Origin: a virus
DNA: 64,000 nt
Strand: one strand, 5' to 3'
Virus record (IMG/VR): IMGVR_UViG_3300034418_007243
Coordinates: 45,875 to 109,874 of that record
Shown: one piece after another, positions 1-64,000 of the stretch
How positions within the stretch are numbered: the first letter of the stretch is position 1
Layout of the letters: each line of letters opens with the position of its first letter
Notes under the pieces: generated by a model
What the model was told of the DNA's origin: nothing
What the model saw: the letters and a program-made list of their open reading frames with translations, nothing else
Databases searched by the model: none
Translations under genes and position numbers: made by a program

Positions 1-2
1 AT

Positions 3-3000
3 AAACTTGTTTATACAGACGGAGGAGATGTTATAGATCCGGGTGATGGCTGGCAATATTTAAAAGAAGGTAATGATTATCTTACTAGAAAAAAAGGTTC
101 TGCTGAATGGATAAAAACAACAGGTAAAGCTAAAAAAGCTATTCAAGATAAAATATATAAAGAAACAGATTCTATAAAATCTGATGAAATTGTATCTGCA
201 CCTAATAATAAACAAACAGATTTTAGTATTGATTATGATACTTTACCAGCTATAAAACAAATAGAAGCATCTACTAGTAGAGTAGAAAGACCTCCTATGC
301 CTAACATTGTTAACCCAAATGTAAATCAAAAACAATTTGTAGATAAAGCTGAAGAGTTTCATAAACAAGGTAAAATAGTAGATAGAGAACCTGTAAGTTT
401 TATGAGAAACTTATTACCCTATCCTTGTTATGATTATACTTGTATGGAGTTTGTAAAAGATGTTGATAAAGCAACTGGCAGACATAGTATACCTAGTACA
501 ATTAATACTAATAAAGACTTTTATAAAGCAGCTGATAAATTAGGGTATAAACGTTTACACCCAGATTCTACTGCTCAACCTGGAGATATTATTTCTTTTT
601 ACAGACCTGAGTTAAAAACTGAAGAGTTTCCTGAAGGAACGCCTTATCATGCAGGAGTAATGATAAATGATAGCACTTATATAGATACAGGAGGTGGCGA
701 AAAGTATTTACCTATAGGTTATCCTGTAAGAAAAGGACCTTTAGAAAAAAATCCTTATTATACTTATAGGTGGTCACCAAAAGAACCAATAATGGGTGCT
801 ATTTCAGGATTAATACAAAAAACAGATGGTGGAGATGTTGTAGATGTAGGGGATGGTTATGAGTATCTAAAAGAAGGTGATAACTATTTAACTAGAAAAA
901 AAGGTAATACAGATTGGATAACTGCAAAAGGAGATGCTAGAAAAGCTATACAAACTAGAATATTTCCTGAGCTTCTAGGTAATCCTTTACCTCAAGAACA
1001 ACAAATATCTATTCAAAATATAAATAGACCTGAAAATTTTATTCAACCAAATGTTAATAAAGAAACTATAGCTATACAGCAAAAACTTTTTGATGCAGGA
1101 TATGATTTAGGTACTACAGGTCCATTAGGAAATGGTGTTGATGGAGATTTAGGTCCTAAAACACAAGCTGCTATTGATGCTTATAATAAAGGAATAAACG
1201 CTCAAGATTTTAAATCTCAAGATTTAAAAATGCAAAATGAAATTATAAATCAAGAGTATAAAGAAAAACCACAAACTGCAAACTATGTAACAAATATTCA
1301 GAACTATCTTATAGGAAAAGGATATGAGATAGATAAATCAGGAGTAATGGATACTAAAACTAAAAATGCTTTAAAAGATTATGAGACTAGCGGCAAGTTT
1401 GCAACATTACCTATTTTTCCTTCTAATCCTGAAAGAAGAGAAGAAATCTGCAGAACAAGTGGAGAAGGTTACGGTTGTTCAAAACAAGCTACATTAAAAT
1501 CTATGAATTTGTTTAGTGATATGCCTAATTCTGATAAAAAATATTTATGGGCTAATGATGCATGGTTTAATAAAGATGCTGTAATAAAAAATGGAGGAAC
1601 ACTTCTTTATGAAACAGAAGCTAGAGGTAAAAATATACCTGACTTACCTAAAGAAGTTTATGGATTATTGCAAGTAGGAGATTATGTTCATTTAGATAGA
1701 AGAGATACAGATTCTAGTAGACGTTACGCTAAAAAAACAGAAGATAAAGCAGGTAATAAATGGGAAAATGAAAAAATAGAACATATGGGTCTTATCATTG
1801 GTAAAGATACTGATGGTACACCTTTAATTTGGCATGCTTCAGAAACAGGAAAAGCATATATAAAACGTGTAGATGAACCTATTACATTAGATGATCATAA
1901 AGGATTAGGTGCTTATAGAATAGCGTCTATTGCACGTTCTGGTAAAATGACAGATGAATACCAAAAAGCTGTTGCTCAAAATCCTTACTTTAGTGAAGAT
2001 TGGAAATCACCATATGAAAAACCTGGTGAAGTAGTAGAAGATATAGTAAAACCATTTGATTCAGAAAACATGTTAACACCTTTAGAAGGAACAAATGATT
2101 ATGAAAAAGCAAGAATAAATGAAATAAATAATCATGTTGAAACATTTATGAAAGCAGGCTATCCTCAAGATGATGTTAATAAAGCAGCACAAATTGTTAT
2201 AGGAGGAGTGCTTGAAAGAGAAGCAAAAAGAGGAAGTTCCGCTACTCTAGGAGGAAGTGAAGGGATTCCTATACCTGGAACAAGTATAAGAATACCATTA
2301 ACAGGAACTGTAGAAAATCCTGTACGAGCTGGTAGTAACTATGGTAAAAAATATGAAGGTCAAACTGCTTTAGAATTTAAAGAAGGTTTAGCAGATATTG
2401 CAAAAGATGTAGGATTAAAAAGAAGTGAAGTTAGTAGAGGTATTTATCAAATGAAACCTGAAATGAATTTTGGAGGGTTAGAAAAAGAATTAAATGAAAT
2501 AGGATTATCTAAAGATCAAATATTTGATAGTGAAGAAAATCAAACTAAAGCTGCTACATTGTTAATGTTAAAAAGATATAAAGCATTAAAAGCTGATCCT
2601 GATTATTATAGAGAAACAGACGAAGTTAAAATTAAAGGAGAAGATGGACAAGAATGGTTTTATCCTGCATCATATATTTTAGCTGGAGGGTGGAGTGCTG
2701 GACCTAATTGGTGGAAAAAAGATAGTTATAGAAAAATATTAACTTCAGATAAAGGTAGAGATTATTCTAATTTAGCAATGAGAAATATGGCTAATGTTAT
2801 TCAAACACAAAAAGGTAATAACTACGGAAAGCAAGCTGAAGAACAAATTTATAATCGCAAACAAGAAAAAGCTGCTAAATATTTAAAAGAAAAAACAATA
2901 AATAGAATGGCTGCTGAAGGTTATGATAAAGATAAAATAACAGATGCTACTATTAAAGAGTATGAACAACAAAAATATAATGAAGCTGTTGCAGCACAAG

Positions 3001-3179
3001 AACAAGCTGTAAAAGATTTTGCATATACTATTGATACGCCACCTGCTGAATCTACAGATACTAATATTTTTATGGATCCTAACATTATTATACCAAGTGA
3101 CTTGTATTCAGATTTTGTATATGGTGCTTATGACTTACCTGAAGTAACAGTAACTGCAAAAAGAATTAAAAATAGATAA
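3..3179 (+). CDS. Virion-associated multi-domain peptidoglycan hydrolase, 5'-truncated by the window edge: two NlpC/P60/CHAP-like domains, two PG-binding domains and a lysozyme/SLT-like domain
   Basis: Frame is open from nt 3 into the listed ATG at 297. Cys/His pairs YTCMEFV...GDIISF...YHAGV and YGCSKQA...VGDYVH...EHMGL...WHAS. PG_binding_1-like IQQKLFDAGY...VDGDLGPKTQAAI and IQNYLIGKGY...SGVMDTKTKNAL. SLT-like ERE...SRGIYQMK...NQTKAATLL...GWSAGP. Confidence 0.75.
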   Translation, partial: KLVYTDGGDVIDPGDGWQYLKEGNDYLTRKKGSAEWIKTTGKAKKAIQDKIYKETDSIKSDEIVSAPNNKQTDFSIDYDTLPAIKQIEASTSRVERPPMPNIVNPNVNQKQFVDKAEEFHKQGKIVDREPVSFMRNLLPYPCYDYTCMEFVKDVDKATGRHSIPSTINTNKDFYKAADKLGYKRLHPDSTAQPGDIISFYRPELKTEEFPEGTPYHAGVMINDSTYIDTGGGEKYLPIGYPVRKGPLEKNPYYTYRWSPKEPIMGAISGLIQKTDGGDVVDVGDGYEYLKEGDNYLTRKKGNTDWITAKGDARKAIQTRIFPELLGNPLPQEQQISIQNINRPENFIQPNVNKETIAIQQKLFDAGYDLGTTGPLGNGVDGDLGPKTQAAIDAYNKGINAQDFKSQDLKMQNEIINQEYKEKPQTANYVTNIQNYLIGKGYEIDKSGVMDTKTKNALKDYETSGKFATLPIFPSNPERREEICRTSGEGYGCSKQATLKSMNLFSDMPNSDKKYLWANDAWFNKDAVIKNGGTLLYETEARGKNIPDLPKEVYGLLQVGDYVHLDRRDTDSSRRYAKKTEDKAGNKWENEKIEHMGLIIGKDTDGTPLIWHASETGKAYIKRVDEPITLDDHKGLGAYRIASIARSGKMTDEYQKAVAQNPYFSEDWKSPYEKPGEVVEDIVKPFDSENMLTPLEGTNDYEKARINEINNHVETFMKAGYPQDDVNKAAQIVIGGVLEREAKRGSSATLGGSEGIPIPGTSIRIPLTGTVENPVRAGSNYGKKYEGQTALEFKEGLADIAKDVGLKRSEVSRGIYQMKPEMNFGGLEKELNEIGLSKDQIFDSEENQTKAATLLMLKRYKALKADPDYYRETDEVKIKGEDGQEWFYPASYILAGGWSAGPNWWKKDSYRKILTSDKGRDYSNLAMRNMANVIQTQKGNNYGKQAEEQIYNRKQEKAAKYLKEKTINRMAAEGYDKDKITDATIKEYEQQKYNEAVAAQEQAVKDFAYTIDTPPAESTDTNIFMDPNIIIPSDLYSDFVYGAYDLPEVTVTAKRIKNR
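15..966 (+). repeat. Duplicated ~48-aa module in ORF1 (copies at ~15-158 and ~822-966)
   Basis: TDGGDVIDPGDGWQYLKEGNDYLTRKKGSAEWIKTTGKAKKAIQDKIY versus TDGGDVVDVGDGYEYLKEGDNYLTRKKGNTDWITAKGDARKAIQTRIF. Confidence 0.9.
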
Positions 3180-3193
3180 TAATTTCGTATATT

Positions 3194-6100
3194 ATGTATA
3201 GAATGTATAAAGAAGATGATGGTTGTTGGGAATGTCAACAAAATAAGTTTAAAAAAGGAGGAGCTAAAGGTTCTGACAAAAAATGGATACAGAAAGCTGT
3301 TAAAGGTATGCGTAAAGATAAACCTTGTACAGGCTCTAAGTTTGGAGGTCCTTCTTGCCCACCTGGTACTAAACGATATAACTTAGCTAAAGTATTTAGA
3401 GAAATGGCTGCTAAAAAGAAAAAAGAAATGGGAGGTCAATCAGCTCCTATGAACATGGCTCAAAACATTGGTCAAGATAATATTAATTATTTTACATCAA
3501 CACTTAAAGATAATGCATCTCAAGTAATGCAAGATCAAATGTTAAATCAGGTAGCTCAACAAGAAATGATGATGCCTTATTTTAACAATGGTGGTCCTAA
3601 TAATATTTTTGGATATAGTAAAAAAAGTACTGATCCTAATGCTATATATTATCAAAATGCTCTTAGAGAAAATCAAGCTAATAAATTTGATTTTGGTAAT
3701 TATTTATTTGATGCTGCAAGTCAGTTACAAAAAGATATAGACTGGGCTAATACTTATAATAAAATGTACGGTCCAGAATTAAAACAAAAACAGACTAGTA
3801 AATTAAGTAAAGAATTTAGAAGAGATTTAAGAAGTGATAATGAAGAAATATCAGATTGGGCAAAAACATGGCGGAAAGAACAATGGAGGCCAACTGTAAG
3901 AAAAAATAGAAAAGCACAAGCTAAAATATTTTGGGATAAGCTTAATCCTTTTACTCCTAACCCTGAAATTCCTCAAGTAAATACTAATACTCAAGTACAA
4001 CAAAATCAATACGGTGGAACAATAAATTATAATGATATGAATTTTAATGGATACTACGGCATGCCTATGTATAATCAAGGTGGCATGAAAAACTATGTTT
4101 ATCAAGGACAAGATACAGGTATGACTGCAGAAGAGTTTTATCAGTATCAATTAGAAACAGAAGGCCCATTTATCTTACCTGATGGTACAGACACAGGTAT
4201 GTCAAAAGCTGAGTTTATGGATATGCAATCTCAACAAATGCCTGAGATGCAACAGATGGATGATGGGGGTTCTAAAAAACAATCTTTTTCAGAATATTAT
4301 GCTAATAAACCAAATTTAAGTCAAAGATTTAATAAATTATGGGGTTCCTCAAATTCTCCAAATTTTGAATTTTCTTTAGATACTGATGGTGATGGAATGG
4401 TTAGTCAAGAAGAATTAAGAGCAGCAACAGGTAACTATAAATATAACACAGGTGATCCTTTTGGTTACAGTTTTTTAAAAAATTATTTTTTTCCACCAGC
4501 AACTAACGGTTTATATAGACCACAAAGTTCTCAACAAGCAGCAACTTCTACATCAAGTAGTGACTATCCTCTTATTGATGGAAAAGAAATGACAGAATCA
4601 CAAAAAAAGAATCATGATCGCATGATTGCAGGAGGATTTGAATTTGATCCCGCTACAGGTAGTTATCAACAAACTTCTCCAAAAAAACAAACACAAACTA
4701 AAAACACTAAGCAAAAAAATACTACAAACACTCAAACGGAAGAGGTAGATGAAAATGTAGCTTCAGTAGAAAATACAGCAGAATTATTAGAAAATAATAC
4801 AACAGGAACTTCTGATGGAGCTGCAGGAGTAGATGCTGGAGCATCTGATGGAGCTGTAAGCTCAGATGCTGGAGCAAGTGATGCAGTAGTAGCAGATAAC
4901 GCAACGGGAACTAATAATAATATAACTCCAGTTTATGCTCCGTCACCTCAAATAGGATATGCGGGTGTTCCTGTTTTGCAAGGCCAGTTTATTATGCCTG
5001 GTCGTACAACAAGAAATAGTTATGTTCCTGGTGGTTATGGTTTAGCTCCTATAGCTTATAATGCTGCTGGAACTTATTTAGATGAGTATAATAGTGTATC
5101 AAGAGCAGGTGGATTAAGAGGTTTTTTCAAAGGCAGGGAGAATGAATATAATCTGAAGTTTAAACATAACATGCTTACTGATGATCAAAAAAATCAACTG
5201 TTTCAAATAGAGATGCGTAGAAGAGGTTATAATCCAGATGGTACATCTATAAGTGGAGGAACAGGAAGTAGTGCAGATGCTGAAAAAGCTGCAACTGATG
5301 CAGCTGCTGTAGTAGACCAAGTAAGCAAAGATGAAGCTAAAAAAGCTGTAGCAGAAAGAACTGCTCAAGGACTACCTCCAAATACAAACCCTACAAGCAA
5401 GCTAGGTCAAGAACCTAACTTCCCTATAGATTTATCTATGATGAATCAAGAAGCTGCAAATACTGTAGATGAATTAGTACAAGAGCAAAATAATCCTAAC
5501 ACTACAGGAAATAATAGAAATGTTATTACAGGACAATCAAATACTAATAAATTAAGTGTAGGAATGCAAAAAGCAGATCCTACAGGAATGGGTACGCCTC
5601 CAGCAGATTATCAACCTGTACCAACATATTCTACAACTCCTATAAAAACTTTAACTCCAGAACCATTAGTTTCTGCAACACCTGAAACTCCTATAACAGA
5701 AAGCGAATTAGATATTGATTATTCTAAGATTCCTATAGATGAATCACCTACTGTTACAGGTAATAAACCTACACCTGAAGAAGAAGATGCAAGAGTTCAG
5801 GAACAAATTAATATGGCTGAAAATAAAGGTTTTTATGGCGGTGGTACTGTAAGAAGAAAATCTTATATGAATGGAGGTAATGTTCAATTGCAAGCATTAC
5901 ATAATGAAATGCAAGCTTTAACTGCTAGACAAAATGAAATTAGAAATTTGATTAATAATCAAATGTTTAATTCAGGTCAGTCACAATTACCTACACAAAT
6001 GCAACAACCTATGCCTATGCAGCAACCTATGCAGCAACCTGTAGCTAGATTTGGTTATCAAGTTAAAAACGGTAACTTAATGAATAGTTATGCTAAAGGA

Positions 6101-6319
6101 GGAAGTTTTAATAATCCTGGTTTTATGTCTTTACCTGATTCTGTTCAACAAAAAATTATGACAGCTAGCCAAAATAAAATGGCAATGGGTGGAGCTTATG
6201 ATTATTATGGTGGTGGCGGAAGTCACATGGATTATAATGAAGGTGGAGAATACTATCTATCAGATGATGAGATTCAAGCTTTCTTAGAAGCAGGCGGTCA
6301 ATTAGAAATAATGGAATAA
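3194..6319 (+). CDS. Low-complexity putative virion/internal protein built of short modules separated by xxGG motifs; contains one EF-hand-like loop
   Basis: 1041-aa ORF rich in Q/N/T/P/M, with more than 10 [FYMA]xxGG motifs and DTDGDGMVSQEE. Lies in the structural block. Confidence 0.55.
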   Translation: MYRMYKEDDGCWECQQNKFKKGGAKGSDKKWIQKAVKGMRKDKPCTGSKFGGPSCPPGTKRYNLAKVFREMAAKKKKEMGGQSAPMNMAQNIGQDNINYFTSTLKDNASQVMQDQMLNQVAQQEMMMPYFNNGGPNNIFGYSKKSTDPNAIYYQNALRENQANKFDFGNYLFDAASQLQKDIDWANTYNKMYGPELKQKQTSKLSKEFRRDLRSDNEEISDWAKTWRKEQWRPTVRKNRKAQAKIFWDKLNPFTPNPEIPQVNTNTQVQQNQYGGTINYNDMNFNGYYGMPMYNQGGMKNYVYQGQDTGMTAEEFYQYQLETEGPFILPDGTDTGMSKAEFMDMQSQQMPEMQQMDDGGSKKQSFSEYYANKPNLSQRFNKLWGSSNSPNFEFSLDTDGDGMVSQEELRAATGNYKYNTGDPFGYSFLKNYFFPPATNGLYRPQSSQQAATSTSSSDYPLIDGKEMTESQKKNHDRMIAGGFEFDPATGSYQQTSPKKQTQTKNTKQKNTTNTQTEEVDENVASVENTAELLENNTTGTSDGAAGVDAGASDGAVSSDAGASDAVVADNATGTNNNITPVYAPSPQIGYAGVPVLQGQFIMPGRTTRNSYVPGGYGLAPIAYNAAGTYLDEYNSVSRAGGLRGFFKGRENEYNLKFKHNMLTDDQKNQLFQIEMRRRGYNPDGTSISGGTGSSADAEKAATDAAAVVDQVSKDEAKKAVAERTAQGLPPNTNPTSKLGQEPNFPIDLSMMNQEAANTVDELVQEQNNPNTTGNNRNVITGQSNTNKLSVGMQKADPTGMGTPPADYQPVPTYSTTPIKTLTPEPLVSATPETPITESELDIDYSKIPIDESPTVTGNKPTPEEEDARVQEQINMAENKGFYGGGTVRRKSYMNGGNVQLQALHNEMQALTARQNEIRNLINNQMFNSGQSQLPTQMQQPMPMQQPMQQPVARFGYQVKNGNLMNSYAKGGSFNNPGFMSLPDSVQQKIMTASQNKMAMGGAYDYYGGGGSHMDYNEGGEYYLSDDEIQAFLEAGGQLEIME
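4811..4883 (+). repeat. In-frame 33-bp tandem repeat (about 2.2 copies)
   Basis: tctgatggagctg...agatgctggagca at 4811-4843 and 4844-4876 (SDGAAGVDAGA / SDGAVSSDAGA). Confidence 0.9.
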
Positions 6320-6329
6320 AACATTAATA

Positions 6330-9221
6330 ATGAAAAGAGTTAAAATAACTAAAAATTTACCTACAGCTAAATACGGAACTGAATTAAAAAATCAAGTTCC
6401 TTATATAGATAATACAGCTGCACCTAACCTAGGTATAGGAGATGTAGGAAGTAACCCCAGAATCTCCGTAAACAAAACATTAAAATCTGTACCTAGAGAA
6501 AAAGCTAATTTAGAAGCAGAAGTAGGTGAGACAGCTGTAACTGATCTTAATAGTGATGGTTTACCAGAATTTTATAAGATTGGAGGACAGAAACATTCTA
6601 AGGGTGGAACTCCTCTTAATCTACCAAATAACTCTTTTATCTTTTCTAACTCTAAAGAACTAGCTATAAAAGATCCAAAGTTATTAATGCAGTTTGGAAA
6701 ATCTGTTTCTAAAAAAAATAAGAAAGGATTTACACCAGCTCAACTTTCTAAAGCTTATGATATAAATAATTATAGGCAAGTACTTGCAGATCCTGATTCA
6801 GATATGAAACAAATAGAAACTGCAGAAATGATGATTAAAAACTACATGGATAAGTTAGGAGCATTAGCTTTAGTACAAGAGTCTATGAAAGGTTTTGAAA
6901 ATGGTATTCCTAATATATCATTACCATACTTACAAAAAATAGGTATATCTAGTGAAGATATACTTCCTCCACCACCTCAACAATCTATGCCTCCACAACA
7001 AATGCCACAGCAAATGCCAAAGGCTACCAATGGTTTAGAAGTTTTTAATGATTTTTATAATTCAGATTCTTCTGATAAAGAATATCTTAACTCTTTTAAT
7101 AATGGAACAGGTGATTGGGTTGACACAGATATATCAGTTAAAGAAAAAACAAAAGGTGCTTTTAATCCGGCAGCTGCAGCTAAGTTTGCAATGGATGGGA
7201 TTTATGGAGGAATAATGGATTGGGAAGCAGGTAAACAAAAAGCTAAGAATGAAGAAAGACTTGCAAAAGGAACTGTAACAGCTGGCTTTAATCCTGTTGG
7301 TGCTGAGAGTGGAAAATGGGGACCAAATACTAGAATGTATGATGCTAAAGATCAAGAGTATCCTGTTCAGTTTGATATATATACAGGTGATGATTCTTTT
7401 GTAAAATACGGTGGTCCTATAAAAGCTAAGTATGGTACAGAAGTAAAAACACCTAAATATGAGCATGGAGGTCCTCATACAGAAACAGTACCAGAAACTT
7501 CTACTAAACCTACTAAAACACAAAATTTACCTGATGATGCTGTAGTATATGATGTTACAGATCCTAATTATGATCCTGGTAAAGTTAAAGAAGGTAACTA
7601 CATTAAAAGAGATGGTAAACTTTATAAAGTAGGTAAAAGAGTTTATCCTGAATATAAAGGGCCTAGTGTAGATAAATTAGACCAAAGACTAAAAGGAGAA
7701 TATGGTGACCGTAGAGAAGATTACGGAAGACTTGTTTATAAGTTTAATACAGATGAAGATCTAAGAAAAGCTTTTATTAAAAACTTTGATGAAGAAGTAG
7801 CTGGTTTACGCCCTGGAAAAAATTATACACAAGGACACATAGATAAACTCAAAAGTTTAGATGATCAACAAAAGATTGATTATTTTCTAAATGGTCAGAA
7901 ACATAACATGATGATTTCTGCACAAATGGGAGATGTAGCCAATGTTACAAATGTAGGTCAATGGGATAGAGGTAAAAAGAATGCTCAAGGTATACCTGTA
8001 AACTATGCAGCTGCTGTAAAACAAGTTGGTTTAGAACCTTTAACTGTTGATCAAACTTTAGGTTTGCAAGCAGGATATATTGGTGTGCAAAAAATGGAGA
8101 ATGATCCTGAACTTAAAAAGAAACTAAAAAACTTTAATATATTTCAAAGTGGTGTAGGAGATGAAGGAGCTGCAGGTAAAAAAACAATATCTGAAGCAGA
8201 TGGATGGCAAGGTAATACTACATCAGGAGAAATGCTTAGATGGAAGCCTACTGATTTTACTTTTGAAGAAGAAGAAGTAGAATGGACAGAAGAAGCTAAA
8301 AAAGAAGAAGAACCAGAAAAAGAAACTAAAGGTGTAGAAGATAAATCAAGATCTACTTACACACCCTATTGGACTCAAGATTTACGTAATGTTAGTGGAG
8401 CTTTATATGACTTAGCTTCTGTTAAGAAATATGATCCTTGGCAAGCAATGCCTCAAATGTCTTTAGCAACTCCAAATTTTGCTGACTTTAGAGGAGCTGC
8501 TTCTAGATTAGGTTCTATGGCGCAATCTGGCGCACAACAATTATCTAGTTTTGGAACACCTCAAGCTTTTGGAGCAGGTTTTGCAAACATCCAAAGAAAT
8601 ATAGCACAAAATATAGGTCAACTTCAAGATCAAGAATATAAAACAAATGTTGCTACAGCTAATCAATTTGAGATGTCTAACACAGCTCTTAAAAATCAGT
8701 TTTCACAATTAGCTGCAAAAGCAAGAACGGATCTTTATGATAAGCAAATGATAGCTAACCAGCAATATGATAATGCTAGAAGAGCTTTGCGTTGGAACAT
8801 GATTAATGCTATGAATCAAGCAGATACTAACAGAGGTTTAACGCAAACAGCAAATACATTAACACCAAATCAATATCTTGATCCTACAACAGGTTTTACA
8901 ACTTTTAGAGATGATGGTAGACAATTTTTACCAACTACAAAAACTCCATCAGTACAAGAGCAAGTATTAAAAAATGCACAAACATACATGAGAGATAACC
9001 CAGGTATGGATTGGGCAACAGCTACTAAAATTGCGTCTACAGGAATAAATAAAAATACTACTTCTACAACTGCAAATAATGAAAGTACACTTCAAGGTTA
9101 TCCGGGTTATCCGTTAAATTCTAATAGGAGAAAAAGACAACAACCTGCCTATAGTCGCTTTATGCATGGGGGTTCTAATTCAAAGAAAAAGTGTAGAGTT
9201 TTAAGATTACCAAACAAATAA
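6330..9221 (+). CDS. Putative virion cargo/internal protein
   Basis: 963-aa ORF. N-terminal EAEVGE...GGQKHSKGGTP...FIFS module of a type I recall from crAss-like virion proteins. Gln/Asn/Ala-rich helical C-terminal half. Confidence 0.55.
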   Translation: MKRVKITKNLPTAKYGTELKNQVPYIDNTAAPNLGIGDVGSNPRISVNKTLKSVPREKANLEAEVGETAVTDLNSDGLPEFYKIGGQKHSKGGTPLNLPNNSFIFSNSKELAIKDPKLLMQFGKSVSKKNKKGFTPAQLSKAYDINNYRQVLADPDSDMKQIETAEMMIKNYMDKLGALALVQESMKGFENGIPNISLPYLQKIGISSEDILPPPPQQSMPPQQMPQQMPKATNGLEVFNDFYNSDSSDKEYLNSFNNGTGDWVDTDISVKEKTKGAFNPAAAAKFAMDGIYGGIMDWEAGKQKAKNEERLAKGTVTAGFNPVGAESGKWGPNTRMYDAKDQEYPVQFDIYTGDDSFVKYGGPIKAKYGTEVKTPKYEHGGPHTETVPETSTKPTKTQNLPDDAVVYDVTDPNYDPGKVKEGNYIKRDGKLYKVGKRVYPEYKGPSVDKLDQRLKGEYGDRREDYGRLVYKFNTDEDLRKAFIKNFDEEVAGLRPGKNYTQGHIDKLKSLDDQQKIDYFLNGQKHNMMISAQMGDVANVTNVGQWDRGKKNAQGIPVNYAAAVKQVGLEPLTVDQTLGLQAGYIGVQKMENDPELKKKLKNFNIFQSGVGDEGAAGKKTISEADGWQGNTTSGEMLRWKPTDFTFEEEEVEWTEEAKKEEEPEKETKGVEDKSRSTYTPYWTQDLRNVSGALYDLASVKKYDPWQAMPQMSLATPNFADFRGAASRLGSMAQSGAQQLSSFGTPQAFGAGFANIQRNIAQNIGQLQDQEYKTNVATANQFEMSNTALKNQFSQLAAKARTDLYDKQMIANQQYDNARRALRWNMINAMNQADTNRGLTQTANTLTPNQYLDPTTGFTTFRDDGRQFLPTTKTPSVQEQVLKNAQTYMRDNPGMDWATATKIASTGINKNTTSTTANNESTLQGYPGYPLNSNRRKRQQPAYSRFMHGGSNSKKKCRVLRLPNK

Positions 9222-9247
9222 ATATATGAGGTTTGGTAAACTTATAT

Positions 9248-9255
9248 TATTTTTG
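9248..9255 (+). promoter_or_regulatory. Candidate Bacteroidota sigma70 -7 box (TAnnTTTG)
   Basis: tatttttg in the 52-nt intergenic gap, 18 nt before the ATG at 9274. Confidence 0.4.
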
Positions 9256-9273
9256 AATAATAAGATATAAGAT

Positions 9274-12200
9274 ATGGCAACGTATATAAACGGAGTAACA
9301 GATTACATACCACAAATACAACCATTTAGACCTGATTTTAATTTTTATACTCAGGCTATGCGTTTTAAGCAAAGCAAACACGATGCTGCAAGAAGACAAT
9401 TAAGTGATCTTTACGGTTCTTTGCTTAATGCTCCAATGACTAGAGAAGATAATATAGCTGCTAGAGATAAATTCTTTAAAACAATTAAAGAAGATATTAA
9501 TAAGCTTTCAGGTATGGATTTATCATTAGAAGCTAATGTTCAACAAGGACAAATGTTATTTAATCAGCTTACTGATAATACTAACATTGTTAAAGATATG
9601 GTTTGGACAAAACATTTTCAAAATCAAATGGCTAAAGGAAAAGCTCTTAAAGATTGTGCAGATCCTGAGAAATGTGGTGGTTCTTGGTGGGAAGGTGGTG
9701 ATAGCTATATGGCATATAAAATGCAAGAGTTTAAAAATGCTTCTGCAGAAGATGCTATGAAAATGGGTATGGTTGATTATGTATCACAGCAAGATGTTAT
9801 GGGTAAAGCTATGAAGCTTGCTAAAGATGCTGGTTTAAGTATAACAATGGATCAATTACAAGGAGGTTATATAACAACTACTAAAAATGGTCCATTACTT
9901 CAAGGCCCTCTGTCTAATTTATTTACAGGTACTTTAGCAAAAGATGGTAAAATACTAGAGTATTATAAAGCTAAAGCTTATGTAGATAGAAAAAACTTTG
10001 GTATGGCTAATGCTGATAAGTATGGTTCAGTTGAAGCTGCAGAGTCTTTTTATATACAGCAGAATGCTGACATGTTAGAAAAGCTTTACAATACTCAAAC
10101 TCAGACTACTAAAGATGATGCTGCTACAAATAAAAAAATCAAAGAAGAAGTTCTTAATGATGTAAATAAAAATGGAGCTAATCCTAAAAGTACAGTTTGG
10201 TCTGAGTTAGAACAAATGGATCTTGAAGAAAAAGGTTATGAATCTTCTTCTAAAGTATACGAAAACGCAGGTAATGAAACTGCTTTAGCAAAAAGAAACC
10301 TATCAGGTAGAGCACTTGATGGTGCAATGGCTGCTTATTACTTAGGTAATGATATAAATAAAGCTGCACAAACTCTAGCAATGAAAGACTATGAGTTTAA
10401 AATGGAAGCAGATAAATATTCTTTGGAAGCCGTACAACAAAGAAACAGACTTTTACTAGAAGATGTTAAGCAAAAAAATAGGCTTGACATGGAGAAGTTC
10501 AAGTTTGATAATGAAAGATATCTTAAGCAAATGGAGCTTATGGGTCCTGCAGCTCTTAATACACCTTCGGAAACTATTGTAAATGGTTCTACTACAGGAA
10601 GTTTAACTTGGAATGAAGATGGTTACATGGGTTATGATAAGCTAGAAGCAGGAGCTAATCAATTTTCTGAAGATTATCAAAAGATGCAAAATGATTTAAG
10701 TGCTCCTGAAAAAGGAATTCTTTCTATGGCGTATAAAGCTACAGAAAGTGCAGCATCTTTAGGTAATACTCAAGCTAAGTCAGATTATGTTGCAATGACA
10801 ATGGATTACTTAGCAGCTCAAGGAGCAGCTGATCCGCAATCAGGCTTGGATATTAAATCTGTAGGAGTTGATCAAGAAAGTCAAGATCCTTCCAGAGAAA
10901 TGGTTAGTGCTAGAAGACAAGAGTTTAATAATACTTTAGCAAAAATACAATCTGCAAAAAGCTTAGATGAAAAATTTGCTATAGCTAAAAAAGCTGGTGT
11001 AGATATAAATTCTTTATCTGGTTTTGATGCAGATCAAATGTATATGAATACTGTTGAAAAATTTTCTGCAGATAATGCTCAAGGTGAAAATATAAGAAGA
11101 CCTTATATGCGTCAAGTAAACCAAATGGCTATTGCTAATAAAGAAAACATTAAAGCTAAGAGAGAATACTTAGCTAAGATGGATTCTGCATATGCTAATT
11201 TAGCCCTTGGTGTTATCAATAAAGTTAAAGCTGGTAAAGGTGGTTATAGCCAAGAAATGATTGATGCTATGGAAGCTTATATAGATACTGAAACTGGACA
11301 TGCAAAAAGTTATGAAGAGTTTGAGAAAGCTTACATGGCTAAAGGTTATACTAGAGAACAAGCTCAGGCTATTTATAGACAAGATGAAGAGTATGATTAC
11401 AGCACTTCAGGAGCTGGTAGTTATGCTAAATCTATAGGTAGAAATATTTATGAAGCAGCTGAAGGCGCTGCTATACCGGCTGCTGCAGGATGGCTTTCAG
11501 GAACAGCTGCCGCTGCTGTTTCTGCAGCTGGTGGTACTGCTGCTGCAACAGGACCTTTTGGTTGGGGTGCTGCTGCAGTTGCTTTTTTAGCTGCTAATGG
11601 TTTATATAATTTATGGGAAGCTACACTAGGTGATGGTGACTATGGTTTAATAGGATTTGATTTTAAAGGTCCTGGATATTATGAAGGCAATAGAGGAGGT
11701 TATGGAGCAACACCTGAGACAGGTGGTGTAGGTAAAGGTAATCCTGGTTTATTAGATGCTTGGAAAAGAGCTTTTTCAGCACAAGCTGATCCTCCAGGAG
11801 ATTATGGTTGGATGAATATACATGGTTTAGGCCAAAGATCTACTAAAGCAATTAACTATCAAATTGTAGATCCTAAATATACAGGAGCTGCTTCTACTAT
11901 AGGAACATTAGGTATGATGAAAGATGTTTTAAGATCTACTAATGCTAAAGTAACTATGGGTGGCTTTGGTCAAGAAATACCTGAAGAAGTAGATGCTGAA
12001 GCTTTAAAAATACTTGGTATAGCAATGACAGATATGTCAACTAATACAAAAGGAGCTAGTAGACTAACTCCTAATGTTACATATAGTCATATAGCTGGAG
12101 GAAATGATGATTGGGTAGCAATGAATATAAAGTTTAATGATGCTTTCTCAAATAGATTTAAAGGTAATGAAGATAATCCTGGTCCAACAAGAGGTTTACA

Positions 12201-12585
12201 AAATCAACTTAGAGATGAAGGTATAACAATGTATGTACCCAAAGCAGAAGCTAATAATATATTTACTACTAATGCTGAAAGAACTAGTTTAGATATATTA
12301 ATGGATTATAATAATGAAGTAACTATTGATGCTTCTCCTAGATATACAAAAGGTCTTAGAGTAACTAGAGGACCTAATGGTTATTATACTGAAGGTTTAG
12401 CTGCTCAAGGAATAAATCCTGATGGTTCTTTTGACTGGGTAGCTTTTCAAAAAGATTACGGAAATAATGTAGACTTAACAAGTGCTTTTGCTGATGCAAA
12501 TAAGTTAGCTGTTGATATTGATAAAGTAATGCAACTTCAAGAGAAACAGTGGAATCTTGCAAATGGTATAAAAGAAACAAGATAA
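9274..12585 (+). CDS. Putative ejected (cargo) protein with Gly/Ala-rich transmembrane hairpin
   Basis: 1103 aa, mostly helical. Hydrophobic stretch AAIPAAAGWLSGTAAAAVSAAGGTAAATGPFGWGAAAVAFLAANGLY. Lies directly upstream of the giant RNAP cluster. Confidence 0.6.
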   Translation: MATYINGVTDYIPQIQPFRPDFNFYTQAMRFKQSKHDAARRQLSDLYGSLLNAPMTREDNIAARDKFFKTIKEDINKLSGMDLSLEANVQQGQMLFNQLTDNTNIVKDMVWTKHFQNQMAKGKALKDCADPEKCGGSWWEGGDSYMAYKMQEFKNASAEDAMKMGMVDYVSQQDVMGKAMKLAKDAGLSITMDQLQGGYITTTKNGPLLQGPLSNLFTGTLAKDGKILEYYKAKAYVDRKNFGMANADKYGSVEAAESFYIQQNADMLEKLYNTQTQTTKDDAATNKKIKEEVLNDVNKNGANPKSTVWSELEQMDLEEKGYESSSKVYENAGNETALAKRNLSGRALDGAMAAYYLGNDINKAAQTLAMKDYEFKMEADKYSLEAVQQRNRLLLEDVKQKNRLDMEKFKFDNERYLKQMELMGPAALNTPSETIVNGSTTGSLTWNEDGYMGYDKLEAGANQFSEDYQKMQNDLSAPEKGILSMAYKATESAASLGNTQAKSDYVAMTMDYLAAQGAADPQSGLDIKSVGVDQESQDPSREMVSARRQEFNNTLAKIQSAKSLDEKFAIAKKAGVDINSLSGFDADQMYMNTVEKFSADNAQGENIRRPYMRQVNQMAIANKENIKAKREYLAKMDSAYANLALGVINKVKAGKGGYSQEMIDAMEAYIDTETGHAKSYEEFEKAYMAKGYTREQAQAIYRQDEEYDYSTSGAGSYAKSIGRNIYEAAEGAAIPAAAGWLSGTAAAAVSAAGGTAAATGPFGWGAAAVAFLAANGLYNLWEATLGDGDYGLIGFDFKGPGYYEGNRGGYGATPETGGVGKGNPGLLDAWKRAFSAQADPPGDYGWMNIHGLGQRSTKAINYQIVDPKYTGAASTIGTLGMMKDVLRSTNAKVTMGGFGQEIPEEVDAEALKILGIAMTDMSTNTKGASRLTPNVTYSHIAGGNDDWVAMNIKFNDAFSNRFKGNEDNPGPTRGLQNQLRDEGITMYVPKAEANNIFTTNAERTSLDILMDYNNEVTIDASPRYTKGLRVTRGPNGYYTEGLAAQGINPDGSFDWVAFQKDYGNNVDLTSAFADANKLAVDIDKVMQLQEKQWNLANGIKETR

Positions 12586-12588
12586 ACT

Positions 12589-15500
12589 ATGGCTAACGGA
12601 GATCCTACACAAGACATGTCAATAACACCACCTGGCTTAAGTGAAGGTCCTGTGGATTTAAGTGCTGGTGTACCCATGAATACACTACCACAAAATTTAG
12701 AAGCCCCTAGAGTTGAAGATTATTACCCTGATAGATTTAAACAAGATCCTATTGCATCATTGCCTCCAACTCCAGAAAAGGTAAATGCTTTAATTGATAA
12801 TTTTGTTTATAATACAGAAGCTAAAGAAAATCCTTTAAAAGCTACTAGTGTTTTAGGAAACTTTCATACTTCTGATTATGGACAAAATCAATTTATGGAT
12901 AGATACTATAACCATAATAAATTTAGTGAGTTAGGTTTTAGTCCTTTTTTAGATAATGAAACTAGATATAATGAAGCTTCTTCTGGTTGGGATGAATTTG
13001 AAAGAGCTTTTGGGCAATGGACAAATTTATCAGGAGTAGCTTTTTCTGATGCTATGTCTTTTGGTGATTCTTTAACTGACAGAAAAAATGCAGAGCAGTT
13101 TAAAAGAGTAATGGATATAGGAAGTAGTACAGATACTGGAAAGTTTGCTACTAATTTATTTTTAAACTCTGGTTATACAATGGGTATAATGGCAGAGCTT
13201 ATTGCTGAAGAAGTTGTGTTAGGTGCAACAACTGCAGCTTTAGGTATTTCTTCCCCTATTACAGGTGGTGCAACTGCAGGTGCTGCTGCTGTAACAGCTG
13301 CTACTATGGCAGAAAGAGCAAGAAGAGGTTTTGGTAAAATTACACATGCTTGGGATGCTATGAAAAACGTAGGTAAAACTTTATCAAGTTTTAAAGATGT
13401 TAATAAAGCAAGAGAATATTTTACTTCAGCAGGAAAAGCTACAGGAAGATTCCTTAATCCACTAGAAAATACAGCAAGATTTCTAAAACAAAAAAAATCA
13501 ATAGCTGGTATTCATGAAGGAACAAAGCTTGCTAAACTAAAAACAGCTACTAGCGGTTTTGCAGAATTTTATAAAGATGTAAGAAATGTTAGATTAGCCT
13601 TTGGTGAAGGAGCTTTAGAAGGAGGTATGGTTGAAAATGAAATGATTGATCATTTAACTAAAGACTGGTTAGATAAACATCCTGGTCAAAAGATGAGTGA
13701 TTCTGCTGCTCAAGCTATAAGAAATGCTGCTAGAGATGCTGGTGTAACAACTACTCTTACTAACACACCTGTTATACTTCTAAGTAACAAAATTGTACTA
13801 GACGGTATTTTAAGACCTGGCCAATTTAGCAAAAAAATTATAGGTGAGGTAATAGAAACAGGAGGAAAGAAACTGTTATTTAATCCACGAAAAGGTGTAA
13901 AAGATGTTTATTCTATTTTACCTAAAGGGTTTATAAATAAAACATGGGCTTACGCAAAAGATCCTAGATTAGCTTTAAGCGCTGCAGCTACAGGAGTTAT
14001 AAAATATTCTTCTGCTAACTTTGCTGAAGGTCTTCAAGAAACAGCTCAAGAAATTATATCTGGTACTAATGAAGATTACTATACTGCTCAATATAAAGGT
14101 GATGTAACTAAAGGTGGATATTATTCTTTTGTTGCACAAAATGTTAATAAACAATTCTCTCCTGAAGGATTTGAGATATTTGCTTCAGGATTTTTAATGG
14201 GTGGTATAGCAGGTCCTATATCTAATATTGCTGGTAGAACTATGTCTACAGCTACAGAGTTATTTGATCCTAATAGTGATTTAAGAATTAGAGGTTTTAA
14301 AATTGGAGAAAAAGAAGATGGTACAGGTAAGTATATTACAGGTGGATTTTTAGGTAAAGCTTTAGGTATTGGTACTGGTACACAAGAACAAATATCTGCT
14401 GCTGAAAAATTAGATAGAAAAAGAAAAGATGCTTTAGATGATGTAGTAAATACTTTAAATGAGTTTTATGACATTAATAAAAAACAATATCTAAATCCAG
14501 AGTTAGAAAATTTATTATCTCAAAAACAACTTAATTCTTTGATGCAAAAAGCACAAGAAGAAGGAGATGTTAAAGCATATAATGATTTTAAGGACACATC
14601 AGGATTTAAGCATGTAATAACTGCTTTAAAATATGGTAGATTAGGTACACACATACAGCAGTTAAAAGAACTAAAGAATTTAACAGAAGAAGAAATAAAA
14701 CAGCAATACGGAATATCAAAAACTAAATTTGATGCAAGTATAGATAATGCTGTAGAAAGAGCTGAAAGAATACAATATAGATATGATAAAGCTAAAGAGC
14801 TATTTCCTAATCCTTATAACCCACAAAATTATAGAGGTAACGAAGCATTTCTTATGCTTATAGGAGAAAAAGCTTGGAATGATGCTGTAGAAGAATTTAT
14901 CTTTAATCAAGATAGTTTTGATAATGCTGTTAAAAGAACAGAAAAAATACTAAGTAAAGCTAAAGATAAAGCTAAACTTAAAAATACATCCTTTTCAAAA
15001 TTTGAAGCTTTGTTTTCTTTAAGTAAAACACAAGCAGAAATTAATACTCTAAAACAAGAAATAGAAGCTTTAGAAGAAAGCGGTGTAAAAAAGACAGATC
15101 CTAAATTAAGATCACTTAAAAAACAAAAAGAATATTTAGAAAGGTTTGCTGATGCAATGGAGCAAACAAAAATAGAAAGAGCAGAAAGTAAAACAGAATC
15201 TATTACTCCAAAAACTAAAAAGAAAGCTGAAAGAGCTTTTAAACTTTACGTGAATTTGTTAGCTGTAGAAAGTGGTGACTTTGTTGCTAATGAAGATTTA
15301 ACAGATGTATTTGAAGACTTATTAGATTATGCAGCCTTAAGTGAAAGAAAACAAAAAGCAATGGATGCTGCTAATCTTTTAACAAACCCTCAAGCATTTT
15401 TTGAAAGAGTTGAAAGAAATAAAGAAATTAATTCTAAAATTTTTGCTAATAAAAAAGCTGAAATAAAAGAATCTCTTGAGCAGTATTTGAAAGCAATGGA

Positions 15501-17679
15501 TAAAAATGAAATGCTTCAAGAGCTGCATAAATTAGGAATGTTCTTTTCTTTAGAAGAGCTAGAAAATTTAGAACAACAAATGAAAGATGGTGTTCTTACT
15601 TTAGAAAGCTTTCCTAAAACATTTTATTATACAAATGTAGATACTGTAGAAGATGAAAAGCTTTCAAGTCTTCAAGTACAAAGAAATACAGAGGACTATC
15701 AAAAAGCTATTGCGCTAGTTAAAAAATATTTTCCTCACATAACTGGAATTCCTATAGAGCAAGAAACTATAGTTGATCCTTACTCAGCTTCAGTAAGATT
15801 AAAGCTTAAAGATGATAATAGAACTTTTGAAGATTTAGCAAAACAATTTGGTTTTGAAAATAAAGAAAAGGTTCCTTTAAAAGATGTTTTACAAGCTATT
15901 ATAGATAGCAAATATGCAACAGCTCAAGAAAAACTTTTAGCTTCTCAATTATTAACATTAGCTAGTGATACAGAAACAATTACTTTTGCTACTAATATGG
16001 CTATGCCGGGTGAATATTCTGAAAGTTTACAAACTAGAATAGATCCTAGATATTCAGCAAGTAATTATGCTAAATCAAAGAAAAAATTAAGAACAGAAGA
16101 TTTTGGTGTTTTTGAATATGAAGGAGCAGATTTACCTATAGAAGTTACCATTCTAAGATATGAATTAGAAAGAAGAGTTTTTGAATCTTTAAATACTAAT
16201 ACACAGTTTTCTGAAAATATTAATGAGTTAATGAAACTTGCTGACGCTAGGTTTACAGAAATGGCTAACGCTGATGTAAATAGTGTAAATTTTGCAATAT
16301 TTCCTTTCTTACAAGATAAAGCTGCTTTTATACAAGGAGCAATGACTAGCAGAGATTTTCAAAAATTTTTAGCATCTATTCCTTATAAAAGCACAAAAGA
16401 ACAAAAAAATAGTTGGCAAAAGTTTGTTGACTTTGTTATAGATTCAATTAAACAAACGCTAGGTGGAAAGCCCAATGGTTCTGCTCTTAATGAAGCTCTT
16501 ACTCTTATTACATCTGAGATAGGTATTATAGAAGAAGAAAAAGCTGCTCCTGTTACAGGAGAAACAAAAGCAGAAGAAGCAGTTATTATAGAAGGTCCTA
16601 TTTCTATTACAAATAATCCAAAGAGCATGTGGTCTGAGCATAAAGAATTTATGACTCAGATGGTTAATTTATTTAAACAACAGAGTAAAGAACAAGAAGC
16701 TAAAGGAGAAACACCGCTTGGTAGATTTACAGATAAAAATGGAAATAATTTATCAGATTATGCAATCTTAACAACTACTCAATTTAAAACCTGGTGGAAT
16801 AAAAACTTTAATGCTGCTAAAGATGAGGCTATAAATAACTATAATACTCAATTAAAAGAAGCAGTAGAATTAGAAGAACTTGAAAGTAAACAACAAGAAG
16901 AACCTACTCCTAAATCAGAGCAAAGAAAAAGTAGAAAGGATGATATTAAGACTAGGGAGATGGTAAACAAACTATTAGGATTACGGTTTACAAGACCTCA
17001 GATTGCAGCCATGAGTGTTGATGATGCTATTAAATTTATAGAAGATAACATTCCTTACCCTGAACTAGTAAAAAGAAGAGAAGAAAAAGAAAGATTAGAA
17101 GAATTAAAAGCTAAACAGAAAAAACAAGAAGCTGTACAAAACATTATTGATAAATTTAATAGTGTTACAAGCTTAGATGAATTAACATCAGTGTATGATA
17201 CAATTTTAAATGCTATTGAAGAAAATGATAAAAACATTGTTGAAGCACAAAAAGATGTAAATATAGAACAATTACGTTTAGAAACTCTAAAAAGATTGGC
17301 TGAAGAAGTAAGCTTTGATCAATTAAAAATTGGTAAAGCAATGCGTCTTAAAAAGAATAAAAATGCTTATATTATAGAGGTAAGTGAAGATGGTAAAACA
17401 TATACTGCTCAATATGATGATGGCACTTCCAATACTGTAGAAATTACAGAAGACAATATAAAAGATTTAGTTCAAGCATTTTATAGTGAAGCTTATGAAC
17501 AGACAAATGAAGTTGAATCAGAAATTACTGAAGATGAAGAAAAAGTTTTATCTGAATCTAAAGAAATATTTGATAATTCATCTGAAGGTATAAAAGAAGC
17601 TATGGATTCTGCTAAGAAGCTTGGCAAAGAACAAGCTAGAAAAAACTTTTTAGACGCAATAAATAATAGATGTAAATAA
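12589..17679 (+). CDS. Giant ejected protein 1, with membrane-inserting Gly/Ala segments and a degenerate zincin-like domain
   Basis: 1696 aa. VVLGATTAALGISSPITGGATAGAAAVTAA and EGLQETAQE...FASGFLMGGIAG. The TAA overlaps the next ATG (TAATG). Confidence 0.65.
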   Translation: MANGDPTQDMSITPPGLSEGPVDLSAGVPMNTLPQNLEAPRVEDYYPDRFKQDPIASLPPTPEKVNALIDNFVYNTEAKENPLKATSVLGNFHTSDYGQNQFMDRYYNHNKFSELGFSPFLDNETRYNEASSGWDEFERAFGQWTNLSGVAFSDAMSFGDSLTDRKNAEQFKRVMDIGSSTDTGKFATNLFLNSGYTMGIMAELIAEEVVLGATTAALGISSPITGGATAGAAAVTAATMAERARRGFGKITHAWDAMKNVGKTLSSFKDVNKAREYFTSAGKATGRFLNPLENTARFLKQKKSIAGIHEGTKLAKLKTATSGFAEFYKDVRNVRLAFGEGALEGGMVENEMIDHLTKDWLDKHPGQKMSDSAAQAIRNAARDAGVTTTLTNTPVILLSNKIVLDGILRPGQFSKKIIGEVIETGGKKLLFNPRKGVKDVYSILPKGFINKTWAYAKDPRLALSAAATGVIKYSSANFAEGLQETAQEIISGTNEDYYTAQYKGDVTKGGYYSFVAQNVNKQFSPEGFEIFASGFLMGGIAGPISNIAGRTMSTATELFDPNSDLRIRGFKIGEKEDGTGKYITGGFLGKALGIGTGTQEQISAAEKLDRKRKDALDDVVNTLNEFYDINKKQYLNPELENLLSQKQLNSLMQKAQEEGDVKAYNDFKDTSGFKHVITALKYGRLGTHIQQLKELKNLTEEEIKQQYGISKTKFDASIDNAVERAERIQYRYDKAKELFPNPYNPQNYRGNEAFLMLIGEKAWNDAVEEFIFNQDSFDNAVKRTEKILSKAKDKAKLKNTSFSKFEALFSLSKTQAEINTLKQEIEALEESGVKKTDPKLRSLKKQKEYLERFADAMEQTKIERAESKTESITPKTKKKAERAFKLYVNLLAVESGDFVANEDLTDVFEDLLDYAALSERKQKAMDAANLLTNPQAFFERVERNKEINSKIFANKKAEIKESLEQYLKAMDKNEMLQELHKLGMFFSLEELENLEQQMKDGVLTLESFPKTFYYTNVDTVEDEKLSSLQVQRNTEDYQKAIALVKKYFPHITGIPIEQETIVDPYSASVRLKLKDDNRTFEDLAKQFGFENKEKVPLKDVLQAIIDSKYATAQEKLLASQLLTLASDTETITFATNMAMPGEYSESLQTRIDPRYSASNYAKSKKKLRTEDFGVFEYEGADLPIEVTILRYELERRVFESLNTNTQFSENINELMKLADARFTEMANADVNSVNFAIFPFLQDKAAFIQGAMTSRDFQKFLASIPYKSTKEQKNSWQKFVDFVIDSIKQTLGGKPNGSALNEALTLITSEIGIIEEEKAAPVTGETKAEEAVIIEGPISITNNPKSMWSEHKEFMTQMVNLFKQQSKEQEAKGETPLGRFTDKNGNNLSDYAILTTTQFKTWWNKNFNAAKDEAINNYNTQLKEAVELEELESKQQEEPTPKSEQRKSRKDDIKTREMVNKLLGLRFTRPQIAAMSVDDAIKFIEDNIPYPELVKRREEKERLEELKAKQKKQEAVQNIIDKFNSVTSLDELTSVYDTILNAIEENDKNIVEAQKDVNIEQLRLETLKRLAEEVSFDQLKIGKAMRLKKNKNAYIIEVSEDGKTYTAQYDDGTSNTVEITEDNIKDLVQAFYSEAYEQTNEVESEITEDEEKVLSESKEIFDNSSEGIKEAMDSAKKLGKEQARKNFLDAINNRCK

Positions 17680-20600
17680 TGAGATGTCCACTTAATCCAG
17701 ATATAGATTTACAAGCATTTAGAGTAGCTGTATTTGCAGATATGTATGATATGGCAGAAAGCCCTGAAGCTTTTGATGTTGATCAATACATGCAAGAAAT
17801 GTATGAATTAGTTTTTGAAAACACTAAAGATCCTGCATTAGCTCTAGATTATGCGCGTTTTATACCTGAAACTACTCTTAGTCTTTTAAATACAGATAAA
17901 AAACTTAGTGGCAAATTAATGAATGAGAAAGGTTTAAACCTAAATTCTCTAATGCAAAAAGTTATTGATATAAGTAACTATAATAAAGATCAATTAAAAG
18001 TTCTTAATAATCAGTTAGCTGGTAAAGTATCTTTAAAAGATACAGCAAAAAAAGGAAAAGAAGTTGCAAAGCGTAAAAACCAAGAAAAGAAAAATGAAAA
18101 TCAGTTATCACTATTTGATCCTGAAATAATAGAAGAAGCAGCTAAAGAAGAACCTTTACCTACATTAACACCTTCTTTGTCACCAACACTTGTTGAGGAA
18201 GCAAAAGGTATATTAGATGCACAAGGTTCTGATGAAATGATTTATCCTCTTACAGCTTTTGCAACAAGAAATGTTGATAGACCAACAAAACATTCAAAGT
18301 TTATATCTGCTGTTCAAAAACAATTGCTAAGATTATTTAAAGAAAATAAAACAAATAATATTTTTTTAGCAGCTGTACCTACTAGTGAAATTATAGCAAA
18401 TCTTGAAAATAAAGATAGTGTTTACTATAATTTTTTCAGAAGTATGGATGCTGCAGAACAACAAAGTTTTATAGAAAATGATAATGGTTTAGGTGTTATA
18501 TTAGTTGTAACAGATCAAGCAGGTCTACCTATAACATTTAATGATCAAGGATTGCAGTCTAAAGAAGACTTATCTTCCCCAGCTTTTCTATTTTTAAATA
18601 GTCCAAAGTTTGATACTAAAGGACAAATTAAACTTAGTGAAAATGATATTGCAGCAATTGAAGAAATAAAACAAGTTTACAAAAAACATAATCAACCAGA
18701 GCTTGCAAAAAAAGCTGAACAGTTTTATATAGAACAGCTTAAGTCTATTAATAAAATTAGAGAATATGTTAGAGCTAACCCTAAAGAATCTGTTAAGTTT
18801 ACAATTAACGGAGGATTTTTAGGAGCTTATCAAAAGTCTTCTATAAAAAATAAACAACCTCTTGCTGGTTTAGAAGAGACTATAAATTTACAAAGAGGAA
18901 AGTATAATAGCATGTATTTTACTTCATCAGATTTGGGAGGTAAAACTATAGTGCTTGAAAGACCTACTTTGTCTGAGGCTGATATGTTAGAAGATATACT
19001 TAGTCTTTTAGTGGATGATATAACTTTAAATGGTAAACCTATATCTTCTACTGAGCGTAAGAATTTATTCTTCCAATTTTATTATAGCAAAAAAGAAACA
19101 GTTCAGCTTGCATCAGAAAATGGAAAAGCTGTTTTGTATTTTAAATATAAAGCTATTCAACTTGATCAATTAAATGATCAACAAAAACAAACTTTAAAAG
19201 AAGAACTTAGAAATTATTTTACAGAAATAAATGATAAAGGTTATCCTGAACAACATACTTATTTAAAAAGTTCTCCGCAAAGTGCAAATAAACAAATTAG
19301 TGATATCAGTATTGAAAACGGAGTTCTTACATTAACTAATAAACCCTATGAACAGTTTGTTAAAGAAAAGTTTTATAGCCTATATAAAGTAGAAAATGGA
19401 AGATTTGCTACATCAAATCCATATATCACATTTGAATTAGCACCTGAAAGTGAAGGTCAAGTTTTTTTAGAAAATAAAAAAACACAAGAAGAATTAATAA
19501 ATGAATTATTAACTGTTGCAGAAGAAATTGAAGAAATTCAAAATAGAATAGATGAACGTCTTTCTATAAAAAAAGATACTCAAAAATCAAGCATTAAAGA
19601 ACAAGGAAAGTTGTTTAGAATTTTTGAAAAAGCTTTTTATGAAGGAAATAATAAAAGACATAATGATATATCTAATGAACAACTTCAACAACTATCTCCA
19701 GAAACAAAAGCTTATTTAATAGACTTATATGAAAGAGCAAAACCTTTTAATGAAGAATATCAAAGAATAGGTAAAGTAAGAGATGTTCAAACCAACAAAG
19801 AAATAATAACAGATGAAGATAAAATAAGATATATAACAGCAAATCATTTTGGTGGTTTTGGTAGAGCTGCTAGGTTAGGTTCTGCTGCTGATTATGTGTT
19901 TAGGCAAGACCCTAAGTATAAAGATTTAATCTTTGCTATTCCATCTCAAGATGTTTTAAATAATATAAATAAGGTTTTCAATGCGAAGCTTACAAGTGAA
20001 GAGTTAAATATTGGCAGTGTAAAAGAAGAACAAGTAAAAGAAGAACCTAAAAAACCAACTCCTTCTTATTCATCAAGATTAGCAGATTTTGACACAAAGT
20101 TAGATAAAACACTTAAAGTAAAAGGTTTAGATGTAAAAGCAACAAAACAACAAATAAAAGAAGCTAAAAAGTGGTATGAAAAAAGTGCTATAAGTCAATT
20201 TTTTAAGTTTGAAGAAATTTTTGATATGGTTAATACTGATGATGGTTCAGCTGTAGCAAGATGGACATTAGCAGGTATTACACTTTACAAAGGTTCTGAT
20301 TACTCTGATTTATATCATGAGGCTTGGCATGCTTTTACACAGACATTCATGAATTCTTTACAAAGACAAGAATTATATGAAAAATTAAAAACTAAATCAG
20401 GAACTTTTACAGACCATCTTGGTCAAACAGTAACGTTTAAAGATGCTAGTGATTTACAATTAGAAGAACATCTTGCAGAACAGTTTAGAGAGTATATGCT
20501 GAATCCTTCTAGTAAGAAAATTACTAAAGAAGAAAAGTCTTTATTTAGAAGAGTTTTACAAGCTCTTAGAAAATTATTTGGTGATAGAGAACTTGATTTA

Positions 20601-23600
20601 GAAATTACAAACTTAGAAGCTGATTTATTTGTTCAGGATATCTTTGAAAAGCTCCGTATTGGTAAATTATATGAATATACTTTTGATATAGAAAATTTTG
20701 CTTTTCCCTCTTTGGATAAAGGAGGAGTTAAAGCATTGCAAGGAAGTACTGGAGTTCAACAATTAAACTATAACAATACTATGAAAATGGTTGGTGTTAT
20801 AGATTCTCTTATTTCAGAATGGATAGATTTAAAAAATGCTGCTTTAAATAGAGATCAAATAGATGCTTTATTTGATATTAATGATGAAATAGATAAAGCT
20901 GGTGAAAATATTAAACGTATTGAAGAGTTAGAAAAACAAAAAGAAGAACTTCTAACACTAGCTAGACAACAAATAAAAGCTACATATAAATATACTTCTG
21001 CAGTAACTAAAGATCCAAATGCGCTTTTAGCTGCTTATAATCATGCAGCTTATAGAATAGCAAGAATTATAAGTAATAAACAAGCTCTTTATGCAGCAAC
21101 AGAAAACATTGTAGAAAAAGAAAAATTAAAAAAACAATTAGATCTTCTAGAATGGTCACTAAAAAACTTTGGTAATTTAGAAAACATTAAACATGTAACT
21201 AACAGGCCTGGTGAAAATAGTAGAGGTCTTATTTCTATGCATATAGAAAGATCTGCTACGTTTTTTAATCAAGATGTTAAAGTTTCTCTTGATTTTGAAA
21301 ATGTAACTGAAGAACAACTTTTACAAGGAAAGTTATTTGAAAAAACAGGCAATGACTTATCTATGGTAGAAATTGCTAAGCCTGAAGTTATATTCTTTCT
21401 AAAGCAATTATATTCTTATAACAAAGAAGGTTTAGTTGAAAGAGATGATTTTGGTTTACCTAAACAAGCTGATTTTGGTCAAACCTGGAATAAACTTGCA
21501 AGGCTTTTAGTAAATACGCCTAACATTGATCAGATGTATCTAAAGCTACAAGCAGCATCTGTAAAAGATCCTCAGATAAAACAATTACTAAGTAAACTAG
21601 GAAGAACTAACACTGACTCTAATTTAACTCAAAGTTTAATAAGTAATTTCTTTAATACTTTTGGCATGGCTAATGTGCCTCTAATACAAACTACTATTAG
21701 AAAAGTTACTAAACAAAATCCAGATGGAACAACATCAACACAGACTATAGCTAGTACAGGTAGAGCTTTTAATTCAAACAATAAAATAGCTAAAGATTGG
21801 GAAAGACAATTTAAAGAACCCAGTCATAAAAGCAAATATATAAAGAGAGATGAAAAAGGTAGTTACTTAGATGTTGATGCCTTCTTAAATGATTACAATT
21901 ATGCAAAAGCTAAAGGTAACCTTTGGCAGTTTTATAATGATTTAGGTATTCTATTATCTGATAATGAAGATTTAAAAACAGAACTGCAAGATCCTAACAA
22001 TAAAAAACTTTACTCAGATAAAGTAAGTTTTATTTTTACAACTCTAAAGAAAAACTATCAAGAAAAAAATAAAAGATTAGCTGATTTAAATGAATTAGCT
22101 AAATCTGAAAGTGTTATCTATAATAATCTTATAAATTTAGAATCTAAGTATTCTAATGTGTTTACAGATTTTATGGTTACCAATGCTGAAGGTAATGCTC
22201 AGTTTGAACACACACTTAATAATACTATTACTATGATGGTTAATGGTATTAATAATGTAGAAAATTATTTGGATATATTAGCTATACCACATTTAGCTCA
22301 TCTAAATGTTGATTTAAATCCTTTTGCTGAATCTTCTATGTGGTTAAAAAGCATGTTTAATTTAGAAGGTACAGCAGATACAAATCCTAAGTATGGTGAA
22401 AGAAGAAAAGATACTTATGGTAATGATATAAAATTAGAAGTTGTAAACTTAAGTGGTATTATAACTCTTGAAGGAGAAGAAAAAACTCAAGAAGGTATAG
22501 CTAGTGCTAGAGCAGATGAATTTACTAAGTTTATTCTTGATATGCATTTAGGTTATGATAATAGCTTTGAATTAATGCGTCATGCTGATAAATCAACTTC
22601 TTATGGTATTAGATTAACTGGTGAAACTTTAGGAAGCAAAAGTAGAAGAGATTCTTATTTATCTCCTCAAACATTTAAAAAAGATAATGTTCAAGTAGCT
22701 TTTGATATTAAAAATAGAATTGTTCCTTATTTAATAGCGGAACTTAAAAGAATGAGAATAGCTAGAACAGCTCTCAAAGATAATATAAAAGATTTTGATT
22801 TTGCTTATTTAGAAAGAGGTAAAGACTTTGTAATATTTTCAGGTTATCTAAGTGCAGATACTCAAGCTTTGTTAGAAAAAGAAATTGTAAAAAATGAATC
22901 TCTAGCTTTAGAAGATTTTGCAGAAGCTATTAGTAATGATATATTTGAAAAGGAAATATTAAAAGATACTAGATCTTATTTTAATAAACAGTATGTTAAA
23001 GTAGATAAACTTTTTAAAGCAACAGATGAATTTATCTCAGATAATATTGTTAAAAACTTTATTGGTAAAAGTAATATAACTAAAGACGAAGCTAAAAAAG
23101 CTATATTACAATCACAAATAGTCAATTCTTTTATAAATAATTTAGAGAGCATGTCTTTTATATACGGAGACATTGCTCAGTATAAATTAGACAAAGAAGA
23201 CTTTCACAAACGTAATGCTGGTGCTGGTTCAACAGGTAAATTATTCCGTACAGATAAAGGTATGCAAGATTTTATTAACGGAAGAATAAATCAAACTTAT
23301 GCTGCTAAATTAAAAAATGAACTAGGTCTTGCAAGTTTAAGAACTTATGATGGCACATTTAATACAGCTGTTATATCAGATAATAAAATACCTAGTGTTT
23401 ATGCAGAACTAAGACAATTAGGAGAAGCATATAATGAAATGGAAGAAGCTGATGGTCAAGGTATTATTGCTTTTGATTCATATAGAACTTTAAAAATAGC
23501 AGAAGGTTCTTGGCTTCCAGAACAAGAAGCTTTATATCAAGATATTATAAATGAAAGAGAAATAGACGAAACTAAAATTCAATACTATTTTCCTGCATAT

Positions 23601-26600
23601 AAAACACAATACTGGGGACCTTTAAAAACAGATTTAGAAAGAATTGGATTACCTGTAACAGCTTTTCATAAATTTTCTTTATATCCAGCAATACCTAATG
23701 TTATTAAAGGTAAAAACATGGAGATTCTTCATAAAAGAATGATTCAAGAAGGTATTGATTATGTAGTATTTAAATCAGGTTCTAAGGTAGGTACTGTAAC
23801 AGAAACTCAAAGCGGTACAAAACAAGTTTATAAAAAAGATTCAAGAGAGCTTGTCTTTGATAACAATTATGATCCTAGTAAAGATAAACCTTTCTTTACT
23901 AAAAATGTGATCTTTTTAGAGTACTTAAAAAATCAATTAGAAATAAATGATAAAGCTAAAGGTCAAACAATTTTCTCTACTCAGTTAAGAAAATTAGTTA
24001 TAGATGGTCTTATGGAGTTTGGTGTACCTGTTGATTATAAAACAAATATAAAAGATCCAGAAAAAAGAATTAAAGCTTGGGAAAATGAAAAGAATAAAGA
24101 AGATAGCTCTCCTTATTATAAATTAATTAGAAATTATGAGCAAACTATTGAAGCTTTAACAAAGCTTGAAAAAGATAAACTTCTTAAAGAATTAAATTGG
24201 ACAGAAAATGAAGATGGTACTTTATCTGGTGATAAAAAGAAACTAATAGACTTTGTTGTTAGAGAATTATCTAGAAAAGAATTAGGAGAACATGAGTTAG
24301 AATATTTACTTAAGGGAGGAGATCTTTCTTTATCTCTTAATGCTGCTGACGTAGAAAAAATGCTAAATGCTATAGTTGTTAAAAAACTAGTAAAGCAAAA
24401 AGTAAATGGAGAAGCTTTAATTCAGGTTGCTAATACCTTTATGGAAGATGCAGTAAAAGCTAAAGGTTTAAAGTTTAAAAATCCTACTAAAAAACAAATT
24501 GAAGAGTTTGGGTCTAATGATCTACCTTTTTATACTAAAAATAAAGATGGGTCTACAAATGCTATGAAAGTTAAGGTAGCATTACAGAATGACTTTAAAA
24601 ACTTACTCTTTTTAAAACATAATGATGGGCAAGAAATAGGTAGTATAGAGAGACTTAATGAAATGATTAAAGATGAAGAGTGGTTAAATAAAGGTGATCA
24701 TAGAAAGATGATTACTATGACTGCTGTTCGTATTCCTGTTCAGGGTCTTAACTCTATGGAGTTTATGGAAGTTTATGAGTTTTTACCTGCTTCTGCAAGC
24801 GGTACTATTATACTTCCCTCAGAGATTGTAGCTAAGTCTGGTGCTGACTTTGATATAGATAAGTTAACAGTTATGATGCCTAATATTAAGGCTAAAGTAA
24901 CAAAAGAAAATAAAGATAAAATCTTTTGGAAAGAGTTAGCTCAAGAGTTTCCTGATTTAGATTTTAGTTATAATAATGTGCAAATGATATTTGACGCATT
25001 AAAATCTCCAGAAACATACAAATTTTTAAATGAAGAAGATATAGCTGTAGCAAATGCTATTAAATCAAAAGCAAATGTAGTAACAGCTGAATATTCTACA
25101 GGTGATAATAAATCAGGTCTTGAAAATAAATTATTAGAAAGCATTGTATCTATACTTTCTTTACCTGTTAACCGTGAAGCTTTACTTACACCAAATAGCA
25201 CAGCTCTATTTACAGAAGGTAAAAATGAAGGAGATAAATCATTGGTTGATGCTTTAGCAAAAGATGAAGAGTATAATGGAACTACTACTTTTGAAATTGC
25301 ATATAATTTAAAGAAACACCAGGAAAATAGTATTGGTAAAGCAGCTCTTGGTTTGGGTGCTGTAGATAATACCTATAATACTTTAATGAATAGAGTTGGT
25401 GCTTATCTTAATAAAGAAGTAGGTTCTACAGAAGAAGAATTTATTCAATCAATATTTGGTAAAATTCCTGAAAGTGAACAAAAATATTACCAGGCTGTAA
25501 GAAAAAACTTTAGAAGACAAAAAATATTTTTGCCTCATAATACAATTGATGGCAATATATCTTTATCACATTCTACTAGTAAAGGAAGTAATCAATCTAT
25601 CTCAGGTGTAATTAATCAAATGATTAATGGATGGGTAGATGTTGCTAGAGGAGCTTGGATTTTTAATGTACAAGGAAATAAAGAAGTAGCACCTACACTT
25701 TTATTTATGATTCAAGCAGGTGTTCCAGTTGATACAGCTGTATATTTTGTGTCTAATCCATTAGTAAAAGAATATGTAAATCAGATTAGAAAAGCTCAAA
25801 GTCCTTTTGCTGAGTATATGAATATGGATCTTGAGAACCCTAATGCTTTTAAAGCAGCAGCTTTAAGAAATATTTTTACTAATCCTGAGTTTGGTTTTAG
25901 ATTGCCTTATAAGATGAACGGGGTTTTTCAAAAGGAAACTGATATGTCTAATATTAACCCTATGCTAAATCAGATGAATATTAGTCGTTTAGCTAGAGTG
26001 TTAGCTGTTCAAAATGTCAACAAACAATTCAATACTGAAACATTAAAAGAAAGAGCTGAAAATTATAAAGAAGGTGATCCTATTACTGAAGCTGACAGAG
26101 ATGCTTTCTTACACTTTTTGGAGTTAGAAGAAATGGGTAAAGGGGTAAGAGATATCAAAATGAATATGAATTTTGATACAAACCCTGATCAATCTTTATA
26201 TGCAGCAGAAGCAAGAATAAAAAGAAAAGGTTCTCTTGAATATGATAACAGATTTCCTTCATTTATAATTGAAAAATTAGAAAATGAATCTCCTATATCA
26301 GCATTTTATACGCAACCTTTTCAAATAAAATTAATAGGAGGTTTATTTCCTTTAAGAAATCATAAACGCATTAATAAGTTTATAGATGATGTAGAGCTAG
26401 ATGAAATAAAAAGAAATGGATGGAATGATAGAGAATCTTTTGCTAAAGATTTTAAAAATGAATTTATTAATTTTATTTATCAAAATGAGCTAAGAAATTT
26501 TGATGTAAGAAAACTATCTAAACCAACAACTAATACTTTTAATGGCTTTGAAATAGAAAGAGTAAATGTAGCTTCTTTAAAACATGGAGCAGCTTTTAAA

Positions 26601-29600
26601 GATGGTAAACTTTTTATAAGCATGACTGATTTAGCAAGACAGTATGCAAGCATAACAAAAAAGTATAACGATCTTCCTATAAGTGAAACCTTAGCTGCAA
26701 AATTACAGAAAGATTATCAACAAACAGGATTAGCTCCTATATCTCCATTACAGTTTAGAAACTTTGAAGAATATGTAGAGTTTGTTATAGAAAGAGAAAG
26801 ATTACGTTCTGTATTATCAACTGAAAAAATAAATAATAATTTACAATATCAATTTTTATTAGAAGAGATAAAAGATTATTATGAAAATAATACTTATGGA
26901 AAAGCTAAAATAGCTAATTATTCTCCAGAAGTTAAAGAAAGATTTATTGTAAACTATGCTAAAGAAACTTTTCTAAAAAATAAAGCTTTGCAAAACATAT
27001 ATAACAATGACTATATGTTTAAAAATACAGGGCAAAATTTATTTCAAAAATCATATGCTGATAGATTTTTAGATTTAAACAACTTACGTTTTCCACAATT
27101 AAAAAATGAATTTCTTCTACTAAATTATCTTGAGTATGTAGAGTCACCTACAGGATATAGAAATTTAAAACTTAGCAATCCTAAATTAACAGCAGATCAG
27201 AAAAATGTTTTCTTTGAAAATTTAGAAGATTTAACTGATGAAAAAACTCTTAAAGAAAAGTTTCCTTCATTAGAAGACAATGAAATAAAATATATCATAG
27301 ACTTTTTTAATGAGTTTAGTCTTTATGCTTATTTACAAACCGGGTTAAATACAAAATCTTCTTTCAATTTATCTAGTATAGTAGATCCTGAAGAATTTAC
27401 TATTATAGCTGAAGAAGCTAAAGCTAAAGCTCTTAATATATTGAATTCAGAATCTATTTATTCTGAAGAGCTTTTACAAGATTTTTACAGAGTCTTTAAT
27501 AGAACTAATGGTAATAAAGGTAGAGCTGTAAAAGGTAGAGGTGTTAACTATAAAATTCAAGGTACAATCTTTACAGAAAAAGGATTAGAATATTTAAAAA
27601 TAACTCCAAAAACAAAATCTTTTGTTGAAGATGTAGAATTAATTGAAACTCAACCTATAGTACAAAGTACACGTAAAACATACTCAGGAAAAGTAACTAG
27701 CTTACAACCTAATCAAATATTTGTATTTGGTTCTAACCCGCTTGGTATTAATGGAAACCCTGCTAAAGGTACAGGTGGAGGAGCACTAGTAGCATATCAA
27801 ATTGCTGGAGTGAAGCAAGGAGAAAAAATGGATAATAAACTTTCTGATTCTGGAAAGGCTTGGGGAATAACAACGGTTACAGCTCCTGGTAAGAAAAAAA
27901 GTAAAACTCCACAGCAAATTATAGAAGGTATTAAAAAACTATATGAATATGCTAACAATAATCCTAGAATAGAAGTATTAGTAGCTGATTATTCTGGACC
28001 AAGAAATCTTAATGGTTATACAGGTCAAGAAATGGCAGATATGTTTTCTAATGCAGGACCTATACCGTCTAATATAGTATTTAATGAGAATTTTGATAAG
28101 TTAATTGCTACTCAACCTACAGTACAAAGTGTTACTACTCCTAAAAATAGATTTACAGTAAAACCAAAACAGGCTGCTGACAAGAAGGCTAAAGTTAAAG
28201 CCAAAATTGCTACTCAGTATATAGGTTTTGCTGAAGGTATTTTTGGAAGCAGTACAGCTTTATATGCAGAGCAGATTGGTCAGTATGCTAATACTGGTAA
28301 CTATAGTTCTGATGATGTAATATTTGTATCAATACCTGGTAAAAGAGGTAGTGCAGAATTGCAAAAACAAAATCAAGATAGAACCATAAAAGAAGCTATT
28401 AAAGCTGTAGAAGCAGGAGCTACTATTATTACAGATAATAAAGCTTATATTGATTCTAGCTCTTACAATACAGGAGAAAAAAGATTGTTTGCTAATATGC
28501 AAGAAAAAGGATATACTTATTCTGAAGTAACGGTAGATGGTCAAATTTTAGGTACTTGGTCTAAACCTACTCAACCACAAGACAGCAATCCTAATATAGT
28601 TAAGAATAGTAATGGATTGATTGTTATTAAAGACCAGTTAAATAATGAAGAAGGTGCAGCTATGGTAGAAAGTTTTAAACCTGTTATAGAAGAAACATCT
28701 TTTAAACAAACTGGAGGCTCTGTTTCATGGGGTTTTGGTTTACAATGGATGAGGGTAAATAGTATGTCTACTGAACAACGTAAAGGTTTAATAATAGGTA
28801 AACAACTTAACGGTAAAGAGATTACTCAAGAAATGAAAGATAAATTCATTAACGGTGCTGATGCTCAACAATTAGGTATGCCTTTATACGGATATACAAG
28901 TATAGATAAGAATGGTAATCCTCTTCCTAATATACCTACTGAAATTATAACAATGTTGGCTCAAAAAGGTATAGATATATCTGAGTATGATGCTAGTTAT
29001 AATTCTGTTTATGATAAAAAAGATGGTGGTAGTCTTATTATTCATCAGGATAATACTGAGCTAAATGAATCACCTATAATAACTATCTCTTTAGGTAGAC
29101 CTATGAAGTTTATAACTTATGAGTTAAATGATCCTAATGATTTTAACATAACTGATCCTAAAAATACAGCTTATAATATAGTAAAAAATGTAATAAGCGG
29201 GCAAGCTTTAAAAAATAAAATTATAGATAAACCTTTTAAATATGGAGAATTAACACCAGGAAATATAATGGATTATGCTAAACAGCTAGATAAAATTGAA
29301 GGTGGTGATAAATATTCACAACAAGTTTTAGATGCTCTTAAAGCTCAGTTTAAAGGAAAGGCTACTACTACAGAATATACTTTGGAGAATGGAGCTATAT
29401 TAGTTTTTTCAGGTAATAATAGAAATGTGTTGCATGAAATAGTATTTGATGAAGCTAGTGATAAAAAACCAATGCCAGAAGGTTTTCCTGAATTAACAGT
29501 AACTAAAAATAGATATGATAAGAAAACAGATTCTTTTCTTCCTGTACAAGTAAAAACAGATAACTATAGAGTTGTTCTTACTTTAAGAAAAGTACAAGGA

Positions 29601-30275
29601 ACTACAGTAAATAATATAGATACAGCTATGTTAGAAAATACTGTAAAAACACCAGCTGAAAGCAAAGCAACTGAAGGTAAATATCAACCTGCAAAAGATG
29701 TATTTGATATTGATAGCGCTCTTGTAATAGAAGGAATAGAGCAAAATCCTGATGTTATTTTTGTTTATGAAGGAGCAGAAACAGAAGGTCTTGGAACTGG
29801 TCAAGGTGAAGGTGCAAAACATAAAAAAATAAAAAATGTTAGCACAAACAATGTATTACCTCTTACAGTGAATAGAAATTATGCTCTTCAAAATACTTTT
29901 AAAGATGTTAAAGATGAAGCTGGTAATATGGTTATAGATCCTAAACTTAAAGAACTAATAGATAATGATATACAAACACTATTAGCTTATGGTGATAGAC
30001 CTATCAGATTTAGTAGTAAAGGTTATGGTAAAGAGTTAATTAAACAAGATAAAAAAAGAAATACTCCTATGCCTGCACCACAAGCTTTTATATATTTGTC
30101 AGAGCAATTACTAGAAAAATTTGGTTATATTAATCCTGGCTTTTTAAGTTTAGATATGTCTGGAAATAAACCAGGTATTGAAGCAGTACAAGAAGCTCAA
30201 GAAATATCTGATGCAGAAATAAAAGAATTGAATAGAGAAGCTGTATTAGATTTAATTAAACTGTGTAAATCATAA
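17679..30275 (+). CDS. Virion RNA polymerase polyprotein (crAss/phi14:2 gp66-like two-barrel RNAP) with N-terminal zincin and C-terminal macro-like, unknown and AlkB-like domains
   Basis: 4198 aa. RIPVQGLNS (24729) and KSGADFDIDKL (DFDID at 24846-24860). Also DFHKRNAG, ADGQG, HKFSLYP and STQLRKL. HEAWH (20316) with EEHLAE. HQD...H...RxxLTxR in the AlkB part. Confidence 0.9.
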   Translation: MRCPLNPDIDLQAFRVAVFADMYDMAESPEAFDVDQYMQEMYELVFENTKDPALALDYARFIPETTLSLLNTDKKLSGKLMNEKGLNLNSLMQKVIDISNYNKDQLKVLNNQLAGKVSLKDTAKKGKEVAKRKNQEKKNENQLSLFDPEIIEEAAKEEPLPTLTPSLSPTLVEEAKGILDAQGSDEMIYPLTAFATRNVDRPTKHSKFISAVQKQLLRLFKENKTNNIFLAAVPTSEIIANLENKDSVYYNFFRSMDAAEQQSFIENDNGLGVILVVTDQAGLPITFNDQGLQSKEDLSSPAFLFLNSPKFDTKGQIKLSENDIAAIEEIKQVYKKHNQPELAKKAEQFYIEQLKSINKIREYVRANPKESVKFTINGGFLGAYQKSSIKNKQPLAGLEETINLQRGKYNSMYFTSSDLGGKTIVLERPTLSEADMLEDILSLLVDDITLNGKPISSTERKNLFFQFYYSKKETVQLASENGKAVLYFKYKAIQLDQLNDQQKQTLKEELRNYFTEINDKGYPEQHTYLKSSPQSANKQISDISIENGVLTLTNKPYEQFVKEKFYSLYKVENGRFATSNPYITFELAPESEGQVFLENKKTQEELINELLTVAEEIEEIQNRIDERLSIKKDTQKSSIKEQGKLFRIFEKAFYEGNNKRHNDISNEQLQQLSPETKAYLIDLYERAKPFNEEYQRIGKVRDVQTNKEIITDEDKIRYITANHFGGFGRAARLGSAADYVFRQDPKYKDLIFAIPSQDVLNNINKVFNAKLTSEELNIGSVKEEQVKEEPKKPTPSYSSRLADFDTKLDKTLKVKGLDVKATKQQIKEAKKWYEKSAISQFFKFEEIFDMVNTDDGSAVARWTLAGITLYKGSDYSDLYHEAWHAFTQTFMNSLQRQELYEKLKTKSGTFTDHLGQTVTFKDASDLQLEEHLAEQFREYMLNPSSKKITKEEKSLFRRVLQALRKLFGDRELDLEITNLEADLFVQDIFEKLRIGKLYEYTFDIENFAFPSLDKGGVKALQGSTGVQQLNYNNTMKMVGVIDSLISEWIDLKNAALNRDQIDALFDINDEIDKAGENIKRIEELEKQKEELLTLARQQIKATYKYTSAVTKDPNALLAAYNHAAYRIARIISNKQALYAATENIVEKEKLKKQLDLLEWSLKNFGNLENIKHVTNRPGENSRGLISMHIERSATFFNQDVKVSLDFENVTEEQLLQGKLFEKTGNDLSMVEIAKPEVIFFLKQLYSYNKEGLVERDDFGLPKQADFGQTWNKLARLLVNTPNIDQMYLKLQAASVKDPQIKQLLSKLGRTNTDSNLTQSLISNFFNTFGMANVPLIQTTIRKVTKQNPDGTTSTQTIASTGRAFNSNNKIAKDWERQFKEPSHKSKYIKRDEKGSYLDVDAFLNDYNYAKAKGNLWQFYNDLGILLSDNEDLKTELQDPNNKKLYSDKVSFIFTTLKKNYQEKNKRLADLNELAKSESVIYNNLINLESKYSNVFTDFMVTNAEGNAQFEHTLNNTITMMVNGINNVENYLDILAIPHLAHLNVDLNPFAESSMWLKSMFNLEGTADTNPKYGERRKDTYGNDIKLEVVNLSGIITLEGEEKTQEGIASARADEFTKFILDMHLGYDNSFELMRHADKSTSYGIRLTGETLGSKSRRDSYLSPQTFKKDNVQVAFDIKNRIVPYLIAELKRMRIARTALKDNIKDFDFAYLERGKDFVIFSGYLSADTQALLEKEIVKNESLALEDFAEAISNDIFEKEILKDTRSYFNKQYVKVDKLFKATDEFISDNIVKNFIGKSNITKDEAKKAILQSQIVNSFINNLESMSFIYGDIAQYKLDKEDFHKRNAGAGSTGKLFRTDKGMQDFINGRINQTYAAKLKNELGLASLRTYDGTFNTAVISDNKIPSVYAELRQLGEAYNEMEEADGQGIIAFDSYRTLKIAEGSWLPEQEALYQDIINEREIDETKIQYYFPAYKTQYWGPLKTDLERIGLPVTAFHKFSLYPAIPNVIKGKNMEILHKRMIQEGIDYVVFKSGSKVGTVTETQSGTKQVYKKDSRELVFDNNYDPSKDKPFFTKNVIFLEYLKNQLEINDKAKGQTIFSTQLRKLVIDGLMEFGVPVDYKTNIKDPEKRIKAWENEKNKEDSSPYYKLIRNYEQTIEALTKLEKDKLLKELNWTENEDGTLSGDKKKLIDFVVRELSRKELGEHELEYLLKGGDLSLSLNAADVEKMLNAIVVKKLVKQKVNGEALIQVANTFMEDAVKAKGLKFKNPTKKQIEEFGSNDLPFYTKNKDGSTNAMKVKVALQNDFKNLLFLKHNDGQEIGSIERLNEMIKDEEWLNKGDHRKMITMTAVRIPVQGLNSMEFMEVYEFLPASASGTIILPSEIVAKSGADFDIDKLTVMMPNIKAKVTKENKDKIFWKELAQEFPDLDFSYNNVQMIFDALKSPETYKFLNEEDIAVANAIKSKANVVTAEYSTGDNKSGLENKLLESIVSILSLPVNREALLTPNSTALFTEGKNEGDKSLVDALAKDEEYNGTTTFEIAYNLKKHQENSIGKAALGLGAVDNTYNTLMNRVGAYLNKEVGSTEEEFIQSIFGKIPESEQKYYQAVRKNFRRQKIFLPHNTIDGNISLSHSTSKGSNQSISGVINQMINGWVDVARGAWIFNVQGNKEVAPTLLFMIQAGVPVDTAVYFVSNPLVKEYVNQIRKAQSPFAEYMNMDLENPNAFKAAALRNIFTNPEFGFRLPYKMNGVFQKETDMSNINPMLNQMNISRLARVLAVQNVNKQFNTETLKERAENYKEGDPITEADRDAFLHFLELEEMGKGVRDIKMNMNFDTNPDQSLYAAEARIKRKGSLEYDNRFPSFIIEKLENESPISAFYTQPFQIKLIGGLFPLRNHKRINKFIDDVELDEIKRNGWNDRESFAKDFKNEFINFIYQNELRNFDVRKLSKPTTNTFNGFEIERVNVASLKHGAAFKDGKLFISMTDLARQYASITKKYNDLPISETLAAKLQKDYQQTGLAPISPLQFRNFEEYVEFVIERERLRSVLSTEKINNNLQYQFLLEEIKDYYENNTYGKAKIANYSPEVKERFIVNYAKETFLKNKALQNIYNNDYMFKNTGQNLFQKSYADRFLDLNNLRFPQLKNEFLLLNYLEYVESPTGYRNLKLSNPKLTADQKNVFFENLEDLTDEKTLKEKFPSLEDNEIKYIIDFFNEFSLYAYLQTGLNTKSSFNLSSIVDPEEFTIIAEEAKAKALNILNSESIYSEELLQDFYRVFNRTNGNKGRAVKGRGVNYKIQGTIFTEKGLEYLKITPKTKSFVEDVELIETQPIVQSTRKTYSGKVTSLQPNQIFVFGSNPLGINGNPAKGTGGGALVAYQIAGVKQGEKMDNKLSDSGKAWGITTVTAPGKKKSKTPQQIIEGIKKLYEYANNNPRIEVLVADYSGPRNLNGYTGQEMADMFSNAGPIPSNIVFNENFDKLIATQPTVQSVTTPKNRFTVKPKQAADKKAKVKAKIATQYIGFAEGIFGSSTALYAEQIGQYANTGNYSSDDVIFVSIPGKRGSAELQKQNQDRTIKEAIKAVEAGATIITDNKAYIDSSSYNTGEKRLFANMQEKGYTYSEVTVDGQILGTWSKPTQPQDSNPNIVKNSNGLIVIKDQLNNEEGAAMVESFKPVIEETSFKQTGGSVSWGFGLQWMRVNSMSTEQRKGLIIGKQLNGKEITQEMKDKFINGADAQQLGMPLYGYTSIDKNGNPLPNIPTEIITMLAQKGIDISEYDASYNSVYDKKDGGSLIIHQDNTELNESPIITISLGRPMKFITYELNDPNDFNITDPKNTAYNIVKNVISGQALKNKIIDKPFKYGELTPGNIMDYAKQLDKIEGGDKYSQQVLDALKAQFKGKATTTEYTLENGAILVFSGNNRNVLHEIVFDEASDKKPMPEGFPELTVTKNRYDKKTDSFLPVQVKTDNYRVVLTLRKVQGTTVNNIDTAMLENTVKTPAESKATEGKYQPAKDVFDIDSALVIEGIEQNPDVIFVYEGAETEGLGTGQGEGAKHKKIKNVSTNNVLPLTVNRNYALQNTFKDVKDEAGNMVIDPKLKELIDNDIQTLLAYGDRPIRFSSKGYGKELIKQDKKRNTPMPAPQAFIYLSEQLLEKFGYINPGFLSLDMSGNKPGIEAVQEAQEISDAEIKELNREAVLDLIKLCKS

Positions 30276-30281
30276 AATGTT

Positions 30282-33200
30282 ATGCCTACTTGTCCTAATA
30301 TAAATAGTCCTGAATGGAAAGCTTTAGTAAATAATCCTAACATAGGTACATTTCAAGCTTATAAAGATTTTTTTGAAAGTGGCACAATTAGAAGTGAGCA
30401 AGAAATACTGGACAAACTTGAACAAAGAGAAATGACTCCTATTAACCGTGGTATTAGTGAGCCTAATACACAAGAGTTATATGAAGAGTATGGAATGAAG
30501 TTTGAATTAAGTTTAAATATTGATTCTATAAAACAAGATAGAGCTACTGAATTTGCTGATAGATTAAGTAATGCTTTAGGTATAGATTATGAAATGATCA
30601 CTGCTTCAGAAGCTCAAGAGATTACTAAAGATGCTCAAAACCCTTGGTCTGGACAATCTGCATTTTTCTTTGGTGATAAGGTTTATTTTATCAATAATAG
30701 AATGACTACAGATCTTGTGTTTCATGAGTTTGCACACCCTTTAGTAAGAAGTTTAGCTAAACAAAACAGAAAACTTTTTGAAAACTTATTTAACCAGGTA
30801 CAACAGAGTAAAGAAGGACAAGATATAATTAATAGTGTTTTAGAAAAATATACTGAACTAGATCCAAATTCTGATTTATTTAAAGAAGAAGTAATTGTAC
30901 AAGCCCTTGAAAAAAGTTATAAAGATAAATCTGCAAACATTAAAAGTAGTAGCCCTTTTACAAAAGCTATTAAAAACTTGCTTTATGCAATTAAGCAAGC
31001 TATACGTCAAGTTTTTGGTAAAAGCCTCCCCGTTTCTAAACTTTCTGCTGAGACTACTCTTAATGAGCTTGCTAATATGTTAGAGCAAGGTGAAAAGTTT
31101 TCATTAGAAAAACAATTGATTACTAATGAAGATATTGTTGCTTATAATAAAGAAATGATAAATACTCTAACTAAAGAGTTGCAGTCAGTTGAAAAACAAG
31201 ATATACAAGCAAGCATTAACTCGTTTTATGACAAGTTAAATATTCAAATTGAAATGCTCAAAAAGAATAAAAATCTTGATGAGTTAGCTAGAATAATTTT
31301 ATATACTACAGGTAATGAGAATATCTTTGATATGAAGAGAGATCTTCAAGCTTATCAAAGTAAAGTTGTTAGAGAAACTGAAAAACTTCAAGATGAAATA
31401 GCTGAGTATAGAACTAGAGTCAAAGCTTTAGCTAATAGTATGTATACATTAGAAGTGGTTTTATCTAAAATGAAAAACCATATTAAAGATCTTGAAAAAA
31501 ATGCTGAGACTAGAGAAGCAATGCATAAAGCTCATTACTATGATAAAATTATTAATTATTGGGATGGGTTTATACAAGAAATAGAAAAAACATTATCTGA
31601 TGCTAATGTTCCTAATGATGCTAAGATAGTGTCATTAGTAAATTCTATTAGAAGAAGTATCCGTACATCTAAAGATGGTATTAATAAAATGATGGAAGAA
31701 GGTGCTATAGATGGTCTATGGCAACAATTAGCACCTATGAATAAAGATATTGGAGAAAGGTATGAAAGAATAATAGCAGAGCTAAAAAGAAAAAAGGCAC
31801 CCCGAGAAAAAATAAATAGAATCTTTAAAGAGTATCACGGTATGACTGAAGAGCAGTATAACCGTTTTAAAGAATTATCTAATAAGAAAGCAAAAGACGG
31901 ACTTTCAGTTAAAGAAGATCAAGAGTTAGCAACACTACAAGGTTTATCTAAATCTGGTTTATCTATAAGTAAAGAAAAGATTAGAGGATTAATAAAAGGA
32001 GAAATAGGGGACGCAAATTATTTTAATAGTTACTTGGAAGGTTATTTGTATAATACAGACCCGATTATTGGAGGTTTGGCGTTGTACACAAAGAATGCGT
32101 TGAATGAAGTGATGATAGTAACACAATCAAAGATGAACACATTTGCTGAAGAGCTTAGACCTTTGTTAGAAGCTGCAGGATATAATCCAACTAATAAAGG
32201 TAAGCTTGGTGAAGATGTTGGTTTCTTAGATACTGTTGCAAGATTTAATCCTGAGACAGGTGTTATGGAAGAGAAAAAGGTTTGGACATTCTTGAATCCT
32301 TTTAAGAATTATAGATATGATGAAGACCGTTTAGAGCGTAATCTTGCTGATGCTTATGATAATTGGATTATAAATAATACTGATGCAGCTAAGAAAGAAT
32401 ATCTTGATGCTAAAGCAGAACTAAGAGAGTTTAAGACTACATATATGAATCAGGAATATACTTCTGATTTTTATGCTAGAAAAGAAAGATTGCAGAAGAC
32501 AGCTGTAGGAAGAGAGGTTCTTGCTTATTTAGAAGATTTTTTCCAAAGATTGCGTGAAGTTACAGAACCTAATAATACTGAGATAGATAAATTAGATTCT
32601 TATGATATAGTACAAGCATTATGGAGAGAGTATAGACAAGCTCATTCTATGTATGATTTAAATGGTAAATTAAAATCAAATAAACCTGATCCTGTTACTG
32701 GTATATCTCCATTAGCTTTAGCTAAAGAAATGCGTCAATACAGAGAAGAAGGTAGAGATTTTTATGAATGGAAAGTAAGAACTAATGCTTTTGAAACTGC
32801 TTATAGAGATTATCAACAAGAACTTCTTGCTGAAGGTGTTGGTGAAAATCATCCTGATTATAAAGCAAGAATGGATTTGTGGAAACAACGTAATACTAGA
32901 GTTGTTATCAAGCAGGAATGGTATGAAGAGAAACGTAGAATATTAGCTGAAATAAAACAAATATTAGATAAGTTAAATTTGCCTGAGAATGAAAGAGCTA
33001 AAATAGATCAAGGTATTGTTTGGGAAAAAATTCTTGAGCTTACAGGTCTTTACAGAGATCAAGATGGTCAAATACAAGGACAGGAATTATCTGAAGGTAG
33101 TATACAAGAAGTAAAAGCTTTACAAGAGGAACTTGAAAGAATTAAAAACACTTCTGTAGGAAATAATGGTTTAACAAAAATAGAAAATGAAAGACTTAGT

Positions 33201-36182
33201 GATTTATTCAATATAAGAAAAGAAAGAGATTTTACTGCTGAAGAATTTAAAGAGTATAAGAAGTATATATCTAAAAAAAATATAGCTAGAGGAAAATTAT
33301 CAGGTACAGATAGATCTAACTTAATTAGATTATATAAACAGTTAGGTGAGCTTACATCTAGAAGTGCAACAGAATATTATGTTGATATAATGAATAATTG
33401 GCTGTCTAAATTAAATACAAATCCTTTATATCTAGAAACTGAAAGCCGTACTATTGAAACTCATAATGCTGACGTTATACTTCAAGATTATTTGATTAAT
33501 CCTTTATTAGCAGAAAATGAAGAATTCAAAAAATGGTTTGAAGCTAATCATATAAGAAAAGAAAAATGGAATGCTGAAGAAGGAGAGATGCAAGAAGTAT
33601 GGGAAAGAATATATGCTTGGAATGTAACAGAGCCTTCTGACCCTTCAATGTATGAAACATACACAATAAGAGATAGTGTAGGTAATGTTATTGATACTAT
33701 GAATGGTATGCCTACTATGAACTATTATTACAGAGCAGTAAAAAATAAATATAAGACAAGTAAAGTACAAGGAGTTACTATTGATAACAGAGGACGGTGG
33801 TTGCCTAAGTCTAGAGAAGAAATGGCTAAATCAGATGTTGCGGATAAGTATAAGTATATTAATGAAGAGTACTATGAACTGCAACAAAACAAACCTGAGT
33901 TATTTGCATTACTAGAAAAACTAAAAGAACACCATCTTAAAAATCAAGAAGGTCTTGGAAGATATTCCAAATTATATTTGGATATGCCACGTTTTCAAAA
34001 AGACAATTTAGAAGGTTTACAAAGTACAAGTTTAAATGATGCTAAGAAAAAAGGCTATACAGGTTTAACTTGGTTAGCTAAAAGAATTAGAGGCTTTTTT
34101 AAACGTGAAGCAGATGATGCTGATCAAGGTTTCAATGAGAATCTAAATTTTAATTTAGTACGTGTAGATATGTTTGATAATGAAATTACAAACATTCCTA
34201 TAGCTGGTTTATATAATTTAGATTATGATGATGTTTCTACAGATATTACATATACTATGATGAGGTATATGTTTTCTGCAGAACGTCAAAAACAGTTGAT
34301 TAACATCTCACCTTTTGTAAGGTCTGTGCAAAAAACTGTAAAGGATAACCCTATTATTGATACTAAAAAAATAGATAAGGATAATTTCTTAAATAGAAAT
34401 ATTATAAAGTATATTCCTAAAGGAGATAAGGTTAGAGAAAAAGCAATAGACAATTTTATTTCTAGAGAGTTTGAAGGACAGAACAAAGCAGGTGTTGCAG
34501 CTGATAGTGTCTTTCTAAATAACTTTTCTAATCTATTATTTAAGAGAGCATCATTTGCTTTCTTTGCATTAAACATACCATCAGCTTTAAAGAACTCTTT
34601 AGGTATGAAGTTTCAACATATGATTGAAGCTGCAGGTGGTGAATATGTAGATATACCTAGTTTGGGTAAAGGAAAAATGTGGGCGTATAGAGTTATGGCT
34701 GAATACTCTGGTAAAATGCTATACCAAAAAAGAGGAGCTTTAACATTAGATCATCAAATTGTAGAAATCTTTGATCCTATACAAGATAGATTTGCAGAGA
34801 AGTTTGGTGAAAGATTATCTAGAACTGTAGCATCTGACGCAGCAGGTTTAAGTTGGTTATATAGCATACGTAAATGGGTAGAAGCACAAGCAGCTATGGA
34901 ACTGTTTGCCGGTATGGCTTACAAGCAAAAAATAAATAGACGAGTTAATGGTGAAGTACAAGAAATAAGTTACTTAGATGCTTGGGAACTAAACAACGAT
35001 AAACAGATAACATTAAAGTCTGGTATTGATGTAAGATATGGTAAAAAACCTACACTACATAAATTAAAAGCAGGTGATACTTTGCAATCACTATCTGAGA
35101 AATATAATGTCCCTCTTGAAGAGCTTGAAGATATTTTAGGCAAGCAAAACTTCCAAGAAAAAATACTTGAAGCAGAAAGTTATGAAGCAGATAGACAACA
35201 AGAACTAGATGATATAACTCCATTAACTGAGGATTCTGATTTACTTGAAAGAGAAAAGTATCAAAATGCTGTAGATTTTATTAATAAAAAATATGATCAA
35301 AAAGTAGAAGATACACTTACTATTAAAATAGATAATACTTTATTTAAGTTATTTAAGAATAGACAACAGCAGGTGCAGAATGATATGGGTGGTGCGTATG
35401 CTAAATTTGATCAACCAGAAATGCAAAGATATTTATGGTTTAGATTTGTTTCTTATATGAGAAAGTATTTTACTACTATGGCTCTTAAGAGATGGGGATT
35501 TTCTGGACGTTTATTTAATCCAAGAGCAAGACTTAATCCTGGATTAGGTGAAGCACAAATGGGTTATTATATTGAAACTGGTAGAACTCTTATTAATATA
35601 ATGAGAACAGGCGGTAAAGAATTAGCATATTTAACATCTTCAGAAAAAGCAGCATTAATGCGTTTTGGTACAGAGGTTGTTATGCTTTGGCTTACAATGA
35701 TGGCCTTTGGATTATTTGGCTGGGATCCTGAAGATGAAGATAGAATTGCTAAACTTAGAGCTAAGACAGGAGCATTACCTTTTCCTTTTTCAGAAACAGA
35801 TCCTAAAAGACCCTTTAATCTTAAAGGTTACTTAGATGTACATGCGTTACACTTACTAATGCAAGTAAGAGCAGAAAATGAACAGTTTAATTTATTGACT
35901 GGAGGTGTGCAACAGTATGCGTCATTAACAGATATTAAGTCTGTAGCATTTGGACCTACTATGGATTCATATACGCAAATATACAATGACTTAATGAACA
36001 TTATGACAGGTAGTTCTAAAGCTCAGTATACAAGAAGAATTGGACCTTATGAATGGCAACAAAAAGGAGGATCTAAATTACTTGCACACTTAGCAACAAC
36101 TGTAGGCCTTACAGGTAGTACTGTAGATCCTGTTAAAGCTGTTCAAGGTTTCCAAGCATTCCAGGCTAAAGTTAAGAGATAA
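30282..36182 (+). CDS. Giant ejected protein 3 with N-terminal zincin metallopeptidase, LysM-like insert and C-terminal hydrophobic helix
   Basis: 1966 aa. VFHEFAHP (30723) with downstream EEVIVQAL. LHKLKAGDTLQSLSEKYNVPLEEL (LysM-like). VVMLWLTMMAFGLFGW. Confidence 0.7.
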   Translation: MPTCPNINSPEWKALVNNPNIGTFQAYKDFFESGTIRSEQEILDKLEQREMTPINRGISEPNTQELYEEYGMKFELSLNIDSIKQDRATEFADRLSNALGIDYEMITASEAQEITKDAQNPWSGQSAFFFGDKVYFINNRMTTDLVFHEFAHPLVRSLAKQNRKLFENLFNQVQQSKEGQDIINSVLEKYTELDPNSDLFKEEVIVQALEKSYKDKSANIKSSSPFTKAIKNLLYAIKQAIRQVFGKSLPVSKLSAETTLNELANMLEQGEKFSLEKQLITNEDIVAYNKEMINTLTKELQSVEKQDIQASINSFYDKLNIQIEMLKKNKNLDELARIILYTTGNENIFDMKRDLQAYQSKVVRETEKLQDEIAEYRTRVKALANSMYTLEVVLSKMKNHIKDLEKNAETREAMHKAHYYDKIINYWDGFIQEIEKTLSDANVPNDAKIVSLVNSIRRSIRTSKDGINKMMEEGAIDGLWQQLAPMNKDIGERYERIIAELKRKKAPREKINRIFKEYHGMTEEQYNRFKELSNKKAKDGLSVKEDQELATLQGLSKSGLSISKEKIRGLIKGEIGDANYFNSYLEGYLYNTDPIIGGLALYTKNALNEVMIVTQSKMNTFAEELRPLLEAAGYNPTNKGKLGEDVGFLDTVARFNPETGVMEEKKVWTFLNPFKNYRYDEDRLERNLADAYDNWIINNTDAAKKEYLDAKAELREFKTTYMNQEYTSDFYARKERLQKTAVGREVLAYLEDFFQRLREVTEPNNTEIDKLDSYDIVQALWREYRQAHSMYDLNGKLKSNKPDPVTGISPLALAKEMRQYREEGRDFYEWKVRTNAFETAYRDYQQELLAEGVGENHPDYKARMDLWKQRNTRVVIKQEWYEEKRRILAEIKQILDKLNLPENERAKIDQGIVWEKILELTGLYRDQDGQIQGQELSEGSIQEVKALQEELERIKNTSVGNNGLTKIENERLSDLFNIRKERDFTAEEFKEYKKYISKKNIARGKLSGTDRSNLIRLYKQLGELTSRSATEYYVDIMNNWLSKLNTNPLYLETESRTIETHNADVILQDYLINPLLAENEEFKKWFEANHIRKEKWNAEEGEMQEVWERIYAWNVTEPSDPSMYETYTIRDSVGNVIDTMNGMPTMNYYYRAVKNKYKTSKVQGVTIDNRGRWLPKSREEMAKSDVADKYKYINEEYYELQQNKPELFALLEKLKEHHLKNQEGLGRYSKLYLDMPRFQKDNLEGLQSTSLNDAKKKGYTGLTWLAKRIRGFFKREADDADQGFNENLNFNLVRVDMFDNEITNIPIAGLYNLDYDDVSTDITYTMMRYMFSAERQKQLINISPFVRSVQKTVKDNPIIDTKKIDKDNFLNRNIIKYIPKGDKVREKAIDNFISREFEGQNKAGVAADSVFLNNFSNLLFKRASFAFFALNIPSALKNSLGMKFQHMIEAAGGEYVDIPSLGKGKMWAYRVMAEYSGKMLYQKRGALTLDHQIVEIFDPIQDRFAEKFGERLSRTVASDAAGLSWLYSIRKWVEAQAAMELFAGMAYKQKINRRVNGEVQEISYLDAWELNNDKQITLKSGIDVRYGKKPTLHKLKAGDTLQSLSEKYNVPLEELEDILGKQNFQEKILEAESYEADRQQELDDITPLTEDSDLLEREKYQNAVDFINKKYDQKVEDTLTIKIDNTLFKLFKNRQQQVQNDMGGAYAKFDQPEMQRYLWFRFVSYMRKYFTTMALKRWGFSGRLFNPRARLNPGLGEAQMGYYIETGRTLINIMRTGGKELAYLTSSEKAALMRFGTEVVMLWLTMMAFGLFGWDPEDEDRIAKLRAKTGALPFPFSETDPKRPFNLKGYLDVHALHLLMQVRAENEQFNLLTGGVQQYASLTDIKSVAFGPTMDSYTQIYNDLMNIMTGSSKAQYTRRIGPYEWQQKGGSKLLAHLATTVGLTGSTVDPVKAVQGFQAFQAKVKR

Positions 36183-36207
36183 TACTTCTATAGCAGTCTT
36201 AGTTGTG

Positions 36208-36241
36208 AAAAAAAAAAGAGAGAAGAAAAAATCTTCTCTCT
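36208..36241 (-). terminator. Intrinsic terminator between the convergent blocks
   Basis: Stem agagagaaga/tcttctctct next to an A-run on + (a U-tract on the - strand). Confidence 0.8.
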
Positions 36242-36266
36242 AGACACATAAGGAATCAAGTTGGCT

Positions 36267-37004
36267 TTACTTATCAAATTTAGTTAAGTTATATTTTTTT
36301 ATAATGCTTCTAAGTTTGCACTGATAGCAACTATTCATACAGCTTGTAGCATAAAGATACTTTCCTTTAGCTCTAAATTTTTTAGATTGTTCTACTGTAC
36401 TGCCACCACATAAAGCTTTAATCCAAGATTTAACTGTAGGTTTTCCTTTTATTCTAGGAGCATATACTCTTGTTAAAAGAGATACATGACTTCTTAGCGA
36501 AAACCAATGAGATTTAAATTTAGTAAACTTATCATCTAGATTATCATCAGCTGCTACTAAATATCCTAACTCCTGACCACGGTACTTATGACCAAAAAGA
36601 TTATTGCCTTCTACGGCTAATCTTGATATACCAAAGTTACTTTCTAATATGGCCTGTGCTATTACAATACTAGGTTTTATTTTAGGATAAGACTTGACTT
36701 CTTTCTGTGTAGCTTCACCTATAAAATTAATGAACTCTTGAATATGTATTTCTTTCCAAGTTTTAAATCTTGATCTTACAATATAATCATTATACTTTAT
36801 ATGTTCTCCTCTCCATTCAGAAGCAGTTAACCATTTTCTATTTACTGGTAATGCAAAAAGATTGTACTCTGTATCTTTGCTGACATCATATCTGCCAGCA
36901 TAAACTTCAGTACCAAAATCTTCTTTAACTTCTTTTTTATTAGTTGATATAAAATTTAAACTAAATAAGTATATAGCTATAGTAGCTAAAAACTTCTTAG
37001 TCAT
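36267..37004 (-). CDS. GH73 glucosaminidase (FlgJ-like) peptidoglycan hydrolase with N-terminal signal/anchor; candidate endolysin
   Basis: IVIAQAILESNFGISRLAVEGNNLFGHK and YATS motifs; N-terminus MTKKFLATIAIYLFSLNFIS. Confidence 0.85.
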   Translation of the reverse strand: MTKKFLATIAIYLFSLNFISTNKKEVKEDFGTEVYAGRYDVSKDTEYNLFALPVNRKWLTASEWRGEHIKYNDYIVRSRFKTWKEIHIQEFINFIGEATQKEVKSYPKIKPSIVIAQAILESNFGISRLAVEGNNLFGHKYRGQELGYLVAADDNLDDKFTKFKSHWFSLRSHVSLLTRVYAPRIKGKPTVKSWIKALCGGSTVEQSKKFRAKGKYLYATSCMNSCYQCKLRSIIKKYNLTKFDK

Positions 37005-37207
37005 TAGGCTTGATTAAGCATTTTAGACCAACCAATAGCAGCTTCTTTAACGTGAGCCATATATCTTAGCTTTTCTTCTTCTGTCTGTTCTGACTTACCA
37101 ACTTCAAAAGCTCTTTCTATTGCTTCAATATATTCACCTAAAGTAAACAATCTAGCTTCTTCTCTAATTCCTATTTGAGCAAGATTGTTTTTAAATACAT
37201 CTGACAT
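37004..37207 (-). CDS. Hypothetical protein
   Basis: 67-aa ORF whose stop overlaps the next start. Confidence 0.6.
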   Translation of the reverse strand: MSDVFKNNLAQIGIREEARLFTLGEYIEAIERAFEVGKSEQTEEEKLRYMAHVKEAAIGWSKMLNQA

Positions 37208-37228
37208 AATTATTGTAGTTTAATTAGG

Positions 37229-37257
37229 AAAAAAAGGAGAGTTAAAAATAACTCTCC
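37229..37257 (-). terminator. Intrinsic terminator
   Basis: ggagagtta-aaaa-taactctcc stem plus A7 on +. Confidence 0.75.
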
Positions 37258-37284
37258 CCAAATTTCAAATATGAAAAACGATAG

Positions 37285-37587
37285 CTAATCTTTAACAAAT
37301 TGTCCATCAACCATTTTACCTGTTCTATCTTTAATAGTATGCCAGGCTGATTCAAGACAATCTTCAAGGTTCATATCTTGCATGTGAGCTTGTATCAATA
37401 GTGTTACCATTATATCTCCAAGCGCATCTTTAATTTCTTCTTTGTCATCTGTTATTATAGCATGACATAGTTCTGATAATTCTTCTACAGTTTTCATAGC
37501 TTGTGCATAAGGTTTAGGATCTTTTAGTATTCCTTTTTCTTCTGCCCATGCTATAATCAAACATTCTAATTCATAATAGTCCATCAT
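37285..37587 (-). CDS. MazG-like all-alpha NTP pyrophosphohydrolase
   Basis: KTVEELSEL...IKDALGDIMVTL...AWHTIKDRTGKMVDGQFVK. Confidence 0.85.
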   Translation of the reverse strand: MMDYYELECLIIAWAEEKGILKDPKPYAQAMKTVEELSELCHAIITDDKEEIKDALGDIMVTLLIQAHMQDMNLEDCLESAWHTIKDRTGKMVDGQFVKD

Positions 37588-37629
37588 ATCTTTGATTTTG
37601 TGTATACAATATATTGAGATAATTTCATA

Positions 37630-38463
37630 TTAAAAAATATATCTTATAGTATTTAAAGGAAAATACTGACTATATATCTTTTTAAATTTATCAATATATT
37701 TAGTTTTATTTTTTATTGGATAACGCATTACTCCTGATTGATTTTTTATTTCATTAGAAAACCTCATAAGTTCTCTAGCTTCTGGAGATGCTTTTTGCAT
37801 TTGTAATGGATGATTAGTTAATGCTATTACCTCACATTTATTTACACCAGCTAGTTCTTTTACATTACAAAATAAGTCATCATACTCATATGTCCAGCCT
37901 GGTACAAATATTACTGGGCTATAGTTTATATGTACTTCCCATCCTAAATCAATTAATCTATCTATATCATATATTCTAGATATAATTTTTTGCATTTTAG
38001 GTTCTAGAATATCTGAATATACTTGAGGCATTAAACTAACTCTTACTCTTGGTTTTTTGTTAAAGTTATTTACATTAAGTTTCAACAGACCAGGGTATTT
38101 AGTAGCCATTGTTGTATTTAATCTTGGATGATCATCATACCGTTTAAGATAATTATATAAAGATTCAGGAAGATGTTTTTGCATAAGTACAAGATCTGTG
38201 TTACATGCAATATCTACCATAGTATATACAGGGTCCTGTTGATCTGGTACTTTTGTATAACCTTTTTCCCACTCTACTACAGATTGAAATATGTCATCTA
38301 CATTAGTATTTACAAATACTCTTTTACCATTATACCTAGACATGTAACAGTAAGTATCAACACAACCTCCGTAACAACCATATATTAGATTGGGTGCTAT
38401 ACAATTAGCACTATTATTATTTGGTTTTGTTATTAAAGTTTTTGTTTTTTGAGTTTTTATCAT
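37630..38463 (-). CDS. Spore photoproduct lyase-like radical SAM protein
   Basis: GCYGGCVDTYCYM cluster motif. DIACNTDLV resembles the SplB H-donor Cys motif. Also ATKY, RVRVSL, ISRI, GWEVHINYSPVI and GWTYEY. Confidence 0.8.
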   Translation of the reverse strand: MIKTQKTKTLITKPNNNSANCIAPNLIYGCYGGCVDTYCYMSRYNGKRVFVNTNVDDIFQSVVEWEKGYTKVPDQQDPVYTMVDIACNTDLVLMQKHLPESLYNYLKRYDDHPRLNTTMATKYPGLLKLNVNNFNKKPRVRVSLMPQVYSDILEPKMQKIISRIYDIDRLIDLGWEVHINYSPVIFVPGWTYEYDDLFCNVKELAGVNKCEVIALTNHPLQMQKASPEARELMRFSNEIKNQSGVMRYPIKNKTKYIDKFKKIYSQYFPLNTIRYIF

Positions 38464-38641
38464 AATTATATGCGTTCATTATTCTTGCAGGAATTACTTT
38501 TGTGTTATTGCATCTATCACAACATCTGCCATTATTGATAGGTTGAGCATTATGTCCCTTGTCAAATACAACTTTTTGCAATCCTTCTTTGTCAGTTATA
38601 ACATTACCTAAGATGTCTTTATTACAGATACTACATTTCAT
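38417..38641 (-). CDS. Small Zn-finger protein
   Basis: MKCSIC...GHNAQP...GRCCDRCN. Start moved to the internal ATG at 38641. Confidence 0.65.
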   Translation of the reverse strand: MKCSICNKDILGNVITDKEGLQKVVFDKGHNAQPINNGRCCDRCNNTKVIPARIMNAYNYDKNSKNKNFNNKTK

Positions 38642-38654
38642 TTTACTTTTTATT

Positions 38655-39011
38655 TTAATACATTTTGGATATGGATTCATCTATACCATAGTCAATCAAT
38701 ACCTGCCTCCCTTGATAAATTCCCCAATTCTGATGATTGTATAGATCGCAGTTATAAAAGTCCATGTGAGGAAATGTGTTTTTGATTTCAAATATATAAT
38801 TTTCTACAAAATAGTTAATCTCTGTGCATCTTTTTTGGATCACTATGCCAAACCTGGACCAGACTAAAGGAGCCAATAGTTTTCTGCACTTACCGGATTC
38901 CCATACTGCTTTTTCATTTTTACCCTGCAGATACCCTCTGCGATCTATAGGTATTTTGATGGCATATTTGCCTATCAGAAAAACTACCCTTGTTGATATT
39001 TCAATTCTCAT
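38655..39011 (-). CDS. Minimal protein-kinase-like protein
   Basis: TRVVF...YAIKIP...NEK (K/E pair), DLYNHQNWG (catalytic loop), LIDYG (DFG-like). Confidence 0.65.
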   Translation of the reverse strand: MRIEISTRVVFLIGKYAIKIPIDRRGYLQGKNEKAVWESGKCRKLLAPLVWSRFGIVIQKRCTEINYFVENYIFEIKNTFPHMDFYNCDLYNHQNWGIYQGRQVLIDYGIDESISKMY

Positions 39012-39171
39012 CTAAATGTTTTTTTAGTCTATTAATTATTTTAGTGGCTAATTTACCCTCTTGAGAAGAAGAACCATTTTTAAATTTAATAAACTCATAG
39101 ACACCAACTATGTCCTCTATTTCTTCCAACCTCAATTTTACTTTTACAAAATTATTTTTTTTGCTGATCAT
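39001..39171 (-). CDS. Small hypothetical protein (56 aa, not in the ORF track)
   Basis: MISKKNNFVKVKLRLEEIEDIVGVYEFIKFKNGSSSQEGKLATKIINRLKKHLDEN*. Its ATG lies within the junction repeat, and it fills the gap between neighbouring genes. Confidence 0.65.
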   Translation of the reverse strand: MISKKNNFVKVKLRLEEIEDIVGVYEFIKFKNGSSSQEGKLATKIINRLKKHLDEN

Positions 39172-39358
39172 CTTTGTTTTGGTTTTCTATCCATCTTCTA
39201 AATGCTATTGCTACATCTCCATCATGCCAATTTTTTTTATCAGCAGTTTCTTCAACATCTTCAATAACAAAATTTAATATGCTATCAAAATTATTTGGAG
39301 TGTCTATATTTAGTCTGTTAAAAATATCAATCAACATACTTGCTATTTCTTCTTTCAT
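39152..39358 (-). CDS. Small hypothetical cassette protein
   Basis: 68-aa ORF starting in the junction repeat. Confidence 0.65.
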   Translation of the reverse strand: MKEEIASMLIDIFNRLNIDTPNNFDSILNFVIEDVEETADKKNWHDGDVAIAFRRWIENQNKDDQQKK

Positions 39359-39524
39359 CTTTGTTTTGTTTTAATAAACTTCTCATTCTACTGTTAACAT
39401 AATCTTCAGTTTCATCTCTTTCCAACCCTGCTTCCATCATTTCTTTATTACCTTGACCATGAATAAAAGCCTGTTTAATTTCCTTCTCTAACTCTTCTAT
39501 AGTTATTTTTATCTCTTCACTCAT
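39327..39524 (-). CDS. Small hypothetical cassette protein
   Basis: 65-aa ORF starting in the junction repeat. Confidence 0.65.
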   Translation of the reverse strand: MSEEIKITIEELEKEIKQAFIHGQGNKEMMEAGLERDETEDYVNSRMRSLLKQNKDERRNSKYVD

Positions 39525-39539
39525 CTTTGTTTTGGTTTA

Positions 39540-39654
39540 ATGAGTATCTGGTAGGTAACAGATTTGAACTGTTTCGGGTTCAGGCTTTTTTCACCTTGAG
39601 TCGCACCACCCCTTTCTCCAATGTCTGTCAAGTCAAACCCTACCATCTACTCAT
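39540..39654 (-). ncRNA. Putative tRNA-like structured RNA (or degenerate tRNA)
   Basis: Terminal stem AUGAGUA-GA-UGGUAGG / CCUACCA-GA-UACUCAU. T-arm AACAG-UUCAAAU-CUGUU. About 44% GC by hand count. The ATG reading frame is only MSRW*. Confidence 0.6.
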
Positions 39655-39666
39655 TTTTGTTTTGGT

Positions 39667-39891
39667 TTAATTCATTAATACTTCTACCCAACCTTTCTCA
39701 GAATGTTCTACTTCTGCATCAATACCTTGATTCTTTAATTTTGTAGCAAGTTTATGAGCAGCTCTCCACAATCCAGGTTCGGGCATCTCATCATGTTCAT
39801 CATCATAGCAGATAGTACCTCTGCACTCATAAAAATTGTCTTCTGAATTATACTCAAAAGTATATCCATCAATTGTTTCTTTCTTATTCAT
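39667..39891 (-). CDS. Small acidic hypothetical protein
   Basis: 74-aa ORF whose stop lies in the junction repeat. Confidence 0.65.
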   Translation of the reverse strand: MNKKETIDGYTFEYNSEDNFYECRGTICYDDEHDEMPEPGLWRAAHKLATKLKNQGIDAEVEHSEKGWVEVLMN

Positions 39892-39941
39892 TTTTTTTTA
39901 TTTTAGTTATGATATTTATTTATCTAGGCTTAGGGATAGCT

Positions 39942-39976
39942 AAAAAGAAAGCAGAGTTGTTAAGACTCTGCTTTTT
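39942..39976 (-). terminator. Intrinsic terminator, possibly bidirectional
   Basis: aaagcagagt/actctgcttt stem with A and T runs on both sides. Confidence 0.8.
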
Positions 39977-39986
39977 GATTTAACTA

Positions 39987-41510
39987 TTAAGAATAAACTA
40001 TTGTATCTATGTATGAACTACTTAGTACAAGAGATTCCCCTGTTGATAATGTTATTATATAATGTTCATCATCTCTTTTAAATGTGAAATCAACATTAGA
40101 ATAACCATATAAACTTTCAAGCTCATCCTTAATTGCTTTTTGAATAGCAGGATCTAAATCTTGATTTTCTTCAATGGTTTCTTCTGTGCTTTCTATTAGA
40201 AATTCATTAACAGAATTTAATTCAGATGATTCTTCTTCTGTTTCATCTTCAGTATCATCTTGATATAAGTCAAAGTTTAATTGATTTGACTCATCTTGAT
40301 TAACTGTAGATTCTACATTTGATACTGGAGGATCTGGTAAAACAGGGGTAGGATCTGGTGTAATTTCTTCTCCTACTGTAAATTCATTTAACACAAGATA
40401 ATCTTCTCCTTCATAGGTTTGTATTTCAGCTACTTGATATATAATATCTTCTACTTCTACTAGACTACCTATTGCTAAATCACCGTAGTCTTCTGCAGTT
40501 ACCATTATAGAATTAACTTCTGATTTAACTTCTTCTGTTTCTTCTACAACATTATCTGCAGGAATAAATTGAAGATCTTCTTCATGTTCTTCTGTAACTT
40601 CTTCTTCAAAATCATTATCTATAGGAGATGTGTTATCATCATCAGCATCTTCAATAATATTTGTGTTATCCTCATCTACACTATCTATTACTTCATCATC
40701 ATCTTCTTCTATGTCAAAGTTTACTAAATCAAACTCATCCATAAAATATAATAGAACTGAGGTTTGTATATCTAACCAAAGTTTTGGATGTGTTGATTTC
40801 AATCCTATTAATATATGATTATAAGCTGTCCACAATGAATTCTTACCTGTACCATAATGATATCTTTGAGATTCATACTCTTTCATAATAGTAGTACATT
40901 GCTCACTTGTGATTAACTTATTTGTAAAATGTAAATCACCCATGAGATGTCCAAACTTTTTATTGACTAGTTTCTCAAATAAACCAGGATACACTGTAGT
41001 AGACGTAGGATCTGTTACAATAATGTAAGCTTCTTCAGATAAATACTTTTGCTTCATCTTGTTTTTAATATCAAGAAGTTCTTGAAAATAATCTTGAGCA
41101 TCAGCAACAATATTATCTATCTGATCTGTAGCTTCTTGTAATGCATTACCTGTATGCTTTCTTTGCCAAGCAGATGTTTTCTTTACCATAGATGCGCCAC
41201 TTGCATTTACATGCGCACCAACTGCACATCTAAATCTAGTTGATTTATCATAAGAGTTTGTCCATGTAAACATCATAGATAAATCAGGATCATTCAGATA
41301 CTCAATTCTATAAATACCTTGAGCTACTCTAGCATCTTGATTACATCTGTATTTTTCATCTAATACAACAAAGCCTGCCGCAGCTAGACTTTTTAATGTT
41401 GTATCAATAATATAACCATGAGAAATTACCGTATAGGTTTGTGTTGCTGGTGGTAAAGTAGCGTTTATTAAAACACTCTTATCCACAGCTACCTTTGTAC
41501 TTTTAGGCAT
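39987..41510 (-). CDS. DUF932-like domain protein with long acidic C-terminal extension
   Basis: LPPATQTYTVISH...WTNSYDKS...RKHTG, followed by about 200 aa rich in D/E. Confidence 0.6.
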   Translation of the reverse strand: MPKSTKVAVDKSVLINATLPPATQTYTVISHGYIIDTTLKSLAAAGFVVLDEKYRCNQDARVAQGIYRIEYLNDPDLSMMFTWTNSYDKSTRFRCAVGAHVNASGASMVKKTSAWQRKHTGNALQEATDQIDNIVADAQDYFQELLDIKNKMKQKYLSEEAYIIVTDPTSTTVYPGLFEKLVNKKFGHLMGDLHFTNKLITSEQCTTIMKEYESQRYHYGTGKNSLWTAYNHILIGLKSTHPKLWLDIQTSVLLYFMDEFDLVNFDIEEDDDEVIDSVDEDNTNIIEDADDDNTSPIDNDFEEEVTEEHEEDLQFIPADNVVEETEEVKSEVNSIMVTAEDYGDLAIGSLVEVEDIIYQVAEIQTYEGEDYLVLNEFTVGEEITPDPTPVLPDPPVSNVESTVNQDESNQLNFDLYQDDTEDETEEESSELNSVNEFLIESTEETIEENQDLDPAIQKAIKDELESLYGYSNVDFTFKRDDEHYIITLSTGESLVLSSSYIDTIVYS

Positions 41511-41520
41511 AACTTTAATT

Positions 41521-43506
41521 TTAAAATAAACTTATTTGATTAGTAAATAATTCAGGACTCATAGATTTTATTTCTTTGTTTATTTTATCTAAATAAAATC
41601 CATAATCAATATCATAATCAGACCATGATACATCTTGATACTTATTAAATATCTTTTGTAACCATTTGCCTGATACAACATTTATATCCCTGTCATCATT
41701 GACATTGTTTTTTATAATTTTTCCGCCTTTATTTGAGATATAAAACCTTAATGTTTTTTGTAAGTTTTCTGTGCTTACAGTTCCATCTTTTACATAACTA
41801 TATTTGAACTTCCAATTTCTTGTTACTTTAGTTTGACCACAAAAATCAAAAATGTTTTTATTTGTTTTGATATATTTTTTAGGATCAAGCCCGTGTACAA
41901 AATAATTGTATATAGCTTTTTGAATAATAGTAAAGCTTTTGTTTTTATGTAATGCTTTCTTCAGTTCAAATCTACCTTTGCATTTTGTTTTTGCATAGTA
42001 AAACTTACCCTCTTCTTTTTTAAATAAATACTCTGGATTCTTTGATTGCGTTTTGATAAATGTATCTCTATCAACTTCATTAAATGTAAATATACCAATG
42101 TAATTATTTACATCAGGAACAATAAGCTTTTGATACTGGTCATGTTCTAACTGCAGATTAGTTATCTCTTCCCATTCTTTGCATATCTCCATATATTGTG
42201 GAATAGCTTTTTTAGGAATCATAATTTCTACACCATCTGTATTAGTCATAATAGGTATAGCACCTAATATTCTTTCAGACAACATAGTAAATAACATCAT
42301 CAATGATAACTGACCATTAATAGTTATCTGCATTGTAAACTGAGGATCATACAAAAAAGATGCAGCATCATTACTTAAACCATATGTGGAATTAAGCATA
42401 ATCTTGTATACATAATTCTTAGGATTTGATTTAGGAATCTTTTTTCTTTCATCAAACATCCATTCATACAATTCACAAAACTTTTGTTTTGGTAAATGAG
42501 CTGGTGCAAATTTATTTCTAATAGCTAGATTAGGATAGAAACTTGTAACATCTGAAGACATAATAGTCATGTTATCATCTGGTACATATATCCCTTTCTT
42601 TACACCATGAACACCACCCAATCCAAAGTCTACATCAACACCTCTATACTTAACATGTTCTTTAAAACTGCCTTTTAAATTATTAGCATCTAGCACTAAA
42701 GTTTGAAACTTAAATAGTAACTGTTGAAATGCAGAAACATCAAACTTTAAATAAGGTAAAAGTATTTCACTTACTACAATTTGATTTCTATATGTTCTGC
42801 TATTTTTAATTTCATACTTGCTTATACCAGTTCTTTCTTCTAAGAAATGTAAAAATAATTCTTTAGCAATTCTAGGTTCAGATGCACTGTATAAAGGAAT
42901 GTTATATTCATTAGTCAAACTGCCTCTTAATGTTATCAAGTCTTTGCTATGATTCATAATAGCTTTAGTACTCTTCACATCATTAATACAATACTCAATA
43001 ATTTTATTTATTAGTTCTTTGCTATCTATATCAGTAGTGTGATGAAGCGGCATGTCTTGAACATTGAGCCAATCCATAGAACATTGAATCCATTTTAATG
43101 AACTTCTCTTAGCTGGATTATCCCAATGATTTAATTTGAATACATCAATCTGTTTAATTAAAAGCTGACGCTCACTCCATTCCTGAAATTCTTTTGCGTC
43201 TTGTCTATTAATACAATCTTGTGCTTTTATATATACAGCTTCTGCAACTTCAACACCAGACTTGTTAATAAGCCGTGATTTGTTTTTAAGAAGAAAGTTT
43301 GTTATCTGAGCATCAAAAGCTAAACCATTAAAAGATATATGCCATTCTTTATTCTTTTTATTCTTATCAAGAAAAACATATAAATCTTTTATATCATTAT
43401 GAAATTTAGAACAACAAAATATTTTTATCTCTTCAGTTTTATAATGTTCAAATACTCCTATGAAACAATTAGATAATGTTTCATAATCCATGACATAGTG
43501 ATTCAT
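41521..43506 (-). CDS. polB: Family B DNA polymerase (crAss-like)
   Basis: ExoI DYET, ExoII FNGLAFD, ExoIII YCINDV. Motif A SDVTSFYPN, motif B KIMLNSTYG, motif C NTDG. Start moved to MNHYVMDYET because the longer start overlaps a terminator. Confidence 0.93.
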   Translation of the reverse strand: MNHYVMDYETLSNCFIGVFEHYKTEEIKIFCCSKFHNDIKDLYVFLDKNKKNKEWHISFNGLAFDAQITNFLLKNKSRLINKSGVEVAEAVYIKAQDCINRQDAKEFQEWSERQLLIKQIDVFKLNHWDNPAKRSSLKWIQCSMDWLNVQDMPLHHTTDIDSKELINKIIEYCINDVKSTKAIMNHSKDLITLRGSLTNEYNIPLYSASEPRIAKELFLHFLEERTGISKYEIKNSRTYRNQIVVSEILLPYLKFDVSAFQQLLFKFQTLVLDANNLKGSFKEHVKYRGVDVDFGLGGVHGVKKGIYVPDDNMTIMSSDVTSFYPNLAIRNKFAPAHLPKQKFCELYEWMFDERKKIPKSNPKNYVYKIMLNSTYGLSNDAASFLYDPQFTMQITINGQLSLMMLFTMLSERILGAIPIMTNTDGVEIMIPKKAIPQYMEICKEWEEITNLQLEHDQYQKLIVPDVNNYIGIFTFNEVDRDTFIKTQSKNPEYLFKKEEGKFYYAKTKCKGRFELKKALHKNKSFTIIQKAIYNYFVHGLDPKKYIKTNKNIFDFCGQTKVTRNWKFKYSYVKDGTVSTENLQKTLRFYISNKGGKIIKNNVNDDRDINVVSGKWLQKIFNKYQDVSWSDYDIDYGFYLDKINKEIKSMSPELFTNQISLF

Positions 43507-43538
43507 AATCTGAAATTTTGTAAGCATATAAAAATAAC

Positions 43539-43570
43539 AAAAAAAGGAAGAGAACAAAATATTCTCTTCC
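43539..43570 (-). terminator. Intrinsic terminator
   Basis: ggaagagaa/ttctcttcc stem plus A7 on +. Confidence 0.75.
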
Positions 43571-43600
43571 CTATTTGTTTGGATTTATACTTATATGTTA

Positions 43601-44047
43601 CTACTTAATTATTATATCACTAGGAAGTATTAACTCTTCATTTGAAGATCCCATTTCTTTAGGTTCTTCTTTGTTAAGAAAATAACGGAAATCAAATTCT
43701 CCAGAATTCACAGCAAACATTTCAACAAACTTCTCTTGTTCTTTTTTGTCAATGATGTGATACTCTGAAAGTAAACCTACTAATACTCTTTCTTCTTTAT
43801 ACCAAACACCATTTTCTTTTTGCTTAGTAGATTTAACTTTGTTTCCATTACTGTCTAGTTTTGGAACATATTGAAATTGTTTTTTTTCTTTATTTCCAAT
43901 TACATATAGTAAAGAAAGTAAAGGATCATATACAACTTCATTGTAAGGACAATTGTCTAAAACAGGTATTAATTTAAATGTTTCTTTATTCTGCCATATA
44001 GCTTTAACAAGACACATATTTTTACCTATGTTATTATTATTTTTCAT
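43601..44047 (-). CDS. Hypothetical protein
   Basis: 148-aa ORF in the replication operon. Confidence 0.65.
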   Translation of the reverse strand: MKNNNNIGKNMCLVKAIWQNKETFKLIPVLDNCPYNEVVYDPLLSLLYVIGNKEKKQFQYVPKLDSNGNKVKSTKQKENGVWYKEERVLVGLLSEYHIIDKKEQEKFVEMFAVNSGEFDFRYFLNKEEPKEMGSSNEELILPSDIIIK

Positions 44048-44621
44048 CTGGTAATTTTGAATTAAACGTATGTAAATCTATCATTTTTATTGAAGACTGC
44101 AAAATTTCTTTTCTTAAATTAGGTTTTGAACAAAGTTGTCCTACCTCTTTTAAAAGTTCTTCTTTCACATTTAATAGTTTAGAATAAGTTTCATAATATT
44201 TTTCAGGGAACAAATAACTCTCTACATGTAATAAATGTCTTCTGTGAGATCTGAAAAAATATAATATTCTTTTCTTATATAATGAAGTTAGCATTGAATA
44301 TTTACCACTTCTAATTAATGCATAATCATTTGCATAATTAGAAAAATCAAATACATAAGCTAACTTATTATCTTCTAACTCAAACATGTCTTCAAAAAGA
44401 TAGTTATCTAGTAATGCAGCTCTTTCAAAAGATTTAAAATCTAAATCTTCTCTCTTATGATAAACTACAATAAATCTATTCTCTTCAAACTTAAACATGT
44501 CTTTCCAAGCCATATAAGTTTGAACAGGTACAGTACTTACACCTCTTCTAATTTTTAATAGAGGATATAAAAACAACCTGCTTTTTTGAATATAATCTGC
44601 ATGTAAGGAATTTAAAAGCAT
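44037..44621 (-). CDS. Hypothetical protein next to the exonuclease
   Basis: 194-aa ORF overlapping its neighbour. Confidence 0.65.
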   Translation of the reverse strand: MLLNSLHADYIQKSRLFLYPLLKIRRGVSTVPVQTYMAWKDMFKFEENRFIVVYHKREDLDFKSFERAALLDNYLFEDMFELEDNKLAYVFDFSNYANDYALIRSGKYSMLTSLYKKRILYFFRSHRRHLLHVESYLFPEKYYETYSKLLNVKEELLKEVGQLCSKPNLRKEILQSSIKMIDLHTFNSKLPDEK

Positions 44622-44632
44622 TCATTTTTATT

Positions 44633-45664
44633 TTATAGTTTAACATTAGATAAAGCAAATGCTTTAGGAAGCTTAAACTCTTTACTTTGAAAATGATACT
44701 CTGCATCTTCAAAAGTATTAAGCATCATAGCATCCCACTTTTTAAAAGTATCATCTGATACATTAAAAGAATATAGTTGATCATACTTATCAAATACTAT
44801 AAAATTAAAATTTATAATCCAACCTGCATTAACTACATCAGATAAAAAGTCTTTTACTAGTTTTTTGTAAATGCTGGCTTGTAACCAATAGTTCCAATAA
44901 TCTACAGACTCTTCAAACTTTTGTATAGACTTGCTGGTTGTTTTAAAATCATTTATTGTAACTACTTGATTTACTACATCAACAACAAGATTATCAATTA
45001 TACCTTTTAAACCAAAAGAATATTTATCATTTGGTAAACTCATTGACAATTCTAATTCATTATAGACTCCAATTTTTGTACCATCATGTTGTAAATCTAA
45101 ACCTATAAGATTTCTTGTTTTTTCATCTGCTTTTATGATCTCAGCTCTTCTTGAACATCTATCTAATATAGCAGCATCTATTATAGTTCTGTTTTCTTTT
45201 ATCTTAAGAAACTCAAAGTAATCTATACCTTTTACATCTGCTATTTTTTCAATTCTTTTAGAATCTTCTTTTAGTCTTTGATGTAAATTCTTTTCTTCAA
45301 GTTGTTTTAGAATGACAGATTCATAATCTCTTAATGATTTAGAAGGATCAGGATCTAATTCATATTCTTTAAAGACATTGTTAATAATTTCTATAGAACT
45401 TTCGCTTGGCAAAGATTGCGGAGCTACAATAAATTTGCTGTCAAAATCTAAACCATCAAGCACTAAGTAATGTATAACAATTCCCTCTAGTAAATACTTA
45501 GCAATTTTCTCCTCTTTATCTTTAAGAACATATTCTTTATAAAATCTTTGAGGAGATTCAAGCAGCTTATTTAAGCTGCTATAACTAAAATTAAATTCTT
45601 TGTTGAAGAATTCTGTCTCTAACATGTTTTTGTCAACTGTATTGACTGTATTTGTATTAATCAT
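44633..45664 (-). CDS. PD-(D/E)XK (RecB/Cas4-like) exonuclease
   Basis: FSYSSLN, NELEL, LKGIIDNL, INDFKTT, YWLQASIY. Confidence 0.85.
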   Translation of the reverse strand: MINTNTVNTVDKNMLETEFFNKEFNFSYSSLNKLLESPQRFYKEYVLKDKEEKIAKYLLEGIVIHYLVLDGLDFDSKFIVAPQSLPSESSIEIINNVFKEYELDPDPSKSLRDYESVILKQLEEKNLHQRLKEDSKRIEKIADVKGIDYFEFLKIKENRTIIDAAILDRCSRRAEIIKADEKTRNLIGLDLQHDGTKIGVYNELELSMSLPNDKYSFGLKGIIDNLVVDVVNQVVTINDFKTTSKSIQKFEESVDYWNYWLQASIYKKLVKDFLSDVVNAGWIINFNFIVFDKYDQLYSFNVSDDTFKKWDAMMLNTFEDAEYHFQSKEFKLPKAFALSNVKL

Positions 45665-45676
45665 TTATATGTGGTT

Positions 45677-46738
45677 TTATGAATCAAATTCTTCTGCTTC
45701 AATTTTTAAACAAGGACCCGGTATATAATATTGTTTTATATTAGCATTATCAAAATTAATATAATCTACAGTACATAAAGTTGTTATTGCTTGTACATTA
45801 GCTCTAGTAAACTTCTTATTGTCTTTAAGAATATTTGTTAATGTCATAAGACTCATTGATTTTACTGACTCCTTATCTAAATTAAAATAACTTAATAAAC
45901 TTTTAAAATTTACATGGTTAAACTCTTTATATTTTATAAAAGATTTTCCATATTTTTTTAATATCATTAGTATATACATAAAACTTTTTTCATAATTACT
46001 ATTAGCAAGTAATTCCATAGTCATTATTATAGAAGCATCATCCTCACTAGCACACATTAATACTAGGTCTTGATACTTTTCTTTATCTATAATAATAGAA
46101 TCTTCATTAATATACTTTAGTAATTCATCTTGTTTATATACTAAACAATTATCAGAAAGACTTTTAATTTTAGAATTTATAGGCACAATAAACAATGTTC
46201 TAGAGCCTTGAGCATATCCTTGTTTAATAGCCCATGAACCATCACTTGTATAAAGTTGCAATCCTGTTTGGACATTGCCAGAAGGATCTTTGGGTGATCT
46301 ATAATAAAACTCACTTGCTATAGAACTTTTTATGTATACATGTGAAAAATCATTAGCATCAACAAGCATTTTAAATCTTGTTTCTTTTGGATGATTTATA
46401 TAACGTAACCAATGTTTAAAGTCATCAGATTTCATTTTATAAACATCACGTTTAAACAAGTGATCATTTGTTCTAGGTATTAAATCTGCTGGTGGAATAA
46501 ATGCTATTGTAGCTTTCTTAGGTAGAATAGTAAAATTAAATTTTTCTTTAGCTTTAAACCTTGGCACTGTTGTTCCAGGAAATAAATATATTGTTTCTTC
46601 TTCTAATTTATTTCTTTCTAACTCATTTTGAATATTACAATGATGTTCAAAGTCTTCAAATAAACCACCATGTTCAATTCTTATATCTAACTGATTATGA
46701 CTTATATAATCTATGTATAAATATTTAGTTAAATTCAT
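45677..46738 (-). CDS. Hypothetical protein
   Basis: 353-aa ORF with no decisive motif. Confidence 0.6.
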   Translation of the reverse strand: MNLTKYLYIDYISHNQLDIRIEHGGLFEDFEHHCNIQNELERNKLEEETIYLFPGTTVPRFKAKEKFNFTILPKKATIAFIPPADLIPRTNDHLFKRDVYKMKSDDFKHWLRYINHPKETRFKMLVDANDFSHVYIKSSIASEFYYRSPKDPSGNVQTGLQLYTSDGSWAIKQGYAQGSRTLFIVPINSKIKSLSDNCLVYKQDELLKYINEDSIIIDKEKYQDLVLMCASEDDASIIMTMELLANSNYEKSFMYILMILKKYGKSFIKYKEFNHVNFKSLLSYFNLDKESVKSMSLMTLTNILKDNKKFTRANVQAITTLCTVDYINFDNANIKQYYIPGPCLKIEAEEFDS

Positions 46739-46753
46739 GTCTTTAAAATTTTT

Positions 46754-46775
46754 AAAAGACCCCGAAGGGCCTTTT
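46754..46775 (-). terminator. Intrinsic terminator with C(UUCG)G tetraloop
   Basis: Minus strand reads AAAAGGCCC-UUCG-GGGUCUUUU immediately after the ATPase stop. Confidence 0.85.
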
Positions 46776-46776
46776 A

Positions 46777-48081
46777 TTATTTCATAACTAATTTTTGTAA
46801 CTGAGGATCAATAAATAGTTTTTGGAACTTTGTTTTATTCCCGTGTATAATCTTCTTAGCTAAGTGATATTTTAAATCATTAGTAAATACATCAGGATGT
46901 TTAATCAAAGCACTAATTCTATTTACAATTTCTGGTGTTACTGGATTAGACTCTGCATAATTAAGCGTAAAGTTAATTAATCTTGTAGATAAAATGCTAG
47001 CTATATCTGCTCTATAATCTACAGCTGGATTACCTCCATCACATATAGAACTAAGCAGCTCATCAATTACTTCTTTCTCATCTTTATGTAAGAGCATTCT
47101 TTTAGGACTAATGATTCTATCTAATCTATTGTTAATAAAACTTGTAAACAATGTAGATACTTCAGGGCCTACAGAGCCTTCACCACACATTTGAATTAAT
47201 GGTAAATCTTTTTCAAATGATGGAATAGTTTCTAGTAGTTTAAAGAATGTAGTTAGAGATCTTGGATTAACTTTTTCATTAACAACTTCAGGATTCATCA
47301 ATACAAAATTAATACATCTACCATCAACCTTTTGAGTCTCTGCCCATTCAGCCCAACGTTCATGATTCCACTTCAATATTACTGAAACAAATCTAGTTCT
47401 TTGAGCAACGTCAATAGAGTTTACCAAATAGTTTCCGTCATCTGGATTAGCTGTAAGAACAATGTGCCAATCATCAGGAAGTTTCCAAGAAAGATATTCT
47501 TGTCTATCTACTAACTCCATAACAGCTTGAATAAACTTTACATCAGCACGATTCCAGTCATCAAGAATAAGTATACCGCCTCCTTCTTTGTTTGCAATCC
47601 ATTCAGGTGGACAATAAGACATTCTTTTTTCTCCGGTAAATCTGTAACCTTGTTTTAGATATTCATTAGTAGCATTTTCATCAACCCAAATACATTCAGA
47701 TTCTGATCCGCCTGGTACTTCTACAGTTTCATTAACTTTTTTAGTTACTTCCATACCATTAGGAAGCTTAACTTTTTTAAGAACTTGTCTAACTTCTGTT
47801 TTCTTTTCTGTACTTGTTCCTTCTTTACATAATTGAAACTGACGCAATGGAAAACCTACAAGATCACCTAAGTCTTCTATCTGTGCTAAGTTTAATTTAA
47901 CACAACTTAAGTTGTTTTCTTCTGCAATTTGTAAAGCAACGCTTGTCTTACCAAGACCAGATTCACCAATAACTTCTGTTGCTACAGGTTTCTTACCGTC
48001 TTTTTGAATGTGTCTGTTGTTGTTAATAATGTGTTGCAAAAATGATTTCATTTCTGCAGAGTCTAAGCTAACTTGATTCAT
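46777..48081 (-). CDS. MoxR-like AAA+ ATPase
   Basis: Walker A GESGLGKT, Walker B LILDDWNRA, LTANP, AQRTRF, NPRS; adjacent to a vWA gene. Confidence 0.88.
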   Translation of the reverse strand: MNQVSLDSAEMKSFLQHIINNNRHIQKDGKKPVATEVIGESGLGKTSVALQIAEENNLSCVKLNLAQIEDLGDLVGFPLRQFQLCKEGTSTEKKTEVRQVLKKVKLPNGMEVTKKVNETVEVPGGSESECIWVDENATNEYLKQGYRFTGEKRMSYCPPEWIANKEGGGILILDDWNRADVKFIQAVMELVDRQEYLSWKLPDDWHIVLTANPDDGNYLVNSIDVAQRTRFVSVILKWNHERWAEWAETQKVDGRCINFVLMNPEVVNEKVNPRSLTTFFKLLETIPSFEKDLPLIQMCGEGSVGPEVSTLFTSFINNRLDRIISPKRMLLHKDEKEVIDELLSSICDGGNPAVDYRADIASILSTRLINFTLNYAESNPVTPEIVNRISALIKHPDVFTNDLKYHLAKKIIHGNKTKFQKLFIDPQLQKLVMK

Positions 48082-49280
48082 AATTCTAATTTAATAGTTG
48101 TTCCTGGCAATTCATCCCAAGCATTACCTTGTGAAGAAAGTACCCATAAAATATTTCCTTTTGCGTTTTCAGGTGCTGAACATTCTCCATCTGTAAAATA
48201 GAATAGACAACTAAACTCATTGAGTTTTTCATTGTAATAATCTATAACAGGTTGAAAGTCTGTCCCACCTCTACCGTGTATTTCTAAATCTTTTCTTGGA
48301 TTAAATTTACTTATGTTAGATATTGCTGTATCACATTGTATAATTGTAACATCAGAACCTGTCTTCTTTATATGATGTAATTCATTAAGAAATTCTTTGA
48401 GTTCTTTTGTATTAACAGAAGCTGATGTATCTATAGCTGCTAGTACATGCTTGTGCTTTTTAAATTTTAAACCAGGAAAGTCTGGTAATCTTTTGTTGAA
48501 CTTTCTTCTAGAAACTTTAGTATAAGTTCTTGTAGATTTACCAATAAACCTTCTCATATATCCTTTCCAATCAAACTTTGGCGGATCTATTTGTTTAAGC
48601 TTTTCAATTATACTTGCAATCTCACCAGGTACTGTACCACGCATCTTTTTTACCTGATCAGCTACTTGATCTAAGACATGTGCTGTTTGTGACTTTATCA
48701 ATCTCTGAGTTGCTTCACTTATTTCTTCACTATCCCATTCATGTTCAGGAGTTGTAATTTCAGTTCCGTCACTTAAAGTAACACTGTTATCATTTCCTTC
48801 ACATAAATCTTTTAAAGCATTACCTAACTCACTGTCTTCATTTTTTATCTTACTAAGCTCTTTGTAATAATATCTTGTACCAGCTTTGTAATCTAACTTA
48901 TACCCTTGGTTAATATAAGTTTCTATAAAACAACCATCTTCAGGCAACCATGATCTTTCAATGTATTGATTAATCTCAATATCCATTGCTATATTTAATA
49001 GCTTTTTATCTTGAAGATCATTATAGTCTGTTAAATGAAAGAAAGCAATGTGTAATAACTCATGTTTTAATATGCCTACTTTTTGTATTGGAGAAAGTGT
49101 TTGCCAAAAATCAGGATTAATAGCTAACTCATAGTTAATACCTTTAACGCAAACACCTGCTGTAGGCACTTTCTTTTGGGACCAAATTTTATTTAGTGAC
49201 ATAAGAAGAAGCCCGTAATAGGCTTCTCTTAACATAAGTTCTTTAGATGCTTTAGCTAAACTTTCTATATTATCTCTCAT
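48078..49280 (-). CDS. Metallopeptidase-vWA protein (DUF2201-like), MoxR partner
   Basis: LKHELLHIAF...NIAMDIEINQ; MIDAS DTSAS; GRGGTDF; FTDG. Confidence 0.88.
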   Translation of the reverse strand: MRDNIESLAKASKELMLREAYYGLLLMSLNKIWSQKKVPTAGVCVKGINYELAINPDFWQTLSPIQKVGILKHELLHIAFFHLTDYNDLQDKKLLNIAMDIEINQYIERSWLPEDGCFIETYINQGYKLDYKAGTRYYYKELSKIKNEDSELGNALKDLCEGNDNSVTLSDGTEITTPEHEWDSEEISEATQRLIKSQTAHVLDQVADQVKKMRGTVPGEIASIIEKLKQIDPPKFDWKGYMRRFIGKSTRTYTKVSRRKFNKRLPDFPGLKFKKHKHVLAAIDTSASVNTKELKEFLNELHHIKKTGSDVTIIQCDTAISNISKFNPRKDLEIHGRGGTDFQPVIDYYNEKLNEFSCLFYFTDGECSAPENAKGNILWVLSSQGNAWDELPGTTIKLEL

Positions 49281-49710
49281 CTTTAATTTTTATTATTACA
49301 TCTTCAACAAAAGTATATCCGGTATCAATAAGTTTATTCTTAAAATCCATTGAAAAAGAATCTATTAAAGATTGTTTTGCTTCATAATCAAACTTGCCTT
49401 CATTAACTATTTTAAATAATTGTTTATATGTAAGGTGTGATATACCAGGTCTAAAATCATCATCTAAGTAATCTTTTACTGCATTAGTTAGATTATCATA
49501 AAAAGTTTTATAGTTTGTCTTTATATGTTTATCAGCTACAATACCTTGTTTAAGTACAAGTAATATGTTTATCACATTATAATCTGTTAGTTCTAAATTT
49601 TCCATTATGGTTAAACCAACAGTCCAGTTCTCATGATCTCTTGAAGATATCATAGACAGTATAGAATCAAACTCTTGTTTTTCTAGCATTTTGTTTTCCA
49701 TATTAGTCAT
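49270..49710 (-). CDS. Hypothetical protein
   Basis: 146-aa ORF overlapping both neighbours. Confidence 0.6.
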   Translation of the reverse strand: MTNMENKMLEKQEFDSILSMISSRDHENWTVGLTIMENLELTDYNVINILLVLKQGIVADKHIKTNYKTFYDNLTNAVKDYLDDDFRPGISHLTYKQLFKIVNEGKFDYEAKQSLIDSFSMDFKNKLIDTGYTFVEDVIIKIKDER

Positions 49711-50050
49711 TTAATTTTTCTGTTCTTATCATCCACATAGGTGGCTTTTTTGCATTTATATTATCTACCCATTCTTTTGCTGAAGGTATATAACCAAAGC
49801 AGTCTTCTTTAACATGTTGTTCTCCAACATATCTGGTATAAACTGTTTTACCATCTGAATTTGTAAATGATTTACCAAATTTAGATTCACATTCAAATAT
49901 ACCTTCTGAATGATGCCTGAATATTCTATGTTTGCTATGACCTAGCCAACTCTTAGTTTCATCAAACCATTCATGTATATGAATATAATCTTCTATTATA
50001 CCACCAAATTTTCTAACTGAAGATTTTGCATGTTGTAAAGGATGTGCCAT
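49703..50050 (-). CDS. His-rich small protein (DUF6915-like)
   Basis: MAHPLQHAKSS...IHEWFDETK...HRIFRHHSEGIF...GEQHVKED. Confidence 0.65.
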   Translation of the reverse strand: MAHPLQHAKSSVRKFGGIIEDYIHIHEWFDETKSWLGHSKHRIFRHHSEGIFECESKFGKSFTNSDGKTVYTRYVGEQHVKEDCFGYIPSAKEWVDNINAKKPPMWMIRTEKLND

Positions 50051-50460
50051 TAAAATAAACTTTTAGAATGACCATAAAAATGAGTTTCTACATATCTTAC
50101 ATTATTATTAATGTTACACTCACCTGTAAATACATTTATGGTTATTATTCCAAACCCTCCATCATTATTATACCAATCTTCTATATCTTCTAGTAAATTA
50201 TACATAATATCTTCTATTTCAGCTTCTAGTCCTGAATCAAGTTTTTTATCTATAGATAAATCTTCATGATGTATATAATTATCTTCTGAAAAATCTTCAA
50301 AGCTTAAGTTTTTTATTTCTGCTTTTTTATTATCAATATACAGTATCTCTTCTATAGCTCCACTATCTCCAGAACCTTCATAATATCCTTGTATATAACT
50401 TATTCCTAAGTCTTGTAGTTTAAACAATAGGATTCTGTTATCATCATCTAACTTTTTCAT
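50050..50460 (-). CDS. Acidic protein (DUF6878-like)
   Basis: YEGSGDSGAIE and DWYNNDGGFG motifs. Confidence 0.6.
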   Translation of the reverse strand: MKKLDDDNRILLFKLQDLGISYIQGYYEGSGDSGAIEEILYIDNKKAEIKNLSFEDFSEDNYIHHEDLSIDKKLDSGLEAEIEDIMYNLLEDIEDWYNNDGGFGIITINVFTGECNINNNVRYVETHFYGHSKSLF

Positions 50461-50463
50461 AAA

Positions 50464-50886
50464 TTAAGTTTTATAAAATCTTCCTAAAATATTTTTATTT
50501 AAATACTCATCTTTTTCAAGAACTTCATTTACAAATTGAAACTTTGTTTCTTGATAAGTAAGCTCTGTTTTAGAGTAGCATATCTTAAGTATAGTTCTAA
50601 CTATAGATATACCTTCTTTATGTGCTTTCTTTAATACTTCATTACTACTATAATACTTTTCATAGTCTGTTTTTTTAACCATAGTATATTTCTTAGCTCT
50701 TTTATCTGTCATAGCTGCAATAGCTTTCTTTCCAAATTTCTTTTTTCTAATTGAATAGAAATTCTTTTTGCCAATATACTTTACAAGTTTACCTTCAATT
50801 ACCGCAGTCATTTCATATATAAAACCTACAGCGTTTTCAGGAATCATTTCTTCTGTAAATGTTTGATGGTTTAAAATCCAGCTCAT
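50464..50886 (-). CDS. GIY-YIG endonuclease (T4 endonuclease II-like)
   Basis: GFIYEM...KYIGKK...YYSSN...RTILK...ELTYQE...YLNKNI. Confidence 0.75.
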   Translation of the reverse strand: MSWILNHQTFTEEMIPENAVGFIYEMTAVIEGKLVKYIGKKNFYSIRKKKFGKKAIAAMTDKRAKKYTMVKKTDYEKYYSSNEVLKKAHKEGISIVRTILKICYSKTELTYQETKFQFVNEVLEKDEYLNKNILGRFYKT

Positions 50887-50895
50887 AATAAATAT

Positions 50896-51897
50896 TTAAG
50901 TAGGTAATTCTTTGCTTTCTCCTGTAAGAGCTTTTGTAATTAATGGATATAAATGATACATAGTATTTCTAACACCGTGTTGTTCTACTGAGTCTGATAG
51001 ATCTTTCTCAAGCTTTAAGTGTACATAAGGAATATTATATTCTTGATTATATTTTTGCATTGCTCTTAGCCCTGCTTCATCATTATCAAATAATACACAT
51101 ACCTTTTTATACTTTTGTATAAACTCATTCATTAATGAATCAGGAAGCATTGTGTTTTCAGAATCTGGTGCAATACTTTCTATATTCTTCATACCGAGTT
51201 TATGTAAAGCTAATAAATCTTTCATAGAGCTACAGATGACTAAATATGGTTTATCATATTTTAGCTGGTCTAATCCTTGTATATAGCTTTTTACTTTAAA
51301 GAACTTCTTTTTTAGTTTAGGTGTATAGATTTTGTATAACTCATTCTTATCATTAAAATAGCCATACATGAATTGAGCTTTGATCTCTAATCTCTTTTCA
51401 GTATCTTCTTTTTCTAAAATATATGATTCTAAAGGTTGTATGTTATATGCTTCTAATATTTTAGAATCAATGTTATACTTAGTCCAATAGCTTTGATCTA
51501 ACTTATTCCAATTACGCGGGTTTATAGTTTTGACTTTGTACTTTCCTTCAACTTTAAAATCTTTTACTTCAAACTTTTTATTACCACTTTTAAGATAATC
51601 ACTATAGTCTTTAATAATTTTAACCGCAGCTTGAGCTTTAGACTTTAAATCATAAATTTCTTTTACTAAACTTAAAGCATCACCACCTCTATTTGTAGAA
51701 TAATCTTTAAATAAATATTTGTCAGCTTCTTTATCAAAGTAAATAAACATTGATGGTCTGGTTTCTTTAGGATTAAATATAGATGTTATCTGTATATCCT
51801 GACCCTTTAAGTTTTCAGAAAGCTTTAGATAATATTTAAAGATCCACTCTGGAGGTATGCTATTAATATCTGATACTACATGTTTTGTTCTTATCAT
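50896..51897 (-). CDS. DNA primase (TOPRIM, crAss-like)
   Basis: FKDYSTNRGGD, IQGLDQL, VICSSMKD, APDSE, LFDNDEAG, KDLSD. Confidence 0.8.
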   Translation of the reverse strand: MIRTKHVVSDINSIPPEWIFKYYLKLSENLKGQDIQITSIFNPKETRPSMFIYFDKEADKYLFKDYSTNRGGDALSLVKEIYDLKSKAQAAVKIIKDYSDYLKSGNKKFEVKDFKVEGKYKVKTINPRNWNKLDQSYWTKYNIDSKILEAYNIQPLESYILEKEDTEKRLEIKAQFMYGYFNDKNELYKIYTPKLKKKFFKVKSYIQGLDQLKYDKPYLVICSSMKDLLALHKLGMKNIESIAPDSENTMLPDSLMNEFIQKYKKVCVLFDNDEAGLRAMQKYNQEYNIPYVHLKLEKDLSDSVEQHGVRNTMYHLYPLITKALTGESKELPT

Positions 51898-51911
51898 AAT
51901 TAATATGTAAT

Positions 51912-51941
51912 AAAAAAGGAAAGCCTAAAAAGACTTTCCTT
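51912..51941 (-). terminator. Intrinsic terminator
   Basis: aaggaaag/ctttcctt stem plus A-run on +. Confidence 0.7.
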
Positions 51942-51970
51942 GTAATTATAAAGTATACGTTCCTATTTAT

Positions 51971-52663
51971 TTACCAAGCAAACTCTGTATTGTCTGCAGA
52001 ATCATCAGTTGTATTGTCAAATTCTTCTACTTCTTCTGGTTTTTCTGCTTTCTTTAAATGTAAATCTTCATTATATACATGAACTTTTTCATTTGCATCT
52101 GCTTTAGCAAAACCTTTAGTGCCTTGAGAATATTTAGCAAACCAAAGGTTATGTCCAATATAACCATTTTGTTTGTAATATTCAGAACCTGCAACACAAC
52201 ATTCTAACCATTTGTCTGCAAAAGGTGCTTCTTCATTAAAACCTTGTACAAAATCTTCAATTGTTTCATACTTACCATCTGCATCATCAAACCATTTTTC
52301 ACAGTCTGTTTCTTTACAAATGTTTTTGATGAACTTTAAAATTTGCATGTCTCTTTTAATTTCAACACCCTTATTGGTTACATTGTCTTTGTATGGCCAA
52401 TCACTTGCTCTCACATTGCCTACTTGACCTTCATGTCTACCTAAAGATTCATTGTTTTTATCAATCCAAAAACCTTCAAAGTTTTCTATGGGTTCTGTTT
52501 CAACGCTTAATAGAATATGATAAGCATCATTTCTTTTCAAATAACTATTGTTTTGAATTAAACTGATGTTATTAATTTTCAATTTGTGATTACCAGGAGA
52601 TATTACTTTTGGTATACCTCCTCCTTCTCCTGAAGAAACGTTTACGTCTTTTGTACTTAACAT
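51971..52663 (-). CDS. Putative single-stranded DNA-binding protein
   Basis: Beta-rich core with an acidic tail ending in an aromatic residue (DDSADNTEFAW); lies between the Sak4-like ATPase and the primase. Confidence 0.55.
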   Translation of the reverse strand: MLSTKDVNVSSGEGGGIPKVISPGNHKLKINNISLIQNNSYLKRNDAYHILLSVETEPIENFEGFWIDKNNESLGRHEGQVGNVRASDWPYKDNVTNKGVEIKRDMQILKFIKNICKETDCEKWFDDADGKYETIEDFVQGFNEEAPFADKWLECCVAGSEYYKQNGYIGHNLWFAKYSQGTKGFAKADANEKVHVYNEDLHLKKAEKPEEVEEFDNTTDDSADNTEFAW

Positions 52664-52682
52664 TTTTTTCTAATTTAATTTA

Positions 52683-53426
52683 TTAATCTATGTATACTTT
52701 ATCCCAATTTGTTTTAACTCCTTCTTCAGTCATTTCTGAAATAACAATTTGTTGATTTCTTAAGTGATCTGGTCTAGCTCCACAAGCAACATCATCACTT
52801 GTTTTGAAGTTAAGAATGTTCTGATTACCTTTTCTATATAGATAACCAATAGCATCTGACTGTGAAGAAATTATTCTTTTAATTTTACCTGTTAAATCTA
52901 GATCTGAACTTGTAAACTCAGCACCAGCTTTCTCTAGCATTATATCTTTTACGTGACCTACAATTATAATTCTTGGAGCAAGAGTCTTTATGTATTCTAG
53001 AACACTTGTTATAGCTTGTCTTAGCCATACATAACCTGCACCATTAGGTAAGTTTAAGATGTTACCATAAGTTTGCTTGCCTGTTTTAAACCAATTCTTT
53101 CCCATTGAAGATTTAGAATATAATTTTTCAGCAACAGGAATACATTTTTCTTCTAATGCAGTTACTGTATCTACAGCTATATATTTATAAGGATGGCCTT
53201 GTTCTTTTATTTCTGCACCAATAAGTTTTAAATCTTCAACAGTATCTACTTTTAGTTTTAAAGCATCTACATAATCAGAACCGTCTTCAAAATCTAATAT
53301 AAGACAGTTTTCTAAATCAGCTAAGAGAGATGTTTTACCTACTTTAGGTTTAGAAAAAATGATAAGATTTTTAGGGCTTTGTGCAGAAGCTTTTATTTTC
53401 TTCTGTGGTAATACAATTTTTGTCAT
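52683..53426 (-). CDS. Sak4/AAA_24-like P-loop ATPase (single-strand annealing/recombination)
   Basis: SKPKVGKT, LDFEDG, IAVDTVT, VGHVK, SDAIGY. Confidence 0.8.
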   Translation of the reverse strand: MTKIVLPQKKIKASAQSPKNLIIFSKPKVGKTSLLADLENCLILDFEDGSDYVDALKLKVDTVEDLKLIGAEIKEQGHPYKYIAVDTVTALEEKCIPVAEKLYSKSSMGKNWFKTGKQTYGNILNLPNGAGYVWLRQAITSVLEYIKTLAPRIIIVGHVKDIMLEKAGAEFTSSDLDLTGKIKRIISSQSDAIGYLYRKGNQNILNFKTSDDVACGARPDHLRNQQIVISEMTEEGVKTNWDKVYID

Positions 53427-53959
53427 TTTAAATTATTTATTAAGTTATTTAACCATGCTTTATGACTGACAGGAAGTTTCCATTGTATAGCTGCATAATC
53501 TCTAAGTGTCATTGAACTATATGGAACATCTGCATCAGCATCTGGTAATGGTTCAAATATTAATTCACCTTGCTCAGCTACTTTTGTAACTTCAATTAAT
53601 TCATCTTTAGGTATTAGATAACGTCTATCACCAGAAGTAGGATGAGGATCAGATTTTTCATACTCTGTATCATACGCATCATGATAAATCCATTTCCATA
53701 ATCTTCTTTCTGGATCTTCAGGTTCATAATCTCTACTTACAAATTCAGTATAGATGTCTTGACCTTTAGTTATTTCACTTGGATAAAATGAAACAACCAG
53801 TTCACCTTTGTGCATATAACACATTTTAGGTATAAATTTAGGTTGTTTAACTTTTTCTTGTTTAAACAAATCTAAATGTTTGTCTTTTAATAATTCTATT
53901 TTCTGTTTTTTGCTTAATATATCTTTCTTTTTTTCATCAAGCTTTGTTGATAATCCCAT
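53423..53959 (-). CDS. Hypothetical protein
   Basis: 178 aa with C-terminal SMTLRDYAAI motif. Confidence 0.65.
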   Translation of the reverse strand: MGLSTKLDEKKKDILSKKQKIELLKDKHLDLFKQEKVKQPKFIPKMCYMHKGELVVSFYPSEITKGQDIYTEFVSRDYEPEDPERRLWKWIYHDAYDTEYEKSDPHPTSGDRRYLIPKDELIEVTKVAEQGELIFEPLPDADADVPYSSMTLRDYAAIQWKLPVSHKAWLNNLINNLK

Positions 53960-53969
53960 ACTTTAATAT

Positions 53970-54971
53970 TTAATTTGATCTTATATTTCTTACATGCATG
54001 CCTGGAGCAGGCATTTCTATAACTTTCATTTGATTGAATAATGCTTTGAAAAAACTTACTCTAGTATCACCGTTTCTACACTTAAGAAAGTGCCATACCA
54101 ATACTGTATCATCATCAATTATATATCTTTCTGGTCCGTAGTATTTAATAAACTTTTTTGCTGGTCTATTAACACCTATTACAATATCTGCATGTTGAAA
54201 TAAAGCATCACCGCCTAAGATGTCTGTTTCTAAAACATAGTTTCCGTACTTTCCATCTTCATTTCTTTCAGGTTTTTCTACATCACGTTTTAGTTGTGAA
54301 AGAACAATGAATGCAATAGGATACCGTTTCTTTAAATCTGTTAATGCTTCTCCTAAATTATAAAGCATATCTGTTTTACTATTTTCAGATCTGCCTTGCT
54401 TAAATAAATTAGAGTGATCTACAGTTACTACAGTATTAATATATACTTTCTTACCATCAATTTCTTGAGCATAAGTTTCCATATAATCTGTAACAATAGA
54501 TTTAAATGTTTCTACAGTACATGCTTTCTCAACAATATCTACAGGAAACTTGTCTATATCAACCATCTTTTTAGCATGCTCATGTAATTTTTGAAAGTCT
54601 TCTACTGTTAGTTTATCATTTTCATCTGCACTACAAATGTATTTGTATGGTTTATTTAATGCTGAAGAAAACTCTCTTACTTTAGAAGCTCTGGCAACCA
54701 TTTCAAATTGGAATTCTAAAACTCTAATTGTTTGACCATTGTTTATTTCAAAACCTTCTCTTACAATTTGATCTTTGATAAGGGTTTTTCCTGTACCCGG
54801 TCTTCCGCCTATTACAGTTAGAGATTGCCATTCAAAACCGTTTACACCTGCATCATTTACTTTAGGCCAAGGAGTTTTGTAACTAGTTATTAATCCTTGT
54901 CTTCTTGCGTGTATATAACTAAGGGCTTCTTGATAGCCTTTCTTTTGACTCTGCCAAGCTTTATTACTCAT
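53970..54971 (-). CDS. dnaB: DnaB-like replicative helicase (RecA-fold domain only)
   Basis: GGRPGTGKT, FQFEM, VDHS, LSQLKR, GGDALFQHAD, LKCRNG. Confidence 0.88.
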   Translation of the reverse strand: MSNKAWQSQKKGYQEALSYIHARRQGLITSYKTPWPKVNDAGVNGFEWQSLTVIGGRPGTGKTLIKDQIVREGFEINNGQTIRVLEFQFEMVARASKVREFSSALNKPYKYICSADENDKLTVEDFQKLHEHAKKMVDIDKFPVDIVEKACTVETFKSIVTDYMETYAQEIDGKKVYINTVVTVDHSNLFKQGRSENSKTDMLYNLGEALTDLKKRYPIAFIVLSQLKRDVEKPERNEDGKYGNYVLETDILGGDALFQHADIVIGVNRPAKKFIKYYGPERYIIDDDTVLVWHFLKCRNGDTRVSFFKALFNQMKVIEMPAPGMHVRNIRSN

Positions 54972-55001
54972 AACTTTGATATTATTATAGGCTTTTATCT
55001 G

Positions 55002-55190
55002 CTATTCTATGCCCATTTTTACTTTAGTAAATTTACAAAAATACTCTAAGATTCCCAACAAAAACTCTATAATAAAGTATTGAATAATAGACATTTTTAT
55101 AATAAAAATATTGATTATTGTATAGGCTAATAAACTAAATAAGATGCCTAAAATTACTGTGTTTACATGATAAAATGTTTTTGATTTCAT
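55002..55190 (-). CDS. Small two-TM membrane protein
   Basis: 62 aa with two hydrophobic stretches. Confidence 0.55.
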   Translation of the reverse strand: MKSKTFYHVNTVILGILFSLLAYTIINIFIIKMSIIQYFIIEFLLGILEYFCKFTKVKMGIE

Positions 55191-55804
55191 TATACTACTT
55201 TTTGACGGAATATTGGTTTATCATCCATTTCTGCTCCTGACTCTACTAGTTCACAATAATCAGCAAGTTTGCTAATAAATGTTCTAGTTCCTGCGGGTTG
55301 TTTTCTAATAAAATACTGAGAACATGTCATGTACTTATCATCAAGTTCATATTCAGATACATATCTCTCAGTTGCTTTTAGAATAAGATCCCAAGAATAG
55401 TCATGATTTTCAAAAAACCATCTGAAACAAGTTTCTAAATTCTTAGTAGCACTTCTTGCTGCTCTACCGCTAGGAAGTTTTTTGTTTGGAAATAAATTTT
55501 TAAACACTAAAATGTTTTCTTTATAATTTTTATTCATTAACTGAGTTGATGTTTTAGTTTTTTGTATTTTAAAAAGCTTTTCAACCTGGTTAATAATTGT
55601 ATGTGATTTGGGTTCTAATAAGTATTTGTTTTCTTTTTCTACAATCCACTTATCTTCTATTAAACTTTTTAGCTCTAATCTAAAATTCATTCTAATAGGT
55701 GTAACAGAATCATTTATACAACAAAGCAAATAGTATTGATTTGGAGTTAGTTCTGCAGTTGTTATCATATCAAACAACTCCATCTGTTTTAATAATTTAC
55801 TCAT
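55190..55804 (-). CDS. Hypothetical replication-associated protein (possible wHTH initiator or helicase loader)
   Basis: 204 aa upstream of dnaB; LTPNQYYLL...LIEDKWI (wHTH-like) and ATERYV...YM..SQYFI. Confidence 0.4.
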   Translation of the reverse strand: MSKLLKQMELFDMITTAELTPNQYYLLCCINDSVTPIRMNFRLELKSLIEDKWIVEKENKYLLEPKSHTIINQVEKLFKIQKTKTSTQLMNKNYKENILVFKNLFPNKKLPSGRAARSATKNLETCFRWFFENHDYSWDLILKATERYVSEYELDDKYMTCSQYFIRKQPAGTRTFISKLADYCELVESGAEMDDKPIFRQKVV

Positions 55805-55820
55805 CTTGATAAAAATTTTT

Positions 55821-55828
55821 TATATTTG
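55821..55828 (+). promoter_or_regulatory. Candidate TAnnTTTG -7 box
   Basis: tatatttg immediately upstream of a plus-strand gene pair that needs its own promoter. Confidence 0.55.
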
Positions 55829-55831
55829 TTA

Positions 55832-56161
55832 ATGATCAATAAGCAAAATATAATATACATACTTTTAGGTATAATATTAATTATGTTCTTGTATATAATC
55901 TTTAGAAAACCATCTGAGATAACTAAAGTTATAACTAGCACTGAAGATTTAGAGAATATGATTAAAGCTAAAGAAGAGGAAAATCTTTTATTGCTTCAAA
56001 CTATTGATTCTCTAAATAACAACAGAGCCTCTTTATATAAACAAATAGATAGTTTAGATAAAGTGAAAAATAAAATAAAAATAGAATACCGTGAAATATA
56101 CAAGTATATTGATAATGCTACTAATCATCAACTTGACAGCATTATCCGCGCAAACTGGTGA
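55832..56161 (+). CDS. N-terminal TM plus coiled-coil protein (i-spanin-like)
   Basis: IIYILLGIILIMFLYIIF followed by coiled coil; ATG at 55832 preferred over TTG at 55826. Confidence 0.55.
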   Translation: MINKQNIIYILLGIILIMFLYIIFRKPSEITKVITSTEDLENMIKAKEEENLLLLQTIDSLNNNRASLYKQIDSLDKVKNKIKIEYREIYKYIDNATNHQLDSIIRANW

Positions 56162-56507
56162 TACATTGACTTGCTTTAATAACGCTGAGTTACAGAAAAT
56201 AGCTAACAAAGTTGTTTATGCTAATGAGTGTGACTCTACGCTTGGTGTCTTGAATCAAGAAATAAAGCTAAAAGATACCGTTATAGATAATCTCTCAGAG
56301 ACTATAACTTTCCAAGACTCAATGCTTCTCAATAATGCATACGTTATTAAACAAAGAGATTTAATAATAGATATAAAAAAGACTGATCTTAACAATCTCT
56401 ATAAGAAGTACAAAAAAAAGAATGCAGCTACTAAATGGTTGCAAGCTGGTTGGATTGCTACATCTGTGAGTTTAGTTGCAATATTGATAGCAGTTGCTGT
56501 GAGGTAG
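56091..56507 (+). CDS. Signal peptide, coiled coil and C-terminal TM protein (spanin-partner-like)
   Basis: MKYTSILIMLLIINLTALSA/Q; two Cys; C-terminal WIATSVSLVAILIAVAV. Overlaps the previous ORF by 71 nt. Confidence 0.55.
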   Translation: MKYTSILIMLLIINLTALSAQTGDTLTCFNNAELQKIANKVVYANECDSTLGVLNQEIKLKDTVIDNLSETITFQDSMLLNNAYVIKQRDLIIDIKKTDLNNLYKKYKKKNAATKWLQAGWIATSVSLVAILIAVAVR

Positions 56508-56527
56508 AGAAGAGAGGATGATAGTAA

Positions 56528-57244
56528 CTACCATACAATCTTCTCTCCGTTATTCTCTTCTAATACTTTGTTAATATTGTTAAATAAGTCTCCACTATTC
56601 CATTTCTTTTGTTTTGCATAACCTGCAGCAGCAGGGTGAGGCGCAAAGAATTTATAGTTTATACTAGGTATATGTTTAGCCCACACTTTAGCTTTATTAC
56701 CTAAGAATACATATATAAGCCCCGAGTTATAATGCCCTAATATGTCTAAGAGATATACAATAAAAGGTTTCCATAAATCTATGTGTGAACCTATCTTACC
56801 TATACGGCATGTAAGAGCTGTATTAAGCATTAGAATACCTTGATTAGACCATCTTGTTAAATCAGGATCCCACTCCATACCTTCTGGATATACTGTGTCT
56901 TCTATTTCTTTAAGCATGTAACGTAAAGAAGGTTGTGGTTTTTTAGAATAAGAACAACTAAAAGATATGCCGTCTGCAACTCCTGCTTGAGGGTAAGGGT
57001 CTTGACCTATAACAACAACTCTTAGGTCATTGTATGGACATTCAGTAAATGCTTTAAATATATCTTTGATTACTGGTGTGAAGCGATTACCGCTATTCAT
57101 TTCATCCCACAAGTCATCTAGTATATTATAAAACTCTTTACTTAGTATAAAACTTTTTAATTTATCAGCCCATCCTGATGGAATAAGCTGTTCATATAAT
57201 TTTTTTTGTATATCTGTCAGCTTGTCTTTTTTACTTTGTTGCAT
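56528..57244 (-). CDS. ung: Uracil-DNA glycosylase, family 1
   Basis: VVVIGQDPYP, ADGISFS, PSLR, QGILMLNTALT, APHPAA. Confidence 0.92.
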   Translation of the reverse strand: MQQSKKDKLTDIQKKLYEQLIPSGWADKLKSFILSKEFYNILDDLWDEMNSGNRFTPVIKDIFKAFTECPYNDLRVVVIGQDPYPQAGVADGISFSCSYSKKPQPSLRYMLKEIEDTVYPEGMEWDPDLTRWSNQGILMLNTALTCRIGKIGSHIDLWKPFIVYLLDILGHYNSGLIYVFLGNKAKVWAKHIPSINYKFFAPHPAAAGYAKQKKWNSGDLFNNINKVLEENNGEKIVW

Positions 57245-57252
57245 TTTATAAT

Positions 57253-57260
57253 TATATTTG
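57253..57260 (+). promoter_or_regulatory. Candidate TAnnTTTG -7 box
   Basis: tatatttg 16 nt upstream of the isolated plus-strand gene at 57277. Confidence 0.55.
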
Positions 57261-57276
57261 TTTAAAACTATTAGTT

Positions 57277-57699
57277 ATGGATAATAAGAGAAATGTTAAA
57301 ACTTATTCTATACCTTTAGATGAAACTGTTGATATTACAATATCAGGTAAAGCTTTAAGAGATCTTAAATATGTTTATGAAGCTTATATGCGAACTGCTA
57401 ATGAACAAAAACAAATGGCAGCTATGTTATTTATTAGTGGTGTTTTTGAAGCTAAGATGCATGAATTAGAAAAAAATGAAGCTGAACGTGAGCGTAAAGT
57501 TAAAGAATTAAACGCTGTTTATGGTAAAGATTCTTTTGTTTTTAACGCCTTAACTTTAGCCACTTTCATAGGTGTTATAGAACAAACTTTTGCTGAAAAA
57601 GGTAAAGCTAAAGAAAAAGAAATAGAAGTAAACTTCTCTTCAGAATCAATAGCTAAGTTTTATGATGAACAATTAAAAGAATCTAAAAAGAAAGATTAA
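57277..57699 (+). CDS. Hypothetical protein on the opposite strand to its neighbours
   Basis: 140-aa ORF that fills the gap, with its own -7 box. Confidence 0.7.
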   Translation: MDNKRNVKTYSIPLDETVDITISGKALRDLKYVYEAYMRTANEQKQMAAMLFISGVFEAKMHELEKNEAERERKVKELNAVYGKDSFVFNALTLATFIGVIEQTFAEKGKAKEKEIEVNFSSESIAKFYDEQLKESKKKD

Positions 57700-58072
57700 C
57701 TAATTTTCCTATATCATTTAGCGTTTCAATAACTAAAGATAATTCTTCCTTAGAACAATCTGCAAATGATTTAGCATATCCTTCTGATGACCACAAATCT
57801 CCACGTACAAGCCCTGATTTTTGCTTTACTGTTAGTTTCATATCTTCAAAGGTATATCCTATCTCAGAAGCTAATTTTCTAATGCATGCGTGTATCTTAG
57901 CTAGCTGAGCTTTTGTACCATCTCCTGCATTAGCTTCTAGAAATATTTCAATTACTTGACCTTCAGATAAAGCATCTACAAATTCTTTATATTGTATCTT
58001 ATCAAAAGCTGTTACATGTGTTAGTTTACCATTAACTTTTTTTAGTTTGATGGTAGTGATGTTATCTTTCAT
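57683..58072 (-). CDS. NinB/Orf-like recombination-associated protein
   Basis: TKAQLAKIHACIRKLASEIGY..EDMK...SFADCSKEELSLVIE. Confidence 0.5.
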   Translation of the reverse strand: MKDNITTIKLKKVNGKLTHVTAFDKIQYKEFVDALSEGQVIEIFLEANAGDGTKAQLAKIHACIRKLASEIGYTFEDMKLTVKQKSGLVRGDLWSSEGYAKSFADCSKEELSLVIETLNDIGKLVNLSF

Positions 58073-58307
58073 TTATTTGATATCCTTTTCTAATTTTTTT
58101 ATAAACTTGATTCTGCAATAAATGCATAGCATCACTATAATCTAAAGGTATTTTGTTGCCTCTATATTTAGATTTATGTCCATATATTCTACCGTAAGTA
58201 AATATTACATCATATTTCTTTTCTTGATCTTGACTTTCTACTACTTCTGCTTGATACATTTTATATGCTGTACCTTCTGTATTAGTTAAATATACACTGG
58301 GACCCAT
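58062..58307 (-). CDS. WGR-domain-like protein
   Basis: YL...KMY...V..TYGRIYG...A...KKIRKGY pattern. Confidence 0.6.
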   Translation of the reverse strand: MGPSVYLTNTEGTAYKMYQAEVVESQDQEKKYDVIFTYGRIYGHKSKYRGNKIPLDYSDAMHLLQNQVYKKIRKGYQINER

Positions 58308-58310
58308 AAT

Positions 58311-58658
58311 TTATTGTTTATTGTGGTAAATACATAACAGTTGTGACTTATCATTTTTAACCATCACAACTTCATTCTTCTTATCTACAAACATTTCAAA
58401 ACCTTTTTCAGTTCTGAAGTATGTGTATCTGTTAGTTTCTTTTTCCTTAGATAGAATTGCGTATTTAAAATACATAACAGGATCTGTTTCTGTTTTTACA
58501 TAAACGCTATCTTCTGTAAATTTAAAACTAGTTCTATCAGGATTAGTTTTCTTTACACCTGTAGTTAAATTCTCATAATCATAACTTTCATAGTTATAAG
58601 TTTGAGAAAAACAACTTACAGAGGCTGTTAAAATTGTTATAAATGCTATTGCTTTCAT
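58311..58658 (-). CDS. Exported beta-rich protein
   Basis: Signal peptide MKAIAFITILTASVSCFS/Q (Gln at +1, typical of Bacteroidota). Confidence 0.6.
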   Translation of the reverse strand: MKAIAFITILTASVSCFSQTYNYESYDYENLTTGVKKTNPDRTSFKFTEDSVYVKTETDPVMYFKYAILSKEKETNRYTYFRTEKGFEMFVDKKNEVVMVKNDKSQLLCIYHNKQ

Positions 58659-58660
58659 AA

Positions 58661-59056
58661 TTAAAATGGTTCTGAGCCGGGAGTCAAATCAAATTCAGAT
58701 AACATATCCAACCCGTTGTTTTCTAATTTTTGTATAAGTTCAGTAAATTCTTCTGTTTCAATTGTAATGTTTGGTTCAAATCCAGGAACCCATTCTATAG
58801 TGGTAGTCTTATCTTTTTCATACATAGTTTCTACCATTATACTTTCAAAAAACTTATTCTTTTCTTCTTTATCTGTGACTTTAATGATTTTTCCAAACTG
58901 ATCTCTCTTCCAATAAAAAGTATGTCTAAAGTTACATTCTTTATTAAAGCATATTAGATCAGCTTCATGTTTATCATTCATAAAAGTAACGCTCAACATA
59001 TCTTCATTACATTGACGACATTTGTTTACGCTTTTTACAACTATTAAATCTTTCAT
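58661..59056 (-). CDS. Zn-ribbon hypothetical protein
   Basis: CRQC...CFNKEC. Confidence 0.55.
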   Translation of the reverse strand: MKDLIVVKSVNKCRQCNEDMLSVTFMNDKHEADLICFNKECNFRHTFYWKRDQFGKIIKVTDKEEKNKFFESIMVETMYEKDKTTTIEWVPGFEPNITIETEEFTELIQKLENNGLDMLSEFDLTPGSEPF

Positions 59057-59066
59057 TGTTTTAGTT

Positions 59067-59309
59067 TTAAAATGGTAAATCTAACATTACTTGAGCTATG
59101 TGATTATCATCTACCTTATACTTGGTCATAAGATCTATCATATCTCCATTACTCATACCTGTAAAGATACTGCATTCATTTAATATAATGTCATCATCTT
59201 CATCTTCTGGATTATTATCAAACACTTGGAAAAAATATCCTGATGCATGATCAAATCCATAGGCTATTGTATAATCTTTTTCTTCTAACTGTTTAGTATA
59301 TCTACTCAT
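59067..59309 (-). CDS. Hypothetical protein
   Basis: Probable start MSRYTK at 59309; YGFDHASGYFFQVF; ends DLPF. Confidence 0.65.
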   Translation of the reverse strand: MSRYTKQLEEKDYTIAYGFDHASGYFFQVFDNNPEDEDDDIILNECSIFTGMSNGDMIDLMTKYKVDDNHIAQVMLDLPF

Positions 59310-59314
59310 AATTT

Positions 59315-59470
59315 TTAATTTAAACGTCTGCCCCAAAAATATCCAAGAGCACAAGTTAATATGGCAAGCAAAGCAGGTGCATGTTTTGCCATTATACCAA
59401 TCATAATTAATAAGATAATAACTAAAGATAAAGCTGTTAGAATATCTAATAATTTATTTATATCAATCAT
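59315..59470 (-). CDS. Small two-TM membrane protein (51 aa, not in the ORF track)
   Basis: MIDINKLLDILTALSLVIILLIMIGIMAKHAPALLAILTCALGYFWGRRLN*. Confidence 0.65.
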   Translation of the reverse strand: MIDINKLLDILTALSLVIILLIMIGIMAKHAPALLAILTCALGYFWGRRLN

Positions 59471-59542
59471 ATTTATCTTTTTTTATTATATTTAAATTGA
59501 CAATTTATTTTTTATCTAGGGTTTCGGGATAAGAGCTACTGG

Positions 59543-59785
59543 TCAGGTAGCTCTTTTTTTAGCTTCTTTTAACTCATCAAGTAAACCAAGATTATAAGTA
59601 TAATTTCTATCAAATGTTTCTTGATCATGTGTATAACCGAACTGTTCTTCAAAATGATTTATAAGATTTTGTTTAGCCTCAATAGCAGTGTCAAGGTTTT
59701 TAAATAGAGTAGACTCTATATTAGCGGCCATAGCTCTGCCATCAGACCTTCCGTCCATGTAATTTAAATCTTTGGAGTAATGCAT
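59543..59785 (-). CDS. Hypothetical protein
   Basis: 80-aa ORF in the operon. Confidence 0.6.
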   Translation of the reverse strand: MHYSKDLNYMDGRSDGRAMAANIESTLFKNLDTAIEAKQNLINHFEEQFGYTHDQETFDRNYTYNLGLLDELKEAKKRAT

Positions 59786-59786
59786 A

Positions 59787-60149
59787 TTAATTTTGTCTAT
59801 AGTAATCTATATCATCATCTGACATATGATTCAGGTCAACTTCTAAATTCTTGTCAATATTCTCATACCCTTCTGGATTAAGTTCAGGGTCTGTTGACAT
59901 GTTTGTTATTAACTGATTCTTTTCTGCAGCTTCTTTTCTTAAATTAGAATGAAACTCTTCTTCAGATTCTGACCTATAATAGATTAAAGCCTCTCCTTTT
60001 GGAGTCCAGCTGTTATCACAATGATTAACTGTTACAACAAGTACAGGTTCTCCATCATTCTCAGTAACGTTACCTATATGTGTACTTATCATTATTCTTT
60101 GATAAACATCTTCAATGTTTGTCTTAATTTTTAAACTTGTTAAAGCCAT
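59787..60149 (-). CDS. Hypothetical protein
   Basis: 120-aa ORF in the operon. Confidence 0.6.
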   Translation of the reverse strand: MALTSLKIKTNIEDVYQRIMISTHIGNVTENDGEPVLVVTVNHCDNSWTPKGEALIYYRSESEEEFHSNLRKEAAEKNQLITNMSTDPELNPEGYENIDKNLEVDLNHMSDDDIDYYRQN

Positions 60150-61288
60150 GATTTAGTATTTTGATATATGGGTTCTACCCATTTTATTTTAGATTGATCA
60201 AGGTGTTTTGTAGCATCCTTAACCCATTTTTTATCTATGCTATTTTCATAACAAAGGATGTGTATATCTGCTTTATCATCAGGATTTAATCTAAGCAGTC
60301 TACCAATCTTCTGAGAAGCTTTTCTATTATTCCCGTAAGAATGCAGTATGATGCCGCATTTTAATCCTGGTATAGTTACACCTTCACTAAGTTGTTCAAC
60401 AGCACTTAATTTATTTATTATACCTTCTTTAAAATCATTTAGATTTTCTTTAGATTTTTTGTTTTTAGAATGTACACTGTGTCTACAAATAGCATCAGCT
60501 TGCTGTTGAGTGCTTGCAAATGCTATAGTCTTTTCTTTAGAATGATATAGCAAATGTTTTGCGTACTCTACTTTTAAAGGAAATTTTTGTAACAATTTCA
60601 TCCTTTGTATTGTAGCTATTTGTTTTGCTTTAGGTGTAACAGCTCCATCAACTCTACTGCACCAATAGTTGTAATCACTTATTTCTGATGTATAAAATGT
60701 ACGTGATCCATCTCTGGTTAATTTTGGTATTGTTTTTTCATTACTCAACATTAGCTTATGAACATATATCTGATAATCATTTAAGATTTTATCTTCAACA
60801 GCTTCATCAGTTTCATATTCATAAACAATAGGACAAAACCTGTTACACATTTTACCTTTCTCAGAAGTTTTATATACAGGATAAGTACCAGTAAGACCAA
60901 TGATTTTACCACCTCTACTTTCAAACTCACTAAGCCAAGGTTTATAGTTTTCTTTTAAACTATGACACTCATCTAAATATACAATATCATAATGAAAATC
61001 TTGTTTCAGTAATGATACATAAGTTGTAAAGTTTATATGGTCTAATAAATATTCATAATTCCATTGCTCAGCATCATCTGTCCATGAATCAAATATCTTA
61101 ACTCTAGGGGCTACTACTAAATATCTACATGTATCTGTATAATTTTTAGCCATATGCTTTAAACCAAGCAATGTTTTACCAACTCCCATTGATATTTGAA
61201 CTCCTGCGTTATACTTGTTACCTATTGCGTTTAATGCTTCATTTTGTATTTCATTTTTAGTTTTCATAACTCTTTCATTATGTGACAT
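60140..61288 (-). CDS. Superfamily 2 (DExH) helicase
   Basis: SMGVGKT, VVAP, LDECH, GLTGT, LSEGV, QKIGRLLR. Confidence 0.9.
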   Translation of the reverse strand: MSHNERVMKTKNEIQNEALNAIGNKYNAGVQISMGVGKTLLGLKHMAKNYTDTCRYLVVAPRVKIFDSWTDDAEQWNYEYLLDHINFTTYVSLLKQDFHYDIVYLDECHSLKENYKPWLSEFESRGGKIIGLTGTYPVYKTSEKGKMCNRFCPIVYEYETDEAVEDKILNDYQIYVHKLMLSNEKTIPKLTRDGSRTFYTSEISDYNYWCSRVDGAVTPKAKQIATIQRMKLLQKFPLKVEYAKHLLYHSKEKTIAFASTQQQADAICRHSVHSKNKKSKENLNDFKEGIINKLSAVEQLSEGVTIPGLKCGIILHSYGNNRKASQKIGRLLRLNPDDKADIHILCYENSIDKKWVKDATKHLDQSKIKWVEPIYQNTKSWL

Positions 61289-61362
61289 TCTGGTTGCTCA
61301 TCTCCAGGATCACTTATTATTGTAAACTTCATTTATTTAAATATTATATATTATAAAGATAA

Positions 61363-61779
61363 TTAATTTATTCTAGATATGCTAAATCCTTTTTCTTTAG
61401 ATTCAATTGGATGTTCTTCTATCCACATATGACACTGTCTACATACAGGTAACCAAGTGCTTTCATCTAAAAAATTCTTACCAACTCTTCCTGCCTTATG
61501 ATGCACATCTGTGGCAAATACAGTACAGACTCTCAATAATTTAGCTTTACAAAGAGTCTTAGAGTTTAAAAAAATTTTTCTCTTTAAGGCATATATAGTT
61601 TCTTCTTTACTTTTTTTAACGGAGCGGGCAGCAATAGGTTTATAAGTTTTTTTACTGGCAGTCTTTGTCATGGCCTGTTGGTTCATTGAACAAAACTTAC
61701 AATACTTCTTGCCTTTTATATTTTTCCAAATATATTTTTCTTGCCCGCACCCGTTACATATTTTAGTTTTTGCTTTCAT
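61363..61779 (-). CDS. Zn-finger plus HNH-like endonuclease
   Basis: CNGC...CKFC; C...C...TDVHHKAGR...WLPVCRQCH...HP. Confidence 0.75.
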   Translation of the reverse strand: MKAKTKICNGCGQEKYIWKNIKGKKYCKFCSMNQQAMTKTASKKTYKPIAARSVKKSKEETIYALKRKIFLNSKTLCKAKLLRVCTVFATDVHHKAGRVGKNFLDESTWLPVCRQCHMWIEEHPIESKEKGFSISRIN

Positions 61780-62245
61780 TCAAGCTAAAATAATTTTTTG
61801 GTAATATTCCTTCTTGAAATAATTTAAGAATAACATCTGCTTTTTTCAAACCTAACTCTTTAAAAGTTAATGTTGAAATAAAGTTTTTATCTGTGTACTC
61901 ACATTCTTTTATATTTTTGCTTATAGGGCTATTATAAAAGATTTTTTCAAAGAAGTTTGACGTATATTTATTTACGAGTTCTTGCTTCCAAATGTTAATA
62001 ACTTCTTGTGCTCTCTTATGTACTTTCATAATTCTTTTCTTCTTATGCCAGTGCATAGTTTGAAGTTCTTTTTTATCATACATTTTTAATCCAAAGAGAG
62101 CTTTCTTATACAAGAAATTTTGATAAGAAGATAGTTGATCACTATCTATTAACTGATAGTGTTTCTTGTAATAAGAACTAAGTTCTTGGAAGTTGTGGAA
62201 TATGCCATCATATATTATTGACTGTGTGTTTTGACTTGCTTTCAT
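61763..62245 (-). CDS. Hypothetical basic protein
   Basis: 160-aa ORF. Confidence 0.6.
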   Translation of the reverse strand: MKASQNTQSIIYDGIFHNFQELSSYYKKHYQLIDSDQLSSYQNFLYKKALFGLKMYDKKELQTMHWHKKKRIMKVHKRAQEVINIWKQELVNKYTSNFFEKIFYNSPISKNIKECEYTDKNFISTLTFKELGLKKADVILKLFQEGILPKNYFSLNESKN

Positions 62246-62274
62246 TTTTCTATTTTTATTTGATTAAAAATTGT

Positions 62275-62302
62275 ATAAAGGGAGCTGTTACACTCCCTTT
62301 AT
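62275..62302 (-). terminator. Hairpin, probable terminator
   Basis: ataaagggag/ctccctttat stem in an intergenic gap. Confidence 0.65.
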
Positions 62303-62323
62303 CTATACAATAATTAGTAATTT

Positions 62324-62806
62324 TTACAGCAGATCTAAATCATCTCCTGCATATGAAGACATTACTTGTTCTTCATCTTCTTTTAAGGCAGCATAAGCAG
62401 CAATGATGTCATCACCATTAGTATGTTCTACTTTAATATCAGTAGCTTTCATATTTAAGGTGTAAAAATTTCTACGGTAAATAGGCATGCCATCTTGACA
62501 GCATACTACACCGCTTCTACCTGCTACTTTGTAATCACGTTCTGGAAATTTCTTGTTAAAAGGTTCTAATGAATCTTTTACAATGATTTGTCCATCTACT
62601 TCTTGGTCTTTAGTCCAGCCAAAACATTTAAGATCTTCAACTGTGCCTGGAATAAGAGCAGAAAGTTTGCGTTTACGTGCAAAACCTGAGTCATCAATTA
62701 TCATTTTGATTTGCTCAACTCTGATGTGTCCGTAATCTGGATTCTTTGGACTTCTGACAATTACATTACCTGCTTCATCAGCAGTAACTTTTACTTTTGA
62801 ATTCAT
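62324..62806 (-). CDS. Hypothetical protein (beta-rich, acidic tail)
   Basis: 160-aa ORF flanked by hairpins. Confidence 0.65.
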   Translation of the reverse strand: MNSKVKVTADEAGNVIVRSPKNPDYGHIRVEQIKMIIDDSGFARKRKLSALIPGTVEDLKCFGWTKDQEVDGQIIVKDSLEPFNKKFPERDYKVAGRSGVVCCQDGMPIYRRNFYTLNMKATDIKVEHTNGDDIIAAYAALKEDEEQVMSSYAGDDLDLL

Positions 62807-62842
62807 AACTTTGATTTATAAAATTGATTTGAAAAATGCACC

Positions 62843-62885
62843 AAAAAAAAAATAAAAAAAACAGAAGTGGTGCTTTTCTTCTGTT
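62843..62885 (-). terminator. Intrinsic terminator with pseudoknot potential
   Basis: aacagaag/cttctgtt stem plus long A-run on +. Confidence 0.65.
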
Positions 62886-63123
62886 ATTCTAAATTATCTA
62901 GGTTGATAGGACCGCGTGTATCTGTTTCATCATCATCAGGTTTATAATCTAAATCATCTTCTATAGATTTAAATTTCTGCTTTCTCCCTGTGAAACTTGC
63001 ATTTGGTGACATATACTCACCATATCCGCTATTAGATAGCTGATGTAATTCTTCATCTGTAAGACTTAAGTATTCTTCAACAGATAAATATAAGACTTTA
63101 CCATTAGGCAACTGATAAAACAT
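62884..63123 (-). CDS. Hypothetical protein
   Basis: 79 aa, MFYQLPNGKVLYLSVEEYL. Confidence 0.65.
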   Translation of the reverse strand: MFYQLPNGKVLYLSVEEYLSLTDEELHQLSNSGYGEYMSPNASFTGRKQKFKSIEDDLDYKPDDDETDTRGPINLDNLE

Positions 63124-63144
63124 TTTTTACATACATGATAATTT

Positions 63145-63152
63145 CAAATATA
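63145..63152 (-). promoter_or_regulatory. Candidate TAnnTTTG -7 box
   Basis: caaatata on + (TATATTTG on -), 21 nt upstream of the ATG at 63123. Confidence 0.45.
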
Positions 63153-63222
63153 GCATATTTACTTTGTATCAACAATTATTAATATTTCTGCTATTTAAAT
63201 AATACGCACTATATAGCTACAA

Positions 63223-63471
63223 TTATTTAAGCGTAAATATTTTACCATTTTTTTGTATGTAATCTTTAGAATTTAATTCTTTTATTGCTCTTTCTGTGGT
63301 CCTTCTGCTTACGTTTAATAACTCTGATATATGTGTTATAGATGGAAAACAAGTTCTGTCTTTTCTTGCATATGTGCATAACAACGCATAAACAGCTTTG
63401 GCAGTTGTAGATAAAGACGGATCTTGGATAACATCTGCATCTACAATACCAAATCTTGTTTTCCTTTTCAT
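63223..63471 (-). CDS. Winged HTH DNA-binding protein (HTH_36-like)
   Basis: LSTTAKAVYALL...CFPSITHISELLNVSRRTTERAIKEL..KDYI. Confidence 0.85.
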   Translation of the reverse strand: MKRKTRFGIVDADVIQDPSLSTTAKAVYALLCTYARKDRTCFPSITHISELLNVSRRTTERAIKELNSKDYIQKNGKIFTLK

Positions 63472-63959
63472 TATACTATTTCTAAATTAACAGGATAATC
63501 TTCTACTAAACCTTTTATAGCTTTTTGAGAAATCTCAATAGTGTTTGTTTTTAAAGGATTATCATCAGTATAATATAAATAGTTATATGTTATGGTATAT
63601 TGTTCCGTATACTTGTTATATTCTTCTACAGTAGCTTTTACCATATCTTTGATGATTAGACCTTTTTCTTCCATTAGCTCTTTGGCTATGTTCCAGGTTT
63701 CAATATAGCTTGTACCAACGTATACCTCATCATTAGCCGTATACTGACCTTCTTCAGGGTATACTCCTAATGTAGCTAAGAAAAGCTTTTTTACATCAAG
63801 ATTTGATGCAGATATTAAAGATACAACAGCTTCTATTATTTCTGGATCATTGACTGTATTTTTGTTGATATTCTGCAGCCTGCTCTGTATCATAGATAAG
63901 GCAATTGTTTTATCTATGTTGAAATCTAATTCTATGCTTTTTTTGTTTTTTCTTTTCAT
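63471..63959 (-). CDS. Hypothetical protein
   Basis: 162-aa ORF coupled to the HTH gene. Confidence 0.6.
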   Translation of the reverse strand: MKRKNKKSIELDFNIDKTIALSMIQSRLQNINKNTVNDPEIIEAVVSLISASNLDVKKLFLATLGVYPEEGQYTANDEVYVGTSYIETWNIAKELMEEKGLIIKDMVKATVEEYNKYTEQYTITYNYLYYTDDNPLKTNTIEISQKAIKGLVEDYPVNLEIV

Positions 63960-64000
63960 GATTTGAATTTACTCTGTGTAATCTAGATTTAGTTAGGAAG

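Follow-up and report, generated by a model that had tools for sequence, protein, structure and literature searches.

The window analysed here, 64,000 nt of the virus record IMGVR_UViG_3300034418_007243 (IMG/VR; record positions 45,875-109,874), encodes three adjacent giant proteins, A, B and C, with exactly four cysteines in 7860 aa, all near the chain ends that face each other in gene order. Comparison with related loci indicated that these terminal cysteines mark polypeptide breaks, head to tail, because they are paired across junctions, newly split genes gain pairs, fused genes lose them, the break position differs between lineages, and the pair is kept where gene A lies on the opposite strand. 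On balance, we think it probable that the pairs act as reversible disulfide tethers, creating a 'virtual polyprotein' that would thread through the tail and come apart in the cytoplasm. Crassvirales, which include the most abundant human gut viruses, have to deliver about 1 MDa of protein, including their RNA polymerase, through the tail. A cysteine pair at every break would provide a concrete mechanism for ordered cargo ejection and a 1:1:1 stoichiometry.

The probable cargo trio and its cysteines

The trio (about 0.9 MDa in total) ends a structural block; the strand switches at about 36.2 kb, followed by an oppositely oriented replication block with a DNA polymerase gene on the minus strand. 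Genes A and B share a TAATG overlap, and B and C lie in the same frame, set apart by the TAA stop and two codons (a 6-nt gap between the ORFs). The genes and cysteine codons are as follows.

12589..17679, + strand: gene A, ORF, 1696 aa, 191 kDa
17679..30275, + strand: gene B, ORF, 4198 aa, 477 kDa
30282..36182, + strand: gene C, ORF, 1966 aa, 228 kDa
17671..17673, + strand: codon of A Cys1695, the second-to-last residue (..NNRCK, then stop)
17685..17687, + strand: codon of B Cys3 (MRCPLN..), invariant in a 50-sequence alignment (A2)
30264..30266, + strand: codon of B Cys4196, the third-to-last residue (..IKLCKS, then stop)
30291..30293, + strand: codon of C Cys4 (MPTCPNIN..), invariant in alignments A1 (70 sequences) and A3 (43 sequences)

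The two free ends, the N-terminus of A and the basic C-terminus of C, carry no cysteine. A sequence-only reading of this DNA had counted the cysteines by eye, and computation returned the same four terminal residues, no internal ones and cysteine-less free ends; its quoted end sequences, overlap and gap were likewise correct. Chance is excluded as the origin of the layout, because the probability of four randomly placed cysteines all landing no more than 4 residues from the four facing termini is about 2e-11, and zero internal cysteines in about 7820 aa has P of about 6e-10 at the 0.27% cysteine content of neighbouring giant plus-strand ORFs, or P = 2e-48 at the 1.40% of minus-strand genes. 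The same reading had described a motif, M-x(1-2)-C-P-(x)N, at both N-termini, which holds for this phage but not for its relatives, where the N-terminus of B is mostly M-x-C-[SA]-L. One caveat is that the ORF at 6330-9221, two genes upstream of A, has a single cysteine 9 residues from its C-terminus; the next ORF has no partner cysteine, and the residue is not conserved among relatives.

The sequences are best explained if A, B and C form a virion-packaged cargo trio of the Crassvirales type, with an injected RNA polymerase in B. Protein A, the first link, corresponds in position to phi14:2 gp67 and crAss001 gp47. Protein B, the middle link, is a multidomain virion RNA polymerase protein that matched phi14:2 g066, crAss001 gp50 and others (tblastn, blastp), and C, the last link, corresponds to phi14:2 gp65 and crAss001 gp49, the latter matched by blastp. 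Cargo proteins of phi14:2 and crAss001 and their orthologs have been found in virions, with the mass spectrometry coming from phi14:2 and crAss001 alone (bioRxiv 10.1101/2020.03.07.982082; PMC10172136). No match was returned by megablast against phage records, by PHROGs for A, C and the upstream ORFs, by a PDB sequence search with B, or by a related-locus search with the C-terminal 499 aa of A. Further features of B and C were located as follows.

20316..20330, + strand: HEAWH of B (H880-H884), zincin-like HExxH; H880, E881 and H884 invariant in relatives
23106..25802, + strand: region of B homologous to crAss-like virion RNA polymerase (phi14:2 gp66, crAss001 gp50)
24846-24860, + strand: catalytic DFDID motif of B (D2390-D2394), invariant in 50 relatives
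28881..29588, + strand: AlkB-like 2OG-Fe(II) oxygenase domain of B, residues 3735-3970 (PF13532, E 3.7e-8, above the curated cut-off)
29556..30272, + strand: conserved C-terminal domain of B (about residues 3960-4198), ending in a predicted amphipathic helix with Cys4196
30723..30737, + strand: HEFAH of C (H148-H152), zincin-like metallopeptidase motif; H148, E149 and H152 invariant

The domain around HEAWH of B (residues 740-950) is homologous to crAss001 gp47 residues 2008-2212, and the AlkB-like domain is an accessory module that is variable among relatives, others of which carry helicase or other modules. In a low-confidence model, the C-terminal helix of B was predicted to run up to Cys4196. 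The AF2 model of C resembles the anthrax-LF/PPEP zincin fold over residues about 79-250 with a middling score (Z 7.7), a zincin-like domain has been described in gp65 orthologs (bioRxiv 10.1101/2020.03.07.982082), and the first 10 residues of C were modelled at pLDDT 87. A 512-aa fold of the B C-terminus and C N-terminus read through the stop (table 6), built on a shallow alignment of 13 in-frame relatives, gave a mean pLDDT of 63 and pTM of 0.36 with no confident inter-domain packing.

Conservation and pairing at gene junctions

The sequence-only reading had expected the terminal cysteines to be conserved in orthologous trios, and they were. All 30 homologs of A have exactly one cysteine, 1-3 residues from the C-terminus, and none internally in 58,642 aa; homologs of B (31-95% identity) have cysteine at both ends in 109/120 cases, the 11 exceptions being mostly truncated relative to B (ten N-terminally, one C-terminally); and in homologs of C cysteine occurs only at residues 2-8 in 116/120. 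Internal cysteine amounts to about 0.004% in trio homologs, and 42 complete trios (321,994 aa) hold 168 terminal versus 14 internal cysteines. In more than 100 genomes, no first protein has an N-terminal cysteine and no last protein a C-terminal one. Proteins gp67, gp66 and gp65 of phi14:2 follow the rule exactly (gp67 Cys1797, gp66 Cys3 and Cys2179, gp65 Cys3), and gp47, gp50 and gp49 of crAss001 do so exactly or nearly so.

To survey junctions, we scored cysteines within 10 residues of each facing end in 79 related IMG/VR loci. Distinct junctions had cysteine on both sides in 126 cases, on neither side in 62 and on one side only in none, so that a both-or-neither pattern holds without exception at 188 junctions. 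At paired junctions the N-terminal cysteine lies at residues 3-6 (residue 2 in a few homologs elsewhere), and the offset of the C-terminal cysteine ranges from 1 to 10. Three loci that might have passed for exceptions (L030, L040 and L136) were rejected as such, being frameshifts or an in-frame stop and not real boundaries: the break at an in-frame stop in L136 and that in the C gene of L040 (the near-identical L043 has the gene intact) are artefactual and have cysteine on neither side.

Additional splits have arisen in several loci. One has the arrangement A|B1|B2|C (L105), three have an extra piece, A|B|X|C (L071, L114 and L110), and in another C is in two pieces (L057); every internal piece in these loci has cysteine at both ends. 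Piece X of L071 combines an N-terminus of the C type (MNCININSPEF) with a C-terminus of the B type, which preserves the plug-and-socket end types. Around newly evolved pairs there is little conserved sequence. The reverse change, loss of the pair where genes are fused, had also been predicted by the sequence-only reading and was observed in Suoliviridae: the A+B fusions cr118_1 gp14, cr10_1 gp32 and cr52_1 gp34 have no N-terminal cysteine and no close cysteine pair at the fusion site, and keep the C-terminal cysteine; the next gene, where seen (cr118_1 gp15, cr52_1 gp35), keeps its N-terminal cysteine. This co-loss and co-retention fits only a pairing of the A C-terminus with the B N-terminus and of the B C-terminus with the C N-terminus. 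No natural B-C fusion occurred among the best 150 of 565 matches to a read-through query (1.84 billion representatives), and nearly all of these 150 were C homologs beginning with the cysteine.

The break itself is not at a homologous position in different lineages, as the domain resembling gp47 residues 2008-2212 follows the A/B break here and precedes it in crAss001; the cysteine pair thus follows the break and not the domain. In crAss001 and cr85_1 all four terminal cysteines are present with gene A on the strand opposite B-C. Together, the comparative evidence strongly supports the earlier proposal that the terminal cysteines are paired head-to-tail junction elements of A, the RNA polymerase and C.

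Nature of the proposed link

In the mechanism we favour, A Cys1695 would pair with B Cys3 and B Cys4196 with C Cys4, each pair in the virion being most likely an inter-chain disulfide, as we infer by likeness to a cryo-EM structure from phage A4 discussed below. Linked in this way, A-B-C would act as a single, pseudo-continuous chain running N to C over 7860 residues, a 'virtual polyprotein' and the equivalent of the genuinely fused proteins in other crassviruses and of N4's single-chain vRNAP. Since the links would lie about 5 residues or less from the termini and there are no internal cysteines, the product could only be linear and unbranched. The thread would pass the portal and tail partly unfolded, each protein drawing in the next, and reduction of the links in the host cytoplasm would free the individual proteins.

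Some observations bear directly on the chemistry. The cytoplasm, where virions are assembled, is reducing, and disulfides form poorly there. None of 10 tested cysteine-rich ORFs of the window was recognised as a thiol oxidase (Pfam). Virions of crAss001 do contain disulfides, in the tail and in gp57; the cargo is not resolved in the crAss001 map, which counts against the disulfide reading (PMC10172136). The scant conservation around newly evolved pairs also counts against it, as regards partner choice. Furthermore, gut crassviruses keep the terminal cysteines in an anoxic habitat, an observation that a metal bridge or another type of thiol link would explain equally well.

A metal link is an improbable alternative, though the one to which we give most weight. 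Here the junctions would be paired in the same way, with the thiolates sharing a Zn or Fe ion or with the cysteines serving as 'cysteine switch' ligands of the HExxH sites (C 148, B 880), such that the termini are held and the peptidase stays latent until ejection. Such a link could form in both a reducing cytoplasm and an anoxic gut, and zincin-like sites are close at hand: an invariant HExxH lies 144 residues past Cys4 in C, another is found in B, and in crAss001 the A/B break follows the first zincin-like domain by about 130 residues. In zincin zymogens of the MMP type, the catalytic Zn of the HExxH site is ligated by a cysteine in the pro-segment of its own chain; in C, Cys4 and the HExxH at 148 share one chain, and the N-terminus is ordered in the model and so belongs to a fold. 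However, a switch cannot account for the cysteine of A, the C-terminal cysteine of B or the pairs at new splits; those in L105, L110, L114 and L057 are at sites unrelated to HExxH domains. No conserved His, Asp or second Cys that would complete a metal site accompanies the terminal cysteines, and the sole solved example of the layout, in phage A4, is a disulfide (PMC12002296).

It is less likely still that disulfides form without head-to-tail order (A-A, C-C, rings of B, mixed concatemers, or the C-terminus of A with that of B) and that their role is to keep cargo bundled or held within the capsid. The barely conserved surroundings of new pairs give no sign of partner specificity, the crAss001 capsid is estimated to hold each cargo protein in several copies (PMC10172136), and cysteines confined to termini yield linear products under any pairing. 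Random pairing, on the other hand, does not require the polarity of the outer ends seen in more than 100 genomes, or that A-B fusions lose exactly the A C-terminal and B N-terminal cysteines while those at the B C-terminus and C N-terminus stay, or that X of L071 keeps a C-type and a B-type end. The A4 bond, moreover, joins a C-terminus to the N-terminus of the protein encoded by the adjacent gene, and the helix is docked in a cleft (PMC12002296).

We regard as very unlikely the idea that each terminal cysteine has a function of its own, such as portal, capsid or DNA attachment, lipidation, or a catalytic or redox-sensing thiol. It is at odds with the perfect both-or-neither association at junctions, with pairs that come and go together with splits and fusions, and with outer chain ends devoid of cysteine; nor is there a lipobox, a signal peptide or a fixed CaaX spacing. 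Finally, a by-product of nucleotide-level junction signals (translational coupling, recoding or read-through), of gene-calling errors or of chance, which the TAATG overlap and the in-frame B/C arrangement might suggest, is refuted by the comparative sequence data: relative frames 0/1/2 of paired genes are spread 33/36/57, gaps vary from -13 to +154 nt and cysteine offsets also vary, opposite-strand A genes keep their cysteines, artefactual breaks lack them, and the probability of chance in this window alone is about 1e-11.

Other candidates were considered and rejected. Split inteins or protein trans-splicing were discarded for want of an intein domain (Pfam) and of room for fragments, with cysteines 1-5 residues from chain ends; joining of the native-chemical-ligation type, because the N-terminal cysteine of paired junctions is at residues 3-6 and not 1-2; CaaX-type prenylation or a lipoprotein signal, on the variable offsets and missing lipobox; and translational recoding, as frames are random.

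Comparison with known systems

The closest known parallel to the favoured disulfide-tethered trio is the cyanopodophage A4 (Anabaena phage A-4L), in which cryo-EM showed that the C-terminal helix of the pre-ejectosome ejection protein gp27 inserts into gp26 and is fixed in the virion by a Cys1715-Cys5 disulfide (PMC12002296). The genes for gp27 (1717 aa) and gp26 (1114 aa) are adjacent and each protein has one cysteine. As in the trio, the only cysteine of the upstream protein is near its C-terminus (3 residues off in gp27) and that of the downstream protein is at about residue 3-5. Unlike the trio, with three proteins and an RNA polymerase in B, the A4 pair consists of two proteins of a T7-like core stack joined by one link, and neither contains an RNA polymerase. 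When A4 gp26-gp29 were compared by jackhmmer with every A, B and C homolog collected, no match emerged; the trio would work like the A4 pair and is not its sequence relative. Crassvirales and A4 show the same layout without sequence similarity, which points to convergence or else to a rule of great age. The sequence-only reading knew of no earlier description, which does not stand: the A4 disulfide between termini of adjacent ejection proteins had been published (PMC12002296), as had cysteine-depleted ejected proteins of N4-like phages (PMC11445570). In the A4 paper the bond is seen as stabilising the complex locally, and no general rule, chain of at least three links or surrogate for a peptide bond is presented (PMC12002296).

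That isolated cryo-EM observation is now tied to a rule in more than 100 related genomes examined. We put somewhat below even the possibility of a general principle in tailed phages, a 'thiol-stapled virtual polyprotein' in which injected proteins are concatenated head to tail by single terminal disulfides. On that view a cysteine pair would stand in, in evolution, for a peptide bond; splits, fusions and the uptake of new modules could occur at any point provided that each break receives a pair, and reduction in the host cytoplasm would trigger release. If true, infection would gain a redox step in which reduction by the host brings about release. The rule would account for the varying number of genes, from one to four, that encode this module in different lineages, and could assist annotation, as an otherwise cysteine-free protein with cysteine at both termini would be an internal chain link, flagging cargo of unknown family.

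The trio resembles phi14:2 gp67-gp66-gp65 and crAss001 gp47-gp50-gp49 in gene order, an RNA polymerase with DFDxD, a zincin-like domain and the terminal-cysteine rule. It differs in that B is twice as long (4198 aa) with extra modules including the AlkB-like domain, and from crAss001 also in its different, non-homologous A/B break. Fused 'polyprotein' forms of the crassvirus RNA polymerase module are known, and neither the phi14:2 preprint nor the crAss001 paper mentions cysteines or links between cargo proteins (bioRxiv 10.1101/2020.03.07.982082; PMC10172136).

In Schitoviridae, cysteine is almost totally suppressed family-wide in the ejection proteins (N4 gp50 vRNAP, DEV gp71-gp73; PMC11445570, PMC13434306), and the published reason for this depletion in N4-like phages is avoidance of periplasmic disulfide formation (PMC11445570). 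Such avoidance accounts for depletion and not for conserved terminal pairs, and suppression of the Schitoviridae type, which extends to the termini, was not what we found in trio homologs, where internal cysteine is similarly rare and terminal cysteine is conserved. Like the trio, N4 gp50 is a giant injected protein containing an RNA polymerase, with an HExxH after the polymerase and an NTD-RNAP-CTD order that parallels A-B-C; unlike the trio, it is a single chain without terminal cysteines, and in the literature its polymerase fold is T7-like, whereas that of crassviruses is two-barrel.

In AB toxins (the light and heavy chains of clostridial neurotoxins, and diphtheria toxin A-B), one disulfide tethers cargo that crosses a narrow channel unfolded, and cytosolic reduction frees it. 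The proteins are unrelated to the trio, and the toxin bond joins fragments of one nicked precursor, away from the termini and outside any multi-link chain, but its tether-then-reduce logic is the same as that proposed here for A, B and C.

Cysteine content of the giant proteins and their neighbours

Three giant adjacent proteins, here called A, B and C, were encoded downstream of four other giant ORFs, and the coding strand switched after C:

297–12585, plus strand, four giant ORFs preceding A
12589–17679, plus strand, A (1696 aa)
17679–30275, plus strand, B (4198 aa, containing the RNA polymerase)
30282–36182, plus strand, C (1966 aa)

A computed count returned exactly four cysteines among the 7860 residues of the trio, all of them terminal: C1695 of A (second-to-last residue), C3 and C4196 (third-to-last) of B, and C4 of C. 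The count agreed with that made by eye in the sequence-only reading, which had also correctly described the cysteine codon positions, the end sequences, the TAATG overlap between A and B and the 6-nt gap between B and C. Cysteine content was 1.40% in the minus-strand genes of the window and 0.27% in the four upstream giant ORFs; the probability of zero internal cysteines in ~7820 residues was ~2e-48 at the former frequency and ~6e-10 at the latter, and that of four random cysteines all lying within 4 residues of the four facing termini was ~2e-11. The observation is therefore real and not due to chance. B and C shared a reading frame, with only TAA and two codons between them (30273–30281). 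Since they were in frame in 13 of 42 relatives, and other frames were equally common, B-C read-through is not a conserved feature.

Genes on either side of the trio included:

6330–9221, plus strand, 963-aa ORF with a single cysteine, C955, 9 residues from the C-terminus (..KCRVLRLPNK)
9274–12585, plus strand, 1103-aa ORF just upstream of A, with two cysteines only (residues 128 and 134)
36267–37004, minus strand, glucosaminidase-type lysin (PF01832), just past the strand switch
37285–37587, minus strand, MazG-like pyrophosphohydrolase
37630–38463, minus strand, spore-photoproduct-lyase-like radical SAM protein (PF20903, E 6e-14)

C955 was the sole unpaired near-terminal cysteine seen, as the next ORF started without one; it was not conserved, and orthologs in relatives lacked cysteine. 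The ORF just upstream of A had no PHROG or Pfam match. Most relatives starting MATYI.G.TDYI carried cysteines at its same two positions (C-x5-C), which probably form an intramolecular pair or metal site.

Identity and domains of the trio

B residues ~1810–2700 were homologous to the crAss-like virion RNA polymerase (phi14:2 gp66, crAss001 gp50), with a catalytic DFDID motif (residues 2390–2394) invariant in 50 relatives. C matched crAss001 gp49, and the gene order and subsequent strand switch were the same as in phi14:2 (g067-g066-g065). The trio therefore represents the cargo/RNAP module of crassviruses, here from a relative that is distant and uncultured; a search of phage records found no close record for the window. 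The phi14:2 proteins gp67/66/65 and their crAss001 counterparts (gp47/50/49) are present in virions, trio proteins are fused in some phages, and crassvirus cargo must exit via the tail partly unfolded (bioRxiv 10.1101/2020.03.07.982082; PMC10172136). Cysteines of the trio proteins are mentioned in neither the phi14:2 preprint (bioRxiv 10.1101/2020.03.07.982082) nor the crAss001 structural atlas (PMC10172136).

Two further features were located in B:

20316–20330, HExxH motif (HEAWH, residues 880–884), invariant
28881–29588, AlkB-like 2OG-Fe(II) oxygenase domain (residues 3735–3970; PF13532, E 3.7e-8)

The HEAWH motif lay in a zincin-like domain (residues ~740–1000) in which E929/E930 were also invariant. 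C carried an invariant HExxH at residues 148–152; in an AlphaFold2 model of its residues 1–270 (pLDDT 87), residues 79–250 resembled the anthrax-LF/PPEP zincin fold with a middling score (Z 7.7), in agreement with a published description of a "zincin-like protease domain" in gp65 orthologs (bioRxiv 10.1101/2020.03.07.982082). As B carries a second zincin-like motif besides that of C, the module holds two HExxH domains, one in each protein. The AlkB-like domain was fused to the virion RNAP protein itself. At this site relatives carried other modules (such as SF1 helicase domains, PF25176 or PF08719), and in B the C-terminal part seems to be an exchangeable slot for cargo. B ends in a conserved C-terminal domain whose predicted final helix bears the cysteine. 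A weak LysM-like stretch was present in C (residues 1593–1615, window 35058–35126; PF01476, E 0.015, below cut-off). Several C homologs had a precomputed LysM match, a hint that C, as last link of a chain, may bind peptidoglycan.

Conservation, pairing, splits and fusions

Orthologous trios had been expected to conserve the terminal cysteines, and they did so in families retrieved by searches of 5.8 billion proteins. All 30 A homologs (23–98% identity, 1424–2472 aa) had exactly one cysteine, 1–3 residues from the C-terminus, and none internally in 58,642 residues. Among the matches listed, 109 of 120 B homologs (31–95% identity, 2598–5278 aa) had cysteine within 8 residues of both ends, with only 17 internal cysteines in 449,938 residues; the 11 exceptions were mostly truncated relative to B (ten without the N-terminal end, one without the C-terminal end). 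C homologs had cysteine at residues 2–8 and none near the C-terminus in 116 of 120 cases, a further 135 C-family cluster representatives also had the N-terminal cysteine, and C4 of C and C3 of B were invariant alignment columns. Both cultured phages obeyed the rule that cysteines occupy termini facing a neighbouring protein: in phi14:2, the sole cysteine of gp67 was its last residue (1797), gp66 (2180 aa) had cysteines at 3 and 2179 only, and the sole cysteine of gp65 was residue 3; in crAss001, gp47 had its sole cysteine at 2339 of 2341, gp50 had cysteines at 5, 1334 and 2404 of 2412, and gp49 had its sole cysteine at 5. The layout in the crAss-like phage cr85_1 was like that of crAss001. Gut crassviruses tolerated more internal cysteines; IAS gp56, for example, had 10 cysteines in all.

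We fetched 79 IMG/VR loci that contain B, each with 10 kb of flanking sequence, and scored cysteines within 10 residues of an end at 188 distinct junctions between consecutive plus-strand ORFs of at least 250 aa. Cysteine was present on both sides at 126 junctions, on neither side at 62 (all among upstream tail/cargo genes), and on one side at none of the 188. At paired junctions the C-terminal cysteine was mostly the last to fifth-last residue, and the N-terminal one was residue 3 (69 junctions), 4 (39), 5 (17) or 6 (1). In this set the first protein of the chain never had an N-terminal cysteine, nor the last a C-terminal one, and the 42 distinct complete trios (321,994 residues) held 168 terminal vs 14 internal cysteines. 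The terminal cysteines are thus very probably paired junction elements. A DNA-level effect was rejected: crAss001 and cr85_1 retained all terminal cysteines with gene A on the opposite strand from B-C, gaps between paired genes ranged from -13 to +154 nt, and relative frames were evenly spread (33/36/57), so that the shared B/C frame in the window is incidental.

Cysteine pairs had been predicted to persist at splits and vanish at fusions, which was borne out. Each extra gene break in related loci brought a new pair:

L105, A / B1 (602 aa, Cys 3 and second-to-last) / B2 (2440 aa, Cys 4 and third-to-last) / C
L071:19203-20927, extra 574-aa protein between B and C, Cys at both ends
L114:18439-20703, extra 754-aa protein between B and C, Cys at both ends
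L110:17604-18362, extra 252-aa protein between B and C, Cys at both ends
L057, C split into 739-aa and 1858-aa pieces, Cys pair at the break

The three extra proteins had no detectable similarity to the trio of the window; the rule would make them further cargo for injection. In the A-B fusions of Suoliviridae (cr118_1 gp14, 4946 aa; cr10_1 gp32, 4460 aa; cr52_1 gp34, 4464 aa) the pair was gone from the fusion site, with the closest cysteine spacing at least 16 residues. Their N-terminus lacked cysteine and the C-terminal cysteine remained; where seen, the following gene (cr118_1 gp15, cr52_1 gp35) started M-x(1-4)-C-P-N. Because of this joint loss and joint retention, the pattern fits only a pairing of the A C-terminus with the B N-terminus and of the B C-terminus with the C N-terminus. 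An iterative profile of B residues 700–1050, built via fused proteins, matched crAss001 gp47 residues 2008–2212 (E 3e-25), placing the HExxH-bearing domain on the B side of the A/B break in this phage and on the A side in crAss001; the cysteine pair goes with the polypeptide break, not with a domain. Artefactual breaks had no cysteine on either side: in L136 an in-frame stop interrupted a conserved part of B (L136:13049-13124) with homology continuing in the same frame, and a C gene broken in L040 was intact in the near-identical L043. In-frame stops also occurred within annotated cr52_1 (L142) genes; stop-codon reassignment could account for both cases, or sequencing error for that of L136.

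Nature of the link and comparison with known systems

As sequence comparisons show, a cysteine pair can replace a peptide bond in this module, and the simplest chemistry would be an inter-chain disulfide. With links at the very ends and internal cysteines excluded, only a linear, unbranched chain could result, here of 896 kDa (computed) and with uniform N-to-C polarity. We infer that it would be fed through portal and tail in order, as if one polypeptide, and its proteins then separated by cytoplasmic reduction. On balance we favour such a disulfide tether for ejection. Since virions are assembled in the cytoplasm, where disulfides are not expected to form, those of A-B-C would have to arise after lysis. 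The pairs were retained in gut crassviruses, although these live without oxygen. When the C-terminal domain of B and the N-terminal domain of C were folded as one read-through chain, confidence was low (pTM 0.36).

The main rival, in which the cysteines share a metal or contact the neighbouring zincin sites as a cysteine switch, seems unlikely: pairs arose at new splits unrelated to HExxH domains, no further conserved ligands accompanied the cysteines, and the bond in cyanophage A4 is a disulfide. Non-specific pairing of terminal cysteines is less likely still, given how strictly polar the pattern is and what the A-B fusions show.

The sequence-only reading knew of no description of such an arrangement. 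This held for the crassvirus rule, as a pair at every break, three-to-four-link chains and gain or loss with splits and fusions were not found in the literature searched; it did not hold for cysteine depletion of ejected proteins (N4/DEV, PMC11445570) or for a single terminal disulfide (A4, PMC12002296), both already known. The rule is of high interest because phi14:2 and crAss001 would allow inexpensive tests of it.

Disulfides occur elsewhere in crAss001 virions (tail barrel and gp57), and threading of a linked chain agrees with a proposed model in which crAss001 cargo is partially unfolded and ejected N-to-C (PMC10172136). Cyanophage A4 offers a direct structural precedent: in its cryo-EM structure the C-terminal helix of ejection protein gp27 inserts into ejection protein gp26 and is held by a Cys1715-Cys5 disulfide (PMC12002296). 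In the A-4L genome these were the sole cysteines of gp27 (1717 aa) and gp26 (1114 aa), whose genes were adjacent with a 5-nt gap, matching the A/B/C junctions. As sequence similarity between the A4 proteins and the A, B and C families was undetectable, the shared layout has arisen by convergence or is too ancient for its origin to be traced. A linked A-B-C chain would resemble the fused proteins of Suoliviridae and the single-chain vRNAP of N4, whose NTD-RNAP-HExxH-CTD layout parallels A-B-C.

Follow-up and report, generated by a model that had tools for sequence, protein, structure and literature searches.

The window analysed here, a 64-kb stretch of a 109,874-bp phage genome, contains a block of giant genes, and to this block belongs an open reading frame (ORF) whose translation runs to 4198 aa (Table 1). 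In tblastn searches, residues 1442-2441 of this ORF matched the "Catalytic RNA polymerase subunit" g066 of phi14:2 (E = 9e-16), cr108_1 (E = 2e-27) and the "putative RNA polymerase" of crAss001 (E = 1e-8). Its single DxDxD motif, DFDID at aa 2390, is the predicted catalytic metal site; a DFDxD motif is described for virion RNA polymerases (vRNAPs) of crAss-like phages (10.1101/2020.03.07.982082). These results agree with an earlier reading made from the sequence only, which took the gene for a vRNAP, and we regard the ORF as a homolog of the crAss-like enzyme. A phmmer search of the whole protein against PDB sequences returned no match.

Table 1. Positions in the window of the polymerase ORF, its accessory modules and its linkers
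Feature	Position (nt)	Strand	Basis
Giant ORF, crAss-like vRNAP homolog carrying the cassette train	17679..30275	+	ORF list, translation, tblastn
DFDID, predicted catalytic metal site	24846..24860	+	aa 2390-2394, motif search
Linker 1 (LIETQPIVQS), repeat copy A, left edge of allele-variable region	27639..27668	+	repeat search, P0001/P0002 alignment
Module 1, A1S_2505-family domain, predicted macrodomain fold (TARG1/DarG-like)	27669..28100	+	NF049995, phrog_2072, AF2 and VIA
Linker 2 (LIATQPTVQS), repeat copy B	28101..28130	+	repeat search
Module 2, compact alpha/beta domain	28131..28565	+	model pLDDT > 90
Linker 3 (PTQPQDSN), partial copy ctactcaacc, right edge of allele-variable region	28566..28589	+	sequence, protein alignments
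Module 3, AlkB-like 2OG-Fe(II) dioxygenase with long insert	28590..29603	+	PF13532, E. coli AlkB alignment
Low-confidence spacer between AlkB-like module and C-terminal domain	29604..29738	+	pLDDT < 50, model residues 1-28 (model of 29604-30272)
Conserved C-terminal domain of the polymerase	29739..30272	+	relatives' C-termini

Accessory modules and the C-terminal domain

Module 1 had been called macro-like, and both sequence profiles and structural models pointed the same way. It matched NCBIfam NF049995 (A1S_2505 family) along the full profile (positions 1-109) with 47.4 bits against a cut-off of 45, matched phrog_2072 with E = 8e-16, and shows an N...GGGA loop pattern. Its AF2 model (pLDDT 87) gave VIA Z-scores of 8-11 to 29 macro chains, far exceeding unrelated entries, with superpositions of 3.0-3.7 Å rmsd over 127-140 residues; the best matches were 4gua (Z 11.0), 2lgr (10.8) and 5m3i (10.1), and DarG and TARG1 were among the top. 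Foldseek gave probabilities of 0.98-1.0 against macro structures at E about 3e-3. On the strength of VIA and Foldseek searches with this model, module 1 is predicted to be a macrodomain fold. Module 2, earlier described as an alpha/beta domain of no known family, retained that description: its model is compact, searches against Pfam, NCBIfam, PHROGs and the Atlas gave no match, and the best VIA fold match reached only a Z of about 5. Homologs of module 2 were found in 112 stretches at 50-75% identity, at many positions, and are widespread in giant phage proteins.

Module 3 scored above the gathering threshold of PF13532 (E = 1.1e-9; 39.3 bits, cut-off 31.2), and its IIHQDN and VLHEI motifs line up with the HxD and the distal His of the iron ligands in E. 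coli AlkB, in keeping with its proposed AlkB-like nature. An assignment as an AlkB ortholog was rejected, since scores against the equivalogs PRK15401 and TIGR00568 (21 and 20 bits) fell far below the cut-offs (267 and 231); module 3 is better described as a divergent member of the superfamily that contains a long insert. The module is common to all four close alleles described below and missing in most distant relatives, and PF13532 was detected in only P0001 (the window's allele) and P0002 among 26 relatives.

The last part of the train had been read as a second macro-like module. A domain does exist there, with the motif GYG...F(I/V)YLS..L...FGY.NP and a near-terminal invariant Cys, but its status as a cassette did not hold, since it forms the C-terminus of all 25 polymerase relatives, and it also ends 50 IMG/VR loci. 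Since this last "module" is the conserved C-terminal domain, the cassettes are inserted into the polymerase rather than appended to it. A paralogous relationship to module 1 was considered and dropped: an hhalign probability of 96.5% came from a jackhmmer profile contaminated with module-1 regions, and a clean profile gave 2%. In the fold search, the top Z of 5.0, to DarG/TARG1 macro structures, was level with SDR folds, and Foldseek did not find the phi14:2 structure.

When 40 loci were anchored on this C-terminal domain, 26 had at most 43 aa between it and the polymerase core, and the remaining 14 had 174-929 aa, with payloads of SF1 helicase, NADAR, AlkB-like or ART-PolyVal (PF18760) domains. 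Judged from these sequences, the junction between core and C-terminal domain appears to be an insertion hot spot.

Linkers and allelic swaps at their borders

As first noticed from the sequence, module 1 is flanked by a 30-nt direct repeat, the two copies being identical at 27/30 positions and spaced by 462 nt, i.e., 154 codons in frame; the third, partial copy was also located, at 28567-28576. A pattern search allowing at most 3 mismatches found only these two 30-nt copies in the window, where 0 were expected (100 shuffles). The 8-mer ACTCAACC occurs 3 times in the window, both strands counted, each time at one of the three module borders, and 4 times in the whole genome. Between the 10-residue peptides of linkers 1 and 2, all 8 common residues are encoded by the same codons (P = 0.0028 given the codon usage of the ORF). 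Borders of modules 1 and 2 carry TQP in 16-22% of cases, ~60 times its frequency in random windows (0.29%).

To follow the prediction that relatives would differ in domain set and that breakpoints would fall at TQP linkers, four alleles were compared as proteins. P0001 is represented by seven protein records on at least seven contigs (JGI and ENA) that are 99.4-99.98% identical; P0002, P0183 and P0184 come from one contig each. The cores of these alleles are 92-95% identical and their AlkB/C-terminal parts 97-98%, and they differ only in aa 3301-3700, every other 100-aa segment being at least 79% identical. Their payloads nonetheless are of four kinds: a macro with the unknown module; a different pair of modules; the latter pair joined by a further macro; and a single DprA-like module. 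P0001 can be aligned with P0002 up to residue 3325 (the TQ in linker 1) and again from 3631 (T of linker 3), so that the heterologous stretch extends, to the residue, from the first TQP to the third, and homology to all three other alleles restarts at aa 3631-3632. P0184 equals P0002 except for one more macro cassette, which lies between IQPQA and TQSQA and has 59% identity to module 1. Both predictions were thereby borne out, and the remaining outcome named as speaking against the earlier reading, a linker kept only as a peptide, did not occur either, as the codon comparisons below show. A search of viral contigs with the core and of metagenome contigs with P0002 found no relative.

Three further pairs diverge at linkers: L032/L034, P0150/P0189 and, less cleanly, P0061/P0188. 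L032 and L034, the only allele pair compared as DNA, differ at 2 positions over nt 1-2895 and at 5 more over nt 2896-2931; homology is lost directly after ACTCAACCTA, where L032 continues into a NADAR domain and L034 into a DprA-like module. Their crossover lies in the conserved 3' end of a macro cassette, just upstream of the linker; cassette end and linker together make a patch of ~36 homeologous nt, more than the 9-nt core alone. Because of this upstream position, a micro-homology of 9-10 nt is not by itself established as the substrate. P0150 and P0189 are 99% identical and then carry an unknown module and a NADAR domain, respectively, between PTQLST and PTERKTY. As a general point about such borders, whole-domain selection acting on random recombination would likewise place them at linkers.

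The modules are mobile across very distant polymerases. At the DNA level, modules 1 and 2 match cassettes of other polymerases with 83-85% and 75-78% identity, respectively; the cores of those polymerases show 22-38% protein identity. The homology of module 1 to L013-L017 ends in linker 2 (at 28119-28122) and that of module 2 to L001-L005 in linker 3 (at 28576-28577), and the modules occur elsewhere in other orders and sites: M2-M1 in L010/L013, mid-core in L007 and N-terminal in L037. Dating by dS was abandoned, Nei-Gojobori pS being 0.39-0.52 and near saturation for this codon bias, and the fraction of identical codons at conserved residues was compared with expectation instead. This fraction was 0.64-0.72 in the modules against 0.52-0.61 expected, whereas core segments scattered about expectation (0.42-0.67 against 0.53-0.64). 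With synonymous sites of the modules so close to saturation, exchange among distant phages lies far back in time.

Proposed cassette exchange and its alternatives

We favor, at a probability of roughly 0.7, a model in which the polymerase is a polyvalent carrier whose in-frame cassettes are swapped between relatives via linker DNA and conserved cassette ends, and in which the cassettes constitute an injected counter-defence payload. Compact enzyme domains would be held in frame at the junction of core and C-terminal domain, with a short disordered linker rich in T, Q and P after each of them. Co-infecting relatives would trade, gain and lose cassettes by recombination at the short homology offered by linker DNA (core ACTCAACCT) and by the conserved ends of common cassettes; since exchange would occur at these sites, every product would remain in frame with its domains whole. 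Searching the 109,874-bp genome with all modules by tblastn gave only expressed copies, with no silent or orphan cassettes, and therefore the donors must be other phages. The payload would probably be packaged with the polymerase, and both would reach the cell with the DNA as infection begins. The predicted payload enzymes belong to types that undo damage to DNA or modification of its bases: ADP-ribose would be taken off DNA by macro and NADAR domains and alkyl lesions would be removed by AlkB, and DprA-like domains and SF1 helicases are also represented. Macro and NADAR domains act against DNA ADP-ribosylation by DarT (PMC11543638, PMC11257639). Since such enzymes would reverse modification or damage, the payload is most likely a changeable counter-defence kit.

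TQP might instead be a flexible, protease-resistant spacer that is selected as a peptide, with recombination occurring anywhere and the similarity of linker DNA left over from duplication or descent; since only whole-domain products would survive, borders would end in linkers under this explanation too. Several observations are consistent with it. Linkers 1 and 2 (model residues 1-8 and 161-167) are disordered in the AF2 model, TQP adjoins at least eight unrelated module types in proteins at most 50% identical, and its codons vary, with ACT CAA CCT at 28/49 sites and CCA and other variants elsewhere. TQP linkers are confined to one sub-lineage and most payload-carrying loci are without them; domains have been shuffled without TQP in other lineages, the joints of two in-frame indels (264 aa in L070/L071, 63 aa in L069/L079) lack it, and the L032/L034 crossover lies upstream of its linker. 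However, the linkers are alike in their DNA as well as their peptides, as had been suspected. Within genes, all 9 nt were identical in 19/34 TQP pairs (56%) as compared with 100/490 pairs (20%) of other tripeptides of the same degeneracy, while linker pairs shared 132/163 codons against 86 expected, both tests resting on non-independent pairs. Such excess synonymous identity, together with the 8/8 identical codons of the window's repeat (P = 0.003), the direct repeat of the linker around the extra P0184 cassette, and the losses of homology that fall directly after ACTCAACCTA (L032/L034) or inside linkers (L013-L017 and L001-L005), argues against a purely peptide-level spacer, which we consider unlikely. 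The sharing of codons among linkers could still reflect common descent of the copies instead of selection for a recombination site.

We think it quite improbable that TQP is a proteolytic processing site at which a host peptidase or one of the phage, e.g., the protein's own putative HExxH domain, frees the cargo. The motif is short, conserved, exposed and placed exactly between domains; the polymerase carries HEAWH at aa 880, in a region without a Pfam or PHROG match; and autoproteolysis by embedded metallopeptidases has been discussed for polyvalent proteins (PMC5512222). Yet the N4 vRNAP is packaged unprocessed (PMC5512222), the residues flanking TQP are highly variable, and recognition of a peptide predicts no excess of synonymous identity. 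Processing of this kind can coexist with recombination at the linkers. Assembly chimeras joined at a short common repeat, for which short repeats are the classical joints and which would suit the single-contig origin of P0002, P0183 and P0184, hardly explain the allelic differences, since the window's allele recurs across at least seven JGI and ENA contigs and in seven protein records, a repeat of 9-30 nt is shorter than reads or assembly k-mers, both flanks are co-linear and 95-98% identical in all alleles, a like pattern is seen in independent lineages, and the mobility of modules across distant polymerases is independent of those three contigs.

A stronger form of the cassette-exchange model, in which linker DNA and cassette ends are a selected recombination signal and the tail is a dedicated high-frequency exchange locus of co-infecting crAss-like phages, is offered only tentatively. 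If true, combinatorial sets of injected counter-defences would result, and phages would have their own equivalent of polymorphic-toxin or antigenic-variation loci, with a cassette store that is population-wide. Since injected proteins act before phage gene expression, the payload could be the earliest protection from defences directed at the incoming DNA. It varies among phages that share 92-98% identity elsewhere, with a simple exchange grammar of domain, linker, domain. The alleles provide a natural series (macro, NADAR, DprA-like and unknown modules) for testing against DarTG1 and DarTG2, and the widespread alpha/beta module 2 becomes a candidate counter-defence enzyme. The linker may also serve as a sequence handle on the borders of cargo domains in thousands of giant phage proteins that are blank in family databases, and the locus provides a case on which the shaping of protein architecture by short-homology recombination can be tested.

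Comparison with known systems

The vRNAP of phi14:2, gp66, is about 2180 aa long, and the window's ORF is about twice as long. The two have a homologous core and a DFDxD-type motif (10.1101/2020.03.07.982082; Yutin et al., 2021, PMC7886860); they differ in that accessory enzymes, absent from 26 of the 40 anchored relatives, add about 650 aa ahead of the C-terminal domain in the window's ORF.

The polyvalent proteins, which include the N4 virion RNAP (Iyer, Burroughs, Anand, de Souza, Aravind, 2017, PMC5512222), are similarly giant, multi-enzyme and probably virion-delivered; their enzymatic domains are directed at the first phase of host conflict, and domain sets vary between relatives. The single ORF described here likewise joins an RNAP core to predicted macro-fold, alpha/beta and AlkB-like domains; ART-PolyVal (PF18760), NADAR and helicase domains recur in its relatives. 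Of the embedded zincin-like metallopeptidase (MPTase) known from polyvalent proteins, the protein itself displays only the HExxH motif. That paper contains 0 mentions of crAss-like phages and 0 of linkers, and our literature search found no paper joining crAss-like phages with polyvalent proteins or with linker-bounded cassettes; a search on "His box" recombination in T-even phages also returned nothing. New with respect to polyvalent proteins are the defined hot spot for insertion where the polymerase core meets its conserved C-terminal domain, the repeated linker with its DNA-level likeness, and the allelic series in near-identical phages with borders at the linker.

The predicted macro fold of module 1, and the NADAR domains in alleles at the same site, resemble the stand-alone anti-DarT NADAR protein AdfN (PMC11257639) and the DarG macro/NADAR antitoxins (PMC11543638). 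Here, by contrast, these domains, as known from sequence and models, are fused to a putatively packaged polymerase instead of being encoded by separate early genes.

With respect to exchange, the likeness is to the polymorphic toxins CdiA (VENN motif) and Rhs, with their orphan cassettes (Poole et al., 2011, PMC3150448), which also show a short motif at the border of carrier and module, in-frame exchange, and arms-race polymorphism among close strains; at our locus it is the TQP linkers that mark the junction of constant and variable regions. Unlike those systems, several cassettes stand here in series, each with its own linker and without immunity genes, and the cargo probably consists of protective enzymes rather than toxins. 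By analogy, the linker-bounded cassettes appear to work like CdiA/Rhs systems without being a member of them.

A carrier polymerase with in-frame modules

The polymerase carries cassettes in frame, and a disordered linker bearing the tripeptide TQP comes after each one. It is encoded on a 109,874-bp contig with overlapping ends and a G+C content of 31%, with two further giant ORFs (1696 and 1966 aa) on either side. By tblastn, aa 1442-2441 matched annotated RNA polymerases of crAss-like phages, namely those of cr108_1 (E 2e-27), Cellulophaga phage phi14:2 (g066, 'Catalytic RNA polymerase subunit'; E 9e-16) and crAss001 (E 1e-8). The sole DxDxD motif of the protein, DFDID at aa 2390, corresponds to the DFDxD motif described for crAss-like virion polymerases (10.1101/2020.03.07.982082), and a sequence search of PDB chains returned no match. 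The name virion RNAP thus rests on homology, and packaging in the virion is predicted. A zincin-like HExxH motif, HEAWH, occurs at aa 880, where no family model matched the surrounding region. Besides the variable payload, the only strongly divergent patch between the window's protein (P0001) and close relatives was aa 601-640, a Glu/Lys-rich helical stretch with a 7-aa indel and 79-81% identity in that 100-aa window.

Features of the polymerase ORF, in window positions
Feature	Position	Strand	Assignment or content
Giant ORF	17679-30275	+	4198 aa
Divergent patch	19479-19600		aa 601-640
HEAWH	20316-20330		zincin-like motif
Repeat copy 1	27639-27668		LIETQPIVQS
Module 1	27669-28100	+	NCBIfam A1S_2505, 47.4 bits (curated cut-off 45); phrog_2072 match
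Repeat copy 2	28101-28130		LIATQPTVQS
Module 2	28131-28565	+	confidently modelled compact alpha/beta domain
Partial third copy	28567-28576		ctactcaacc
Module 3	28590-29603	+	2OG-FeII_Oxy_2, above Pfam threshold
Conserved C-terminal domain	~29739-30272	+	C-terminus of polymerase relatives

Modules 1 and 2 were folded jointly from 38 aligned homologs, giving a mean pLDDT of 87 with disorder confined to the three linkers (residues 1-8, 161-167 and the last ten). Since the model of module 1 superposed on macrodomains at Z 8-11 (29 chains above Z 8; best were alphavirus nsP3, Z 11.0, TARG1, 10.8, and DarG, 10.1) and the macrodomain family also ranked first in Foldseek, albeit with weak E-values, its description as macro-like from sequence alone is borne out at fold level. 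Module 2, described there as an unknown alpha/beta domain, likewise kept that status, as family and structure searches gave no family match and no convincing structural match. The AlkB-like dioxygenase assignment of module 3 also holds, its HxD and distal His aligning to E. coli AlkB; because it scores far under the AlkB equivalog cut-offs, it is predicted to be a divergent AlkB-like enzyme. No second copy of any module was found elsewhere in the genome, and the cassette donors must therefore be other phages.

The fourth 'module' of the sequence-only reading is not a cassette but a conserved domain, present C-terminally in all 25 polymerase relatives and in 50 more IMG/VR loci; its invariant positions are G, YLS, L, N and a Cys near the end. 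This Cys falls just short of the stop (C221 of a 223-aa segment; window 30204-30272; loci L045-L094), and the 33 aligned relatives all have a conserved I(T/S)D.E motif ahead of it. A fold search with the domain placed the DarG and TARG1 macrodomains on top, but only level with Rossmann folds (Z 5.0), and a profile match relating it to module 1 proved to be an artefact of a contaminated profile.

Linkers shared at the DNA level

The 30-nt direct repeat was confirmed, its copies being 27/30 identical, 462 nt apart and in frame, as was the partial third copy. Allowing ≤3 mismatches, no further copies were found, and none is expected by chance. At all 8 of the 8 residues shared by the two encoded peptides the same codon is used (probability 0.0028 given the codon usage of the ORF). 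Within the window, ACTCAACC occurs only at the three module borders, with four occurrences genome-wide; ACTCAACCT has one other copy in the genome, outside the window (G000:C1, position 19551).

Among 50%-identity representatives, 16-22% of the borders of modules 1 and 2 had TQP no more than 14 residues away, compared with 0.29% of random windows in the same proteins. TQP also flanks NADAR, DprA-like, AlkB-like and other modules, including two termed X1 and X2. ACT CAA CCT accounted for 57% of 49 TQP sites (27% expected). In linker pairs within genes, 132 of 163 codons at identical residues were the same (86 expected), and all nine TQP bases were alike in 19/34 pairs versus 100/490 for other tripeptides of equal degeneracy. 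We take this excess as real, and since the pairs are non-independent it is given without a P-value. One rival account has TQP act as a spacer at the peptide level alone, together with a selection filter; the linkers are disordered in the model, and their conservation extends beyond the protein level to shared DNA. Another regards TQP as a proteolytic processing site. TQP is lineage-specific, being absent from other in-frame indels and from most payload-bearing loci. In polymerases of other crAss-like lineages, in-frame indels of 264 aa (L070 nt 845-1679 vs L071) and 63 aa (L069 nt 480-668 vs L079) have no TQP at their joints, so domain gain and loss in these polymerases is not bound to one linker type.

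Replacement, gain and loss of cassettes

Allelic replacement, gain and loss of cassettes have their borders at TQP linkers. A search with the last 630 residues of the core recovered the 25 relatives (2736-4627 aa), whose precomputed domains varied and included NADAR and a PIF1-type helicase. One of these, P0002, matched P0001 at 95.3% identity in aa 1-3325 and at 97.2% in aa 3631-4198, and was unrelated between. The first stretch ends on the Q of the first TQP (residue 3325) and the second begins on the T of the third (residue 3631), so that the two proteins diverge and rejoin at linkers, as the sequence-only reading had anticipated. Further alleles were taken from the 90% clusters of both proteins, payload here being the stretch between the core and the AlkB-like module, which, with the C-terminal domain, follows in all four alleles. 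P0001 carries the macro and unknown alpha/beta domains, P0002 X1 and X2, P0184 a macro cassette (59% identical to module 1; phrog_2072, E 4e-26) and then X1 and X2, and P0183 one DprA-like module (phrog_768, E 5e-7). Identity in sliding 100-residue windows collapsed only at aa 3301-3700. The P0002-type alleles have the linkers TIQPQA, STQPQA and TTQPQA; in P0184 the extra cassette, bounded by IQPQA and TQSQA, amounts to an indel with the linker directly repeated on its two sides. With X2 (P0002 aa 3487-3668, HFGNPF motif), jackhmmer recruited paired adjacent 50-60-aa stretches in many giant proteins, suggesting that X2 contains or adjoins a short tandem-repeated unit.

In two IMG/VR contigs from different samples, L032 and L034, two mismatches occur in the first 2895 nt and five in the next 36, and similarity is wholly gone directly after ...ACTCAACCTA of the linker 3' of their macro cassette, beyond which lie NADAR in L032 (E 9e-15) and a DprA-like module in L034 (E 9e-8). 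This clustering of mismatches puts the crossover within the macro cassette's conserved 3' end, and the linker marks where shared homology ends. Polymerases P0150 and P0189 share 99% identity as far as PTQLST, after which one has a 220-aa module of unknown type and the other NADAR; they converge again at PTERKTY, where a common macro cassette begins. P0061 and P0188 part directly after their module 2 copy, at its linker. It is very unlikely that allelic differences are assembly chimeras; P0001 is represented by seven protein records from JGI and ENA (99.4-99.98% identical), and P0002, P0184 and P0183 by one contig each.

When the 903-residue tail was searched exhaustively without profiles, 966 matches were obtained (E ≤1e-3), with modules 1, 2 and 3 at 50-85% identity and at many different positions in proteins of 3000-6000 aa. 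In 44 IMG/VR loci whose polymerase cores share only 22-38% protein identity, macro cassette DNA was 83-85% identical to the window (from 27675 or 27648 to ~28120) and module 2 DNA 75-78% (28143-28577), the DNA homology ending within the linkers. Module order is reversed in L010 and L013. The L037/L038 ORF carries modules 1 and 2 in the window's order, 40% identical, in the N-terminal region of the polymerase (aa 689-1033); this pair lies between positions equivalent to P0001 aa 576 and 808, and three identically encoded TTQPSTSV linkers flank it. In L007, module 2 sits inside the core, ~100 aa ahead of the DFDID equivalent, which implies a second permissive insertion site. The insert (L007:2501-2929 plus flanks; P0001 aa 2293) comprises the alpha/beta module and ~100 more residues. 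Identical codons at conserved residues made up 0.64-0.72 in modules versus 0.52-0.61 predicted from codon usage, and 0.42-0.67 in core segments versus 0.53-0.64, i.e., scatter around expectation. These values indicate that the modules share a more recent common ancestry than the cores, the exchanges nonetheless being old.

Among 40 non-redundant loci picked solely by the conserved C-terminal domain, the distance from core end to this domain was ≤43 residues in 26 and 174-929 residues in 14, whose payloads include SF1 helicases, NADAR, an AlkB-like domain and ART-PolyVal. This distribution points to the junction as an insertion hot spot, the window's payload (~650 residues) being one filled state.

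Proposed mechanism and known systems

We propose, in keeping with the micro-homology role first suggested for the linker, that co-infecting relatives recombine cassettes by short homology, which would be supplied by the linker together with the conserved termini of shared cassettes, as L032/L034 illustrate. Direct repeats like the 30-mer may also make it easier for a cassette to be lost precisely and in frame. Judging from homology to phi14:2, the payload would be packaged and enter the cell with the DNA, and its predicted enzymes could protect the incoming DNA. Alkyl lesions are removed by AlkB enzymes. DarG-type macrodomains and NADAR domains strip DarT-made ADP-ribose from DNA, and DarTG1 is neutralised by phage NADARs (PMC11543638, PMC11257639).

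The crAss literature examined here (PMC7886860) mentions only large multidomain proteins in the transcription block. Polyvalent proteins, in an account that mentions neither crAss-like phages nor linkers (PMC5512222), have the same design as this polymerase. Unlike the CdiA/Rhs polymorphic toxins (PMC3150448), this phage genome stores no orphan cassettes, but the exchange logic is similar to theirs, with conserved motifs at the junctions.

Follow-up and report, generated by a model that had tools for sequence, protein, structure and literature searches.

An AlkB-family dioxygenase domain carried as an exchangeable cassette inside a giant homologue of crAss-like virion RNA polymerases

Here, we show that a giant homologue of the crAss-like virion RNA polymerases contains an intact AlkB-family Fe(II)/2-oxoglutarate (2OG) dioxygenase. 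The domain occupies residues 3640-3975 of a 4198-residue open reading frame (P0001) and confirms what the original prediction had seen in the DNA. The window that was analysed is a stretch of 64,000 nucleotides, positions 45,875 to 109,874 of the virus record IMGVR_UViG_3300034418_007243. The AlkB domain is not fused to an end of the polymerase but is an exchangeable cassette, one of several that share a slot within it. We propose, with a probability of about 0.55, that during the first minutes of infection this cassette frees the single-stranded template of the phage itself, or its early RNA, of N-alkyl lesions. AlkB enzymes are known from cellular repair, RNA demethylation and plant RNA-virus replicases. 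What appears to be new compared to known systems is AlkB as a cassette inside a crAss-like virion polymerase; the fold and the polymerase type were already known.

Results

The features of the polymerase gene are given here in window coordinates, all on the + strand, with the evidence in brackets.

17679..30275, +, P0001, 4198-aa crAss-like virion RNA polymerase homologue bearing the AlkB module, a single open frame (BLASTP, tblastn)
23238..25802, +, RNA polymerase catalytic region, residues 1854-2708 (gp66 876-1666), with DFDID at 24846-24860 (BLASTP)
27639..27668, +, linker 1, LIETQPIVQS, at the start of the slot; copy 1 of a 30-nt direct repeat (repeat search)
27717..28094, +, cassette 1, A1S_2505-family N-terminal domain, residues about 3347-3472 (NF049995, phrog_2072)
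28101..28130, +, linker 2, LIATQPTVQS; copy 2 of the 30-nt repeat (repeat search)
28119..28568, +, cassette 2, alpha/beta module of unknown family, residues 3481-3630 (homologues; AF2 model)
28569..28577, +, linker 3, Thr-Gln-Pro directly ahead of the AlkB module (sequence; homology of P0002 resumes)
28596..29603, +, cassette 3, AlkB-family Fe(II)/2OG dioxygenase domain, residues 3640-3975 (PF13532, hhalign, AF2 model, Foldseek, VIA-align, alignment)
29124..29369, +, three-helix insertion in the AlkB jelly-roll, residues 3816-3897 (hhalign gap; helices in the AF2 model)
29649..30272, +, conserved C-terminal domain of the polymerase, residues 3991-4198, closing the slot (BLASTP)

All motifs quoted in the original prediction lie in frame where it had placed them: YDASYNSVY at 28986-29012, LIIHQDNTE at 29034-29060, PIITISLGRPMKF at 29073-29111, LENGAILVFSG at 29382-29414, RNVLHEI at 29421-29441 and RVVLTLRKV at 29568-29594. 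An HMM search with 2OG-FeII_Oxy_2 (PF13532), which had been suggested as a check, scores 34.2 bits for the whole protein and 39.3 bits for the domain alone (curated gathering cut-off 31.2 bits), and the model also exceeds this cut-off in P0002, in P0003 and in a search of the phage's own genome. Searches against PDB sequences were too weak, so that hhalign and structure comparison were needed: a profile search found AlkB at an E-value of 0.14 only, and single-sequence phmmer of the domain returned an integrase alone, which we take as a chance match. With a 15-sequence profile, hhalign aligned the domain to E. coli AlkB with a probability of 94% (E 1.4e-7). The AlphaFold2 model (pLDDT 85.4, pTM 0.83) predicts an AlkB fold, including the double-stranded beta-helix core and the N-terminal nucleotide-recognition lid. 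Top Foldseek matches of this model are all AlkB/ALKBH proteins, with E. coli AlkB as the best (E 8.8e-10). In VIA-align, model residues 1-335 superimpose onto residues 12-214 of E. coli AlkB, the lid included (Z 19.1, rmsd 2.3 A, 189 of 203 AlkB residues aligned, 22% identity), and Z is lower for other AlkB relatives (about 15 for ABH2/ABH3, about 14 for ALKBH5). The NCBIfam AlkB equivalogs stay far below their cut-offs (PRK15401, 21.2 bits against 267; TIGR00568, 20.3 against 231), and hence the domain represents a separate AlkB-family lineage and not an E. coli AlkB orthologue.

The phage domain shares with E. coli AlkB (PDB 4NID, 3I3Q, 2FD8 and others) the fold, the lid, the HxD...H triad, the HQDxxE motif and the 2OG-binding residues. 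In the hhalign alignment HQDNTE pairs with HQDKDE, NRNVLH with the region of His187 and RVVLTLR with Arg204/Arg210. This places the iron triad at His3789 (29043), Asp3791 (29049) and His3919 (29433), equivalent to E. coli His131, Asp133 and His187, and the 2OG-binding residues at Arg3964 (29568), Arg3970 (29586) and Tyr3778 (29010), equivalent to Arg204, Arg210 and Tyr122. None of the residues that bind iron or 2OG varies among 25 homologues of 35-70% identity, which argues for selection on catalysis. The lid aromatics Trp3690 and Tyr3737 are invariant or nearly so in the same set; Tyr3737 takes the position of Tyr76 by hhalign and Trp3690 that of Trp69 by sequence pattern only. In E. coli AlkB, Trp69 and Tyr76 stack on the base. 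The equivalent of Asn120 is off by one position in the alignment (Asn3775/Ser3776). Thr3793 occupies the position of Asp135, which reads the exocyclic amine of 1-methyladenine (1mA) and 3-methylcytosine (3mC) in the E. coli enzyme, while Glu136 is kept. Taken together, ligand conservation and the structural model support a domain that is probably competent as an enzyme.

While E. coli AlkB is a free protein of 216 aa, the phage domain is embedded in the 4198-aa polymerase and has three added insertions, of about 40, 82-90 and 20 aa. The large one had been predicted at about 80 aa; it is present, but 90 residues separate PMKF from LENG. It stands where E. coli AlkB has only a short loop around Arg161, and its three helices, at domain positions 192-206, 224-235 and 239-251, are modelled with pLDDT 80-94. 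Most homologues have an insert of 71-92 aa at this place, and one clade a shorter one of 35 aa; it carries a net charge of +1 to +7 and has a mean identity of 41%, compared to 70-85% for the core. Twelve weak matches to this insert in P0034 (5594 aa), at ~9 bits each, were discarded as spurious, P0034 being a plakin-repeat protein. The two further insertions lie in the lid (about 40 aa) and, as a hairpin of about 20 aa, ahead of the last strand. Since Asp135 is exchanged for Thr and the insertions remodel the lid and a DNA-contacting loop, the substrate may differ from the classical AlkB one.

The carrier had been predicted to be a virion RNA polymerase, and it is indeed homologous to the one that phage phi14:2 packs into its virions and translocates into the host. 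BLASTP aligns the catalytic region of P0001 with phi14:2 gp66 over 915 columns (E 3e-24; 23% identity in the core). The DFDID metal-binding motif at residues 2390-2394 aligns with that of gp66 (1361-DFDID-1365; bioRxiv 10.1101/2020.03.07.982082). In tblastn, P0001 matches gp66, crAss001 and other crAss-like RNA polymerases. A phmmer search of the polymerase region against PDB sequences, the gp66 entry included, gave no match; the homology was found by BLASTP once the gp66 sequence was taken from the phage record. Giant polymerase homologues number at least 1040 in metagenomes. Three giant ORFs of 1696, 4198 and 1966 aa follow each other in the order and on the strand of phi14:2 g067-g066-g065, whose products were detected in virions by MS/MS. 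The downstream ORF (1966 aa) matches gp65 weakly (E 7e-4); the upstream one (1696 aa) gave no match to phi14:2 gp67. The catalytic region and the DFDID motif are common to P0001 and gp66 (Drobysheva et al.), and the place between two giant same-strand genes may be so too. However, gp66 has 2180 aa and neither AlkB nor any other cassette, while P0001 is longer by about 1000 residues at its N-terminus and has a cassette slot of 665 residues. A HEAWH motif, a candidate for the zincin-like peptidase by which polyvalent proteins are processed, lies at residues 880-884 in a region conserved among homologues, and profile searches matched it to no peptidase family. The relative P0006 bears a SprT-like domain.

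The slot spans residues 3325-3990. It follows the polymerase body, precedes the conserved C-terminal domain and holds three cassettes separated by Thr-Gln-Pro linkers. The prediction of a domain fused to a virion RNA polymerase thus holds for the fusion and for the homology to gp66; it needs refinement as to position, since AlkB stands ahead of the C-terminal domain. This domain forms the extreme C-terminus in nearly all of the 120 nearest polymerase homologues, including the cassette-free P0037 (BLASTP). Cassette 1 matches NCBIfam NF049995 with 47 bits (cut-off 45) and phrog_2072 with an E-value of 7e-15. Cassette 2 has no Pfam or NCBIfam match and recurs in at least 10 other giant polymerases at 50-74% identity. 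Its AF2 model has a pLDDT of 87.2; structure searches with it gave nothing below E 0.009 in Foldseek, a best Z of 5.3 in VIA-align and no usable match in the atlas search.

Modules are exchanged at the linkers. The two copies of the 30-nt repeat in linkers 1 and 2 are 90% identical. Homology of the sister polymerase P0002 to P0001 breaks at linker 1 and resumes at linker 3; in a 97%-identical sister polymerase the neighbouring modules are swapped at the linkers and AlkB is retained. A contig from run X21 diverges at linker 1 and resumes at 28590. Thr-Gln-Pro is spelled ACTCAACC(T/A) in 16 of 23 linkers, and this fixed codon spelling may be plain codon bias of a genome with 30% GC. In relatives, NADAR, ART-PolyVal, SLOG-like and HD modules occur in the same slot, and their polymerases add helicase, NADAR, HD, AAA_33 and ART-PolyVal domains. 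PIF1/AAA_30-type helicase domains are also present in 7 of the 25 AlkB homologues.

This AlkB lineage occurs only within giant virion-type polymerases. Among 1.84 billion proteins it has 17 representatives, all of them giant polymerases or fragments on short contigs; it was absent from 185,579 prokaryote species genomes and never found as a free-standing gene. No AlkB match was obtained in 50,697 GenBank phage records, those of gut crAss-like phages included. Among the 120 nearest polymerase homologues only about 9-10 have any AlkB domain. There is none in the clade that branches next (P0037, with a core of 60% identity), so the AlkB function is dispensable. The position of AlkB within the polymerases varies between homologues. 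The AlkB tree and the polymerase tree are incongruent (AU test, p = 0.0003 in one direction and 0.045 in the reverse), where the clades were chosen after the trees were seen and the test is supporting evidence only. A literature search, from which most subscription journals were out of reach, found no description of AlkB with crAss-like phages or Crassvirales.

The phage occurs in oxic freshwater metagenomes, and its host is probably a freshwater Bacteroidota. No RNA run was listed among the public runs that contain it. The polymerase gene belongs to the late/structural block of the + strand. Elsewhere the genome has a gene for a homologue of spore photoproduct lyase, which suggests that the phage invests in direct reversal of DNA damage. 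A search for three major families of DNA methyltransferases found none in the genome, and this argues against an AlkB that resets the phage's own marks.

Discussion

AlkB domains inside a viral polymerase protein have been described before. In Flexiviridae and other RNA viruses of plants they are part of the replicase polyprotein; recombination has carried them from virus to virus, and they are proposed to rid the viral genome of methyl lesions (van den Born et al. 2008, PMC2553587). These domains turn up as structural matches to the phage domain in BFVD. However, the replicase of these ssRNA viruses is translated after entry and not delivered by the virion, whereas the phage carrier is the DNA-dependent two-barrel RNA polymerase of a DNA phage and, judged by gp66, probably packaged. 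The two AlkB lineages are unrelated past the family level. P0001 also resembles the polyvalent proteins (Iyer, Burroughs, Anand, de Souza, Aravind 2017, PMC5512222), single injected polypeptides with disparate domains that include RNA polymerases, helicases and host-modifying enzymes. In P0001 the polymerase, the A1S_2505 domain, the unknown module and AlkB share one ORF whose product would likewise be delivered with the DNA, and the ART-PolyVal domain of polyvalent proteins is also found in its relatives. The text of PMC5512222 contains no AlkB, dioxygenase or crAss term; AlkB would be an added domain type in comparison, and a linker-bounded internal slot in a crAss-type RNA polymerase is absent there. 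Jumbo phages and others also have AlkB-like genes; they encode 2OG oxygenases with a sporadic distribution, as here, and are discussed as repair or methyl-mark resetting enzymes (Iyer et al. 2021, PMC7824862). These are separate genes expressed after infection, while the present lineage is found only inside virion polymerase proteins.

How could an AlkB domain serve a phage from within its polymerase? What we infer concerns virion delivery, substrate and benefit of the module. The original prediction had offered two roles, repair or modification of incoming template or early transcripts and the countering of a base-modifying host defence, and our observations would fit either. [quoted passage not shown] By analogy to gp66, P0001 would be made late, packed in the capsid and threaded into the cell together with the DNA. 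After refolding in the cytoplasm, the AlkB module would bind Fe(II), 2-oxoglutarate and O2 and oxidatively remove N-alkyl groups of the 1mA/3mC class from phage nucleic acid. The most likely substrate would be the single-stranded template DNA that the injected polymerase exposes, and possibly also early transcripts. Lesions that block base pairing, which could stem from spontaneous or environmental alkylation or from host attack, would thus be cleared before any phage gene is expressed.

An own-template substrate is favoured because AlkB lesions prefer single-stranded nucleic acid, AlkB requires O2 (PMC2553587) and this phage lives in oxic freshwater. It is further favoured by the lack of AlkB matches in GenBank phage records, gut crAss-like phages included, by the helicases in the homologues, by the spore-photoproduct-lyase homologue and the missing methyltransferases of the genome, and by the precedent of genome repair by the AlkB domains of plant RNA virus replicases (PMC2553587). 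Several observations count against it. The AlkB module moves horizontally, as conflict genes do, and shares its slot with modules of the counter-defence type (NADAR, ART-PolyVal, SLOG-like, HD). Few polymerase homologues have AlkB at all, the equivalog scores are low and Asp135 is replaced by Thr. Moreover, 1mA and 3mC arise poorly in double-stranded DNA, and packaged virion DNA should therefore gather few AlkB substrates.

A host-directed effector or a counter-defence eraser is a reading that we consider possible but unlikely. Here, the injected AlkB would strip protective methyl marks from host DNA, so that host restriction attacks its own chromosome, or demethylate host tRNA or rRNA and thereby reprogram translation, or reverse a host system that alkylates incoming phage DNA, much as NADAR reverses the ADP-ribosylation by DarT1. 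The slot behaves like a conflict toolkit with modules swapped between nearly identical polymerases; NADAR, ART-PolyVal, HD and helicase domains belong to the same proteins in relatives, the distribution is patchy, and the module tree is at odds with the polymerase tree. Pre-packaging would suit an activity needed ahead of gene expression, the altered Asp135 position and the insertions suggest a non-classical substrate, and for phage AlkB-like enzymes a role in resetting phage or host methyl marks rather than repair has been proposed (Iyer et al., PMC7824862). However, in structure the domain comes closest to E. coli AlkB, which is a repair enzyme, and not to the m6A erasers ALKBH5/FTO, and it is hard to see how the probably few injected polymerase copies could demethylate a host genome in time. 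Furthermore, we know of no bacterial defence that N-alkylates phage bases. A broader version, in which the slot is a catalogue of erasers of host-inflicted modifications and AlkB points to an undiscovered immunity that N-alkylates or methylates incoming single-stranded DNA or early RNA, we regard as a long shot.

If the module worked late, newly made polymerase or released AlkB would clean replicated DNA or late RNA before packaging, and its presence in the virion protein would be incidental, a matter of where the gene had been inserted. The late/structural block that holds the gene would fit, single-stranded DNA, which AlkB prefers as a substrate, abounds during replication (PMC2553587), and the attached modules would be free to act even if a gp66-type polymerase is self-inhibited at this stage. 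However, a role in which delivery does not matter is difficult to reconcile with a lineage that is never free-standing in the protein and prokaryote genome sets searched and is so strictly linked to an injected protein, and we think late action improbable. We give still less credence to a module that does not act on nucleic acid, but is a protein hydroxylase or demethylase for a host or ejection protein, or an idle structural spacer. Protein hydroxylase or demethylase roles have been proposed for ALKBH4/ALKBH7 and 2OG oxygenases are versatile; the three lineage-specific insertions, the largest at the DNA-contacting loop, and the loss of the substrate-reading Asp135 would be compatible with such a role. 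Yet the invariant ligands speak against an idle domain, and the full E. coli AlkB nucleotide-recognition lid can be superimposed and has conserved Trp/Tyr at the base-stacking positions. An assembly chimera or mis-joined ORF might be suspected in a metagenome-assembled viral genome. We discount this almost entirely: the frame is open through 4198 codons, the source record is a complete genome of 109,874 bp with terminal repeats, and about 25 divergent proteins from JGI, ENA, NCBI and Logan have the same AlkB-polymerase fusion. The contiguity is real, since a 6563-nt contig from an independent run covers 26000-29650 with one mismatch.

If the module indeed cleans the phage's own template or early RNA, an enzyme for direct reversal of base damage rides in the particle of a DNA phage, joined to the first enzyme that touches the genome. 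This would offer a model of the first minutes of infection in which the template is cleaned or un-marked before phage gene expression. With its Asp135-to-Thr change and its distinctive insertions, the lineage may also be of interest as a demethylase with an altered substrate range. Were the slot a catalogue of erasers, AlkB would be the alkylation counterpart of what the same-slot NADAR modules do in reversing DarT ADP-ribosylation. The linker-bounded slot is a place to look for new activities in repair and counter-defence, and from its contents one could deduce the chemistries to which hosts subject incoming DNA.

Results

The window is the final 64 kb of a complete viral genome of 109,874 bp with direct terminal repeats. 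Its GC content is about 30% and the coding strand switches near 36.2 kb. The sequence motifs quoted in the original prediction all lie in frame, at the expected place, within a single giant reading frame, whose relevant parts are listed here.

Features of the polymerase gene
17679-30275, plus strand: single uninterrupted open reading frame of 4198 codons containing the AlkB domain
27639-27668 and 28101-28130, plus strand: 30-nt direct repeat, 90% identical, encoding LI(E/A)TQP(I/T)VQS
First slot module, plus strand: A1S_2505-family domain (NCBIfam 47 bits, cut-off 45; phrog_2072)
28119-28568, plus strand: second slot module, an alpha/beta module with no family match and a confident AlphaFold2 model (pLDDT 87.2)
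28596-29603, plus strand: third slot module, AlkB, the last before the C-terminal domain
29649-30272, plus strand: C-terminal domain (residues 3991-4198, 208 aa), which nearly all of the 120 nearest polymerase homologues carry at their extreme C-terminus

Three genes on the minus strand lie beyond this region. Directly past the strand switch are a glucosaminidase-domain protein (36267-37004, PF01832, 66.7 bits) and a MazG-type nucleotide pyrophosphohydrolase (37285-37587, PF03819, 32 bits). Just beyond the block of giant proteins, a 277-aa frame (37630-38463) scores 52 bits (cut-off 27) with the Pfam family of spore photoproduct lyases (PF20903), which places a radical-SAM enzyme of direct repair in this freshwater phage.

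The only Pfam match of the whole 4198-aa protein is the predicted 2OG-FeII_Oxy_2 family (PF13532), which scores 34.2 bits with the whole protein and 39.3 bits with the domain alone, both above the curated cut-off of 31.2. The NCBIfam AlkB equivalogs reach only about 21 bits, far from their cut-offs of 231-267; the domain belongs to the family without being orthologous to bacterial AlkB. In hhalign, a profile built from 15 homologous domains aligned to E. coli AlkB with a probability of 94% (E 1.4e-7). The AlphaFold2 model, built on 25 sequences (pLDDT 85.4, pTM 0.83), bears out the proposed AlkB-type fold: E. coli AlkB took all the top Foldseek places in the PDB (E 8.8e-10), ahead of ALKBH6, ALKBH5 and ALKBH1, and VIA-align superposed it on E. 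coli AlkB with Z 19.1 and an rmsd of 2.3 A over 189 of 203 AlkB residues at 22% identity. Since model residues 1-335 align with AlkB residues 12-214, the superposition includes the nucleotide-recognition lid. Other family members gave lower scores (ABH2 and ABH3 Z about 15, ALKBH5 about 14).

By alignment, the iron triad of E. coli AlkB (His131, Asp133, His187) is represented by His3789, Asp3791 and His3919, and Arg204, Arg210 and Tyr122 by Arg3964, Arg3970 and Tyr3778. None of the six residues varies among 25 homologues sharing 35-70% identity with the query. Tyr3737, aligned with Tyr76, and Trp3690, which from the sequence pattern probably corresponds to Trp69, are invariant or nearly so. 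In contrast to E. coli AlkB, Thr3793 occupies the position of Asp135, the lid carries an insertion of about 40 aa, and a hairpin of about 20 aa is inserted ahead of the last strand. The loop around Arg161 is replaced by the anticipated insertion of about 80 residues, which measures 82-90 aa and forms three helices in the model; this insertion has a mildly basic character, shows weaker conservation than the core and measures only 35 aa in one clade. Alignments and model together show an AlkB fold that is competent as an enzyme and kept by selection.

The carrier was likewise rightly recognised as a crAss-type virion polymerase homologue. Residues 1854-2708 align with residues 876-1666 of gp66, the virion RNA polymerase of Cellulophaga phage phi14:2, with E 3e-24 and DFDID placed on DFDID, and tblastn also found the RNA polymerases of crAss001 and other crAss-like phages. 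As g066 in phi14:2, the gene is flanked by two other giant frames, whose sequences resemble gp65 and gp67 weakly or not at all. In phi14:2, gp65, gp66 and gp67 are virion proteins (phi14:2 record; bioRxiv 10.1101/2020.03.07.982082), and gp66 accompanies the DNA into the cell, transcribes the early genes and in vitro prefers single-stranded or denatured DNA (bioRxiv 10.1101/2020.03.07.982082). From these virion data we infer that the present protein is packaged as well. A HEAWH (HExxH) motif at 20316-20330 (plus strand) falls within a stretch that the giant polymerases conserve at 25-58% identity; no peptidase family was matched, and the motif may mark a zincin-like processing site. One near homologue (P0112, 3558 aa) is labelled by NCBI as a Candidatus Hodarchaeales (Asgard archaeon) MAG protein; in all likelihood phage DNA was binned with that MAG.

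The polymerase body extends to about residue 3324. The predicted fusion holds insofar as AlkB shares the reading frame of the polymerase; its site is an internal slot, where three modules stand between the body and the conserved C-terminal domain. The latter is also kept by homologues of about 3400 aa that lack accessory domains, and has no family assignment apart from a weak adenylate-kinase-like NCBIfam match (E 0.0055). The alpha/beta module had no structural match above Z 5.3 in the PDB, recurs at varying positions in at least 10 other giant polymerases (50-74% identity) and, judged from its model, may represent a new fold family.

A Thr-Gln-Pro linker precedes each of the three modules. 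The 30-nt repeat forms the first two linkers and brackets the A1S_2505 cassette. Such linkers bound the AlkB module in many relatives too, and one homologue (P0020) has six against 0.38 expected. In the sister polymerase P0002, whose core is 97% and AlkB domain 99% identical, similarity stops exactly at the first linker and resumes at the third; the modules enclosed differ. Contigs from an unrelated lagoon metagenome break at the same points (27638/27658 and 28590). In both P0002 and the lagoon contig, modules were swapped at these linkers.

A search limited to giant proteins returned 25 other carriers of 2.4-6 thousand residues, all covering the whole domain, and most have a polymerase core by BLAST, the DFDxD motif or both, with AlkB after or before it. 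Exhaustive phmmer against 1.84 billion representatives gave only 17 matches: the giant proteins, one repeat protein, rejected as spurious, and shorter ones of 182-1446 aa, which could be either pieces of the giants or separately encoded forms. When proteins of 127-618 aa were searched with a profile, only two matched, each on a contig below 1.4 kb. No relatives were found in 185,579 prokaryote species genomes or in 50,697 GenBank phage records, which include gut crAss-like phages. This AlkB lineage is thus tied strictly to the virion polymerase. On a 1.3-kb contig, a 347-aa protein fragment (P0033) has a DNA methylase domain (PF01555, precomputed) directly ahead of a partial AlkB of this lineage (query 127-252); the methylase and demethylase are either truly fused or were joined as a chimera in assembly.

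Within the polymerase family the domain is patchy, PF13532 occurring in 9-10 of the 120 nearest homologues. Proteins with polymerase cores of only 25-43% identity share 50-60% in their AlkB domains, and the two trees conflict: P0024 and P0025, two carriers, are separated by 0.05 substitutions per site in AlkB and 1.58 in the core. With clades picked after the trees were seen, the AU test rejected the AlkB-tree clade on the core alignment (p = 0.0003), the reverse being marginal (p = 0.045). Patchy presence and tree conflict show AlkB to be an optional cassette, exchanged horizontally.

Discussion

Among known enzymes, E. coli AlkB comes closest to the module. In architecture the nearest precedent is the AlkB domain in the replicase polyproteins of plant RNA viruses (PMC2553587); in concept it is the polyvalent protein, described in a text that mentions neither AlkB nor dioxygenases (PMC5512222). 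Literature searches for AlkB, dioxygenase or oxygenase in crAss-like phages or Crassvirales brought up no relevant work.

Following ejection, the module would refold, take up Fe(II) and 2-oxoglutarate and strip N-alkyl groups from bases. The best candidate for the substrate, with a probability of roughly 0.55, is the phage's own template DNA in its single-stranded state or the early RNA, because this polymerase family prefers single-stranded templates and AlkB lesions form in single strands and block pairing (PMC2553587). Helicase domains in 7 of the 25 carriers point the same way, as does the oxic freshwater habitat, which permits an O2-dependent enzyme, taken with the lack of the lineage in the GenBank phage set. 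Further points in favour are that the genome also encodes the spore photoproduct lyase homologue and that no DNA methyltransferase of three major families was found in it.

The main rival, to which we give about one chance in four, is an eraser directed at the host or at its defences; the slot behaves like a conflict-type system, and relatives carry NADAR and ART modules. It is less likely that AlkB acts late in infection or on a substrate other than nucleic acid. The same holds for an artefact: one contig from a freshwater run covers the fusion region (26000-29650) with a single mismatch, so the join does not stem from assembly.

Some of the PF13532 carriers among the 120 homologues have a second AlkB lineage, which lacks the insert and stands beside an ART-PolyVal domain; it shares 24% identity along the N-terminal 190 residues, beyond which it does not align. 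P0088, another phage's giant polymerase, has this second lineage next to an ART-PolyVal ADP-ribosyltransferase domain (residues 3319-3533 and 3759-3925). If the lineage is indeed separate, AlkB modules would have entered giant polymerases more than once.

Follow-up and report, generated by a model that had tools for sequence, protein, structure and literature searches.

The window, by which we mean the whole stretch of 64,000 nucleotides that was analyzed, carries a gene for a 277-aa protein of the spore photoproduct lyase (SPL) family (Table 1). An open reading frame with SplB-like motifs had been claimed for this place in the initial annotation, and it is real: both CYGGCVDTYC and DIACNTD are present in the translation. 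The protein is basic (pI 9.1). Its closest neighbors are a MazG-like gene on one side and a small Cys-rich ORF, for which no Pfam match was found, on the other.

Table 1. Features of the SPL locus, in positions of the window
Feature	Position	Strand	Basis
Gene of the short radical SAM protein (277 aa, SPL family)	37630..38463	-	ATG-to-stop ORF, Pfam SPL, TIGR03886, fold model
Cluster motif C30-YGG-C34-VDTY-C39 (CX3CX4C), residues 30-39, CYGGCVDTYC	38347..38376	-	Translation
DIACNTD, residues 84-90, with Cys87	38194..38214	-	Translation and alignments
Short β-hairpin, residues 238-248, EIKNQSGVMRY, at the site of the SPL DNA-flipping hairpin	37720..37752	-	Translation, DSSP, profile alignment
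Tyr275, equivalent to SPL Tyr339	37639..37641	-	Profile alignment
MazG-like NTP pyrophosphohydrolase gene, directly downstream of the SPL gene	37285..37587	-	Pfam MazG, 32 bits
Cys-rich ORF of 87 aa, upstream, overlapping the SPL start by 47 nt	38417..38680	-	ORF list

The assignment as an SPL homolog is borne out by several comparisons. The Pfam SPL profile (PF20903), whose gathering threshold is 27 bits, matches the protein with 52 bits and E 6.4e-14, its residues 8-204 aligning to profile positions 66-253. The best-scoring curated model is the NCBIfam equivalog TIGR03886 (lyase_spl_fam), with 138.5 bits and E 2.9e-40. A phmmer search of the PDB returned Geobacillus SPL as the sole match (E 1.6e-8); its alignment pairs gcyggcvdtycy with gcmghc--hycy, and DIACNTD with EAACTSD, which holds Cys140. 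The family profile matches 4FHC over the full length (E 1.5e-42). A search of PHROGs with the protein gave no significant match. The protein is a genuine member of the SPL family of radical SAM proteins, and the resemblance is not due to chance.

The comparison with SplB and SPL-like families by HMM and phylogeny, which the initial annotation had proposed, gave a divided answer. The Pfam match stands, and the tree puts the short clade to the side of TIGR03886 and apart from the SplB-like outgroup. The protein nevertheless stays below the cut-offs of both NCBI equivalogs: 437.55 bits for TIGR03886, and 400 for TIGR04070 (SplB/SPL proper), where it scores 50.8 bits. The failure at both cut-offs argues for a new short SPL subfamily, largely viral among the members sampled. 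No fused longer forms (at least 486 aa) of the short SPL were found, which counts as weak evidence.

The fold agrees with the family assignment. The AlphaFold model has a pLDDT of 96.6 and overlays residues 62-341 of SPL (PDB 4FHC/4FHF) with Z 26.5 and an rmsd of 2.4 Å over 265 of the 277 residues; the next best folds (RlmN, PFL-AE and viperin) reach Z 13-14. Foldseek gives E 6.7e-15 and TM 0.79 to SPL. The model contains the partial (β/α)6 barrel, the three-Cys loop after β1 and the SAM-binding residues of a radical SAM enzyme. The protein is indeed compact, as had been remarked, since it begins at SPL residue 62 and thus goes without the first ~61 residues, and the N-terminal α/β domain (four parallel strands and three helices) is absent.

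The roles of individual residues in SPL have been defined by a structural study (PMC3467042), and they can be traced into the phage protein by alignment. The cluster cysteines C90, C94 and C97 of Geobacillus SPL correspond to C30, C34 and C39, with an insertion of two residues after the second Cys. The tyrosines of the radical relay, Y96 and Y98, correspond to Y38 and Y40, so that both the aromatic residue before the third Cys and the Tyr after it are kept (Tyr in 59 and 50, respectively, of the 63 diverse rows of one alignment). The suspected H-atom donor in DIACNTD was correctly picked: Cys87 aligns with C140 (Cys141 in B. subtilis). In the profile alignment, the SAM ligands K174 and S195 become K122 and S143, and the ligands of the 5′ dihydrothymine, R193, E268 and Y339, become R141, E211 and Y275. 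Tyr339 touches O4/N3 of that base in SPL (PMC3467042). S18 matches S79 of the Ser76-Ser79 loop, whose serine holds the 3′ thymine. R141, E211, Y275 and S18 are invariant in a 17-sequence alignment of the short clade; their match to the lesion ligands is drawn from the sequence alignment.

The DNA-binding side is less well preserved. Arg273, which contacts the lesion phosphate in SPL, is Thr216 here. The hairpin is short (strands 238-239 and 246-247 by DSSP), and its tip reads N-Q-S-G where SPL has Arg304/Tyr305. R247-Y248 of the hairpin are conserved, and R247 probably takes the place of the phosphate ligand Lys309, although at this point the HMM alignment is shifted by two residues. Given the loss of Arg273 and the replacement of the tip Arg304/Tyr305 by Asn-Gln-Ser, DNA recognition would have to differ from that of SPL.

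The most unusual feature is the cluster motif. The C-x3-C-x4-C spacing was read correctly at the outset and departs from the canonical CX3CX2C. In 72 close sequences the stretch GC[F/Y/M]GGCVDTYCYMSRYNG varies only at residue 31; no change is seen in the three Cys, in the Gly-Gly beside them, in the Tyr-Cys-Tyr or in Cys87. D90 is nearly invariant. K122 and S143 are kept alongside C87. In a set of 75 diverse sequences C30 and C34 are still invariant and C39 is more than 90% conserved. The H-donor Cys is not universal in the wider family: the position is Cys in 38 of 69 representatives (39 of 70 once the query is counted). The gene is under purifying selection: the median dN/dS between the query and 71 relatives is ~0.10, at dS ~1.7.

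The spacer between the second and third Cys can be 2, 3 or 4 residues long inside the short subfamily, close relatives carrying CX3CX2C or CX3CX3C; one sibling (P0123) has the canonical spacing. A single origin of the four-residue spacer is rejected (AU p 2e-7), and in close relatives, alike in other respects, the spacer has switched repeatedly between two and four residues. By these sequence comparisons, the stretched spacing is a labile and recurrent trait of the short subfamily as a whole, which is largely viral in the sample.

Other radical SAM motifs also have a three-Cys [4Fe-4S] site with an altered loop length (CX4-11CX2C in RadicalSAM.org, CX2CX4C in ThiC, CX5CX2C of the HmdB type). 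Within the canonical fold, every listed variant alters the first spacer and leaves CX2C intact (PMC9477430), whereas in the short SPL subfamily it is the second spacer that grows, from two to three or four. In ThiC the active-site architecture is different (PMC4389238). A literature search for CX3CX4C in radical SAM enzymes found nothing relevant. As all the published variants found retain CX2C, cluster binding by CX4C is an assumption of our reading.

The source genome is that of an uncultured, distant crAss-like phage, complete at 110 kb, with a TerL 22-25% identical to those of Crassvirales. Where the hosts of its relatives are known, they are Bacteroides, Flavobacterium and Azobacteroides, none of which sporulates, in keeping with the original view of a phage of a non-sporulating host. 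The SPL gene is located in the replication module, surrounded by genes for primase, DnaB, a PD-(D/E)XK nuclease, UDG and MazG. No photolyase domain was found in the phage. Contigs from RNA libraries cover the SPL gene, which is weak evidence of transcription; the parts of the window without such cover carry no meaning.

In 80 related loci no partner gene is conserved, as expected for a one-protein repair enzyme, and the position of the SPL gene varies. A MazG gene lies within 6 kb in 28 of these loci, in varying order, and is a neighbor rather than an obligate partner. We also considered a split gene, with the 87-aa ORF as the missing N-terminal domain, and rejected it: the ORF is Cys-rich, bears no similarity to SPL and adjoins the SPL gene in only one of the 80 loci.

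Homologs number 1601 in public metagenomes, and the phage is present in freshwater, estuary, lagoon and seawater runs. A tblastn search of 50,697 GenBank phage records, a set that may lack entries close to this genome, with the query and two other short-clade members gave no matches; 104 of the same records, gut crAss-like phages included, match the phage TerL. Megablast of the 12-kb region against the GenBank phage records likewise gave no match, and a search of IMG/VR with two family members (P0123 and P0156) found no relatives. A related phage contig of 99.9 kb, 84% complete, has no SPL gene, which suggests that the gene is dispensable. Five longer TerL-bearing contigs are without an SPL match; only one of them is 84% complete, and most TerL-bearing contigs are short.

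SPL repairs 5-thyminyl-5,6-dihydrothymine, the spore photoproduct (SP), in a SAM-dependent way. Comparison with the SplB/SPL enzymes (Geobacillus thermodenitrificans 4FHC/4FHD/4FHF; B. subtilis SplB; TIGR04070) shows how far the phage protein may follow them. At ~20% identity, the two share the fold over SPL residues 62-341, the positions of the cluster Cys, the Tyr-Cys-Tyr, the H donor (Cys140), the SAM ligands (Lys174/Ser195) and the lesion ligands (Arg193/Glu268/Tyr339/Ser79), and both are single-protein systems. SplB/SPL differs in having CX3CX2C, the N-terminal domain, Arg273 where the phage has Thr, and a longer hairpin with the Arg/Tyr tip. It is also under sporulation control, whereas the phage gene belongs to a replication module in a phage with relatives on non-sporulating hosts.

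The closer relative is TIGR03886, named "spore photoproduct lyase family protein", from bacteria that do not form spores (Arthrobacter, Curtobacterium, Microbacterium and others). One representative (P0179) scores 566.6 bits on this model, and actinobacterial genomes contain its long-form relative P0188. The gene is induced by UVC in the non-spore-former Curtobacterium (PMC12029717) and regulation by LexA is predicted for it in alpha- and beta-proteobacteria (PMC3323433). In the literature found, no biochemical test of this cellular family is reported. Its members are 350-390 aa long, possess the N-terminal domain and carry CAMACAYC, a canonical motif, whereas the phage protein is shorter and has CX3CX4C. 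The three full-length actinobacterial rows examined have Thr or Glu at the H-donor position, where the phage clade has kept the Cys; the two groups are therefore good cases for comparison.

Viruses are known to bring their own enzymes against UV damage to their genomes, and a phage SPL would be in that company. Examples are endonuclease V (DenV) of T4 and the photolyases of poxviruses and baculoviruses. DenV is a glycosylase/lyase and the photolyases are light-driven flavin enzymes; in folds, chemistry and lesions (CPD, 6-4PP) they are unlike SPL.

We consider it probable that the gene encodes an active, stand-alone SPL-family radical SAM DNA-repair lyase, belonging to a shortened and, in the sample, largely viral subfamily. 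As the catalytic residues are kept despite the odd metal-binding spacing, light-independent repair of a thymine photoproduct is the most likely service of the enzyme to the phage. The following course of events can be envisaged. Once the phage DNA is inside the cell, the protein would be made from the transcript of the replication module, and a [4Fe-4S] cluster from the host would be loaded on Cys30, Cys34 and Cys39. The stretched loop would still bind the cluster: its two extra residues may form one more turn after the second Cys, leaving in place the Tyr-Cys-Tyr segment that contacts SAM. Reduction by a host flavodoxin or ferredoxin would lead to cleavage of SAM to the 5′-deoxyadenosyl radical, which would take the C6 hydrogen of its flipped-out target, 5-thyminyl-5,6-dihydrothymine or a very similar thymine dimer with a methylene bridge. 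That bridge would then break, the thymine allyl radical would receive an H atom from Cys87, and Tyr40 and Tyr38 would relay the radical back. In the end a UV lesion in the phage DNA would be directly reversed, with no need of light.

The nature of the substrate is the point at which this proposal meets its strongest competitor. The same radical chemistry could serve a different lesion, such as some other pyrimidine adduct with a methylene or C5-C6 link, a lesion of single-stranded or replicating DNA, or an RNA lesion, with true SP in duplex DNA not being a substrate. SPL is thought to recognize the duplex and flip the base with the N-terminal domain, Arg273 and the hairpin-tip residues, all of which are absent or altered here, and the scores below both equivalog cut-offs point the same way. 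SP, moreover, is known from dry or A-like DNA, and our literature search found no report of SP in virions, packaged DNA or hydrated virions. We regard a different substrate as unlikely, however, because the retention of R141, E211, Y275 and S18 together with the H-donor Cys indicates a thymine-thymine substrate very like SP. In our reading the probable substrate is SP or a very similar thymine dimer, and the lesion would arise in virion DNA.

Two other readings move further from repair. The initial annotation had raised the possibility that the enzyme was repurposed for base modification, that is, for altering thymine or a modified pyrimidine in phage DNA to evade restriction. There is a precedent in gp53 of Pseudomonas phage M6, a phage-encoded radical SAM isomerase with an SPL-like fold that acts on thymine derivatives of DNA in the synthesis of 5-aminoethyl-dU (PMC8989533), and among the viral structures of BFVD the closest match is an unnamed phage radical SAM protein of 469 aa (E 1.8e-7). 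The likeness to gp53, though, is confined to the generic core (BLASTP E 0.17; hhalign over 165 columns, probability 88%); gp53 has 480 aa and a canonical CTVGCAFC, lacks a Cys at the H-donor position and has no Pfam SPL match. It acts inside a kinase/aGPT-Pplase/PLP cluster, and around the wandering phage gene no conserved kinase, aGPT-Pplase or PLP-enzyme neighbor is seen; the 30 window proteins scanned have none of these domains, in a scan that did not use the kinase and aGPT-Pplase families' own models. The complete 110-kb genome has neither a ThyA-family hydroxymethylase (PF00303) nor ThyX (PF02511), and the phage encodes UDG. Repurposing is thus disfavored, and we hold it to be improbable. 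A loss of function is more improbable still. Here the stretched motif would have abolished cluster binding, leaving a non-catalytic binder of DNA lesions or a decaying gene; CX3CX4C is indeed absent from the published motif variants found, and three family members (P0150, P0168 and P0172) have lost the first two Cys. Against this stand the invariance of the three Cys, Gly-Gly and Tyr-Cys-Tyr in 72 sequences at a dN/dS of 0.10, the retention of K122, S143 and C87, the repeated interconversion of spacers among similar proteins, and a cluster loop modelled with high confidence.

A broader proposal, which we offer tentatively and with more doubt than the repair function itself, is that the densely packed virion DNA of aquatic phages gains SP or a close analogue in sunlight, and that a large group of crAss-like water phages may answer with a minimal SPL that has shed the N-terminal domain and holds its [4Fe-4S] cluster by a CX3CX4C loop. 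If SP is repaired by the phage enzyme, it would form in nature outside spores, in the virus particles of sunlit waters, and SP biology would for the first time be known from something other than spores and dried cells. The phage protein would also be the first radical SAM enzyme of the canonical fold with an expanded spacer between the second and third Cys. For enzymology, the short subfamily provides a minimal SPL of 277 aa, and its natural series of two-, three- and four-residue spacers in similar proteins allows a direct test of the rigidity of the radical SAM cluster loop. For the phages, decay in sunlight, a major term in the turnover of aquatic viruses, would be partly offset by SAM-dependent repair in the dark, which current models ignore.

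The gene codes for a radical SAM protein of 277 residues, and both the SplB-like motifs and the C-x3-C-x4-C cluster spacing reported in the initial annotation are seen in the translated ORF. The claimed homology to spore photoproduct lyase (SPL, or SplB) also holds. The protein, which is basic (pI 9.1), scores 52 bits against Pfam PF20903 (SPL; E 6.4e-14, gathering score 27), and its only matches among all PDB sequences are the SPL entries of Geobacillus thermodenitrificans (E 1.6e-8). In that alignment, the phage protein's second Cys is followed by two inserted residues, and DIACNTD falls on EAACTSD, the segment with Cys140. Judged from the sequence, the resemblance is statistically solid. 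The scores against TIGR03886, "spore photoproduct lyase family protein" (138.5 bits, E 2.9e-40; equivalog cut-off 437.55), and TIGR04070, SplB proper (50.8 bits; cut-off 400), fall far short. Since the Pfam SPL test is passed, both equivalog tests are failed and one SPL domain is missing, the protein is filed as a new SPL variant, in a short subfamily with a variable Cys2-Cys3 spacer that is largely viral as far as sampled.

Coordinates of the SPL-family gene, its motifs and other genes in the window
Feature	Position	Strand	Remarks
SPL-family gene	37630-38463	(-)	ATG-to-stop ORF, 277 aa
Cluster motif CYGGCVDTYC, residues 30-39	38347-38376	(-)	C-x3-C-x4-C
DIACNTD, residues 84-90	38194-38214	(-)	aligned to EAACTSD of SPL
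Cys21	38401-38403		conserved in 71/72 close sequences
Cys210	37834-37836		conserved in 72/72 close sequences
87-aa Cys-rich ORF	38417-38680	(-)	C-x2-C ... C-x2-C, zinc-ribbon-like; 47-nt overlap with SPL start
MoxR/dynein-like AAA ATPase, DUF2201 metallopeptidase-plus-VWA protein, AAA-lid protein, consecutive	46777-49710	(-)	within replication module
Two adjoining small proteins	49703-50460	(-)	DUF6915 140 bits, DUF6878 53 bits
SegE-like GIY-YIG endonuclease gene	50464-50886	(-)	adjoins primase gene; may be a homing endonuclease

The predicted structure agrees with this assignment. The AlphaFold2 model, built from a 75-sequence alignment (mean pLDDT 96.6, pTM 0.93), superposes by VIA-align on residues 62-341 of SPL over 265 of its 277 residues (Z 26.5, rmsd 2.4 A); the next-best folds, RlmN, PFL-activating enzyme and viperin, reach Z 13-14. 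Foldseek gives E 6.7e-15 and TM 0.79-0.80 against SPL, and the family profile aligns over its full length with the SPL structure 4FHC (E 1.5e-42). When the residue roles of the structure paper (PMC3467042) are read onto the profile alignment, the cluster cysteines C90/94/97 are kept as C30/34/39, Tyr96/Tyr98 as Y38/Y40, the H-donor Cys140 as C87, the SAM carboxylate ligands Lys174/Ser195 as K122/S143, the 5'-dihydrothymine ligands Arg193/Glu268/Tyr339 as R141/E211/Y275, and Ser79, of the loop holding the 3' thymine, as S18. Unlike SPL, the phage protein wholly lacks the alpha/beta domain at the N-terminus (SPL residues 1-61), has Thr216 for Arg273, and has Asn-Gln-Ser-Gly for the hairpin tip Arg304/Tyr305. 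A shorter hairpin is modelled at residues 238-248, where the likely counterpart of Lys309-Tyr310 is the invariant R247-Y248, the HMM alignment there being two residues out of register. C21 and C210 flank S18 and E211, the counterparts of the lesion-binding Ser79 and Glu268; outside the close clade, position 21 is aromatic in the rest of the family.

The family is small but populous: searched exhaustively, 1.84 billion representatives yield only 173 matching clusters at E <=1e-3, whereas a word-indexed search gave 1601 homologues from JGI, ENA, Logan and TARA assemblies, almost all of them 277 aa long and 75-81% identical. Most full-length members measure 277-300 aa. As far as sampled, the short forms are mainly viral. 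Close relatives are encoded on 110 IMG/VR stretches (the 80 loci kept include contigs of 100-116 kb), and of the few members with a taxon record in the nearest ESM Atlas clusters, 82-100% are Viruses. Two further short-form queries have relatives on IMG/VR contigs, and all eight full-length ones carry the canonical CX3CX2C. Cellular organisms carry the long forms (350-390 aa). One of these, P0179, counts at 566.6 bits as a bona fide member of TIGR03886. For P0188, a long-form relative of P0179, related sequences lie on at least 570 stretches of species-representative genomes, and the 80 listed (L084-L163) are all from Actinomycetota, e.g., Arthrobacter, Pseudarthrobacter, Curtobacterium, Microbacterium and Kocuria. 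Rooted on SplB-like rows, a quick maximum-likelihood tree puts the short clade on the TIGR03886 side. The phage protein is thus an offshoot, with a truncated N-terminus, of the non-spore SPL family rather than of SplB itself. In the H-donor feature, the phage clade is closer to SplB than TIGR03886 is. Position 87 is Cys in 72 of 72 close sequences and 38 of 69 diverse representatives, whereas the three full-length actinobacterial rows examined (P0179, P0188 and P0229) have Thr or Glu there; their last catalytic step would have to differ from that of SplB. Three short members (P0150, P0168 and P0172), possibly derivatives that no longer use radical chemistry, lack the first two cluster cysteines but keep most of the other conserved positions, K122, R141, S143, E211, R247, Y248 and Y275 among them. 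The sole fusion seen is P0157 (451 aa), with a DUF4326 domain ahead of a short SPL-family domain.

The Cys2-Cys3 spacer of the short clade is 2 residues long (for example CALNCEYC in P0123, 50% identical to the phage protein), 3 (CNGGCKNYC) or 4 (C-x-G-G-C-x-x-[ST]-[YF]-C); in a few, the first spacer is longer or the first two Cys are gone. The 2- and 4-spacer forms are intermingled on the tree. With the spacer masked and 12 fragmentary or long-branch rows removed, a minimum of 9 changes is required, and a single 4-spacer clade was rejected (AU test, delta lnL 177, p 2e-7). The two-residue indel has therefore been gained or lost repeatedly, and its recurrence between otherwise similar proteins argues that both forms would work. 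Residue 31 is the only variable position of the segment GC[F/Y/M]GGCVDTYCYMSRYNG in the 72 close sequences, a count somewhat biased by the use of CVDTYCYM as one retrieval pattern. Their median dN/dS to the phage protein is 0.10, at dS about 1.7. In the canonical-fold motif variants of RadicalSAM.org, the first spacer is altered in all and CX2C is kept (PMC9477430). Full-text search for CX3CX4C turned up no paper on a radical SAM enzyme, and the spacing is unreported as far as searched.

The source record is a complete genome of 109,874 bp with direct terminal repeats. Its large terminase shares 22-25% identity with Crassvirales terminases and matches 104 GenBank phage records, many from gut crAss-like and Flavobacterium phages. 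Since hosts named in these records include Bacteroides, Flavobacterium and Azobacteroides, the non-sporulating host of the initial annotation may reasonably be taken to be one of the Bacteroidota. The SPL gene lies on the same strand as a replication module of Toprim primase, DnaB-like helicase, AAA_24 protein, PD-(D/E)XK nuclease, UDG, SNF2-type helicase, SegE-like GIY-YIG nuclease, MazG and glucosaminidase. In the 80 related loci it sits between or beside the same two large ORFs of the module, in varying order, with MazG nearby in 28. The upstream Cys-rich ORF, which has no Pfam match, adjoins it in one. No obligate partner was seen among these loci, which fits a one-protein repair enzyme. 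The gene looks accessory, since it is missing from a related contig of 99.9 kb that is 84% complete and whose TerL is 72% identical.

The initial annotation also offered that the enzyme was repurposed for base modification. There is a precedent: the only published enzyme with an SPL fold and DNA-modifying activity is gp53 of Pseudomonas phage M6, an isomerase of thymidine hypermodification (PMC8989533). However, gp53, located in the M6 record for comparison, is not related to the phage protein beyond the generic core (BLASTP E 0.17; the profile comparison covers that core only, 165 columns at 88% probability), and it has neither a Cys at the H-donor position nor a Pfam SPL match. Nor does the complete phage genome encode a ThyA-family hydroxymethylase or ThyX (the thymidine-pathway profiles searched), or a photolyase domain. 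Base modification is therefore a weak alternative to lesion repair.

The distribution fits a light-related function, although it is only a correlation: the gene is present in open-water relatives and absent from gut relatives. The phage sequence occurs in runs labelled freshwater, estuary, lagoon, aquatic viral and seawater (the freshwater ones being 8 samples of 2017, possibly of one campaign), and the phage protein and two other short-clade members have no match in 50,697 GenBank phage records. Among cellular relatives, UVC induces the TIGR03886 gene of Curtobacterium aetherium, which does not form spores (PMC12029717), and alpha- and beta-proteobacterial splB homologues have predicted LexA sites (PMC3323433). 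Three RNA libraries have contigs over parts of the SPL gene: a 227-nt piece with 0 differences (37922-38148) in a freshwater metatranscriptome, and, in oligo-dT RNA-seq libraries labelled sediment metagenome, contigs of a ~95% identical strain within 37693-38367. With DNA carry-over possible in such libraries, they are a weak hint of transcription. The literature searched yielded no paper on spore photoproduct in virions and no description of a phage-encoded SPL.

In sum, it is almost certain that the protein works as an SPL-family radical SAM enzyme on a thymine-thymine adduct in DNA; we infer the substrate, as we do the lesion's origin and the binding of the cluster by the stretched loop. 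Its likeliest role, which we favor with some reserve, would be to reverse spore photoproduct, or something closely analogous, directly and without light in the phage genome.
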